A DNA stretch of 64,000 bases, taken from contig NC_134030.1 of assembly GCF_964204645.1 (NCBI RefSeq), forward strand, positions 11,429,947-11,493,946, in the 5' to 3' direction. Of this stretch, positions 1-64,000 are shown one piece after another. Under the pieces are notes generated by a model that searched no databases, was not told the DNA's origin, and saw nothing but the letters and a program-made list of their open reading frames with translations. This DNA comes from Tubulanus polymorphus. Its lineage: Eukaryota; Animalia; Nemertea. The position numbers and the translations under genes were made by a program. Numbering within the stretch: position 1 is the first letter of the stretch; each line of letters begins with the position of its first letter.

Positions 1-330
1 AAAACTTGTGGAGGGTGCTGGTACCTGTGGACTGAGGCCAGGACAACAGCACAAACTAACGAAACGAAACGACAAAATTGAAAAATTTAAGAAATCAACA
101 CTGATTCACATTTTTCTTCATCCATACTTAATTATTTCATTATTTATGATGGAAAGCACAAAGATTTTAAATGTATGTTGGAAAACCATCAAAAATGAGA
201 ATTGTCGTTTCGTCTTGGAAGTTTTATATAAATCCTTGTAGGTCCCCTTGTCTTATCATGCCACATGTGGAATACAGAGAAATGGCGGCCAATGGCAAAT
301 TTGTGGAGAAATTAATTAATTAATTTCTCA
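1..330 (+). repeat. Dispersed repeat fragment (second copy at 47145-47545)
   Basis: AAAACTTGTGGAGGGTGCTGG...GAAATGGCGGCCAATGGC is colinear with 47145-47450. Confidence 0.8.
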
Positions 331-499
331 AATTAATGTTGATTAATCACTCGAAACATACAAAAAATTGCATTATTTCAAAAGGTACCTGTGTTAGTTT
401 GTGAATTAAGCCATTAATTGTGGACTGAAGTGAATAGAAAGTATATTTTTGAAGTGTTACTTTTTTCAACCATGTTTTGGCCCTTGTCATCCCTAACGT

Positions 500-1880
500 T
501 GGTATAAGCCCATCCGATTATAAAAAGCTTACCACCAACGATGAGGTAACTAACTAGGAACGTAGGTGAGGAGTGGAGTATGGTATTTGTTCGTCCGCTC
601 TCCCACCCTAAAATTGATCAGAGGACAATCTCGGTCAAACGGGACCGAGCTACGACATAAAAAAACAACATTTTGAGTAATTTTAGAGAGACATAGGCCT
701 ATTGAATTTTCACATTTTATTAATTTAGTCTGTATTGGGAATCCCGAATGTGGCAATAAATTCAATTCAAAACAAATCAATAAATTCACTGGTTCGCGAT
801 TTAAATCATCAAAAATATTATAAAACACGTTTTCAAAGTCAACAAGGTAACTAAGTAATTTATTTTAGGTAATACTGTGAGACGGAAAAATTATGCGAGA
901 ATTATTAACATCAAATTGATGACCATTGGTATCCCAAACATGGGTAGCCACAGCACTTTTTGATTGGGGTTTTTGATTAATTATATCTTTCTTATGCTCT
1001 TTTATACGAATGCTGAGGGAGCGACCAGTTTCACCTATATAGAATTTATCACAATCTAAGCAAGGGATTTTATAAACACCAGCATGGGTATTGGACAGAG
1101 TATTATTTTTGGATAAATGACTAGAGATTTTGTTATTATACTTGAATATGATATCAGTGTTAAGCGCATTGAGAGTGGGTTTCAATTTGTCTAAACACGG
1201 GACAAAAGGGACAACAATGCGAGACTTACGTTGAATAGAGTTATAATGAACACGGATAAAATTAGGTTTAAGGGATCTTTTAGCTTTACGTAGCGCAAGG
1301 TCTAAGACGTAATCTGGATAAGCTAATTTGTTAAGACAATTGCGTACATATAAAATTTCAGATTCAATAAATTCAGGGTTACAAATTCTAAGAGCCCAAA
1401 GAAACAACCCCTGGGCTACAGACAACTTGATATTAAAACTAGTGAAGGAAAAGAAATGCAAATATGAATTAGAGTGGGTGGGTTTCCGATAAATTGAAAA
1501 AAGGAGATGATCAAAACAATTGTGTATAAGAACATCCAGGAAAGGAATCACATGATTGGATTCCCATTCAAATGTGAACTTTAGGCTAGGGTAACATGAA
1601 TTTAAGAAAATAAGGGAAGGTTAAATTTATCAGAAACCAAACAAAGAACATCGTCAACATAACGAAACCAAGCTTTGGGAGGGATATCTGTATACAAAGG
1701 CAAAATTTCAGTTTCAACATGTTCCAAAAATAAGTTAGCTAAGATAGGAGAGAGGGGATTCCCCATAGCAAATCCAAAAATCTGTTGAAGAAATTCCCTT
1801 TAAAATGAAAATACATATTTTGCAAACACAGTTCAAGTAAATCAATGAGACATTCAACAGAAATGGGAAAATCGAGGAGG
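500..1880 (-). mobile_element. Penelope-like retroelement remnant (RT C-terminal half + GIY-YIG endonuclease), 5'-truncated and frameshifted
   Basis: Minus strand reads QIFGFAMGNPLSPILANLF (~1730-1790) and WFRYVDD (1650-1670). ORF 865..1551 has IPFLDV, IYRKPTHS and GVYKIPCLDCDKFYIGETGRSLSIRIKEH. Confidence 0.93.
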
Positions 1881-1999
1881 AGGCCCGGTAGTTCCACAAT
1901 GTATTTGCGTGATATTTTGAATTTATTGGCAGTTCATATTTAGCGCCATTCTCGCGAGATTATAAACAATCCGGAAATAAAATCCAAGCCCATCGCCAA

Positions 2000-2105
2000 A
2001 CCCCTGTGCATTGCTGATGACATTTTGAATCTGATAGTCTACTTTAGTAATGTTTGTAATTGATTGAACCATTTACACGGAGAGGTGTGGATCTGCACTT
2101 TTACC
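2000..2105 (-). repeat. Fragment similar (inverted) to the interior of the MITE at 15191-15865
   Basis: TTGCTGATGACATTTTGA...GAGGTGTGGATCTGCACTT is the reverse complement of ~15543-15625. Confidence 0.6.
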
Positions 2106-2987
2106 TATAAGCTGCCTTAAATTTTATAATTTTCAACACACCAACAAGGACCCAAGGTCAAAGCCCATATTCAAGTGACTGACATCCCGAACTATGGTGG
2201 AATGTTGGGGTTCAAGTAGAATGACCCCAAATGCTGGGGCACAATAATAGTGTGAGATTGGTGCGGTTTCTGACATTTTTCATACTTTACTATCCTTTTT
2301 CTGACTATTTCCGGATCGTTCCAGAATAAAATAGAATTGATCGGATCTTTCCAGAAAGCTAATCGTGTAACGGCACGGAGGGGGGGTACCGCGGATTTCC
2401 GGAAAATCAGAATTATTTTTCCAGAAATTTCCGGATTGTTCCAGAATAAAATAGAATTGCTTATCCAGGAATTTCCGGGTCTCTCCAGAAAGCTGATCGC
2501 GTAACGGAACGATGGGGGGAGGGGGTACCGCGAAATTCCGGAAAATCAGAATTATTTTTCCAGAAATTTCCGGATCGTTCCAGAATAAACAAGAATTGCT
2601 CTTCCAGAAATTTCTGGATCTTTCCAGAAAGCTGATCGCGTAACGGCACGGAGGGGGGGGGGGTACCGCGGAATTCCGGAAAATCAGAATTATTTTTCCA
2701 GAACCGGATAGTTCCAGAATAAATGGGTCACCTGGATACCATAACAAAGTTTTACCGTTTTGTGTGAATATTAATTGATAAAATGGCGTTTTATTTACGA
2801 CTCTGGGAACTGTGTACTTTTTTGAAAGTATCAGAGCTTTTTCCTAAATGTATGCCAAGTTGATAGAAGTATTTTTGTACATATCTTGGAGCTTCTGAGG
2901 ACAACGATTTTGAGACGAATATAGTACATATATAATGGTAGGAAAAAGTAGTCGCTTCTCATCTGTTATGACATTCAAAAAAGTGAA

Positions 2988-5393
2988 ATGTGCCGTGATC
3001 TTTATGGGGTCATTAGTCAACAATATCCGGATTTACTTAGGATGGAAACTATTCATAAAGATATAATTTATGGGACAGTGTCATCCAGAAGAGATGGATT
3101 TAAACCAATCGTGCTAATGCCGCCGTTACAGATGTGCTTGTTTTGCGAACGAAAAATATCTTTGAGAAATGAACCGTCTTTTCCAGATGTATTTACCAAG
3201 CCGGGGTACACATAGCGGCTTCGTTTTCTGGAGAATGTAGGCATTGTGTGAACAAGAAGCTTTCATATCACCCGCAATATTTCACAATAAATGGAATTAA
3301 GGACGAACGTTATTATTATGAAAATCCAAACGAAACCTATTTTCTATCAACATCTCAAACCGTGTTTTCCATTGATTATCTTGAAAATGTTTCCGTCTCA
3401 ATAAATCATTTCCGTGCCTCTTTCAAAGCGCTCGCAGACGCCTACAACGAAGAACACGAAAATTCGAACAAAACAAGACTGCACTGTTCATCAGTCTTTT
3501 CGCGTACTCCAACAAGTGATGGTCAAAATGATTCGATAAATTGGTACCTGAATGAACTCAGACTCAAAGAAGCGTGGTTTTTGTACAGAATAACTAGGTA
3601 ATCAAAACTGAACTACCCAAACCTGAAGAAGCCAATATCAAATTTCAAATACTTAAAGAATGGACACATCGATTTAGATGCAATTTGCAAACAAGCGTGG
3701 CCGGTGAGTCTTTGAAAATCGTTCCACAATGTTGACAAGAAAGATATAGGCTACTGATCTCCTGCTACATTTCACATTGAGTCCATGTTAACATTACATA
3801 TACTTATAAGAAACCCACATAACAGAAACGAACTAGGATTCTAACCATCTAAACCCTAACCTTAAAAACTATGGTACTCTCAAGCATAACCACCCACCAA
3901 AAAGAACCTAACCCTGTAAACTCTAACTCTCTAAACACTAAACCCTCTAATTTCTCTCTTAAACCTTATCCCTAAACCCCCCCATTAAAACCTAACCCTC
4001 TAAACACAAAACCCTTACCCCCTAAACCCTAACCCTCTAAACCCTAACCCTCTGAACACTAGAACCCTCTTAAATCTAACTCTCTAAACCCTGAACCCTC
4101 TAAATTCTCTCTAATTCTGTGAACCCTGAACCCTCTTAACACTAAACCCTAATCCTCTGAACCCTATAAACCCTAAACCCCTAAAACCTAACCCTCTAAA
4201 ACCTAAACAATAAACCCTAACCCTCGAAAACCTAACCCTCCGAACACTAAAACCCTCTAAATTCTAACTCTCTAAACCCTTAACCCTCTAATTTCTCTCT
4301 TACCCTCTAAACCCTAACCCTCTAAACACTAAACCCCCTAAACCCTAACCCTCTAAACCCTTACCCTCTAAACACTAAAACCTAACCCTCTAAACACTAA
4401 ACCCTAGCCCTCTAAACACTAAAACCTAACCCTCTAAACACTAACCCTAACCCTCTAAAAACACTAAACCCTAACCCCCTAAACCCTAACCCTCTAAACC
4501 CTAACCCTCTAAACACTAAACCCTAACCCCTTAACCACTAAACCCTAACACCCTAAACCCTAACCCCTAAACCCTAACTCTCTAAAACCTAACTCCCTAA
4601 CCTCGTAAACACTTACCCTCTAAACACTAAACCCTGACCCCCTAAACAATAAACCCTAACCCCTTTAAAACTAACCCTCTAAACCCTAACTCGCTAAAAC
4701 CTTACCCCCTAACCCCGTAAACACTTACCCTCTAAACACTAAACCCTGACCCCCTATACAATAAACCCTAACCCCTTTAAAACTAACCCTCTAAACACTA
4801 ACCCTCTAAAACCCTCTAAAACCTAAACACTAAACCCCTTAGGCTAACCCTCTTAACCCAAACCCCTTTAAAACCTAAAACTCTAAAACCTAACCCTTTA
4901 AAAACTAAACCCTAACCCCGTAAACCCTTAGCCTATAAAACCTAACGCTCTGAGACCTAACCCCCAAACACCACTCCTCTAAACCCTAACCCCCTAAAAA
5001 TATCTTCAAATAAACCAATTGCCGTCTTGATATTCAAATGCTGATTGTTTCATAGGCCTAATGGGAAATGGTTCATGCTTTGTTTATATAGAATCGCAGA
5101 CAATAACGCGATTATTTGCGATCTAATTTTAAAATAAGCTTAGCAGTTCTTAACTCGTTATATTAAAGGTAGGTTTATTTGAAGAAAAAGAACAAAAGTG
5201 GATTAAACATGTGTGCGAAACGAAGGGGTGTAGGGAGGGGTACGTCACTATCGATGGCAATGAAAAGCTTCATCGGGCAGTGTGTGCAGCGGATAATGAA
5301 GTACATTTTGACGATACAAACTCATCAATCAAAATCAGAACCATCATAACATGTCAGGATGACCCTTCTTATGGCGGGAAACACAAAGAATAG
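2988..5393 (+). pseudogene. N-terminal part of a KDZ-associated transposase (CxC5- and CxC6-like domains), intron 3704..5168
   Basis: LMPPLQMCLFC...GECRHC...YHPQY...RYYY...SFKALADAYN...LKEAWFLY (CxC5-like), then KWIKHVCETKGCREGYVTIDGNEKLHRAVC (CxC6-like). Frameshift near 3210, stop at 3599. Donor GTGAGT (3704) and AAG acceptor (5168) join in frame. Confidence 0.7.
3850..4995 (+). repeat. Degenerate telomere-like (CCCTAA-based) minisatellite
   Basis: Mixed TAAACCCTAACCCTC and TAAACAC units over ~1.1 kb. Confidence 0.9.
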
Positions 5394-5724
5394 AATTTTC
5401 CGGAAAATTTTGGAATTATGTGTTTAAATTGTAACACCACAATTTTTGGAATGAAATTTCCAGAAATTTCAAGAAAAATCCGGAATTCATTTTGTGGAAT
5501 TCGAAGTGGCCCCCCCCCCCTGCGATAATGATATTTCTAGAATTTTCCAGAAATTTTGGAATTATTTTTTTAAATTGTAAGACCCCTCCTTAGATTTTTC
5601 CAGAAATTTCTAAATGATTCCGGAAATTGAGGAAATGTCAGAAACCGCACCATTATGAATAGTGTTCGGTACATGGTCGATGTACTAAATAGGTCATTCG
5701 CATCAATACTTTGTCACGATTGAT

Positions 5725-5880
5725 TTGCGGCATGCGACAAAACCAAAATATTGAATTTGCCGCGGGCGACAAAAAAAAAATAATGAATTGTCGCGGGCGA
5801 CAACACAAAAATAATAAATTGTCGCGGGTGACAAAACCAAAATATTGAATTGTCGCGGGCGACAAAACCAAAATCATTAT
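5725..5880 (+). repeat. ~31-bp tandem repeat (TGTCGCGGGCGACAAAACCAAAATATTGAAT), ~5 copies
   Basis: Direct repeats, each containing the small palindrome TGTCGC-GG-GCGACA. Confidence 0.8.
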
Positions 5881-6221
5881 TTTGTCGTGTTATCTTAGTT
5901 TTGTCGTTTTATCGTAATGTCGCCCTCATTTGCATATTCGTATTTTTTTACGCATGGCCCATATCAGCCACCATACCAAACCAACCCAAGACGGAGAAAA
6001 CTTGGGCCGACATGTTTTTAAACCCAAACAATAAACAAAAACTCACCACATTTAGTCCTGTAGTCGTTCAAAGGCAGCAGTAGTCAATCACACACGGCTT
6101 ATCCAAAATGATAATCGGAGGATTTCCACACTAAAAAGTGTATATCATTACTAACGTTTTAATAAGACGCCTACAAGCGATACTAACTACTCTGGGAAAA
6201 CCCAGGCCTTGCACAGCGCGC

Positions 6222-6264
6222 TATATAAGCTTACATATTACTGGGATTCGAACCTTACTCAGTT
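6222..6264 (+). promoter_or_regulatory. Candidate DHRS4 core promoter (TATATAA 6222-6228; Inr-like TCAGTT 6259-6264)
   Basis: Both motifs lie 50-90 bp upstream of the ATG, but TATA-Inr spacing is longer than canonical. Confidence 0.35.
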
Positions 6265-6313
6265 CATTCACTTCATTTCGCTCAGGCAGTAGTGAAGGTG
6301 TAAACATCCGAAG

Positions 6314-6477
6314 ATGAGAGCCCTTGCAGCTGCCCTAGTAAATAATGGTATTACTGCCGCCGCTCTGCCTTCAATTCGAACAAGTATTGCACGAAGAATG
6401 ATGAATAACGTAGCTTCTGAAATGAATAGAAAGAAGTTGGATGGGAAAGTTGCAGTTGTCACCGCTTCGACTGCTGG
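6314..6477 (+). CDS. DHRS4: DHRS4 coding exon 1 (MRALAAAL...LDGKVAVVTASTAG)
   Basis: ATG at 6314, open frame to the donor GTGGGT at 6478 (phase 2). Alternative in-frame ATGs at 6398, 6401 and 6422. Confidence 0.88.
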
Positions 6478-9400
6478 GTGGGTATAAATTAGGCCTAGAT
6501 TTCTAATATTTTTCTGACAGGCACAGTAGTAGGCTACTACAGGGACTTGTTGACACAAAAGGATTTTGACCCCAATATTAGGTACTATATATAAAACGAC
6601 AAGGGAGCCAACTCTCCGTCAGATGGTCGATAGGTAGCCTATGTCACTTCAACAGTTCGTAATCTTTTTGAATGAAGGCTTAATAAAATTTCTTATCGAG
6701 AATTTTATCTCGTCCATTTGTACGTTGCTTCGACCATAAACAAAGACCAGTAAGAAAGCAACAAGCGAGATCTTGCAGTGATAGGAGGTTTTATTGTATC
6801 CTTCGGAATTTTAGGATAACATCTTAAAAGGATTACGCGTGACGATGAATAGTCAGTAGCGAAGAGATTTTTATTGCAAATGAACTAAAACATGGCGGAT
6901 TGGCTCAACTCCAGAACAGGTAAAAGTAGATCTGCCCAGGCTGAGTACATAGCACGTATTCTTCCGCGAGCCAGGTAGCCGACCTGTTTTACTCGTCGAC
7001 AATTCCGACGATTTAGAATTGCCCACCTATTATACTCGTCGATAATTCCGACGATTTAGAATTGCCCACCTATTTTACTCGTCGACAATTCCGACGATTT
7101 AGAATTGCCAACCTATATTACTCGTAGACAATTCCGACGATTTAGAATTGCCGACCTATTTTACTTGTCGACAATTCCGACGATTTTAAATTGCCGACCT
7201 ATTTTACTCGTCGACAATTCCGACGATTTAGAATTGCCGACCTATTTTACTCGTCGACAATTCCGACGATTTAGAATTGCAATATCTTTTATATAATAAT
7301 ATCCCCTGATATAAAGTGGCTGGGATCGAGGGGCTGCGTGTTTGCGCGGATTACCCTGATATAAAGTGGCTGGGATCGAGGGGCTGTGTGTGTGCGTGGA
7401 TTACCCTGATATAAAGTGGCTGGGATCGAGGGGCTGTGTGTGTGCGCGGATTACCCTGATATAATGTGGCTGGGATCGAGGGGCTGCGTGTGTGCGTGGA
7501 TTACCCTGATATAATGTGGCTGGGATCGAGGGGCTGCGTGTGTGCGTGGATTACCCTGATATAATGTGGCTGGGATCGAGGGGCTGCGTGTGTGCGTGGA
7601 TTACCCTGATATAATGTGGCTGGGATCGAGGGCTGTGTGTTTGCGTGGATTACCCTTGAATAAAGTGGCTGGGATCGAGGGGCTGCGTGTTTGCGTGGAT
7701 TACCCTTGAATAAGGTGGCTGGGATTGAGGGGCTGTGTTTTTGCGTGGATTACCCCTGATATAAAGTGGCTGGGATCGAGGGGCTGTGTGTGTGCGCGGA
7801 TTACCCTGATATAAAGTGGCTGGGATCGAGGGGTTGTGTGTTTGCGTGGATTACCCTTGAATAAGGTAGCTGGGATCGAGGGGCTGTGTGTTTGCGTGGA
7901 TTACCCTTGAATAAGGTGGCTGGGATCGAGGGGCTGGGTGTTTGTGTGGATTACCCTGATATAAAATGGCTGGGATGAAGGACCGTGTGTAGATTACCCT
8001 TTATAGATACAAACTGCAATCGGCATCAAGTGGCCGTGTCGTTGCTTGAAAATTTATCTTCCCTTCAACAATTCTAAATCGTCGGAATTGTCTACGAGTA
8101 AAATAGGTCGGCAATTTAAAATCGTCGGAATTGTCGACGAGTAAAATAGGTCGGCAATTCTAAATCGTCGGAATTGTCGACGAGTAAAATAGGTCGGCAA
8201 TTCTAAATCGTCGGAATTGTCGACGAGTAAAAAAGGTCGGCAATTCTAAATCGTCGGAATTGTCGACGAGTAAAATAGGTCGGCAATTCTAAATCGTCGG
8301 AATTGTCGACGAGTAAAATAGGTCGGCAATTAGAAACCGAACCACTCACTTCATTAAAGAAAATCCTCCACGATGGAACTATATTGACCTATTCTGGAGT
8401 TGAACCGGCGGATTTAGGTTCCAATTTCCAGTTCTGACTATCGCCATTAAACGAGCAAATGAAGAGTAAGACGATATTCTGTATTCACGGACAGATTTAT
8501 TTATAGGCATATGTGGACCTAGTGATCAAATGGAAGTTTTGAAATTGGGGTCATTAGGACATCCCTGTACTGACATCTTCACTTGTAGGCCTAATGCCTA
8601 TGACCTAATCAATACAAAATTTGAATATCTAGGATCGGTTTTGCCATTGCGAAGCGCCTTGGACAGGATGGAGCACGAGTTGTTATATGCAGTAGAAAGC
8701 AAGCTAATGTTGATGCTGCTCTTGAAGTCCTTAAGGCTGAACGTTTAGGCCTAGAAGTTATGGGTGTAACATGCCATGTTTCCCAGAAGGAAGATCGACA
8801 GAAACTATTAACAAAGGTATTCTTTAATGAGGAACTTCCGACAGAACTGTAGCAATCAAGGATTCCACTCATGGCGAGCAAGGATCCGGCAGGTTTGCTA
8901 GTAGTTACTCAGTCTTCCAGGTTCTCTTTCTTCTCAGTTGAATTTGAATAAGCTTTACCCTTGAATTAATCAATTATTGATAGATAGCCTATAGGCGACC
9001 AATCACTGAGTAGAAAAAAGAATTTAATGTAGGCCTATATTTGGTGGGTTTTGTGATAATGTTTGGATTCGGGGAAAATTCAGTTAAAAGTTCACCGACA
9101 ATGATTTGAATTTGAATGTAAGACTGAGTGCTTGTCATGTCATCTTGTGGGATAGCTAGTGTTGTGAGATAGGGATTCCCTTTTCTGATGGATCTTGGGA
9201 TCTCTACTACATATTAACTGAATATCCCTTTTAGCTTTTTATCTTGAACTTGGGACTTGAGACCCAGCGGGCTATTGTGTTCACTTTTCATCCATTCATG
9301 CATCCCTATAGACTGAATCCAGTTATTTTGGAAAGTTTTGAAGACGCTTTGATGGATTGTCTTGATATTGGATATATGCATATATCTAGCCTAGATATAC

Positions 9401-12400
9401 AACTTGAGCCCAAACCGGCCTGATCAGAATCAAGATGGACAACTAGCAGCCATTGTTGTTTGCGAAAATCAGCACTTTTTTTTTTATTTTTTCATTGCCA
9501 TTTTTCATTGGAATATGTGATGGGTAGTCTTTGGGAAGGGATCTTTAGCATATCAGATGGGTTTTGCGATAGTTAATTATCGCTCAATTGATGGCCTTCT
9601 TGGTGTCATCAGTCCTCATTCGTAAGTAGAAGAAGGTTTTTGAGGAAAGTATCAACAGGTTTCACTTAAAGTTTTCATATTTGATTATTAATAAAACACT
9701 GTCATAGGATACACCTCACATGGATTTTGGATTGCCAAGTGTTTTCTTTTTGCCACCAGGCGAGTTAAACATTGAATCATATACAATTTGTCTATTTATA
9801 TCGGTAGCTATGCATATTTTGTAACCACATTCATTGCAAAGTTGTTGGACATGTTCTATGATTCAATAACATTAAGCAGTAAGATTCAATGGTCACCAGG
9901 GGGTTAAATAGTGGAATAAATATAGCTACAAAGCAGCGACAATGGCCTTCTGCGTTGCTGGTTTAAATGTCGCACTGGGAAGCGTACAAAGATTTCATCA
10001 AAATAATTCTAGTCAATTAATAATGTACAACCATTTTGAAGGAGCACGATTCATATCCGCGATATGTGGATCCACAAGGGCTACCACGTAAAAAGTACTG
10101 ATGTACCTTGTTTGGTGCTTTCATAGTTCCGTTGGGAGTTGCATGAACTAATCGTAACCGTTGGCATATGGCACTTATGTGTATATGTTCTTATACCATG
10201 TTTTTGATGTGACATGCATTCGTGAAGCATTTTGATAATATCACATCACTAAAGATCTTGATTTGTTCTAGGCCTATTAAGAACTCAATGTAGCTTAGAT
10301 ATTAGGCCTAAAATCACACCTACGTATATTCTTGTTCGCTCTTCTGACATGGTATATTACCATTATGACGCAATTGGTGGCCATCTTGGTGTTATCAGTT
10401 TTCATTTGTAGGTGGGATAAAGTTTTTCCACATTACATTGATACCTAAGCATATTTTGTTACCAAAATCAATTGCAATGTTGTAGGTCATAACTTCGTCT
10501 ATGATAGTGCTCACTTTTGAGGACATAAGTCATTCTATACGGTCACCAGGGAGCATTGAATAGTAAAATAACTTAGTATTTCCTTACTACATTGGTACCT
10601 AGGCATATTTTGTTACCATGATCAATTGCAAAGCTGTAGCTCGTGATATGTTCTATGATTGTGGTGAGTTTCAATAGTAGAATAACTAAGTATTTTCATA
10701 TTACATTGGTAACGAGGCATATTTTGCTATCACAATCAATAAGAAAATCGTAGCTGCTGACATGTTCTATGATTGATGTGGGTTTCAAGATCATTGGTTA
10801 TTGTATATGGTCACCGGGGGCATTGAATATCAAAATTGTTAGATTGTTGAGCATTTGAAACCACTTCCCAAGTGGGCATGGTGTCCCTGGACCCCTGGTT
10901 TGTATATGGTCTTAGTGAACAGACAAGCTTAGAGATCCAGTACTATGATCTCTGAAATCATTTATTACAACATCATTGCGAAACATTGTATTGTCTAGAC
11001 CCACTGTTTGTGCGAGCTCATTAAACCAATAGCCTCATGCAGGAAATCTATATATAGAATATGCGGTTACACGTTTCAGTCCATTCAACAAGCCTTGATC
11101 ATACTTGATTAATAAGATTAGGGGATTTGGATATTGTCAGAGCCATCCATTTTCATTTACTCGTGACATAAACAACTAATGATCCATCATGGCAGCAGAC
11201 TTATTTTGTCATTAGTCAGCTGGAAAATCTTGCACCAAAAGCCCATTGAAATTTAAAAATTTTCTTGCATGCAGTGCTAACAACTGCTGGCCAGCCATCA
11301 GTAAGTCGATACTTTACTTTTGATAATTCTACAGTTTTCAAACCTCTCTGTTTTCATCCCTGCAAGGAACACTATTTGAATAAGTTTACACACTTTCATA
11401 TTTTAAGACTCAAGAACATTTTGGAGGTATCGATATTTTGGTCAACAATGCTGGAACAAATCCGCAGTATGGTGATATGTTAGAAGTAAGTGTGCTTCCT
11501 TTTAAAATATGCTTTCTTGTAGGCTTTGATTATTGCATAAGGAACCTGCAGCCAGAATTTCTTAACTTAAGGTAAACAGTTTTATCCTTAGAATATGACA
11601 AGATTACCACTGGTTTCAAGTTGGATTCAATTTATTTCCAAAGATTTAATTGAATGAACTCAAATCTGGAACTGGGACAATTCATTACAGTAGGCCTAGG
11701 CCTATATAAAATCCATAAAAGAAATAGGTCCTAAACTATTTCTGTTATGTAAAGCTGTCAAGTTTGAAATTAAACTTTTTGGATGAAACAGTTTTTCATC
11801 CATTTGGGACTTAAGTCCCAGCTAGCTTTTTTGTCCACTTTTCATCCATCTGTCCATTGATGGGATTCAGTTATTTTAAGAAGTTTTTTGAAGACAATTC
11901 AATGGATTGTCTTAATTTTTAGCCCACTTGGGACTTTAGTCCCAGCGGGCTATTGCGTTCACTTTTTGTCCGTCCGTCCGTAGACGGAATCCAGTTATTT
12001 TGGGAAGTTTTGAAGAAGCTTCAATGTAATGTCTTGATATTTGGGTTACACATGTATCTACCCTAGACACATCTTCAGCCCAAAAACTGGCCCTGTCAGA
12101 ATCAAGATGGCTGACTGGCAGCCATTGTTGTTCGCCAAAATCAACACTTTTTACACATTTTTGATCTTTTTGAGGGAAATTTTGAAGACGCTTCGATCAA
12201 TAACCTTGATCTTTTGGATGTATGTGAATCCCCCCAGGGCCCATCAGCATAACAAAAATTGGGTTGATCGGACTGAAGATGACCGTCCTTTGACCTTTTT
12301 AAGTGCCCAAAAATGTCAATTTTGGCCCGAATTCTGAGTCCTGTAGCTCCCTACCTGTTTGCCATTTCTCATTGCAATTTGTGATGGGTATTCTTTGAAA

Positions 12401-15400
12401 AGGGATGTTTTATACCTGAGACAGGTATTTTTGATCAGCCAATTATGACGCAATTGGCGACCATCTTGGTTTCATCAGTACTCATTCGTAGGTGGGAAAA
12501 TGTTTTTCCACATTATATTGATACCTAAGCGTATTTTGTTACCACAATCAATTAGAAACTTGTAGCTCATAACGTGTTCTATGATTTTGGTGAGTTTCAA
12601 GGTCATTGGTTTTTGTATATGGCCACCAGGGGGCATTGAATAATACAATATCTTAATATTTCTATATTATATTTGTATCAACGCATATTTTGTAACCACA
12701 ATCAATTGCAAAGTTGTAGCTCATGACATAATCTATGATTGTGGCTTGTTTTAAGGCCATCAGTTATTCTATATGGTCACCGGGGGGCGTTGAATAGTAG
12801 AATAACTTAGTATTTCCTTATTATATTGGTACCCAGGCATACAGTCAAATCCCATTATACCGCCAACATCGGGATCACGGAAATTTTGGCGTTATAACGG
12901 GATAGGCGGTATAGCAAGAGTTCACTAAAACTTCCCATTTTTCCATCAAATTTTGTGCAATATGTCAAAATAAATAAAGAATAACAATAAAGACCAACAA
13001 ATTACTTGTTTTTATGGACTCTTCAAACACAAAATATTACGGCCAATAGGCAATATTACTAATTGATCCGCTGGAGGCAAACGGCACTGAAAGAATGCAG
13101 CGTGCACGTGTTTGTCAATTAAAATCCATCACCGATTTTTAGCCCACTTGGGACTTTAGTCCCAGCAGGCTATTGCGTTCACTTTTCGTCCGTCCGTCCG
13201 TCCGTCCGTCCGTCCGTCCGTCCGTCCGTTTGTACGAATGAACCCTTGTGCAACTTTAATACCTTGTGCAACTTTATAAACAATGTAAATTTCTACAGAT
13301 GATTTTATGTTATAAAGTGTTTGATTTTCACCAGAATGTTGATTTAGTATCTTCTAAAACATATTAATAAGACATAATGACAAAAAATTATCTTAGAATT
13401 CTTTTCCGCTGTCAAAATAATTGCATTACATTAATGATTCCACAGAAAGTTGCACAATCCCTTGGACAAAAATGCATGGACAGATCTCTATGGACTATGG
13501 ACATTTTCAGGAAGTGCTGTCCTCTACAGGAGGATAAAGTTTTTGATGAGAAAGTTGCAGAAAGCTTTTCACTGAAAGTTACATAGGGATTATTACCTAA
13601 AGTTGCAGAAGGTCTCATGGACATGATAAAGTTGCAGAGGGCCATGGACAGTTTACAGTGTGTAATGTCTGCACATAATGTTATGTTATGCCAAAATCTA
13701 CTCACTATAGATTTAATTTCCTTAATTGGATATTTCCTCTGAACTTTTGACCAATTTTGCATGACGTATTTGAATTTTGAATTTTTGAATTGTAAACAGC
13801 TTTCAGATATTGAGTCATATGCGGTATCATTGGGGATTTATGTCCATTAGGTTGACAATCCATTATTATTATTTTTTAGTTGTCAAGACATTGCATATAA
13901 ATCTCATTCAGCCAAAAAGGTCTATTTAATCTACTCAGCGTAATTCATAGGGAAAGAGCAAATTGATCTGAAGTGTTTGTTCCTGCCGACCACTGTCTGT
14001 GTTAATTGAAAAATACTGCACATATTGTATGTATCTTTGCAATTTGTATAATTTTAAGACGAGAAATGGAGCTTCAGGCTTGTTAGAATGAACAAATCTA
14101 ATTAAAAAGTGGCAATATTTTGAGAAAAAATTATCTCCTATTTACCAATTTTTCTTACGAATTACTCTTAGAAGATATTTTGCCTTCTTATTCTACCTCA
14201 CAAAACACTAATCCAAACTGAGTGTTTTCATGAGTACTAGTACAAATAGTTTCAACAATTGCTACCAAGGGCAATTTTGAATGCCTATTGCCTGAAATAT
14301 GATGCTCTCTCGAATGTATGACTGTTAGGCCGGTGCAATCACAATGATGATGATTAGATAGATGTTTTTCTCACGTTTCGAGGTTTTAACTAAATCCTAT
14401 TATCAATGAAATGAAAATTGTAATATAATCGTAATATGATTGTAATATAATCCAAAAAGCCCATGTCAATACGGCATTGAGCTGGCCGTATATTTTCTAT
14501 AGGTTGAACGCAGATTTGGCGCGTAGCAAGATGGCACTTTGTACGCTACACTCAACCAGGATGATTGGAGTAATTTATTCACGTATGTGGCCGATTTTTC
14601 AATAGTTATTAGCATAAGAAGCTACTAAAAAGAACGAAAATACTTATTAGCATTGTTAAACCCTAACTATCAACAATATGTGATGATGAATGTATTTCGC
14701 TGACATTAGATAGTTATCGCTGACATTAGATAGGTAGTTGTACACCAAATGGTCAAACTGCTGTTCGCTAGCTGGAGATTTGGTTCAGAATGGATTTTAA
14801 AATATATACAACACAATGATGATAGCTTGGAAGCACCATCTTTAAATCATTTTCAGTATCAGATTACTTTAAAGCTGTCTCACTAAGTGCAGAATCATGT
14901 GCAAACACCCCGAAAGTGTGGTATTCAAGCTAATTTGGTACCGGACAAGTATGTTACTTTGTAAGCCAAAAATCCTAAGTAAAAGCCACTTAAGAGACAA
15001 TTTCTAAGATTAGACAAAATAGGTACATAGACAACGATTATTTAGCAGTATGTTTATTCCAGATAATGTATGGAGATAAGACTTTGTTATAGGCCTAGGG
15101 TAACCCGTATTAGAGTTGAAAGTTTCCAGATTTTCTGTGATAATAGCTGATTCTATGTGTCAGTTTCTAAGGTCATTGCATGGATATAATCAGGGGCAGA
15201 TCTAGGATTTTTCAAGGGGGATGGCTGACAAGAATTTTGAAAAAGCCTCTGGGAAAATGGTGGAATTTGTCAGTATTTGTGCGATGGTTTCTGTGAAAAT
15301 TATGACAACCTGCTGAGCCATGGCCAGGATGAGGTGTTGATAATTTTGATGAGATTATTAGGGGAAGCAGGTAATTTCTCAAGTATTTGTCATGGTACTG

Positions 15401-18400
15401 TTTTGGGAAATTTTTGACACAGATTGGGAAAGAAGTCAAATAGTTATGATTGGGAAAATAATCGTTTATCGGATACATATACGGCCTAGCGGAATGGGTG
15501 GAGATACACTAACTCATCTACAACGGAATGGTTCGGTAAAGTAAGTGCAGATCCGCACCTCTCGTAAATGGTTCAATCAACTGTATTAAATATCACTATT
15601 TCACAGTCAAAATGTCATCAGCAATTCAGTACATAAGTGTATTTTATGATATCTTCACCTGGAGATCTCAAACTCGTATTGCTCGTAGCATAGTACGGCG
15701 TCATATAATAGGTATATAATACAATAAAGTCGCAATGCTACTGTTATTTTTGATTCTGAGGCAGCTAATAACATTCTTATTTCATCTTCTTAGAGGCTAT
15801 TGACACGAAGAAGCCCCTCGCAGAAAATTTTTATCTCCTATTCACCCCCCTTAGATCTACCCCTGATAATTAATTACCTGTGATTGAAATTGAAAATTTG
15901 ACCAGTTTCGAAGATACTATGATAAAACTATGAACTTTCAGGTTTATCATTCATGGAACATCTGTGTTCTTTTATTCATATGATGAGTAATCAGCCAGTT
16001 TCTCTAATAAAAACCTTTTCTTATTAACCACTGGGAATTTTATGTATACCGCATCTGATTAAGTCCTCAGGATTCTTTGTTTTAACATAAGATTACATAA
16101 GTGTAATATATCAGCAGGCCCTATTCTATTTGAGAGAGGAATTGTTTGATGTGCTTGAGTTCAGATTCTAAATATTATGAGTGATTGATCTTGTAGGAGA
16201 GATCTCTAAGGAGAGATTTGAAGCTACTCCAATTTTAATGTTCTGTTTCAAAGTAACAAAGATATATGTCGGCATGAGATTTGAGTGGGCTTCTGGACTT
16301 ATGTACCCCAATATACAGTCCTATATATGCGACCCAGGTTGTGTATGTCCCTGGTTCCATATTGCGTATTGTGGCTTTTTTTCTTATCTATCCCTCTCCA
16401 TTTGTAATTTGTGGTTGGAACATCTATATATACTGACCGAAATTCTTTGGCTTTGCGATAATGATGTGAGATATTTTCTAGCGTAAAGTCAGTTTTAGCT
16501 ACGAGCAATCATGATTGCTTGAGGTTTTAGGTATCTAGTCTAGAGGATGACATCCATTGATGTTATATACAGTTTGCCTAGCAGACTTTCTTTTCTCAAA
16601 TACAACAGCTTTACTTTTACTGATATAAATCACCAATTTCAACCTTTTACAATAAGTAATAGCATATCAAGGTTGTTATTGTTCATGAAAGCTGTTGTAA
16701 ATTGAAAATTGAATTGTGGTCATGGGAATTTGGCATTATCTACCTCAAGTAATCAAAACCATGTTAATAATTGTAATTTTGTAGTTTCCATTAAGAAAAA
16801 TTTTTTATATTGAATATACGTACATTTATGTGGATTGTTTATCCATAATGATTTATGAAACATAAATCGATCTCACTTGAAATGGCGACAAGAACGACTG
16901 TGTCCAATTAGATATGTTTGCATGATCAGTCAGTAATCAGGTTTTATTATGACGCCAAAAAAATTACTCCTTGTTGAGCCTAAAAGTTGACCCACCCATC
17001 TACCCTGTACATTACTTTTGAAAAAATCATGATCAAGCTAAGCACAACAGACCCAGCCCTGAAATGAACTGATTGCAAATTTTATTGCAGTTTTCAAAAG
17101 TGCTTACCTACATGTAAACATGGTTTAGCATGAATCGAATAATCGATTTCCTTGTCATCCAAAATGGATAAGACAAACTATTTGTCTAGATTACTGTATA
17201 AATCTAATACCTGTTGAGGCTTATATATGATGTTCTACATTTTTTTGATGTGTATATGATTTAAAACTACATGCAAACTAATATAGACCTAATGTGAAGT
17301 AGAATTATTAGGTAAGAGATCAAACATTTGTTATGAGTAGTCAGTTGCAGCGCTTTGATAAAAGTTGTGGCAACAATCACTCAATAAAATAATGAGACCA
17401 CAAGTTATGATTTCAGTTAAAGTATCCTATAAAATGCTATAATTTTAACATTTTATTACTCTTTCTTATTGAAAAGATTTGACGACTGGATTTTCCTGGA
17501 CACAACAATCTATAGTAAATCTAGGTTATTTTCAAATCAAGTAAAGAGGACGAATATTCTGTGACCAGCACATTTGACAGATTTTAAGATCAATAAACAT
17601 CATTCTACTTATATTGAAATGATATTGAATTTGAAAACTATATTTATCAGTTTGATGGTGATTAGGTGACCAGTTAACTTTAATTAAATTCATCCCGCTG
17701 AGACTCAGAATTTAGAATGGACCTGGGATGTTTCTGTCCACGCACACAGATTCAGTCCGTTCTAGATATTTGATCATTTAGTCTAAATTGGTTTGGTTTA
17801 AAATGAAACTGGCCCATTCGGAACAGATGTTTCACTTAGGTGAATGCTTGGTCTCTTCATGGACTAGAACATTTTAGAGTCCATGGTCTGTTCTAAATCA
17901 GTGAGGTCAAATTTAGACCCTTCTAAAACTATTGTGAATGTGGCTTATAAAACCATCTGGAGAAATGTATGATCTTTTCTATATTGACCCTGTTAAACTT
18001 TCATACATCCATAGACCTAATGAAACTTAATCAGTATGTTAACTTTTTATGGTTTTTCAACCAGGGATATTAACAGAATATCAATATTTTAATAATAGTT
18101 ATTCTCTATGAATACTCAATGAAGACATCTAGAATATACAATCTGGGTGGGGATTTATTGCTTTGTAACTTTTAGGACTGATTCATGTGAATAAGATCTT
18201 TAATGAAGCTTCAAGTTGCAAGAAATTCTGTTCACATTTGATAATCAGGTTTTGAAAGGTTCTGCTTCAATTCAAAGTGAAGTTGTTTTGTTATTTGTCG
18301 AAACAAATTGATGTTGAGACAAACTGTTCTGTGAACCTATGATCATGGTGATAAAATCTCATTGGGGGCAAATCTATATAATTACTGGGTCAAAGACAAA

Positions 18401-21400
18401 CATTCCCACAAGACAGTATTAGTTATATAGTACCACACAACAGCATAGTGCTCACACACATATACAGACACATTCTACTGCCAGAAAGTGGAATGAATCT
18501 CCTGGGATTTTGAGGATTTAAAATGGGGACTCAAATGAATTACTATCTCCTCTAAGATGAACTATAGTCCCCTGTGTACATGCATATTTGTGACTTAACA
18601 ATAAAAAGTCTAGAGTTCATGCAAACTGGTTATTAACTGACTATTAAGAACAATATTTTCCCTTTTAATTTAAGTATGTATTTTGAGGATATAAATTCAG
18701 GACTCAGACGAATTCCTATCTCCTTTTTGAGAAACTATAGTCCCCTGTGTACATTCAAAGATTTGTGACTAAACAAAAGTCTAGTGTTCACACAAACTGT
18801 TAATTAATTGGTTATTTTCCCTTTTAAAGTATATATTTTGAGGATTTAAATTCGGGACTCAAACGATATACTATCATCATTACTACTTTCATGCAAACTG
18901 GTTATTAACTGACTATTAAGAACAATATTTTCCCTTTTAATTAATGTATGTATTTTGAGGATTTGAATTGTTCTATTTTCCTTACACATTTCTATGTGTA
19001 AGTAAGTATATATCCATATATCAAATGAAACGAAGGATTTAGAAATGAGGTTCCGTTTATATTGAATTAAAAGGATTTGTCATAGTTCCTTGCACTCAAA
19101 AATGTATAAGTCAAAATATCTATGTAACCATATAAATCTAATGAATGTTGAGGCGTCTATTTGATGTGTTTAACACTTCCCTACAAGTATATAATAAAGC
19201 TACATTTAATTTATAAGGAACGTTATATTAGACTGATATATCATACTTTAAAGAAAGGATTTGTTGGATATCCTTGTCGCAAGGAAAATATATGACAAGA
19301 TATCTACATAAAAGTTTAAATCTAATCTGTGTTCAAGCTTGTATTTGATACTATCCTACATGTAAATGACAAATTTCTATTCAATTTAATATAATATGAA
19401 GCAGAAGTATTCCCAAATAGGTGGTCAAACATTTGTTCTGGGTAGTCTGTTTGTGGAAACAGTCACTCCTCAAATGAAAGATCAGATTAACCCTATTATT
19501 TCAAAAAGAATTATCCGATAGAATGCTATTACTTGTTAATGATTCATCAGGGTAATAAAATGTTCTGAATTCAATCACCTGTCTATAAAACAAACTACAA
19601 AAATGTAAGAAACCTATCATCACTTTATGAGATTGTTTAAATTCTGAGAGCTTTCCAAGTAGGAGTACAATTGGAATAACAAAATTGATTTTATTTTATT
19701 TCATTTCATTTTTCTCTCTTTAAATAAATATAATCTATTAAGGCATCTGAAGAATATACGATTTTGATGGTCATTATTATACCTGAAAAATACTTGTGTC
19801 TTATCCAACTACCTGTGCAACTCTAGGACCGATAATCTAAATGCAGTTTTTATGAATACTAGACAAACTTCAATCCAAGAAATTCTATTTGCTTTAAATG
19901 ATCAGATTCTCTCTTCAGTATCTCAAAAATTTACAATTTGTATGGGTATGAGTTACCCTTGGAAAAACTTATCTTTTATCCAAGGACCTGTGCAACTCTC
20001 GGACGGATATATCTGAATACAGTTTTCTTGAATAATGTGTGAACTCCAACAGTTCAAACAATTCTCTTCATATTGAGTGATCAGATTTTGATATAAGGTG
20101 TTGCTCCTATTCAAAGAAAAGGATCTGTTTTATTTTGTTGTCTTAAAAAATGTATATGACAAAATATTTGCATAACCGTATAAATCTAATTCATGTTCAG
20201 GCTTATATGATCTGTTTGACAATTACCTACATGTACATGATAAGTTTACATTCAATTTGATATAATTATAATAGAAGATAATTGAAGTAGAAGTATTCCC
20301 CAATAGGTGGTCAAACATTTGTTCTGAGTGTAGTCAGTTGCAGCGCTTTTATAAAGTTCGTGGAAACAGTCATTCCTTAAATAAAAGATAAGATTTACCC
20401 CATGATTTCAATTGAAATTAACCAATAGAATGCTATAAATTTTAACATTGTGTCATTCTTTCTAAGGAAAACGTTTCATCAGTATAATAAGTTGTGTTAA
20501 ACTTAATTAAAACTAACTTCACAAAAATCATAGCATTTTCTTTTACAGACTCCATTTGTCCATTTGTACCTTAATAGTGGCCATAGGACTCTGAAACATC
20601 TCAGGCTGTTAGGGAAAGGTTAAATCTAAGTGTACAAAGTTTAAAAAGGGCCTTAGACCCTTGGTTGCGGAGCCAGAAACTTTCTTGCGCGGCCATACCA
20701 GGGACCTCACGCTGCCACGCAACCACTTTTCCAGGTGTCGGAGGACCCTTTAGAGAGGACCCTTTTTAGACTCTGAAATTTCTCGGGTATCAAGAAGGGT
20801 TCCTATTGTACGTACAGAACTATTAAAACCTTTGGCCGTGGGACCGTTGAGCCTATGCGTCCCTGCCAAAACCATGAAAATGAGTGTCGGAGATCGAGAG
20901 CTAAAAAGCTACCCCCTTCTAACTTCTCGGGCGACCCTTTAGAAAACTCTTAGCACCCTCCAATATTTTTTTAGTTAGGGGGAGATCTTATTTAAGGGTA
21001 CGGGGCTTACAAAGGACCCTTGACTTATTCGCAGAGCAGAAAAATTTTCCGGGGATGCGCTCCACCCTTTAGAGAGGGCCTAGGGCTCTAAAACTTCTTG
21101 CATATTTAGACGGGGTCCTATCGTACATATAGAACCATTAAAAGCTTTGGGCGGGGGAATGTTGAGCCTAGGCGCCCCATGCCCAAACTGCGAAAATGAG
21201 TGTAGCAGATAGTTGAAAATACACTAAGATGATCCCGGAAAAGCGAAGGGCAACCCTTGATAGTGGCCCTAGGGAATCTGAAACTTCTGAGGCACTTAGG
21301 GGAAGGTCTAATCGAAGTGTGCAAAGCTTAAAAAAAGGCCCTTAGACCATGGGTTGCGAAGCCAGAAACGTCGTGCGGCCATACCAGGGGTCTCTGGCAG

Positions 21401-24400
21401 CCGCACAACCACATTTCGGGGGGGGGGGGGGGTCGGAGGACCCTGTAGAGAGGGCCTAGGGTTCTGAAACTTCTCGGATATTTGGAAGGGGTTTAGTAAG
21501 TATAGAACCATTAAAACCCTTGGCCGGGGGTCCGTTGAGAATTTTTTGCTGGGGTCTGATGCACCTAGTTGTCCCCTGCCCAAACTGCGAGAATGAGTGT
21601 CGGAGATAGACTGAAAATACACTACATTGAGACCTGAGAAGCCACCCCCTTCTTACTTCTTGGGTGACCTTAATAATGAACCTAGGGATCCGAATCGTCT
21701 TATGCGCCTAGGGGAGTGTCTATTCTAATTAAAAAAGGGCCTTAGACCCTTGGTTTTTGGGTGAGAAACTTTGTCACGCAGCCATACCAGGGGTCTCTGG
21801 CAGCCGCACAACCACATTGCGGGGGGTCGGAGGGCCCTTTAGAGAAGGCCTAGGGCTCTGAACCTTCTCCGGTATTTAGAAGGGGTCCTATCATACGAAT
21901 AGAACCTTTAAAACCCTGGGCCGCGGGTCTGTTGAGCCTAGGCGCCTCCTGCCCAAACTGCGAAAATGAGTTTTTTGAGATTAAGAGCTGAAAAGGGACC
22001 CCCTTCTAACTTCTCGGGTGACCCTTTAGAAAGCTCTTAGCACACTCAAATTTTTTAGACAGAGGAGGGTCGCTAAGTGTGCAAATCATTAAAAAGGGCC
22101 CTAGACCCTTGGTTGTGGAGCGAGAAACTTCGCGCGGCCATACCAGTGGTCTCTGGCCGCAGCGCACGACCACGAAAAGCGAACCCCTTCTAACTTCTCG
22201 GCCGACTTTGTAGAAAGCTCTTAGCACCCTACAATATTTTTTTAGATAGGGGATGGTCTTATCTAAGTGTACAACGCTTAGAAAATGACCCTAGACTCTT
22301 ATTTGCGGTGCAGAATTTTTTTGCTGGGGTCCGATGAGCCTAGTCATCCCCTGCCCAAACTGTGAAAATGAGTGTTTGAGATAGTTGAAAATACACCAAG
22401 TTGTGACCTGAAAAGTGACCCCCTTCTTACTTCTCAGGCGACCCTCTAGGGTTCTGAAACTTCTCAGGTATTTAAAAGGGGTCCTAAGGTATAGAACCAT
22501 TAAAACCCTGGGGCTGGGGGCCCGTTTAGCCTAGGCGCCTCCTACCAAAACCTCATAAATGAGTGTCAGAGATAGTTGAAACCTGAAAATTGACCCCCAT
22601 CTAACTTCTCTGGCGACCCTTGGCAGGCAAATAAGTTAGGCTCTTATCTAAGTGTACAAACTTAGAAAATGCACGCACAACCTTCCATTGAGTAGCAGCG
22701 CCCCCTATATTTTTGGTTAACTAAGTAAAATAGGGACTTCAAACAAACTTTTAACGAGTCAGACGACTTGAAGAATGTAAAAAAGAGTCGAAATAGCGTC
22801 TGCAAAACGGGTTTATCTGAAAACCGGACATAGTTATTAGCTTAAGAAATTTTTGAAAAACTTGGAAAAGCAATGTTGGCCTTTGGTTCCCTAGTCATTT
22901 TCTTATGATAGCGATAATAACTAAACTAGGGCTAAACTGGATTATTCTTTTCAATCGTTTTTCTCCTATCATAAGTTTTCATTTGACACCGAGTTTTAAA
23001 GTTAACCTTCAAAAATAAAAAAGTTATGGACGTTTTTGTGATTTAAAAATTTAATTATTTGTCTATGAAACTAATTTCACAAAAATCATAGAATTTTCTT
23101 GTACAAAATCATTTTGTCCATAGACCTTGTGCAACTTTATGAAATTGCTTAATATATATGAGGGCATTACAATTTGGATTGTTATTGAATATCGGAATTA
23201 ATTTCATTTTATTGCAATTCTTTTATATAGATATACTCTACTAATGTATCTCTAACAATACAATTTGTATGGGTATGAGTAACCCTTAATCAAAACTTAT
23301 TTTTTGTCTAAGGACCTGTGCTACTTTTGGACAGGAATACAGTTTTCCTAAATAATGTACAAACTCGAATGATTCCAACAATTCACTTCATATTGAGTGG
23401 CCAGATTTTGATATTAGGTGTTGCATCTATTCATAGAAAAAGATATGTCTTATTTCGATATCTCAAAAGATGTATAAGAAAAATTTCTACATAACCGTAT
23501 GAATCTTATGCGTTTTCTGGCTTCTATTTGATCTGTTCGAAACTTACCTACAGGTACGTAAAAAATTTTAATTCAATTTGATATAATTTGAAGTAGAAGT
23601 ATTCCCAGATAGGTGGTCAAACATTTGTTCTGAGTATAGTCTGTTGCAATGCTTATATCAAGTTCGTGGAAACAGTCACTCGTCATATAAAAGATAAAAT
23701 TTACCCCATGATTTCAATCAAAATCAACCAATAGGATTCTAGAACTTTTGACATTGTTTTACTCTTTCTAACGAAAATGATTCATCAGGGTAATAAGTGG
23801 TTTTGAATTTAGTTATTTGTCTTTAAAACTAACTTCACTAAAATCATAGAATTTTCTTGTATAAAATCATTTTGTCCATAGACCTTGTGCAACTTTATGA
23901 AATTGCTTAATTTCTGAGGATTGCTATGAAAATATCGGAATTAATTTCATTTTATTGCAATTCTTTTGTATCAATATCCCCTACTAAGGTATCTCTAACA
24001 ATACAATTTGTATGGGTATGAGTTACCCTTAATCAAAACTTAGTTTTTATTCAAGGACCTGTGCAACTTTCGGGCGGGAATACAGTTTTCCTGAATAATC
24101 TACTAACTCGAATGGTTCAAACAATTCTCTTCATATTGAGTGGCCAGATTTTGATATTAGGTGTTGCATCTATTCATAGAAAAAGATATGTCTTATTTCG
24201 ATGTCTTAAAAGATGTATAAGAAAAATTTCTACATAACCGTATGAATCTTATGCGTTTACTGGCTTCTATTTGATCTGTTCGAAACTTACCTACAGGTAC
24301 GTAAAAAATTTTAATTCAATTTGATATAATTTGAAGTAGAAGTATTCCCAGATAGGTGGTCAAACATTTGTTCTGAGTATAGTCAGTTGCAATGCTTATA

Positions 24401-27400
24401 TCAAGTTCGTGGAAATAGTTACTCATCATATATAAAATAAAGATTTACCCCATGATTTCAATCAAAATCAACCAATAGGATTCTAGAACTTTTGACATTG
24501 TTTTACTCTTTCTAATGAAAATCATTCATCAGGGTAATAAGTTGTTTTGAATTTAGTTATTTGTCTTTAAAACTAACTTAACTTAAATCATAGAATTTTC
24601 TTGTATGAAATCATTTTGTCCATAGACCTTGTGCAACTTTATGAAATTGCTTAATTTCTGAGGGCTTTACAATTAGGATTGTTATTGAATTTCGGAATTT
24701 ATTTCATTTTATTGCAATTGTTTTGTATAGATATGCTCTACTAAGGTATCTCTAACAATACAATTTGTATGGGTATGAGTTACCCTTAATCAAAACTTAT
24801 TTTTTATCCAAGGACCTGTGCAACTTTCGGGCGGGAATACAGTTTTCCTGAATAATCTACTAACTCGAACGGTTCAAACAATTCTCTTCATATTGAGTGG
24901 CCAGATTTTGATATTAGGCGTTGCATCTATTCATAGAAAAAGATATGTCTTATTTCGATATCTCAAAAGATGTATAAGAAAAATTTCTACATAGCCGTAT
25001 GAATCTTATGCGTTTTCTGGCTTCTATTTGATCTGTTCGAAACTTACCTACAGGTACGTAATAAATTTTAATTCAATTTGATATGATTTGAAGTAGAAGT
25101 ATTTCAAAATAGGTGGTCAAACATTTGTTCTGAGTGTAGTAAGTTACAATGTTTATATCAAGTTCGTGGAAACAGTCACTCGTCATATAAAAGCTAACAG
25201 TTACCCCATGATTTCAATCAAAATCAACCAATAGGATTCTAGAACTTTTGACATTGTTTTACTCTTTCTAACGAAAATCATTCATCGGGGTAATAAGTTG
25301 TTTTGAATTTAGTTATTTGTCTTTAAAACTAACTTCACTTAAATCATAGAATTTTTTTGTATGAAATCATTTTGTCCATAGACCTTGTGCAACTTTATGA
25401 AATTGCTTAATTTCTGAGGATTGTTATGAAAATATCGGAATTAATTTCATTTTATTGCAATTCTTTTGTATCAATATCCCCTACTAAGGTATCTCTAACA
25501 ATACAATTTGTATGGGTATGAGTTACCCTTAATCAAAACTTATTTTTTATCCAAGGACCTGTGCAACTTTCGGGCGGGAATACAGTTTTCCTGAATAATC
25601 TACTAACTCGAACGGTTCAAACAATTCTCTTCATATTGAGTGGCCAGATTTTGATATTAGGCGTTGCATCTATTCATAGAAAAAGATATGTCTTATTTCG
25701 ATATCTCAAAAGATGTATAAGAAAAATTTCTACATAGCCGTATGAATCTTATGCGTTTTCTGGCTTCTATTTGATCTGTTCGAAACTTACCTACAGGTAC
25801 GTAATAAATTTTAATTCAATTTGATATGATTTGAAGTAGAAGTATTTCAAAATAGGTGGTCAAACATTTGTTCGGAGTGTAGTAAGTTACAATGTTTATA
25901 TCAAGTTCGTGGAAACAGTCACTCGTCATATAAAAGCTAACAGTTACCCCATGATTTCAATCAAAATCAACCAATAGGATTCTAGAACTTTTGACATTGT
26001 TTTACTCTTTCTAACGAAAATCATTCATCGGGGTAATAAGTTGTTTTGAATTTAGTTATTTGTCTTTAAAACTAACTTCACTTAAATCATAGAATTTTTT
26101 TGTATGAAATCATTTTGTCCATAGACCTTGTGCAACTTTATGAAATTGCTTAATTTCTGAGGATTGTTATGAAAATATCGGAATTTATTTCATTTTATTG
26201 CAATTCTTTTGTATCAATATCCTCTTCTAAGGTATCTCTAAAAATACAATTTGTATGGGTATGAGTTGTTACCCTTAATCAAAACTTATTTTTTATCCAA
26301 GGACCTGTGCAACTTTCGGGCGGGAATACAGTTTTCCTGAATAATCTACTAACTCGAACGGTTCAAACAATTCTCTTCATATTGAGTGGCCAGATTTTGA
26401 TATTAGGTGTTGCATCTATTCATAGAAAAAGATATGTCTTATTTCGATATCTCAAAAGATGTATAAGAAAAATTTCTACATAACCGTATGAATCTTATGC
26501 GTTTTCTGGCTTCTATTTGATCTGTTCGAAACTTACCGACAGGTACGTAAAAAATTTTAATTCAATTTGATATAATTTGAAGTAGAAGTATTCCCAGATA
26601 GGTGGTCAAACATTTGTTCTGAGTATAGTCTGTTGCAATGCTTATATCAAGTTCGTGGAAACAGTCACTCGTCATATAAAAGATAAAATTTACCCCATGA
26701 TTTCAATCAAAATCAACCAATAGGATTCTAGAACTTTTGACATTGTTTTACTCTTTCTAACGAAAATCATTCATCAGGGTAATAAGTGGTTTTGAATTTA
26801 GTTATTTGTCTTTAAAACTAACTTCACTAAAATCATAGAATTTTCTCGTATGAAATCATTTTGTCCATAGACCTTGTGCAACTTTATGAAATTGCTTAAT
26901 TTCTGAGGATTGCTATGAAAATATCGGAATTAATTTCATTTTATTGCAATTCTTTTGTATCAATATCCCCTACTAAGGTATCTCTAACAATACAATTTGT
27001 ATGGGTATGAGTTACCCTTAATCAAAACTTATTTTTTATCCAAGGACCTGTGCAACTTTCGGGCGGGAATACAGTTTTCCTGAATAATCTACTAACTCGA
27101 ACGGTTCAAACAATTCTCTTCATATTGAGTGGCCAGATTTTGATATTAGGCGTTGCATCTATTCATAGAAAAAGATATGTCTTATTTCGATATCTCAAAA
27201 GATGTATAAGAAAAATTTCTACATAACCGTATGAATCTTATGCGTTTTCTGGCTTCTATTTGATCTGTTCGAAACTTACCTACAGGTACGTAATAAATTT
27301 TAATTCAATTTGATATGATTTGAAGTAGAAGTATTTCAAAATAGGTGGTCAAACATTTGTTCTGAGTGTAGTAAGTTACAATGTTTATATCAAGTTCGTG

Positions 27401-30400
27401 GAAACAGTCACTCGTCATATAAAAGCTAACAGTTACCCCATGATTTCAATCAAAATCAACAAATAGGATTCTAGAACTTTTGACATTGTTTTACTCTTTC
27501 TAACGAAAATCATTCATCGGGGTAATAAGTTGTTTTGAATTTAGTTATTTGTCTTTAAAACTAACTTCACTTAAATCATAGAATTTTTTTGTATGAAATC
27601 ATTTTGTCCATAGACCTTGTGCAACTTTATGAAATTGCTTAATTTCTGAGGATTGTTATGAAAATATCGGAATTTATTTCATTTTATTGCAATTCTTTTG
27701 TATCAATATCCTCTTCTAAGGTATCTCTAAAAATACAATTTGTATGGGTATGAGTTACCCTTAATCAAAACTTATTTTTTATCCAAGGACCTGTGCAACT
27801 TTCGGGCGGGAATACAGTTTTCCTGAATAATCTACTAACTCGAACGGTTCAAACAATTCTCTTCATATTGAGTGGCCAGATTTTGATATTAGGCGTTGCA
27901 TCTATTCATAGAAAAAGATATGTCTTATTTCGATATCTCAAAAGATGTATAAGAAAAATTTCTACATAACCGTATGAATCTTATGCGTTTTCTGGCTTCT
28001 ATTTGATCTGTTCGAAACTTATGACAGGTACGTAAAAAATTTTAATTCAATTTGATATAATTTGAAGTAGAAGTATTCCCAGATAGGTGGTCAAACATTT
28101 GTTCTGAGTATAGTCAGTTGCAATGCTTATATCAAGTTCGTGGAAACAGTCACTCGTCATATAAAAGATAAAAATTACCCCATGATTTCAATCAAAATCA
28201 ACCAATAGGATTCTAGAACTTTTGACATTGTTTTACTCTTTCTAATGAAAATCATTCATCAGGGTAATAAGTGGTTTTGAATTTAGTTATTTGTCTTTAA
28301 AACTAACTTCACTAAAATCATAGAATTTTCTCGTATGAAATCAATTTGTCCATAGACCTTGTGCAACTTTATGAAATTGCTTAATTTCTGAGGATTGCTA
28401 TGAAAATATCGGAATTAATTTCATTTTATTGCAATTCTTTTGTATCAATATCCCCTACTAAGGTATCTCTAACAATACAATTTGTATGGGTATGAGTTAC
28501 CCTTAATCAAAACTTAGTTTTTATTCAAGGACCTGTGCAACTTTGGGAAGGGAATACAGTTTTCCTGAATAATATTCAAACTCGAACATTTCAAATTATT
28601 CTCTTCATATTGAGTGGACAGATTTTGATGTTAGGTGTTGCATCTATTCATAGAAAAAGATATGTCTTATTTCGATGTCTTAAAAGATGTATAAGAAAAA
28701 TTTCTACATAACCGTATGAATCTTATGCGTTTACTGGCTTCTATTTGATCTGTTCGAAACTTACCTACAGGTACGTAAAAAATTTTAATTCAATTTGATA
28801 TAATTTGAAGTAGAAGTATTCCCAGATAGGTGGTCAAACATTTGTTCTGAGTATAGTCAGTTGCAATGCTTATATCAAGTTCGTGGAAATAGTTACTCAT
28901 CATATATAAAATAAAGATTTACCCCATGATTTCAATCAAAATCAACCAATAGGATTCTAGAACTTTTGACATTGTTTTACTCTTTCTAATGAAAATCATT
29001 CATCAGGGTAATAAGTTGTTTTGAATTTAGTTATTTGTCTTTAAAACTAACTTAACTTAAATCATAGAATTTTCTTGTATGAAATCATTTTGTCCATAGA
29101 CCTTGTGCAACTTTATGAAATTGCTTAATTTCTGAGGGCTTTACAATTAGGATTGTTATTGAATTTCGGAATTTATTTCATTTTATTGCAATTGTTTTGT
29201 ATAGATATGCTCTACTAAGGTATCTCTAACAATACAATTTGTATGGGTATGAGTTACCCTTAATCAAAACTTATTTTTTATCCAAGGACCTGTGCAACTT
29301 TCGGGCGGGAATACAGTTTTCCTGAATAATCTACTAACTCGAACGGTTCAAACAATTCTCTTCATATTGAGTGGCCAGATTTTGATATTAGGCGTTGCAT
29401 CTATTCATAGAAAAAGATATGTCTTATTTCGATATCTCAAAAGATGTATAAGAAAAATTTCTACATAACCGTATGAATCTTATGCGTTTTCTGGCTTCTA
29501 TTTGATCTGTTCGAAACTTACCTACAGGTACGTAATAAATTTTAATTCAATTAGATATGATTTGAAGTAGAAGTATTTCAAAATAAGTGGTGAAACATTT
29601 GTTCTGAGTGTAGTAAGTTACAATGTTTATATCAAGTTCGTGGAAACAGTCACTCGTCATATAAAAGCTAACAGTTACCCCATGATTTCAATCAAAATCA
29701 ACCAATAGGATTCTAGAACTTTTGACATTGTTTTACTCTTTCTAACGAAAATCATTCATCGGGGTAATAAGTTGTTTTGAATTTAGTTATTTGTCTTTAA
29801 AACTAACTTCACTTAAATCATACAATTTTTTTGTATGAAATCATTTTGTCCATAGACCTTGTGCAACTTTATGAAATTGCTTAATTTCTGAGGATTGTTA
29901 TGAAAATATCGGAATTTATTTCATTTTATTGCAATTCTTTTGTATCAATATCCTCTTCTAAGGTATCTCTAAAAATACAATTTGTATGGGTATGAGTTAC
30001 CCTTAATCAAAACTTATTTTTTATCCAAGGACCTGTGCAACTTTCGGGCGGGAATACAGTTTTCCTGAATAATCTACTAACTCGAACGGTTCAAACAATT
30101 CTCTTCATATTGAGTGGCCAGATTTTGATATTAGGCGTTGCATCTATTCATAGAAAAAGATATGTCTTATTTCGATATCTCAAAAGATGTATAGGAAAAA
30201 TTTCTACATAGCCGTATGAATCTTATGCGTTTTCTGGCTTCTATTTGATCTGTTCGAAACTTACCTACAGGTACGTAATAAATTTTAATTCAATTTGATA
30301 TGATTTGAAGTAGAAGTATTTCAAAATAGGTGGTCAAACATTTGTTCTGAGTGTAGTAAGTTACAATGTTTATATCAAGTTCGTGGAAACAGTCACTCGT

Positions 30401-33400
30401 CATATAAAAGCTAACAGTTACCCCATGATTTCAATCAAAATCAACCAATAGGATTCTAGAACTTTTGACATTGTTTTACTCTTTCTAACGAAAATCATTC
30501 ATCGGGGTAATAAGTTGTTTTGAATTTAGTTATTTGTCTTTAAAACTAACTTCACTTAAATCATAGAATTTTTTTGTATGAAATCATTTTGTCCATAGAC
30601 CTTGTGCAACTTTATGAAATTGCTTAATTTCTGAGGATTGTTATGAAAATATCGTAATTTATTTCATTTTATTGCAATTCTTTTGTATCGATATCCCCTA
30701 CTAAGGTATCTCTAACAATACAATTTGTATGGGTATGAGTTACCCTTAATCAAAACTTATTTTTTATCCAAGGACCTGTGCAACTTTCGGGCGGGAATAC
30801 AGTTTTCCTGAATAATCTACTAACTCGAACGGTTCAAACAATTCTCTTCATATTGAGTGGCCAGATTTTGATATTAGGCGTTGCATCTATTCATAGAAAA
30901 AGATATGTCTTATTTCGATATCTCAAAAGATGTATAAGAAAAATTTCTACATAGCCGTATGAATCTTATGCGTTTTCTGGCTTCTATTTGATCTGTTCGA
31001 AACTTACCTACAGGTACGTAATAAATTTTAATTCAATTTGATATGATTTGAAGTAGAAGTATTTCAAAATAGGTGGTCAAACATTTGTTCTGAGTGTAGT
31101 AAGTTACAATGTTTATATCAAGTTCGTGGAAACAGTCACTCGTCATATAAAAGCTAACAGTTACCCCATGATTTCAATCAAAATCAACCAATAGGATTCT
31201 AGAACTTTTGACATTGTTTTACTCTTTCTAACGAAAATCATTCATCGGGGTAATAAGTTGTTTTGAATTTAGTTATTTGTCTTTAAAACTAACTTCACTT
31301 AAATCATAGAATTTTTTTGTATGAAATCATTTTGTCCATAGACCTTGTGCAACTTTATGAAATTGCTTAATTTCTGAGGATTGTTATGAAAATATCGTAA
31401 TTTATTTCATTTTATTGCAATTCTTTTGTATCAATATCCCCTACTAAGGTATCTCTAACAATACAATTTGTATGGGTATGAGTTACCCTTAATCAAAACT
31501 TATTTTTTATCCAAGGACCTGTGCAACTTTCGGGCGGGAATACAGTTTTCCTGAATAATCTACTAACTCGAACGGTTCAAACAATTCTCTTCATATTGAG
31601 TGGCCAGATTTTGATATTAGGCGTTGCATCTATTCATAGAAAAAGATATGTCTTATTTCGATATCTCAAAAGATGTATAAGAAAAATTTCTACATAGCCG
31701 TATGAATCTTATGCGTTTTCTGGCTTCTATTTGATCTGTTCGAAACTTACCTACAGGTACGTAATAAATTTTAATTCAATTTGATATGATTTGAAGTAGA
31801 AGTATTTCAAAATAGGTGGTCAAACATTTGTTCTGAGTGTAGTAAGTTACAATGTTTATATCAAGTTCGTGGAAACAGTCACTCGTCATATAAAAGCTAA
31901 CAGTTACCCCATGATTTCAATCAAAATCAACCAATAGGATTCTAGAACTTTTGACATTGTTTTACTCTTTCTAACGAAAATCATTCATCGGGGTAATAAG
32001 TTGTTTTGAATTTAGTTATTTGTCTTTAAAACTAACTTCACTTAAATCATAGAATTTTTTTGTATGAAATCATTTTGTCCATAGACCTTGTGCAACTTTA
32101 TGAAATTGCTTAATTTCTGAGGATTGTTATGAAAATATCGTAATTTATTTCATTTTATTGCAATTCTTTTGTATCAATATCCCCTACTAAGGTATCTCTA
32201 ACAATACAATTTGTATGGGTATGAGTTACCCTTAATCAAAACTTATTTTTTATCCAAGGACCTGTGCAACTTTCGGGCGGGAATACAGTTTTCCTGAATA
32301 ATCTACTAACTCGAACGGTTCAAACAATTCTCTTCATATTGAGTGGCCAGATTTTGATATTAGGCGTTGCATCTATTCATAGAAAAAGATATGTCTTATT
32401 TCGATATCTCAAAAGATGTATAAGAAAAATTTCTACATAGCCGTATGAATCTTATGCGTTTTCTGGCTTCTATTTGATCTGTTCGAAACTTACCTACAGG
32501 TACGTAATAAATTTTAATTCAATTTGATATGATTTGAAGTAGAAGTATTTCAAAATAGGTGGTCAAACATTTGTTCTGAGTGTAGTAAGTTACAATGTTT
32601 ATATCAAGTTCGTGGAAACAGTCACTCGTCATATAAAAGCTAACAGTTACCCCATGATTTCAATCAAAATCAACCAATAGGATTCTAGAACTTTTGACAT
32701 TGTTTTACTCTTTCTAACGAAAATCATTCATCGGGGTAATAAGTTGTTTTGAATTTAGTTATTTGTCTTTAAAACTAACTTCACTTAAATCATAGAATTT
32801 TTTTGTATGAAATCATTTTGTCCATAGACCTTGTGCAACTTTATGAAATTGCTTAATTTCTGAGGATTGTTATGAAAATATCGGAATTTATTTCATTTTA
32901 TTGCAATTCTTTTGTATCAATATCCTCTTCTAAGGTATCTCTAAAAATACAATTTGTATGGGTATGAGTTGTTACCCTTAATCAAAACTTATTTTTTATC
33001 CAAGGACCTGTGCAACTTTCGGGCGGGAATACAGTTTTCCTGAATAATCTACTAACTCGAACGGTTCAAACAATTCTCTTCATATTGAGTGGCCGGATTT
33101 TGATATTAGGTGTTGCATCTATTCATAGAAAAAGATATGTCTTATTTCGATATCTCAAAAGATGTATAAGAAAAATTGCTACATAACCGTATGAATCTTA
33201 TGCGTTTTCTGGCTTCTATTTGATCTGTTCGAAACTTACCGACAGGTACGTAAAAAATTTTAATTCAATTTGATATAATTTGAAGTAGAAGTATTCCCAG
33301 ATAGGTGGTCAAACATTTGTTCTGAGTATAGTCTGTTGCAATGCTTATATCAAGTTCGTGGAAACAGTCACTCGTCATATAAAAGATAAAATTTACCCCA

Positions 33401-36400
33401 TGATTTCAATCAAAATCAACCAATAGGATTCTAGAACTTTTGACATTGTTTTACTCTTTCTAACGAAAATCATTCATCAGGGTAATAAGTGGTTTTGAAT
33501 TTAGTTATTTGTCTTTAAAACTAACTTCACTAAAATCATAGAATTTTCTTGTATGAAATCATTTTGTCCATAGACCTTGTGCAACTTTATGAAATTGCTT
33601 AATTTCTGAGGATTGCTATGAAAATATCGGAATTAATTTCATTTTATTGCAATTCTTTTGTATCAATATCCCCTACTAAGGTATCTCTAACAATACAATT
33701 TGTATGGGTATGAGTTACCCTTAATCAAAACTTATTTATTATCCAAGGACCTGTGCAACTTTCGGGCGGGAATACAGTTTTCCTGAATAATCTACTAACT
33801 CGAACGGTTCAAACAATTCTCTTCATATTGAGTGGCCAGATTTTGATATTAGGCGTTGCATCTATTCATAGAAAAAGATATGTCTTATTTCGATATCTCA
33901 AAAGATGTATAAGAAAAATTTCTACATAACCGTATGAATCTTATGCGTTTTCTGGCTTCTATTTGATCTGTTCGAAACTTACCTACAGGTACGTAATAAA
34001 TTTTAATTCAATTTGATATGATTTGAAGTAGAAGTATTTCAAAATAGGTGGTCAAACATTTGTTCTGAGTGTAGTAAGTTACAATGTTTATATCAAGTTC
34101 GTGGAAACAGTCACTCGTCATATAAAAGCTAACAGTTACCCCATGATTTCAATCAAAATCAACAAATAGGATTCTAGAACTTTTGACATTGTTTTACTCT
34201 TTCTAACGAAAATCATTCATCGGGGTAATAAGTTGTTTTGAATTTAGTTATTTGTCTTTAAAACTAACTTCACTTAAATCATAGAATTTTTTTGTATGAA
34301 ATCATTTTGTCCATAGACCTTGTGCAACTTTATGAAATTGCTTAATTTCTGAGGATTGTTATGAAAATATCGGAATTTATTTCATTTTATTGCAATTCTT
34401 TTGTATCAATATCCTCTTCTAAGGTATCTCTAAAAATACAATTTGTATGGGTATGAGTTACCCTTAATCAAAACTTATTTTTTATCCAAGGACCTGTGCA
34501 ACTTTCGGGCGGGAATACAGTTTTCCTGAATAATCTACTAACTCGAACGGTTCAAACAATTCTCTTCATATTGAGTGGCCAGATTTTGATATTAGGTGTT
34601 GCATCTATTCATAGAAAAAGATATGTCTTATTTCGATATCTCAAAAGATGTATAAGAAAAATTTCTACATAACCGTATGAATCTTATGCGTTTTCTGGCT
34701 TCTATTTGATCTGTTCGAAACTTACCGACAGGTACGTAATAAATTTTAATTCAATTTGATGTAATTTGAAGTAGAAGTATTCCCAGATAGGTGGTCAAAC
34801 ATTTGTTCTGAGTATAGTCAGTTGCAATGCTTATATCAAGTTCGTGGAAACAGTCACTCGTCATATAAAAGATAAAAATTACCCCATGATTTCAATCAAA
34901 ATCAACCAATAGGATTCTAGAACTTTTGACATTGTTTTACTCTTTCTAATGAAAATCATTCATCAGGGTAATAAGTGGTTTTGAATTTAGTTATTTGTCT
35001 TTAAAACTAACTTCACTAAAATCATAGAATTTTCTCGTATGAAATCAATTTGTCCATAGACCTTGTGCAACTTTATGAAATTGCTTAATTTCTGAGGATT
35101 GCTATGAAAATATCGGAATTAATTTCATTTTATTGCAATTCTTTTGTATCAATATCCCCTACTAAGGTATCTCTAACAATACAATTTGTATGGGTATGAG
35201 TTACCCTTAATCAAAACTTAGTTTTTATTCAAGGACCTGTGCAACTTTGGGAAGGGAATACAGTTTTCCTGAATAATATTCAAACTCGAACATTTCAAAT
35301 TATTCTCTTCATATTGAGTGGACAGATTTTGATATTAGGTGTTGCATCTATTCATAGAAAAAGATATGTCTTATTTCGATGTCTTAAAAGATGTATAAGA
35401 AAAATTTCTACATAACCGTATGAATCTTATGCGTTTACTGGCTTCTATTTGATCTGTTCGAAACTTACCTACAGGTACGTAAAAAATTTTAATTCAATTT
35501 GATATAATTTGAAGTAGAAGTATTCCCAGATAGGTGGTCAAACATTTGTTCTGAGTATAGTCAGTTGCAATGCTTATATCAAGTTCGTGGAAATAGTTAC
35601 TCATCATATATAAAATAAAGATTTACCCCATGATTTCAATCAAAATCAACCAATAGGATTCTAGAACTTTTGACATTGTTTTACTCTTTCTAATGAAAAT
35701 CAATCATCAGGGTAATAAGTTGTTTTGAATTTAGTTATTTGTCTTTAAAACTAACTTAACTTAAATCATAGAATTTTCTTGTATGAAATCATTTTGTCCA
35801 TAGACCTTGTGCAACTTTATGAAATTGCTTAATTTCTGAGGGCTTTACAATTAGGATTGTTATTGAATTTCGGAATTTATTTCATTTTATTGCAATTGTT
35901 TTGTATAGATATGCTCTACTAAGGTATCTCTAACAATACAATTTGTATGGGTATGAGTTACCCTTAATCAAAACTTATTTTTTATCCAAGGACCTGTGCA
36001 ACTTTCGGGCGGGAATACAGTTTTCCTGAATAATCTACTAACTCGAACGGTTCAAACAATTCTCTTCATATTGAGTGGCCAGATTTTGATATTAGGCGTT
36101 GCATCTATTCATAGAAAAAGATATGTCTTATTTCGATATCTCAAAAGATGTATAAGAAAAATTTCTACATAACCGTATGAATCTTATGCGTTTTCTGGCT
36201 TCTATTTGATCTGTTCGAAACTTACCTACAGGTACGTAATAAATTTTAATTCAATTAGATATGATTTGAAGTAGAAGTATTTCAAAATAAGTGGTGAAAC
36301 ATTTGTTCTGAGTGTAGTAAGTTACAATGTTTATATCAAGTTCGTGGAAACAGTCACTCGTCATATAAAAGCTAACAGTTACCCCATGATTTCAATCAAA

Positions 36401-39400
36401 ATCAACCAATAGGATTCTAGAACTTTTGACATTGTTTTACTCTTTCTAACGAAAATCATTCATCGGGGTAATAAGTTGTTTTGAATTTAGTTATTTGTCT
36501 TTAAAACTAACTTCACTTAAATCATAGAATTTTTTTGTATGAAATCATTTTGTCCATAGACCTTGTGCAACTTTATGAAATTGCTTAATTTCTGAGGATT
36601 GTTATGAAAATATCGGAATTTATTTCATTTTATTGCAATTCTTTTGTATCAATATCCTCTTCTAAGGTATCTCTAAAAATACAATTTGTATGGGTATGAG
36701 TTACCCTTAATCAAAACTTATTTTTTATCCAAGGACCTGTGCAACTTTCGGGCGGGAATACAGTTTTCCTGAATAATCTACAAACTCGAACGGTTCAAAC
36801 AATTCTCTTCATATTGAGTGGCCAGTTTTTGATATAAGGGTTTGCACCTATTCATAGAAAAAGATATGTCTTATTTCGTTGTCTTAAACGATGTATAAGA
36901 ATAATTTCTACATAACCGTATGAATTTGATGCGTGTTCTAGCTTCTATTTGATCTGTTCGAAACTTACCTACAGGTACGTAATAAATTTTAATTCAATTT
37001 GATATAATTTGAAGTAGAAGTATTCCCAGATAGGTGGTCAAACATTTGTTCTGAGTATAGTCTGTTGCAATGCTTATATCAAGTTCGTGGAAACAGTCAC
37101 TCGTCATATAAAAGATGATATTTACCCCATGATTTCAATCAAAATCAACCAATAGGATTCTAGAACTTTTGACATTGTTTTACTCTTTCTAACGAAAATG
37201 ATTCATCAGGGTAATAAGTTGTTTTGAATTTAGTTATTTGTCTTTAAAACTAACTTAACTAAAATCATAGAATTTTCTCGTATGAAATCAATTTGTCCAT
37301 AGACCTTGTGCAACTTTATGAAATTGCTTAATTTCTGAGGATTGTTATGAAAATATCGGAATTAATTTCATTTTATTGCAATTCTTTTGTATCAATATCC
37401 CCTACTAAGGTATCTCTAACAATACAATTTGTATGGGTATGAGTTACCCTTAATCAAAACTTATTTTTTATCCGAGGACCTGTGCAACTTTGGGAAGGGA
37501 ATACAGTTTTCCTGAATAATATTCAAACTCGAACAGTTCAAACAATTTTCTTCATATTGAGTGGCCAGATTTTGATATTAGGTGTTGCACCTATTCATAG
37601 AAAAAGATATGTCTTATTTCGATGTCTTAAAAGATTTATAAGAATAATTTCTACATAACCGTATGAATCTGATGCGTTTTCTGGCTTCTATTTGATCTGT
37701 TCGAAACTTACCTTCAGGTACGTAATACATTTTAATTCAATTTGATATCAGTTGAAGTAGAAGTATTTCCAAATAGGTGGTCAAACATTTGTTCTGAGTG
37801 TAGTCAGTTGCAATGTTTATATCAAGTTCGTGGAAACAAGTCACTCATCATATAAAAGATAAAAGTTACCCCATGATTCCATTCAAAATCAACCAATAGG
37901 ATTCTAGGACTTTTGACATTGTTTTACTGTTTCTAAAGAAAATGATTCATCAGGGTAATAAGTTTTTTTGAATTCAATTATTTGTCTTTAAAACTAACTT
38001 CACAAAAATCATAGAATTTTCCATCAATTCAATCAATTTGTCCATAGACCTTGTGCAACTTAATGAAATTGCTTAATTTCTGAGGATTGTTATGAAAATA
38101 TCGGAATTTATTTCATTTTATTGCAATTCTTTTGTATCAATATCCCCTACTAAGGTATCTCTAACAATACAATTTGTATGGGTATGAGTAACCCTTAATC
38201 AAAACTTAGTTTTTATCCGAGGACCTGTGCAACTTTGGAAGGGAATACAGTTTTCCTGAATAATATTCAAACTCGAACAGTTCAAACAATTCTCTTCATA
38301 TTGAGTGGCCAGATTTTGATATTAGGTGTTGCACCTATTCATAGAAAAAGATATGTCTTATTTCGATGTCTTAAAAGATTTATAAGAATAATTTCTACAT
38401 AACCGTATGATTGCTTATGCGTTTTCTGGCTTCTATTTGATCTGTTCGAAACTTACCTTCAGGTACGTAATACATTTTAATTCAATTTGATATCAGTTGA
38501 AGTAGAAGTATTTCCAAATAGGTGGTCAAACATTTGTTCTGAGTGTAGTCAGTTGCAATGTTTATATCAAGTTCGTGGAAACAAGTCACTCATCATATAA
38601 AAGATAAAAGTTACCCCATGATTCCATTCAAAATCAACCAATAGGATTCTAGGACTTTTGACATTGTTTTACTGTTTCTAAAGAAAATGATTCATCAGGG
38701 TAATAAGTTTTTTTGAATTCAATTATTTGTCTTTAAAACTAACTTCACAAAAATCATAGAATTTTCCATCAATTCAATCAATTTGTCCATAGACCTTGTG
38801 CAACATTATGAAATTGCTTAATTTCTGAGGATTGTTATGAAAATATCGGAATTTATTTCATTTTATTGCAATTCTTTTGTATCAATATCCCCTACTAAGG
38901 TATCTCTAACAATACAATTTGTATGGGTATGAGTTACCCTTAATCAAAACTTAGTTTTTATCCGAGGACCTGTGCAACTTTGGGAAGGGAATACAGTTTT
39001 CCTGAATAATATTCAAACTCTAAGGGTTCAAACAATTCTCTTCATATTGAGTGGCCAGATTTTGATATTAGGTGTTGCATCTATTCATAGAAAAAGATAT
39101 GTCTTATTTCGATGTCTTAAAAGATGTATAAGAAAAATTTCTACATAACCGTATGAATCTCATGTGTTTTCTGGCTTCTATTTGATCTGTTCGAAACTTA
39201 CCTACAGGTACGTAAAAAATTTTAATTCAATTTGATATAATTTGAAGTAGAAGTATTCCCAGATAGGTGGTGAAACATTTGTTCTGAGTATAGTCAGTTG
39301 CAATGCTTATATCAAGTTCGTGGAAACAGTCACTCGTCATAAAGATAAGATTTACCCCATGATTTCAATCAAAATCAACCAATAGGATTCTAGAGCTTTT

Positions 39401-42400
39401 GACATTGTTTTACTGTTTCTAATGAAAATGATTCATCAGGGTAATAAGTTGTTTTGAATTTAGTTATTTGTCTTTAAAAATAACTTCACTAAAATCATAG
39501 AAATTTCTTGTATGAAATCATTTTGTCCATAGACCTTGTGCAACTTTATGAAATTGCTTAATTTCTGAGGGCTTTACAATTAGGATTGTTATTGAATTTC
39601 AGAATTTATTTCATTTTATTGCAATTCTTTTGTATAAATATGCTCTACTAAGGTTTCTCTAACAATACAATTTGTATGGGTATGAGTTACCCTTAATCAA
39701 AACTTATTTTTTATCCAAGGACCTGTGCATCTTTCTGGCGGGAATACAGTTTTCCTGAATAATGTACAAACTCGAACGGTTCAAACAATTCTTTTCATAT
39801 TGAGTGGCCAGGTTTTGATATAAGGGTTTGCACCTATTCATAGAAAAAGATATGTCTTATTTCGTTGTCTTAAACGATGTATAAGAATAATTTCTATATA
39901 ACCGTATGAATCTCATGCGTTTTCTGGCTTCTATTTGATCTGTTCGAAACTTACCTACAGGTAAGTAATAAGCTATAATTCAATTTGATATAATTTGAAG
40001 TAGAAGTATTCCCAGATAGGTGGTCAAACATTTGTTCTGAGTATAGTCTGTTGCAATGCTTATATCAAGTTCGTGGAAACAGTCACTCGTCATATAAAAG
40101 ATAAAATTTACCCCATGATTTCAATCAAAATCAACCGATAGGATTCTAGAACTTTTGACATTGTTTTACTCTTTCTAATGAAAATCATTCATCAGGGTAA
40201 TAAGTTGTTTTGAATTTAGTTATTTGTCTTTAAAACTAACTTCACTTAAATCATAGAATTTTTTTGTATGAAATCATTTTGTCCATAGACCTTGTGCAAC
40301 TTTATGAAATTGCTTAATTTCTGAGGATTGTTATGAAAATATCGGAATTAATTTCATTTTATTGCAATTCTTTTGTATCAATATCCTCTTCTAAGGTATC
40401 TCTAACAATACAATTTGTATGGGTATGAGTTACCCTTAATCAAAACTTATTTTTTATCCAAGGACCTGTGCAACTTTGGGAAGGGAATACAGTTTTCCTG
40501 AATAATATTCAAACTCGAACGGTTCAAACAATTCTCTTTATATTGAGTGGCCAGATTTTGATATTAGGTATTTCACCTATTCATAGAAAAAGATATGTCT
40601 TATTTCGATGTCTTAAAAGATTTATAAGAATAATTTCTACATAACCGTATGATTCTTATACGTTTTCTGGCTTCTATTTGATCTGTTCGAAACTTACCTA
40701 CAGGTACGCAATAAATTTTATTTCAATTCGATATAATTTGAAGTAGAAGTATTCCCAGATACGTGGTCAAACATTTGTTCTGAGTATAGTCAGTTGCAAT
40801 GCTTATATCAAGTTCGTGGAAATAGTTACTCATCATATAAGAAATAAACATTTACCCCATGATTTCAATCAAAATCAACCAATAGGATTCTAGAACTTTT
40901 GACATTGTTTTACTCTTTCTAATGAAAATGATTCATCAGGGTAATAAGTTATTTTGAATTTAGTTATTTGTCTTTAAAACTAATTTCACTAAAAACATAG
41001 AATTTTCTTCTACGAAATCATTTTGTCCATGGACCTTGTGCAACTTTATGAAATGGCTTAATTTCTACATAACCGTATGAATCTTATGCGTTTTCTGGCT
41101 TCTATTTGATCTGTTCGAAACTTACCTACAGGTAAGTAATAAGCTATAATTCAATTTGATATAATTTGAAGTAGAAGTATTCCCAGATAGGTGGTCAAAC
41201 ATTTTTTCTGAGTATAGTCACTTGCAATGCTTTAAACAAGTTCGTTGAAACAAGTCACTCGTCATATAAAAGATAAGAGTTACCCCATGATTTCATTCAA
41301 AATCAACTACATTGCAATTCTTTTGTATAGATATGCTCAACTAAGATATCTCTAAGAATACAATTTGTATGGGTATGAGTTACCCTTAATCAAAACTTAT
41401 TTTTTATCCAAGGACCTGTGCAACTTTCGGGCGGGAATACAGTTTTCCTGAATAATGTACAAACTCGAACGGTTCAAACGATTCTCTTCATATTGGGTGG
41501 CCAGGTTTTGATATAAGGTGTTGCACCCATTCATAGAAAAAGATATGTGTTATTTCGATGTCTAAAAAGATGTATAAGAAAAATGTCTACATAACCGTAT
41601 GAATCTGATGCGTGTTCTGGCTTTTATTTGATCTGTTCGAAACTTACCTACAAGTACGTAATACATTTTAATTCAATTTGATATCAGTTGAAGTAGAAGT
41701 ATTTCCAAATAGGTGGTCAAACATTTGTTCTGAGTGTAGTCAGTTGCAATGTTTATATCAAGTTCGTGGAAACAAGTCACTCATCATATAAAAGATAAAA
41801 GTTACCCCATGATTCCATTCAAAATCAACCAATAGGATTCTAGGACTTTTGACATTGTTTTACTGTTTCTAAAGAAAATGATTCATCAGGGTAATAAGTT
41901 TTTTTGAATTCAATTATTTGTCTTTAAAACTAACTTCACAAAAATCATAGAATTTTCCATCAATTCAATCAATTTGTCCATAGACCTTGTGCAACTTCAT
42001 GAAATTGCTTAATTTCTGCTTTACAATTAGGATTGTTTTTGGAATATCGGAATTTATTTCATTTTATTCCAATTCATTTGTATCAATGTCTTCTACTGAG
42101 GTTTCTGTAATAATCTAAGGACCTGTGGAACTTTCGAATGGGAATACAATTTTTCGAATAATGTCCAAATTCCACAGTTCAATCAATTCTCTTCATATTG
42201 AGTGACCAGATTCCGAAGTAAGGTGTTGTTCCTATTCAAAGGAAAAAGATCTGTCTCATTTCGTTGATAATGTATATATTTGATCTGTTCGAAACTTACC
42301 CACATGTACAAGATAAGTTTACATTCAATTTGATATAATTTTGAGTATAAGTATTTTCAAATAGGTGGTCAAACATTTGTTCTAAGCATAGTCATAAAGT

Positions 42401-45400
42401 TCATGGAAATAGTCACCCCTTAAATAAAATAAACGATTTGCTCTACGATTTCAACCAAAATTAACCGATCGATTTCTAGAACTTCTCACATTGTTTTACT
42501 CTTCAAACAGAAGACGATTTATCAGGTATTTGCCCTATGGACTCAATTATTTATTTGACTAAATTTTTCATGGAAGCTGAGTATCAGAATATAATTAGTT
42601 GATCCATTCATATATTAAATCAGTACATTTTTACCAAATTCTTATTTCCGGGTTTATTCTTTTAAATTAATTAGGATCGGTTAGGTCTCTTAACCTTTTT
42701 TGTCTAAACCTGTTTTTTTTTCTCAAGAAATACAAATTCTCGATCATAATGAACTTATATCATGCAGAGTGAAGAGCAGTGCTTTGATTTTTCAATGCTT
42801 CATTATTGAAATTTGATTGCATTTGATATACTTGTAAACTCTTCTATGCATGCTGAAATTCTGAATATTATGTATTTGTCGAAGTTACACAGGGCCTATT
42901 TGTCAGAACACATTTTCAAAGTTGCAGAAGGATTGAATTTTGAAGTTGCAGAAGGCCAAAGTTGCAGAAGGTCTAAAAGTTGCAGAAGGCCTGTTCGTCT
43001 GTAGTAGCGTCCGTCCGTCCGTCCGTCCGTAGACGGAATCCAGTTATTTTGGGAAGTTTTGAAGACGCTTCAAGGTAATGTCTTGATATTTGGTTTATAC
43101 ATGTATCTACCCTAGACACATCTTCAGCCCAAAAACTGGCCCTATCAGATTCAAGATGGCCGACTGGCAGCCATTGCTGTTCGCCAAAATCAGCACTTTT
43201 TACACATTTTCGAAGTTTACGAGGGAAATCTTGAAGACGGTTTGATCATTTACCTTGATCTTTCGATTATAATTGAATCTACCAAGGGCCCATCAGCATA
43301 AGAAAAATTTGGTCCATCTGACTCAAGATGGCCGTCCTATGACCTTTTTAGTGCCCAAAAATGTCAAATTTGGCCAGAATTCTAGGTCCTGTAGCTTCCT
43401 ACTGGTTTGCCATTTCTCATTGCAATTTGTGATGGGTATTCTTTGTAAAGGGATGTTTTATACGTGAGACAGGTATTTTTGATCCGCCAATAATGATGCA
43501 ATTGGTGGCCATCTTGGTGTCATTAGTACTTATTTGTAGGTGGGAAAAAGTTTTTCGACATTATATTGATACCTAAGCATATTTTGCTACAACAATGAAT
43601 AAGAAAGTTGTAGCGTATAACGTGTTCTATGATTGGGGTGAGTTTCAAGTTCATTGTTTTTTGTATATGGCCACCAGGGGGCGTTGAATAATACAATATC
43701 TTAGTATTTCTATATTATATTTGTACCAATACATATTTTGTTACCGCAATCAATTGCAAAGTTGTAGCTCATGACATCTTCCATGATTATGGTGAGTTTT
43801 AAGGACATTAGTTAATGTATATGGTCACCAGGGGGCGTTGAATAGTAAAATAACCTGGTATTTCCTTATTATATTGGTACCTAGGCATATTTTGTTACCA
43901 TCATCAATTGCAAAGTTGTAGTTCATGACATGTTCTATGAATATGGTGAGTTACAAGGTTATTGGGTTTTGAATATGGTCACCAGGGGGCGTTGAATAGT
44001 AGAATAACTTAGTATTTCCATATTAAATTGTCAACGAGGCATTGTTTGTTATCACAATCAATTACAAAATCATAGCTGCTGACATGTTTTATGATTTTAT
44101 TGAGTTTCAAGGTCATTGGTTTTTGTATATGGTCACCAGAGGGCGTTGAATATTGAAATTGTTTGATTGTTGAGCATTTGAAACCACTTCCCAAGTGGGC
44201 ATGGTGTCCCTGGACCCCTAGTTAATTATCGAGTGCAATGTTTGCGTAAGGTCCTTGTATTGTTTATTTACTCGCTCTGAAAAAGTCAGTTATCTGCGAC
44301 TGCTTCATAGATAAGCCTGTCAGAGTGTCCAGACGAGATCCAATTTGATTGATAGCTCGGATGTTTTCTTCGGTTGCGTACTTGTTCGATTCCAAGTAAC
44401 GAAGTAACGAACGGATTGCATAACGAGCTTCTGACGATGTCGGTGGTTTCTCCGGTTCAGGGTAATCCTCTTCTTCATCATCGCCATTGTCATCATTCAT
44501 GTCACTTCTCACTAAATCTAAAATCTCATCATCCTCTAATATCGCGGTAGATGGTAGTTCTTTATCGACGTCGACGTATTCTTCCTCCGTCATAAGCATT
44601 TCGGGAGCAATGCTGAGTGCAGCCACTAAACGTTCAAACAGATTGTCACCAGTTCTAGGTCGGGTAGAAGTTGTATTGGTTGACGAAGATTCTTCCGATG
44701 TTTCAGCAGTTTCTGTCATTAAACTTTCAAACAAATTTCTCCGAGGAGCGCTCGTCTGTGGCCTCACGACAGATGGCCAGTTTTCTGGCAGAACTTTGCT
44801 ATGCTTGAAACAGTTAGCTATCGTTTCTCTTGAAACTCTATCCCATGCCGACTTAGCATATCTAATTGCATCACTGAGCTCAAGTTTTGGAGGTCGATTA
44901 TTGTCAATGGCATCAACAAGATGTTGTATTTGCAGCCTCCGGTAGTGCGTCTTCATGTTCTGAATGACGCCCGCATCCATAGGTTGAATGTGGCTAGTTG
45001 TGTTTGCCGGGAGAAAGTGCACGGTTACATTTCCAAGTGACAACTCGCCGTTCTCGTCCTCCAGTACAATATGTGACGGTGCGTTATCTAAGATTAGTAG
45101 CACGTGGCGATTTTGAGAATGCATTTTCTGGTTGAAATTTTCCAACCACTCGAAGAAAATTATGCTCGTCATCCACGCCTTCTTGTTCGCTTCATAATCA
45201 CAATATAGCTGGGAGTTGAAACCCTTGAAACAGCGTGGACGTTTACTTTTACCAATCACAAGGAGGCGGCATTCCTCAGTGCCGTCTGAATTAGCACAAA
45301 CAGCAAGTGAGATTCTCTTTTTAATTTTTTTGTGCCCTTTACAAATTCTGAGGTAGTTAAGGATCAATCAGGCAAGAGGGCATAATATAAACCAGTCTCG

Positions 45401-48400
45401 TCCATATTGAACACGTCCCTCGGAGTAAAGTTCTTGATAACCTCTCTGGCCTTTTCTATTACGGATTTCACAACTTCCTGATCGACTCCAGCACTTTCTC
45501 CACTGATTTTGTGACTGGATATTCCGTAAGGATGCTTAAATCTGTTCAGCCATCCACTGGAGTAACTAAACTCGCCAATTTCTAACTCCCCACTAAAATA
45601 AATCGCCTTTGCTCTGATAATGTCTTGGGTGACAGGAATGTTCTTGGCTCTTGTAGAGCTAAACCACAAATAAAGGCTTTCTCCATATTTTCATGTTTAG
45701 CTGACCGTAATCTCTTAGAAGACAGAGCTGCCTCAGTGTTTAATTCAGAATTTAACCATTTTTCAGCCTGTGCTAGAATATCGCCAATAGTTCGTCGTTT
45801 GATCGGCTTTTTCTATAATGTAGCAAAGTGATCTGCAACAGCTTGCTGCGATTTTGTTGGCCACTTCTTTGAAAATTCACAGATTTCACGCTTTTCTTTC
45901 ACAGATAAAGACAGGCGGGGTCGTTTTTCAGCCATGCTTAGACAAGCGTTTAGATACACAATCTAAAGTTACCGCGCAGTATTGGTCGTTATGGAGACAA
46001 TAGATCGTTGCGCTGTATCTGCAGTGTATTATAAGCCTACATATAGAATTGATCGCTAAATTTCTTCGCTGGCGGTATAACGCGACAAAAAGTAATGCTT
46101 AACAATATATTTGTACGCAGATTAGTGTTGGCGATTGGCGGTTAGCGGAAGGCGGTATGTCGGGATAAAAATACATTAGATTAAATACATCTGATCTGTG
46201 CATTGGCGAAAATACGGCGAGAGCTGGGGCTGGCGGTATTACGGGAGGCGGTATAACGGGATTTGACTGTATTTTGTTACCATGATTATGTTACCAAGTT
46301 ATAGTTCATGACATGTTCTATGATTTTTGTGAGTTTCAAGGTCATTGGGTTTTGAATATGGTCAACAGGGGGAGTTGAATAGTAGAATAACTTAGTATTT
46401 CCATATTAAATTGGTAACGAGGCATTGGTTTTTGTATATGGCCACCAGGGAGCGTTGAATAATACAATATCTTAGTATTTCTATATTATATTTGTACCAA
46501 TACATATTTTGTTACCACAATCATTTGCACAAAGTTGTAGCTCATGACATCGTCTATGATTGTGGTTTAAAGAGAAGTTTAAGGAAAATTTAAGTTAAAA
46601 GGAAATGAGTTATTCTATATGGTCACCAGGGGGCGTTGAATAGTAGAATAACCTAGTATTTCCTTATTATATTGGTACCTAGGCATATTTTGTTACCATG
46701 ATCAATTGCAAAGTTGTAGTTCATGACATGTTCTATGATTGTGGTGAGTTTCAATGTCATTGGGTTTTGAATATGGTCACCAGGGGGCGTTGAATAGTAG
46801 AATAACTTAGTATTTCCATATTAGATTGGTAACGAGGCATATTTTGTTGTCACAATTAATTACTAAATCGTAGCTGCTGATATGTTCTATGATTGTGGTG
46901 AGTTTCAAGGTCATTGGTTTTTGTATATGATCACCAGTGGGTGTTGAATATTGAAATTGTTAGATTGTTGAGCATTTGAAACCACTTCCCAAGTGGCATG
47001 GTGTCCCTGGACCCCTAGTTGTTGTAATCAACTAATTCGTAGTTTGTTTGATACCTATAACAGCTCACCTGACAATCTTAATCCATGTGCAAATCAGCCG
47101 TAAAGTGAGAGTAAATTTCCATCGATTCAACGGTGGCAATTTTGAAAACTTGTGGAGGGTGCTGGCACCTGTGGACTGAGGCCAGGACAACAACACAAAC
47201 GAACGAAATGAAACAACAAAATTGAAAAAACTTAAGAAATCAACATTAAGTCATATTTTTCTTCAACCAGAATTTGTAATGGAAAAAACGAAGATAAAAT
47301 ATAAGTTGGAAAACCATCAAAAATAAAAAGTGTTTTTCTTTTTGGAAGTTTTATATAAATCTTTGTAGGTCACCTTGTCTATCATGCCACATGTATGCAA
47401 TACAGAGAAATGGCGGCCAATGGCGGAATTTGTGGAGAAATTAATTTATTTTATCAAAAAAATGTTGGAAATATTAGTTGGAAAACCATCAAAAGTAAAA
47501 AAGTGTTGTTTCGTTTTGGAAGTTTTATATAAATCTTTGTAGGCAAATTGATTCACGAAATCATATACATTGTGTTTTTAAAGCTTACAAAGTATTATTA
47601 TTCTCTTTTCAGTCAACTACCGAAGATAATTGGGATAAGGTTAGATTGTGATTGGTCGGATGTGCTCAAAAGTGCTTGGGTTTTATTGTGAATTCTCAAG
47701 GGCACATTGGTAGCTTGGTTTCCATTGATCTTTTTCAGATATTTGATACCAATGTCAAATCGGCCTTTTTCCTCACTCAAGAAACTGTACCATACATGAA
47801 AAATAGAGGGTAAGTTATGATTTCTATCAAGGACCAAATCCCTTCCCTGAACCTGTTCATAAACTTTTTGATCAGACTATTGTTCCTATTCTAACATATG
47901 GCTGTGAGATCTGGGGGTTCTCCAGTGGCGGATTTAGCCTACCGCACTTGCCACTAATGCGGTAGTCAACATTTTTCCTCTAACAACATTTTATTTATTT
48001 CATGGATGGATTTGACTTAGCTGATTCCTTGGAAAAAACTACCCATATCAAAACAGGATTTTTCTCTTCCAAAACCCAGGAAATGTCATCTCAGCCCTTT
48101 AAATTTTTCAAAATTTTCTGGGGGAGGGCCCCCAAACCCTCCATAGGCACATGGTGCCTTCGGCACTCGTATTGCACATCTCGTGCCTTCGGCACTCGGT
48201 TGCCGAAATGCGGTAGTCATATTATGCCTCTGAATCCGCCACTGTTCTCCAACCTACAGTGCCTAAAAAGATGTCCATATTCCCTTTCTGAGGCGCGTAT
48301 TGCATCTCAGAAGTACTCTATCTTATGTGTTGTATGGTGAAACCTTCTTTCGATCACGATTAAGGTGAGAATGTTAACTTTTTGGGCACAAACGGTCTCC

Positions 48401-51400
48401 TCCCCTTTCGGTAAATTGTTGCATATTTTATATAGGTCTGCAATGAAATAATCTTGAGGAAATGGGGATGCTCCAAATATTAAATGGTTCCAAAATATTA
48501 AAGATCGATTTTCAAAGTGTCATGGCTGCCGGTTTGAACAGCCCATAAAAACCAGTGGCACTTAAATGCCTTCAAATATCTTGAAATATCTAAAGAGTGG
48601 ATATCACAATTCTTACAGTTGGAATATATTATGAGTATTAGTGTCTGGTGTTGTGTGAGTATTGAGACAGACTTTTGATGTGTATGTGTATGTAAGAGAA
48701 CTTTCAAAATTTTGGCTGAGTCACATTCTGGAACTGGACTGGATTGAATTGAATTTGTTACTTATCTATACTGTCGCCATCATGAGTCAGCAGTCTACAT
48801 TGAATGAATATGTTTTCAAACCTGTAGATAATGAAATTTCACAAAAACAATCTGAGAATCCCGAAGATCAAACCACTGCCGATGCAACTTCCAGCCTAGA
48901 AATAAGCAATGATAAATGTCCAGAACAACCACAATCCGTTGATGATAATACACACGATGATTACCACGAAAATGCTAATCTAGATGAAGACCACAATACC
49001 AGTATCATGGTACAAAATTGTCAAGATGATGATGATGACGACGACGATGATTATCTGACTGAATTGCGGGTACAAAATGGTCGACTTAAAGAGGAACTAA
49101 ACCAGATGAAGACACAGTTCGCTGAGCGGCAACGTAAACAATCAACAACGATCGAGACAATCGAAGATAGCTGCGCGGATAAAATCGATTAGGCCTAAGA
49201 ATGAACAATATTCCCGCAGGAACAACATCCGCTGGCTAGGAGTACCAGAAAGCAAGGATGAGAACTGTTGGGACATTATAGCTATGAAAATTGTGAATGA
49301 ATTACAGCTGCCAGAAATAAAATCTACAGACATTGACGGAACAATGCTCTCCAAAAACTGGCCCTGTCAGATTCAAGATGGCCGACTGGCAGCCGTTGTT
49401 GTTCGCCAAAATCAGCACTTTTTACACATTTTTGAACGTTTTGAGGAAAATTTTGAAGATGCTTTAATCAATTACCTTAATCTTGTGTATACATTTGAAT
49501 CCCCAATGGGCCCATCACCATAAGAAAAATTGGGTCGTTCAGACTCAAGATGGCCGTCCTATGACCTTTTTACAGATATGAGAATTCCCCACGGATCCGC
49601 GGTTTCCCGCGGATTTCAGTATTGAAAAATATCAATTTTCCAAATAGTCCAAAAATGATGTAAAAGTATGGGGGGGTGATGATCTCACTCAATTGGTCCG
49701 GCGCGATCGGTAATCAGGTGAACCGTAAAAGCGTTCAGTGCCTGTTTTACTTATCGTCACGTAAAAGTATCACGCGCAGACACGCACGCACAGCAACAGT
49801 AGTAACGTATATAGGTCTACTTACTGTTGCTGCGTGTGTGTGGCGAACGCCTTCGGATATTATACACTACTTGGTGATGATTTTTAGTGAGCATTCATCG
49901 GCGCATTTTTACTGCAATAATTCAGGGCTCGACCCGTAATGCATGAGATGCTGAATGTCATCAAATGAGGATGTACCACATTGGAACTAGCCATTACCTC
50001 CAAAATATAATAGTCGTTCATGGGTTCAAGATCGCTCTAAGTGCTCGGAAAACGTATTTAATTTCTAAAATTTTCTTGGGGGGAGGGCCCCCAAACCCCC
50101 CGAAATAGCTTCGCGCCTTCGGCGCTCGCTAGTGCTAACGGCTACGCCGTCAGCTGGTTCGCGTATGTCACTCGAGAAAAATAACCCGCGGATTTTACAG
50201 GTCGGCGTTCTCATCCCTGTTTTTAGTGGCCAAAAATTTAAATTTTGGCCCAAATTTTCTGAGTCCTGTAACTTCCTACTGGTTTGCCATTTCTCATTGC
50301 AATTTGTGACGGGTATTCTTTGAAAAGGTATCTTTTATACCCGAGACAGGTATTTTTGATCAGGCAATTATGACGCAATTGGCGGCCATCTTGGTGTCAT
50401 CAGTACTCATTCATTGGTGGAAAAAGGTTTTCCCACATTATATTGATACCGAAGCATATTGTGTTACCGCAATCAATTGCAAAGTTGTAGCTCATGACAT
50501 GGCATCCCTGGACCCTGGACATGTAGTGTGATCTTTGGGGCAGCAAAATTGGGCTTGTCTTTTCATGTAAGGATATATTAACTGAAAATTAACATTATCG
50601 CCACGTAGTCTATACCATCTTAGCCTAACTATTTTAAAGCTTGTTTCATCGTTACAATGTAAATCTTTCTGTAAAACTTTGAATACTGAATCATTCTTCT
50701 TCTACTGCGTCATGAAGGTATAAGGCCTGTTGGCCTCTTGTTATGTATACTGTATCACTCGAATTGTGTTTGTATTAAGACCAAGAGTTTGTCAAATAAA
50801 GTAAAAATAAAAACTTGGGCCAATTACATTTTTAGCTCATGGGTAGCAAGCTTCTGCAGTCATCCACTTTATAGCGTCATTTACTGGCAGACATGGTTTA
50901 AATACGTGCAGTACATCAGTTCCACTATTCAGTAAAACCCAGAACTATGATTGTGCCGGGATCACCGATTAAAGATTGGGCCTAAATGCACTGTGTCTTG
51001 AGTAAATTGTTCCTGACCTGCAGACGCAGCCATGAAATTTACATGCAGTGCATATGGCATGGAGATAACAAGCCTTATCGATGTCAGTCATAATTGTATC
51101 TAAAATGGCTGACTGTTGGGCCATTTTGGATTGAATGAAATCTCGTTCCTGTTCCGCTGGGTGCACTTAAGCCTTCGCCATTTTGGTGAAAAGTTATTGA
51201 TCCCTATCTATTTATCAAATATTTTCATATCGGGGTATTGCTGGCGTGGCTCTAGTTTGAAGATGTGAACAACAGGTCTTAACTCATTGTCTTGATATTA
51301 ATTTGTATACACTTCGTAATGGTGAAAACATTCTACATCAGTGATATTGCATAAGGTTATCTTACATCTTGGCAGGGGTGGAAGTGTGATATTTGTAGCA

Positions 51401-54400
51401 TCAATTACGGCGTTCAATCCAATGGAGGTAAGTTATTTCTACTCATTCATTATTCATTATTACTGCATCATGCATTGTCTTTCCTACAGGGATGAGAATT
51501 CCTTCGGAACGGCGCTTTCCTCAGGAAAATATCATTTTTCCAAATAGTCTAAAAATGATGTAAAAGTATACTAGGGGTATGATCCAGTCTGGTGCTATTG
51601 GTTATTGGGCATGTCTGGCGTGATGATAATTGGACGAACCGTAAAAGTGTTCAGTGCTTGTTTTACACATCATCGCTTATTGCTTTCGTTTCCTATTTAC
51701 TGGCCTGTTTCAGAGTTTTTAAATCGGAACCCTAAAAAGAAAAGAAAAAACTGGCTAGGGGCCTAGCCAATCATATTTTGAACACTGGTCACCATTTTAA
51801 TCTTAATAAATTAATTATGTATACCTGTAATTATGTATACCTTTAATAATTACACTAAACCCCCACATAGTTGAGTCTGCTCTGATTAATCAGATATCAT
51901 TTGCACCAACTTGAATAATGGCTAAACGCATAATTCCCGTCTTTCTAAGTATATTACTTAGTGCCTTACTAAGCACTAGTTATCTACTCACGACTACTTG
52001 TTCTCCCCTATATACCCCTGATCCTACTTAGTTCCTCTCACCTGATGATTGTCTCCAAAACGTTGTGTCTTTTGGTTTTAACTTTTGAATAATAAACTTT
52101 ACTTTTTATCATATAAATTCTGTATAAAGTCTGGGTTTTGAACAAGTTATCTGTTCTCCACATCAGAGTATGGCTATTCTAGCATAGTTGATAGTTGACC
52201 CCGCTTACAGTGTTGTTGTGGCTCAACTTTACTTTGCCAAGACTGCATCTTTGTACATATATCGCAAAGGTAATCTAGACATTCCCAGAAAAAATCAGTT
52301 GTCTGCTCAAAAGTAAACTGTACTCAGTTGATCCTACTTAACCCATGGTCCATTATATGAGTTCTGATAAATATGATTTAAGCCGGGCGTACACAGTTGC
52401 GATCATTGTGTATCATCGATGAAAATCGTATCATCCCCGCATACCTTTGCGATTTTTTATGAGGACCTCGAGTTGGATTCAATCACGTGACTGAGCCGCC
52501 ATTTTGAACATCACGTGATTGCTTCATCCTTAATTCTGATTGGCTACTAAAAATTTTCGTTCGGAACATTGACAGCGTAGCCCACACACCTTTACAATTT
52601 TCATCTCACAGAAAAATTGCATGCGAAAATATCAAAGATGTTTGATTTGTTGCGATGAAGCGATGATACGATGAAATCTGCTCCTGATGCCACGGCATAA
52701 TACCTTTACGATGATGCGATAAAACCATGTGATGAAGCGATCATACAATCAATTGCAAAGGTGTGCACCGGGCTTTACATTTTACATTTTATGACCTGGA
52801 CTAAAAAAGTTTTCAAAGGATGGTTTGAGAAACTGACACATTTTCACAATTTGGGACGCATGGTCAGCTTAGAACTTTTTCAATAATGAACAATCAATCT
52901 AGAAATGAGTTATTTTCAAGCAGAAATGTTGTGCTGCATACAGTCATCCATCATCAGGTGGGATGTTCACACAAATTGCCTCCAAACATTTTACTTGACC
53001 ACAACCTTGACCTGGCACGACATCAAATGAATCAAAAAAATTTATATTGTAAAATGTATTTTTGTATTAGTAATGTGTCGTATGACCCCTGAAAATTATT
53101 TTTGCCATTTTTTTAATGAAATCTAACACCGCTTCAGGTATTTTGATTGAATCAATAATTTGGCAAGTGATATTTTCCTGTTGAAACCAGTCCATTTTAT
53201 AGTCCCAAAAATACCCAATTTTCTCGGAATTATATATATTTAGCATTTTACAGTTCCCCTTTTTTTCTGGCAGTAGCAGCCTGTCGACCATTTACATTAC
53301 TTATACGTTTGTGTTGAGAAATTTCACATGATGTTTAGTAAGTATGACTATATATGTGCTGTACTGTTAGGCTATAAAGATACTGGATAAGTTCTCTATA
53401 GTGAGCACTTGATATTATGGTTGTCGAGTATCTGTATGTATTGGGAAATTGGTAAAACGTTCCAACAAAGCTCTATTTATTTCCAGCACTGACATTTTAC
53501 TGGTAGTAGGTATTGAAACCCTGGATTAATTCATTCAACATTGATAGATATGCTGATAAATATACTTTTTGGTATTTTATGCTAACAGAGGTCAGATCTA
53601 TATGAAAAAAATTAAAAGATAGATTTCTGCCTGAAAAAAAATTTTAAAACCATGAAAACGAGACAAATCCAAGAAAGGAAAGAAAAAACGAAAATTTAAG
53701 AAAAATGTTATAGAATGGTCCTGAGAGTAACTTTCTCTAAGTAGTAAGCTATTGTTGGCACAAATTGTGACCACTGGACATACTCAGCTGATGTTTTGTT
53801 TTTATTAGGAGGTGAATAGTTGTTGGAATTGATGTGGCAAGTTTCCTCCATCAATCCCAAGCCATTTGGAAGTGCTAGGACGAAATGTGCAAAATTTCAA
53901 TGAATTTTTCCCCATTCTACTAATCGATGCTTGACCTTGTTTATTGATGATGACATCACAGGGAAAGCCCTTCAGAAGGGCTTTCCCAGTGATGTCCTTT
54001 TTAAGAACATAGTATCGATTGTTCTGCCATGTAATGTGCTAGTGAGTCATAGGGAAAACCCATTACCATGCATATCATCGAAGTTGAATATGCTTATTAC
54101 GAAGTGCATCATGATTTCAACTTTTATATGTTACTGCAAATCTAAGAACAAATCGATTTTTGTGCTTAAAATTAAAATGTATCAGATGATCCTAGTGGAA
54201 CCATGGTCCTTTTTTGTGCCTTATAGTATGGAACTCAGAATTTAAGTACAAGCTGGAAAGATCCCAGTATTTTTGTTGTGAAAAAAGCTATTTGTTGCGA
54301 TTTGATAAAAATTTGAAAATTCCAGAGTTCCCCTGAACATACCAGGATATTGTTTCATTTATCTGAGGTTTACATATTTCAGTGGATTCCAGTATATTCA

Positions 54401-57400
54401 GTCAGTAAAACGTCTCTTGTTGGAATGACGAAAGCTCTGGCACCTTCTTGCGCCAAACGGAATGTTCGGGTTAATTGTATAGCTCCTGGAATAATCAAAA
54501 CAAAATTTAGCAAGATGGTTAGTATATTGTTTTCTTCATCTGCTGCACATTTACCAACACCTATCTGAGAGGTAAAGTGTAATTGAGATTCAATTAATAT
54601 CAATCATGAACATAAGATTATTTTATACACTGAAGTATTGACTTGTAAGATCAGCCCATTGGTCATAAAATCTAGACATCTTGCCAAACCTCATTATTGA
54701 AGATATTAGGTAAAACTACATAAAAAATCTCCTATATTTCTTCATGAGAGATAATTCGAGTTAATATAGTTGTATAATTGGCAAATATCAATGTTCTATG
54801 ATTGTTCTGGCATCCATTGTTTTACCAGTATGTACGGAGGTGCTTCCCTTATTGAATAAGCATTTTTGTAAAGTGCTTGGTCTCTAGTCCATGTAATTGT
54901 GCGCTGCCTTCTCTAGTGATTAAAGAAGAGTACCTTATGGACTACAAATGATTAATTATTCCTTGACATCATTATTTACTGCAAGATTGCCAAACAATCA
55001 ATGAAGCACCCATTGATTTCTTAAGTTAGAGCTTTGAAAAACAATTCATTTTACACGGGTTCATGATTCCATATATCTTGAGTATCTGTGATGATTTGTT
55101 TATATACTCTTTGACTGATTGTAGCTTAGCACATTTTATGGGAAGTATGATGCTTGATTGAAGCTTGATTGATAAATCTGGCATGGTAGCTGTTGTTTCT
55201 TTGAACTGTCCTCCTGATAAAAATGTTCTACCCGGTACCTTGTTATTATTGCAAGCATTTTTGTTACAGCTCTGGGAAAACGAAGATCTTGGTAAAACCG
55301 TTTTAACATCTATGCCTATAAAAAGGTACAGTATAAGACTCAATGGTACATTACTCTATAGGCGCGTTCACACGACGAAATTTAGACCGGTCTAAATTTG
55401 GTCCGGTCCAATTTAGACCGGACCAAGCGTTCACATGGGCAAAAATACTGTTCCAAATTAGACCGGTCTAGTTTATACCGGTCTAATTTGGCACGGTCTA
55501 AAGGAGCGAACCAGGTCCGGACCAAATTTTGGACTGGTCTAAATATGTGTGTGTGTGGACATAAACTGGTACCAGGTCCGGTCTAAATCGTAATTCTTAA
55601 TCTCTGCAGTATAGATGTCGCGACCTCTGCGGCAGAGTATGAGTCCAGCTTATTAAGTTTTTAATGCTTTTATTACCGTTCATGTAATTATTCTTAAGAA
55701 CTGTTTTTCCTCCCTATACTATGGAAATGTTTGGAGCATAATTCGTATTCGTATATCGCGATCATCATCCGTTTTACTGCCGTACTTTGAACCGTGTTTA
55801 AACGACACTTAATGGTTTCAGCGTGATAGAATAAAATCGAATTCGCAAAAATGTCTAAACCTGACAGAGGATCGAATTGGTCAGATGAAGAATGTCTTGC
55901 TTCGAATCTGGAAGCAAGACTTCATCCAGGTGCAATTAATTATTTAGCAGATGGCGACATCTTGTGGGCCCGGTGACAAGCGATTTTATCACCGCGTTTC
56001 AAAACACTGTGTGAACGCTCATCAAAATTTGGTCCGGTCTAAATTTGAACCGGACCAGGGACCGACCCATTTAGACTGGTCTAACTAGTTGTCGTGTGGA
56101 CGCGGCTTATTAGATATTTCATGTCTAAGTCATGATTAGTGTTGAATGGTGGTTGAAATTACATAGTGTAGTAATATGTAGCTGTTCTTCATAATGCCTA
56201 CGAAAATCTTCCATATTAGTTTTATGAAACATATGGAATTCACAGGCATTGGACTGTTTGCGGGTGGGTGCTGTAGTAGCAGGGTGGCATTTTTTTACAA
56301 TACATTTTTAGAAAAGGGAACTAAGGGGTTGCACGTGCCGCAGGTGTGTCCCCCTGTATCCACCCCTGGACTTGATGACATTAGACCACACCAAAAAAAA
56401 ATCCTGTTTCTCGTGCGGAGCAATCACCAAAATGGGTAGGTAGGTAGGTTGGAAATTTTTAGGGTATTCTTCTAACAGTGGGTAGGTCACCGCAAATGAT
56501 TTTATACAGGACCAAATCTCCAGTTGAAATATGATTAGCAGTAAGTCAAAGAAGATCACAATAATAAAAGGAAGTTGAGGTTTTTATACAATAAACTATC
56601 AAAAGAACTATATTTTGAACAAATTTTACACTTACAAACTGTTTATAAAAAGAAACACATCAAAATCTTGAATAGGCCTTTAATATATTTTATACAGAAT
56701 TCCTGAATCCAAGGTCACCATAAATGTCTGATAAGCAATGTTGTCTGAGCACACCCGTACCATTTCCAGAATTAAATTGTTAAATCCGATGTATAAAAAT
56801 TAACAAGATAGAAATATTTACAAGAATGGGGAGCTTTGTAGTCGGTCGGCAACATATATATTTTTGAAAAAAGTTATATCATCCAAAACATTGAAATGAG
56901 GTCAGTAGGCAATTTTATTTTATTTCGAAAAAAATTATTTGAAATGATGAAATATCGGGTCAGTCGGGCCCAAAAAACATGGTTTTCTTTTGGTGTGGCC
57001 TTACCATCATCCGCATCTCCACTATCATCTTCTTCTTTACTGCCATTCACCATCATCGCCATATCCACCATCATCACCATTATCAAAATCATCTCCATCT
57101 TAACCATCACCACCCTCAACCATCATCACCATTATCCCAATCACTAATATCATCTCCACCATCATCGCCATCTCCACCATCTCTGATGAACTGCTGGCAT
57201 CAAGACTGCTACGGTACCAAACCCAGCATCTTACCCAACTTCTGATTGATTTTATTATAGCATTATTAATGCAAACCCCTCCAATTAGACCATGGCTGTC
57301 AGCAACGATGATTTAGAGTTTCGTTATAGTTCAGTTATATATTGATATGTCTCAATGAGCAGAGCGTTGAAGATTGAAATCGTGAGATTGTCGAACATTT

Positions 57401-58581
57401 CAAACCATTTAACCATGGCATCTCCAGACCCCTTGTTTATCATATTTCTCATGAATCGGTCCCAAATGATCCGGATTACGAACGTGACGATTTCAGCACA
57501 CAAATCCAGACCGTGTAATCGTCCAAACAGTTCCATCCATTACTAAACCGTAATTCTATGTATTGTTTGTACATTGATTATCACCTCGTATTTTTGGCCC
57601 TCGGGGAATAGTGCCATTAAGACGATGTCTGGAAATCAGCTGTGTACCGGGTATGTAACTTGCTAAGCACATACACTCGTCTGTACGGAAGAGCACCGGG
57701 CCACATGAAAATGTTTCTTCAAGTCGAAATTTCGACTTTTAATCTCGAAATTTCGAACTGTCGTTTTCTCTTCAAGCTAGGGTTAAACAATGCTGAAATA
57801 CGATACTGCCTTAGCAAGCACGATAACATCATTCTATGACCGAACAATTAGTCGAATAGGTGCAAAGTTTCGAGATTGAAAGTCGAAATTTCGACTTTAG
57901 AAAAAAATGTTATGTGGCCGCAATGCTCTTCCGTACGTCTGCGTGAATGCGATCACAGAAAGAAATAGTTCCGGGATTTTGGTTAAACGTTTTATCATTG
58001 TATTGCGCTAATGGTGATGACAGTTGATCCCAATCATTTGGAAAACATCAATTCAATCAATCTGAATGATTGGTCCTTACTGACCATTGCCTGCTTTAGT
58101 TGAAAAATACAATTGCACAGTATGAATAACGTTTAGCAGATATAGTATATTCACAAATTGGCATAACTATGAAGATGATAGATAGAGACAGGCGGGCCAT
58201 AGTGCATAAACCACAGGACTTATGGTCCTGTTGTTCTAAAAGCCAGGTTGGGTCTTTTAGTAAAGTGGTTATCTTATTCATTACCTTTATATACTTACTT
58301 CAACGTCATCGAAACCACCAGAATTACAAAATAAATCCTTAAGATAAAAATGTCATGCCAAGTTCAGGACCAAACTTTACATACACAGATATAGAGTCGG
58401 CATGCCACTTGATTCATGTACACTACATGTGCTACTGATTCCATCATTCGAAATCTTATTTTTCAGATTTGGAGATGTTGATGATTGTTCAGGAGTAGTT
58501 TCATTTCTCGCATCACAGGACGCAGCTTATATAACAGGTGAAACGATTGTTATAGCCGGTGGCATGCCATCTCGTCTCTAG
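6314..58581 (+). CDS. DHRS4: DHRS4-like dehydrogenase/reductase SDR family member 4, spliced CDS join(6314..6477,8633..8816,11408..11485,47613..47639,47739..47809,51376..51427,54383..54517,55270..55325,58467..58581), 882 nt / 293 aa
   Basis: Nine exons join in frame across GT..AG introns. The protein has the DHRS4-type cofactor motif KVAVVTASTAGIG, NNAG, catalytic Ser (VAS) and YSVSK, RVNCIAPG, and ends YITGETIVIAGGMPSRL (PTS1). It is colinear with human DHRS4 as I recall it. Confidence 0.95.
6902..8406. mobile_element. Non-autonomous foldback-type DNA transposon, 8-bp TSD (MULE/Merlin-like termini)
   Basis: TIR GGCTCAACTCCAGAACAGGT with right end ACCTATTCTGGAGTTGAACC. TSD GGCGGATT at 6894-6901 and 8407-8414. 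Inverted 43-bp tandem arrays (6978-7280, 8070-8330) flank a 50-bp tandem array (7300-7990). Confidence 0.88.
8633..8816 (+). CDS. DHRS4: DHRS4 exon 2 (IGFAIAKRLGQDGARVVICSRKQANV...CHVSQKEDRQKLLTK)
   Basis: Acceptor TAG ends at 8632, donor GTATTC at 8817. Completes the Gly-rich Rossmann motif. Confidence 0.95.
9241..10900 (+). mobile_element. Older diverged copy of the HINE family in intron 2
   Basis: 5' ACTTGGGACTTGAGACCCAGCGGGCTATTG, degenerate 154-bp repeats, 3' TCCCAAGTGGGCATGGTGTCCCTGGACCCC. Confidence 0.8.
11408..11485 (+). CDS. DHRS4: DHRS4 exon 3 (TQEHFGGIDILVNNAGTNPQYGDMLE)
   Basis: TTTTAAG acceptor, GTAAGT donor, NNAG motif. Confidence 0.95.
15191..15865. mobile_element. MITE, 5-bp TSD (hAT-like CAGGGG termini)
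   Basis: CAGGGGCAGATCTA...TAGATCTACCCCTG with ATAAT on both flanks. Confidence 0.85.
18508..18970 (+). repeat. Degenerate ~160-175-bp tandem duplication (~2.5 copies)
   Basis: TTTTGAGGATTTAAA..GGACTCA..ACTATAGTCCCCTGTGTACA recurs. Confidence 0.7.
20575..22690 (+). repeat. GC-richer patchwork tandem repeat block
   Basis: Shuffled modules GGGCCTTAGACCCTTGG, GCGGCCATACCAGGG, TAGAACCATTAAAACCC and TGCCCAAACTGCGAAAATGAGTGT recur several times. Confidence 0.75.
23055..42530 (+). repeat. Satellite array, ~26 monomers of 740-758 bp (modal 743 bp)
   Basis: Marker AGACCTTGTGCAACTTT occurs at 23122, 23880, 24624, 25380, 26123 ... 40287, 41031 and 41982. Central copies are near-identical; edge copies are more diverged. 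Confidence 0.97.
44264..45935 (-). pseudogene. pogo/Tigger (CENP-B-like) DDD transposase, disrupted
   Basis: ATG at 45935 gives MAEKRPRLSLSVKEKREIC (HTH), then SSGWLNRFK, FNMDETGLYY, KKAWMTS, LILDNAPSH and QPMDAGVI (DD36D spacing). One premature TAG near 45815 and frameshifts near 45670 and 45365. Confidence 0.92.
47145..47545 (+). repeat. Dispersed repeat copy related to 1-330
   Basis: Direct similarity, with a small internal duplication at 47465-47545. Confidence 0.78.
47613..47639 (+). CDS. DHRS4: DHRS4 exon 4, 27-nt microexon (STTEDNWDK)
   Basis: TTCTCTTTTCAG acceptor and GTTAGA donor. Supplies the conserved TExxWDK segment missing from exons 3 and 5; phase 0/0. Confidence 0.88.
47739..47809 (+). 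CDS. DHRS4: DHRS4 exon 5 (IFDTNVKSAFFLTQETVPYMKNRG)
   Basis: TTTTTCAG acceptor, GTAAGT donor, 71 nt. Confidence 0.95.
47840..48660 (+). mobile_element. Non-LTR retrotransposon (LINE) 3' ORF2 remnant
   Basis: Reads LFDQTIVPILTYGCEIWGF before the MITE, then FLRRVLHLRSTLSYVLYGE after it. Confidence 0.65.
47923..48244. mobile_element. MITE, 5-bp TSD
   Basis: TIR CAGTGGCGGATT...AATCCGCCACTG with TTCTC on both flanks. Confidence 0.88.
48782..49345 (+). pseudogene. LINE ORF1-like remnant (coiled coil + EQYSRRNNIRxxGVPE motif)
   Basis: Acidic and coiled-coil segment, then after the stop/frameshift at ~49190 NEQYSRRNNIRWLGVPESKDEN, a motif typical of non-LTR ORF1 proteins. Confidence 0.7.
49350..50520 (+). 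mobile_element. Truncated HINE-family copy interrupted by a MITE
   Basis: CCAAAAACTGGCCCTGTCAGATTCAAGATGGC... matches the HINE interior and resumes at 50220. Confidence 0.8.
49573..50219. mobile_element. MITE, 6-bp TSD (CAGGGATGAGAA-type termini)
   Basis: CAGATATGAGAA...TTCTCATCCCTG with TTTTTA duplicated relative to the HINE consensus. Confidence 0.8.
51376..51427 (+). CDS. DHRS4: DHRS4 exon 6 (GGSVIFVASITAFNPME)
   Basis: GCAG acceptor, GTAAGT donor, 52 nt, contains the catalytic Ser. Confidence 0.95.
51487..51680 (+). mobile_element. Left-end fragment of the same MITE family as 49573-50219
   Basis: CAGGGATGAGAATTCC...TCCAAATAGTCTAAAAATGATGTAAAAGTAT...GAACCGTAAAAG. Confidence 0.7.
51850..52110 (+). 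mobile_element. Penelope-like 3' end remnant with degenerate hammerhead core
   Basis: HIVESALINQ peptide, CCTGATGA...AAAACGTTG at 52041-52065, AATAAA downstream. Confidence 0.5.
52381..52774. mobile_element. PIF/Harbinger-like MITE, TTA TSD
   Basis: AGCCGGGCGTACAC...GTGTGCACCGGGCT with TTA on both flanks. Confidence 0.75.
54383..54517 (+). CDS. DHRS4: DHRS4 exon 7 (WIPVYSVSKTSLVGMTK...RVNCIAPGIIKTKFSKM)
   Basis: TTTCAG acceptor, GTTAGT donor, YxxxK catalytic motif, 135 nt. Confidence 0.96.
55270..55325 (+). CDS. DHRS4: DHRS4 exon 8 (LWENEDLGKTVLTSMPIKR)
   Basis: TTACAG acceptor, GTACAG donor, 56 nt. Confidence 0.93.
55360..56107. mobile_element. PIF/Harbinger-like non-autonomous element, TAT TSD
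   Basis: AGGCGCGTTCACACGAC...GTCGTGTGGACGCGGCT with TAT on both flanks. Internal TAGACCGGTCTA palindromes; Myb/SANT-like start MSKPDRGSNWSDEECL at 55851. Confidence 0.85.
56384..57000. mobile_element. MITE with TTA TSD (Zator/Harbinger-like GGCC termini)
   Basis: GACCACACCAAAA...TTTTGGTGTGGCC with TTA on both flanks. Confidence 0.75.
57004..57185 (+). repeat. Degenerate (CAT/CAC)n trinucleotide repeat
   Basis: Low-complexity CCATCATCACCA tract. Confidence 0.85.
57684..57935. mobile_element. MITE, 6-bp TSD, TACGG termini (IS3EU-like)
   Basis: TACGGAAGAGCA..GGCCACAT...ATGTGGCC..TGCTCTTCCGTA with CGTCTG on both flanks. Confidence 0.85.
58467..58581 (+). CDS. DHRS4: DHRS4 exon 9 (FGDVDDCSGVVSFLASQDAAYITGETIVIAGGMPSRL*)
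   Basis: TTTTTCAG acceptor, TAG stop at 58579-58581, PTS1 SRL. Confidence 0.96.
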
Positions 58582-58789
58582 ACATATACCCTGTTTTATG
58601 GAGGGCTTAACGTGACGTCATAATATCTTGCTAACCAATGCTGGACACTTCTCATGTATAGAAATACGTGTATAAGATATGCCGTAGATTGACAGACTTT
58701 GAGGGTCACACCGCGGTTTGTAGTCCGCATCAAAAGCATGGCCGCAAGACGTCTATATGAATACGATTTTGGGGTACCGGCTCAATTGC

Positions 58790-58795
58790 AATAAA
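58790..58795 (+). terminator. Candidate polyadenylation signal AATAAA for DHRS4
   Basis: First AATAAA, about 210 nt after the stop codon; another lies at 59099-59104. Confidence 0.35.
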
Positions 58796-59211
58796 ACGAA
58801 TAATCGAAGATGAGAGTGTGAATGAAAGGATAAGAATTTGACCTTTTTCCGACACTGATAAAAGGTCAATTACCATCTGTAGACTTCCAGCATTATATGA
58901 AATACGATAAGCAATCAAATATGCGAAGAATATAAATGAAAAATAGTTACACGAAGATGTATGTTTAGTAAATTATCAATTAAATATTAAGATGAAAAAG
59001 GATATTTTTCGTTAAAGTTCTTTTTTGATAACCGTATACTGTTTTAGAAATCATACCAATTTAATCGTCAATCAACCTTATAAACTATGATAGACGTGAA
59101 TAAATCACTTAAGAAGTATAAGATATTTAATATTTGTTTATTTTCTTGGATACATACATTTATAGTAGACCCTGATTATACATTTGTATAATTGAGGTTA
59201 TTTTGGAACAA

Positions 59212-59467
59212 CAGGGGTCGAAGGCCCTCATGTTGGAGTAGGCCTTGAATTTCCAATACCTAGATGCAATTTCAGGTCCTTCCCAATATAAACCAACAGG
59301 AACTTTGATACTTATTCACATTTCAAGTGTTGAGACAATGATCAAAAGGGCCGTGGCCGATTTTAGTGGGAGTTGAAAAAGGCCATTAAAAAAAAATTGG
59401 TGTGACTTTTGAATAGGCGCTCAGTTTTCAAGACCGTCTTGGAAAAGACGGTCTGGATCGGCCCCTG
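59212..59467. mobile_element. MITE, 5-bp TSD (CAGGGG termini)
   Basis: CAGGGGTCGA...TCGGCCCCTG with AACAA on both flanks. Confidence 0.8.
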
Positions 59468-62400
59468 AACAATGAAATCGACGCGGCTTCAGGAGAATGC
59501 TGGGTTCCACATCATAAAATATACACATAGCCTGTAGATCATCTAGATGATGGTGATACGTATAAATATAGTGGAACTGGTGTACGTCGGACAGCTTTAA
59601 GTCGGAAAGTCGGCCAAAACTCCCCAAAGTCCCGATTTTATCAGTTCATTTCCCTATCAAAATCTGTCTCAAAGTCGGATTTTAGAAGACGGCTATGCAA
59701 AGCAATACATTTTCAATCTCTAAGTCAGTTGGCTAATTTCACTAAGGTTGGCTAAGATCGTCACTGGCGCGCAGCGTCTATTATACACCGGTAGATCGAT
59801 TTTTCTGTCGACGGACACATGTTAAGCTCATGTTTACAATAGAAATCGGCTATAGAATACAGTATTGACCCCGTGACTCAGTTGGTTTAGGGTCTTAATT
59901 TGTAGCTAACTCGGATATTTCTTAGAAAAGCCCAAAATCCGTCTTACTCATAATCTCATAGTCAATATTTTCCCGTTGTCCCAACGTATCTGACTTATGC
60001 CAGTTCTACTGTAAAATCAAATTCCTGATTGAGTGTGTCCATTGTATCGAAAATACACATAGATTTTTGAATGTGTGTATAATACATGAACAGGGTCTTC
60101 CCGTCGGTCGTTACACTGCTTCGTTGTGCTTGTGATATACATATTGTTATACGGTAAATGTGAAAAGAAGGCTCACACCCAGGAGTATCCTCCCTCGGCA
60201 GGGATTCGAACCTGATTGCGTCGTTGGACATGTCCAGCGTAAGAGGGGCAATGTGCTGAGGTCAGGGGTTTGCATAGGCCCCGATTTTCTTATAAGAAAT
60301 GATCGCAACGTTTTTCGAACAAATCCACAAACAAAGAGTCACAAAATACATCAGACCTTCATGATATTATACACTACATATTAGCATCAATCACCAAGTG
60401 AGAATTACTTGGAACACGTGTTTTTACACTGTAAAAACCGATACAATAATGCATGTATACATTGATTATATACTACAACGCTTTATCTGGGCAACGTCCA
60501 CTATCTCATTTGCATTTTAAAATCATGAACTTTGGAATGCATTTGCTTTAAATAAATTTATTCCATGACTTATTTCTATCTGATAAATTTGCATTTCTTA
60601 TTAATGACACATTTTGTGTGTATGTACCCTATACCTTATAATTAAGATTGGCTGTCAGTCAATTCAGTACAATTCTCGATATTCGGTCATGTTCCATCCA
60701 ACACACCACCAACATCGAGATTCGTGATTTTGGCAGTTTATATCGGAGTATTTATAAATGGGGTTCCTGAACCATAATGCCGTTGCTTAATGTAACCTAC
60801 TAACTTGTATCTGTTCCAGATGAACCCAGTCTAATAACAATACGTTTCGGGAAATAGATAGAAATAAATCACCATTGACGTGGGTCCACGGAATGTCACA
60901 GTCACAACCTTGCTGGGGTAACACCGAGCGAAGCCAACATTGTAAAAGGGCACAATCACGTGCATATTGTCTAGGAGAATTCTAACAATGGGTACATGGT
61001 CAGCTATCATAGACTATGGCGCTTGCAAATTAACAGGATTTCGGAAGATGATGCAATGGTTGTGAAAACGGTAAATGGACAGACCATTGGTAGATTACCG
61101 GACAATCTCTCTGGTTTTATGGTTGACAAATTTTGAAGGAATTGCAAGGTTAGCCACACCAGCAATTCAGGTTTCAGTAGGATATCGTCAATTTTATACC
61201 CCCAGCAACGAAGTGTAGGGGTCATTTGAAGATTGTGATGATGTGTTGCAGTTATATGGCCCATGGCCAAGGGAGAATATGGGGGAATTTTAAATTTTAA
61301 GCTTGCGTTTAAATTTTAAGTTGAAAACAACAAAAAAACACAAATTCACAAGCAATTTCCGTGCGGGTTTTATCTTTTTATGGATAAGCAAGACAATGTC
61401 CAGCAACCATCTCATGCACACTAAATCTTCGGATTGAGCGTCATTATTTGACGGCAAGCAATCGATTGGTGTATGACGAAGAGGCAACCTGAAACCCATC
61501 ATATTGTATATAGGCATATGGACATGACTTTTCACGCATGGTATCGGACAGTTGAATAGGAATGTGTTTAGGATATTGATTGGCGGTGACGATATTCGGG
61601 GGAAATAAATCGGGATTTTTGTAATACATCAAAAATACAGTCGTTCCGTATTTTCGAAATTGTTGGGATAAGCGAGATGGCGGATCAAGACAGGATTTTA
61701 TTCAATTTTCAAGTAACTTCATGGGTCCAATTACATAATATCATTCATTGTCGATAATATAAGGCAATGGATATGTTTTATATATCATTAAGGCGTCAAT
61801 AAACTTTCAAGTTAGTTATCTTGTTATGTTATGCTCAACGGTTCGTTAGCTCCTGTATAAAGTACCGTTAAACCATCGTGTCATTGAGGTTGAATGATAA
61901 ACATTTGAGAATGAGAAAATCGGTTATTCTGTGGTATCTACACTCCTTGCAATAAGAACCACAGCTTGTACATGTTAAAGATTTTTATCCAAGGAATGCC
62001 CTTTTACGCAACCCTTTTGATTAAGCGAGGAAGGCACCTGGTTTAGAGAGCGTCTTAGTGATTTAAGTCAATGTATTGGTTGGCGAGAGAATTTCATTTT
62101 TTTTTCTTTTTATGGTAATGATAGGGGAAATCAGAAAAGATCCAGATTGTTTAAACATTTGTAACTTTGATATCATCAAAATGATTGATATTGGTTGACA
62201 ATATATCACATTATTCCACAGAACAATTGAAATATTTAGAAATGCTTCGTCAACAGATTGTAACAGGCTCTGGATAAATGATGAACAAGTAAATACATGT
62301 AGTTACTGACCACGCTTAGATACCCTATTACAATACCTGTACCCTCTGAACCATACTATTCAATCATCTATTCCAAGATATCAAAATTACTTCCCGCGCC

Positions 62401-64000
62401 TGAAACTGTATAAATTTAGGTGGGTAATGATATGAGAAACCTGAAAAATTCAGGAAATCAGATAGATCTGAAAAGAATCAGGGAAGACTAGTGAATTTGA
62501 CAAATTTTGCAAAAACCTGGAAAAATCGGGGAATTTGGAAATGTTATTGACTACGCGCTTCTCCATCAGCGCAGTACATGGTTCATAAAAATGACAACAC
62601 TTAAACCAAGAGATCTCGGATGATTATCATCGTTATCATTATTGTTTCTCATTTCCGGCTAGGTGAAAAAAAAGCTCTTTCTGACGCATTTCACTTGTAA
62701 AAGCAGGGGATCCTAGCTTTAAAAAAACAAATGAGAGTTACTTCCAAATATCTTTAAAAAAGAAAATGCTGCCTGCAAAAAAAAGATAAGAATGAAAACG
62801 TGCCTGCCTGGCCATTTTCCGGGATTTTGAAAATGAGCAACAAGATATCATTGTTTTTATAGCTATTTTAAACTTTCTATTAAATATTCTATGTCACCAG
62901 GAATAGGAATTATGAGTTGGTATGGGCGTTAAAAATATCTTTAGAGTCGAGGGTGTGGAGGGCGTAGAAATGGGAGGAATACGAAAATCAGAATACCGGT
63001 GCGTACTCGATCAAAATAATACTTCGGCCCTTTCGCCCGGTCATAAAACAGGTTTCGATTGTGGCTTAGTATTATTATATATCTACTTTTCTTGATAATG
63101 AAAGTGAATAAATAGTGACACGAGTCGCAAGTGTATTTGTTTTACGTGAAATTAACAATTGAATACCACATGCCGATAAAGAAAATAGGTTTTTTTACCA
63201 ACATTTTATCGCCGCTGATACAATCAAAATTAGGCCACGCAAACCCCGAGTTTCTATTCATCCGCGATATAAACAGGAAAATATGTAACAATTCCTAAAT
63301 TGCATTTCCCCTGATTTAATAGTGGCTTGTGGGTATATTTGCTTTCTGCGGTTGTGATTTATTTTCGTTTTTTTTCCATGAGCCGGCGAACGGCTTGAGT
63401 TCACTCGACAATAGTGCTTGCTCCAAATTCCTAACAAGCTGCGACCCGTTTTGATAGATATTTAGTTTTAACTGCAATGTTTCGAGCCTATGAACCGTTT
63501 CATACTGAAGTGATAAAATGATGGGAGGAGAAACACGTGCAGTGCGAACTTCTTCGTATAAAGATTACAAAACCCCTGCTGAAGTGAGGTAAGGTCTCAA
63601 AATTTATGAAATTCCATGCTGGTATAATCGTTTTCTCGTTTATTCACTACATATTCACAATACTGAGATCTTGATTCAAGTATTCATTTTCAGCGATCAA
63701 GTTAAATTTGCAGAAGACTTTCTGAACTTCTGCTCCGTAAGTATATTAGCAAGTATATACATTTTGAGTAATCAACAAATTTTCCTTAATTGGTACAGTA
63801 AAATGACTGCAGAGATGAGGCACAAAAATCAATGCTCTATTTGATCTCATTTTTGGGGAAAAATGTCTATATTTGAGGATTCTATTTAAGTGACTCTTTT
63901 CCCAGAGTGTTGTTAGCGACACGCAGAAGAATATCCTGAAACCAGAGATTCCTGAGACAGTAACAGTGCAGCCCTGTTCTACGAAGGTAAATATAATTCT

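What the first reader, a model, noticed from the sequence alone, without database searches (positions are those of the whole stretch)
13230..43007. Giant 29.8-kb element inserted into a (GTCC)n microsatellite, with ends built from an inverted 14-bp motif
Seen: HINE copy 2 is split inside its GTCC tract (about 10 units on the left, 5 on the right) and resumes exactly as in copy 1. The insert has no perfect TIR or discrete TSD. Its ends form a ~45-bp imperfect inverted repeat made of tandem CCTT(G/C)TGCAACTTT motifs (2 at 13243-13275; 4 inverted at 42918-42990). The outermost bases mimic the target (GTTT GTAC on the left; GTTC GTCT GTAG on the right). I found no convincing ORF. Inference: a non-autonomous member of a microsatellite-targeting mobile element family that recognises its ends through multiple binding sites and parasitises HINEs. 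Target-like ends would fit a tyrosine-recombinase mechanism. From memory, some Crypton and Dada families target microsatellites, but I cannot assign this one.
Basis: partly seen in the sequence, partly recalled or inferred. Interest (0 to 1): 0.85.

Follow-up and report, generated by a model that had tools for sequence, protein, structure and literature searches.

The report
Giant microsatellite-targeting transposon inside HINEs
This is one of about a dozen copies of a gene-less jumping element, 5-48 kb long, that always lands at nearly the same spot in the short GTCC repeat of another mobile element and swaps six bases there; it resembles known target-specific transposons, but its enzyme was not found.

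Summary
Observation confirmed. The 29.8-kb insert (13229-43009) belongs to a young family: 12 loci, 5 complete (4.9-48.2 kb). All ends sit in the GTCC tract of a HINE, or abut its 5' end, in one orientation. Host HINEs differ far more than the inserts, so the insertions were independent. Two-thirds of the length is an internal 743-bp satellite found almost only inside this family.

New here: the right end carries a fixed hexamer, GTAGCG, in place of the target's CGTCCG. It stands on the right in 6 of 7 ends and also on the left in 2-3 of 9. About 60 empty HINE tracts hold it in register, mostly at the same position as the insertions, which looks like excision footprints.

Best reading: non-autonomous tyrosine-recombinase (Crypton/CryptonV-like) element with a 6-bp exchanged overlap (0.55). 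Main rival: Dada-type DDE element, for which hexamer replacement is published (0.25). No transposase gene or autonomous partner was found; reads could not be checked. Unchecked notes from this scan already describe giant (TA)n-targeting recombinase elements and Dada hexamer carry-over on other DNA of this genome.

The parts
13229..43009 (+). Whole non-autonomous element, 29,781 bp, including the right-end hexamer
   Evidence: junction comparison of 12 loci
13136..13228 (+). 5' part of the host HINE (T-run, subterminal palindrome, left part of the GTCC tract)
   Evidence: 97% identical to HINE copy 1 at 11915-11981
13223..13228 (+). Left-junction hexamer, target type (CGTCCG); element type (GTAGCG) in the C9 and C5 copies, a decayed form in C2
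13229..13275 (+). Left end: short arm with ACGAA, then two direct copies of the 14-bp motif
13446..13641 (-). Inner cluster of five inverted copies of the 14-bp motif
   Evidence: conserved in other copies
13700..19000 (.). AT-rich non-coding interior shared by all long copies; no recombinase remnant detected
15191..15865 (.). Nested MITE-like insert with 16-bp terminal inverted repeats, present in W, C9, C5, C4 and C2
19036..20563 (+). Old decayed satellite monomers (65-80% identical to the 743-bp unit); another at 17146-17479
20570..22620 (.). GC-rich diverged tandem repeats, related (67-75%) to repeats near contig ends and at a few internal sites
23100..42000 (+). About 26 monomers of a 743-757-bp satellite, each with two copies of the end motif; array length sets element size
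42113..42526 (+). Decayed monomer (68%) at the right edge of the array
42881..42989 (-). Right-end array of five inverted copies of the 14-bp motif
42990..43003 (+). Right arm resembling the target tract (9 of 13 positions), holding TTCGT, the inverse of the left arm's ACGAA
   Evidence: read from the sequence
43004..43009 (+). Element-borne hexamer GTAGCG (putative overlap or coupling sequence)
   Evidence: with the adjoining arm it occurs only at six element right ends genome-wide
43010..44221 (+). 3' part of the host HINE: rest of the tract, body, four 154-bp central repeats, 3' end

Best explanation
A non-autonomous DNA transposon moved in trans by a tyrosine recombinase (Crypton/CryptonV-like). 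SHOWN: paired ends, one target, one orientation, independent insertions, a fixed hexamer at the right end, and empty sites that hold this hexamer in register. INFERRED: the recombinase binds the arrays of 14-bp motifs, excises a circle whose joint is right arm + hexamer + left arm, and recombines it with a HINE tract, usually 10 bp upstream of the point where the tract meets the HINE body. Donor (GTAGCG) and target (CGTCCG) overlaps share only their last two bases, so a mismatched 6-bp joint forms and is resolved by replication or repair. That leaves the donor hexamer at the right junction, either hexamer at the left, and often the donor hexamer in vacated sites. The satellite grew from a motif-bearing subterminal segment by unequal exchange and is carried as cargo.
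For: No true terminal inverted repeat and no consistent duplication beyond CGT. The inverted ACGAA arms are centred on the hexamer, the layout described for tyrosine-recombinase sites (two inverted arms around 6-8 bp, PMC3212892). A donor motif at one terminus that recombines with a near-identical target was seen for active CryptonF-1_cRei (PMC9977147). 49 empty tracts (35 distinct contexts by hand count) carry the hexamer in register, on both tract backgrounds and both HINE body haplotypes; about a dozen more are CpG-decayed, and one keeps seven further bases of the right arm. The out-of-register form expected from slippage occurs 3 times. No empty site with two adjacent duplications was seen. 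Unmatched ~6-bp coupling sequences are known for Tn916 (PMC12229494). CryptonV families insert in microsatellites (PMC8869645). Host HINEs diverge 4-9 times more than inserts at non-CpG sites, p from 7e-4 to 5e-23.
Against: No recombinase gene in any copy read and no autonomous partner; none of the PF00589 or PF12012 hits lies in or near a family member. One- and two-sided hexamer replacement is published for Dada DDE transposons. The hexamer-bearing empty tracts may partly be a HINE sub-lineage spread by HINE transposition or gene conversion: 36 of 50 share one spacing and they lean to one haplotype (p = 0.03). A pure coupling-sequence model would also give some right ends with the target hexamer; none is clear (C3a has a deletion there).
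Confidence: 0.55

Rival explanations
1. A giant non-autonomous Dada-type (DDE) element whose target is the HINE tract. The 6-7-bp word GTAGCG(T) is its ancestral target duplication, carried along and replacing the target hexamer on one or both sides.
For: Dada has no terminal inverted repeats, 6-7-bp duplications, short subterminal inverted repeats at equal distance from the site that recur in the target, and replaces the target hexamer at one or both sides (PMC3706591; PMC8869645). C9 and C5 have the 7-mer on both sides. Unchecked earlier notes report active Dada with carried hexamers in this genome.
Against: In the two papers read, complete Dada elements are given as 4.7-11 kb and target small-RNA genes, and arrays of a 14-bp motif are not described. 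For Dada-tA no empty target with the replaced hexamer was found, whereas about 60 exist here.
Confidence: 0.25
2. Another cut-and-paste element (Zisupton/KDZ, CACTA-like or similar) ending in GTAG with a 3-bp CGT duplication and subterminal transposase-binding repeats.
For: CGT flanks both sides in most copies; subterminal motif arrays are common in DDE elements (own knowledge); KDZ genes exist in this genome.
Against: The outermost bases are not inverted repeats; there is no 8-bp duplication; it does not explain GTAG before the left junction of C9 and C5 or the in-register hexamer in empty tracts. No KDZ hit lies in a family member.
Confidence: 0.1
3. One ancient insertion that has since moved as a composite with its HINE by rolling-circle (Helentron) transposition, so target specificity is only apparent.
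For: Every complete copy lies between HINE ends; W, C9 and C1R hosts are 95-97% identical, and the most similar inserts sit in the most similar hosts. HINE copies do exchange variants.
Against: C5 and C3b hosts are 86-91% identical to W and C9 while the inserts are 96-99% identical. Two hosts have a short 5' end. Tracts differ on both sides of every copy. Of the 39 other HINE bodies at 95-97% to the W host, only two are family sites and several are shown to be empty. It may still hold for the W/C9/C1R subgroup.
Confidence: 0.08
4. Assembly artefact or chance chimera of two HINEs.
For: Reads could not be examined; array length in any one copy may be mis-assembled.
Against: Five complete copies on four contigs with unrelated outer flanks and the same junctions.
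Confidence: 0.02

Closest known systems
CryptonV (Kapitonov and Jurka 2012, as cited in PMC8869645)
   Same: DNA transposon inserting specifically in microsatellites; no true terminal inverted repeats
   Different: No recombinase gene here; the target tract lies inside another transposon; size 5-48 kb from an internal satellite. CryptonV end sequences could not be compared (not in the library).
CryptonF-1_cRei (PMC9977147)
   Same: Fixed donor motif at one terminus recombining with a similar short target; clean empty sites
   Different: Donor and target here match in only 2 of 6 bases plus a flanking T; the target is a repeat inside a HINE
Dada superfamily, especially Dada-tA and Dada-tY (PMC3706591, PMC8869645)
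   Same: Target specificity, no TIR, carried hexamer on one or both sides, short subterminal inverted repeat echoed in the target
   Different: RNA-gene targets, 5-11 kb, DDE enzyme; no motif arrays or hexamer-bearing empty targets reported
Tn916/Tn1549 conjugative transposons (PMC12229494)
   Same: Unmatched 5-6-bp coupling sequence resolved by replication; target flanks resemble the element ends
   Different: Bacterial, autonomous, variable coupling sequences; here one hexamer persists, even in a copy about 20% diverged
Endogenous nimaviruses with tyrosine recombinases (PMC10871703)
   Same: Very large animal elements that integrate into simple repeats
   Different: No viral genes here; different repeat
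HINE/DINE-1 elements (PMC4067079)
   Same: The host element has the HINE layout: T-rich site, subterminal palindrome, microsatellite, central repeats
   Different: This describes the target, not the insert

Membership tests
Crypton / CryptonV | Encodes, or derives from an element encoding, a Crypton-type tyrosine recombinase | tested here: inconclusive
   No hit with a CryptonA-type profile in any copy read; no family hit near a copy. Expected for a non-autonomous element; divergent spliced recombinases would be missed.
Crypton / CryptonV | No terminal inverted repeat and no long direct repeat | tested here: met
Crypton / CryptonV | 4-6-bp direct repeats at both termini | tested here: inconclusive
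   Full hexamer on both sides in C9 and C5 only; otherwise 3 shared bases
CryptonV | Specific insertion into microsatellites | tested here: met
   9 of 9 intact left and 7 of 7 right junctions in GTCC tracts
CryptonV | Terminal sequence similarity to Repbase CryptonV entries | not testable with these tools
   Repbase and Dfam are not available; only three papers name CryptonV
Dada | Dada DDE transposase in the element or a partner with the same ends | tested here: inconclusive
   No long ORF of the element's own in copies read; no Dada profile was available
Dada | 6-7-bp target duplication, sometimes replaced by a carried hexamer | tested here: met
   The junction pattern is compatible
Dada | Insertion in multicopy small-RNA genes | tested here: not met
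   The target is a HINE tract; no Rfam match in 19300-47000, which includes the right junction and HINE body
Zisupton / KDZ | About 8-bp target duplication with short TIRs (own knowledge) and a KDZ gene | tested here: not met
Helentron / HINE (insert itself) | 12-15-bp subTIRs, 3' palindrome, insertion in TT | tested here: not met
   The insert's ends differ and sit in a GC-rich tract

The most novel reading that the evidence does not exclude
A transposon-of-a-transposon: a giant recombinase-driven animal element whose attachment site is a defined position inside another mobile element, which exchanges a heterologous 6-bp coupling sequence as Tn916 does, has stamped dozens of HINE copies with excision footprints, and breeds a satellite out of its own recombinase-binding sites.
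Probability: 0.3. Interest if true: 0.75.

Novelty: new variant of a known kind. Interest (0 to 1): 0.55.

Why it matters
Target-specific DNA transposons are rare in animals, and how Dada and Crypton elements replace or carry target bases is unexplained in the papers read. This family gives filled sites, one- and two-sided hexamers and about 60 candidate empty footprints in one genome, so the exchange model can be tested directly. It also shows cargo of up to 48 kb and a satellite arising and staying inside one element family. If the recombinase is found, it would be a candidate large-cargo, site-specific integrase.

Tried and rejected
Search for the enzyme: six-frame ORFs, a local profile of 150 CryptonA-type proteins, and genome scans with PF12012, PF00589 and PF18758 found nothing in or near family members. 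The 1.9-kb DUF3504 Crypton family has unrelated ends and targets. A relaxed search for motif pairs found no sister family beyond the C8 copy. Slippage from the HINE's own tract boundary as the source of the hexamer was rejected as the main route. Segmental duplication was rejected because outer flanks are unrelated. The 12.8-kb internal duplication in the C5 array is not an exact repeat. Rfam: nothing. I still kept those stretches out of later search tools, with two small exceptions: the pattern held the first six bases of the left end, and the pattern used the 8-base motif core, which also occurs in the satellite. The organism name comes only from unchecked earlier notes.
Full report
OBSERVATION. 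The split HINE, the tract lengths and the 14-bp motifs are in the sequence as described. The two ends form a 47-bp imperfect inverted repeat far above shuffled controls (score 21 against a maximum of 4). The insert is not uniform. It has about 9.9 kb of left part, about 26 monomers of a 743-bp satellite (23.1-42.0 kb) and about 1 kb of right part. Each monomer holds two copies of the end motif, and older decayed monomers lie on both sides of the array. Further inverted motifs lie at 13446-13641 and 42881-42894. No coding capacity was found.

A FAMILY. Searching the assembly (268 Mb, 77 contigs) with both ends gave 12 loci. Five are complete: this one (29.8 kb), C9 (33.4 kb), C5 (48.2 kb), C3a (18.7 kb) and C3b (4.9 kb). 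Five have only a left end (C4, C2, C1, C3c, C5b) and two only a right end (C1, C8). Young copies are 0.5-3% apart, C2 and the C1 left end about 11%, C8 about 20%. Length differences are mostly monomer number. A conserved satellite 16-mer has 120 matches in the genome, 119 of them inside family members.

TARGET. All 9 intact left junctions and all 7 right junctions lie in the GTCC tract of this HINE; the tenth left end has lost its junction but abuts a HINE 5' end. All are in the same orientation relative to the HINE. At least 601 HINE tracts are empty. Nearly all (GTCC)3+ tracts in a 100-match sample from C1 belong to this HINE, so HINE and microsatellite targeting cannot be told apart.

INDEPENDENT INSERTIONS. 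At non-CpG sites the inserts differ by 0.5-2.8% and their host HINEs by 2.4-12% (six pairs, p from 7e-4 to 5e-23). Two hosts have a shortened 5' end. The host type in this window is a young, abundant subfamily: 39 other bodies match at 95-97%, only two of them family sites, and several are shown to be empty. Co-movement inside the HINE remains possible only for the W/C9/C1R group.

JUNCTIONS. Right ends read arm, GTAGCG (ATAGCG in two), T, tract. Arm plus hexamer occurs six times in the genome, always at a right end, including the diverged C8 copy, so the hexamer travels with the element. C3a has a short deletion there. Left ends read tract, hexamer, T, arm. That hexamer is target type in six copies, GTAGCG in C9 and C5, and a decayed form in C2. 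Joining the ends gives a site whose short inverted arms (ACGAA) are centred on the hexamer, and the right arm resembles the target tract.

EMPTY SITES WITH THE HEXAMER. 49 empty tracts have GTAGCG exactly in register; by hand count these are 35 distinct contexts, 16 on one tract background and 19 on the other. About a dozen more are CpG-decayed, and one keeps seven further bases of the right arm. They occur on both HINE body haplotypes, 44 to 7 against 657 to 254 genome-wide. 36 of 50 lie 10 bases from the tract's 3' boundary, the same spacing as four of six hexamer-bearing filled sites. The out-of-register form expected from slippage occurs three times. I read these as excision footprints, some later multiplied with the HINE. 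That is inference: a HINE sub-lineage or gene conversion could account for part of them.

MECHANISM. A fixed donor word at one end, a 6-bp overlap between inverted arms, one orientation, and clean exchange of the hexamer fit a tyrosine recombinase. The Crypton model and site layout are in PMC3212892. The donor-and-target pattern was seen in active Chlamydomonas Cryptons (PMC9977147), microsatellite targeting in CryptonV (PMC8869645), and unmatched coupling sequences in Tn916 (PMC12229494). The motif arrays would be accessory binding sites (inference). The strongest rival is Dada: no TIR, 6-7-bp duplication, and replacement of the target hexamer at one or both sides are published. Against Dada are size, target class, the motif arrays and the many hexamer-bearing empty sites. 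Without the enzyme I put this at 0.55 against 0.25.

ENZYME NOT FOUND. No copy read has a long ORF of its own; the 627-aa ORF in C3a is a nested piggyBac-type transposase. Recombinase and KDZ hits lie away from all copies. No other locus has the end arrays. The partner may be absent from this assembly, have diverged ends, or lie in a copy I could not fetch.

CONTEXT AND VERDICT. Unchecked notes from this scan name the genome as the ribbon worm Tubulanus polymorphus and describe 24-42-kb recombinase elements targeting (TA)n, and Dada elements with carried hexamers. I did not verify them. The Dada note made me raise that rival after reading the papers. The kind of element is known; the HINE-internal target, the footprint record and the motif-bearing satellite cargo make it a new variant. 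Reads were not available. Interest 0.55.

Noticed in passing
G000 C2:16.36 Mb, C8:2.54 Mb, C6:11.06 Mb, C12:8.55 Mb, C4:6.66 Mb: Five copies of a spliced KDZ gene each have a young HINE body 15-18 kb away in the same relative orientation: probably one large KDZ element family carrying a HINE passenger.
   Followed up: no
L031:4300-6560 (inside the C3a copy): Nested piggyBac-type element with TTAA flanks and an open 627-aa transposase; a second 1.9-kb nested element with 8-bp-type flanks lies further in.
   Followed up: partly
L024-L028: A 1.9-kb Crypton family with a DUF3504 recombinase, five copies about 98% identical, a 5' hairpin and AT-rich targets; unrelated to the finding.
   Followed up: partly
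L029:748-2361: Single-copy 538-aa ORF with a Crypton-type recombinase domain, possibly a domesticated gene.
   Followed up: no
window 20570-22620: GC-rich repeat inside the element is related to repeats near several contig ends, suggesting captured subtelomeric DNA.
   Followed up: partly
window 44264-45669: pogo/Tc5-type element with HTH_Tnp_Tc5 and DDE_1 domains in two frames, directly after the host HINE.
   Followed up: partly
window 6902-8406: Foldback-type element: inverted arms made of 43-bp tandem units around a 50-bp tandem array.
   Followed up: no
window 3908-4998: About 1 kb of degenerate telomere-like TAACCC repeats at an internal position.
   Followed up: no
window 865-1551: 228-aa ORF with a weak GIY-YIG match below the Pfam cut-off.
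   Followed up: partly
L019, L020 (C2:6.49 Mb, C4:15.34 Mb): Two old loci where a HINE-like 5' end is joined to an inverted, truncated piece of the element's right part.
   Followed up: partly
G000 C5:15.82 Mb, C13, C47, C74 and others: One hexamer-bearing HINE haplotype has about 14 copies, several in tandem at 2.1-2.5-kb spacing, and shows both body variants, a sign of conversion.
   Followed up: no
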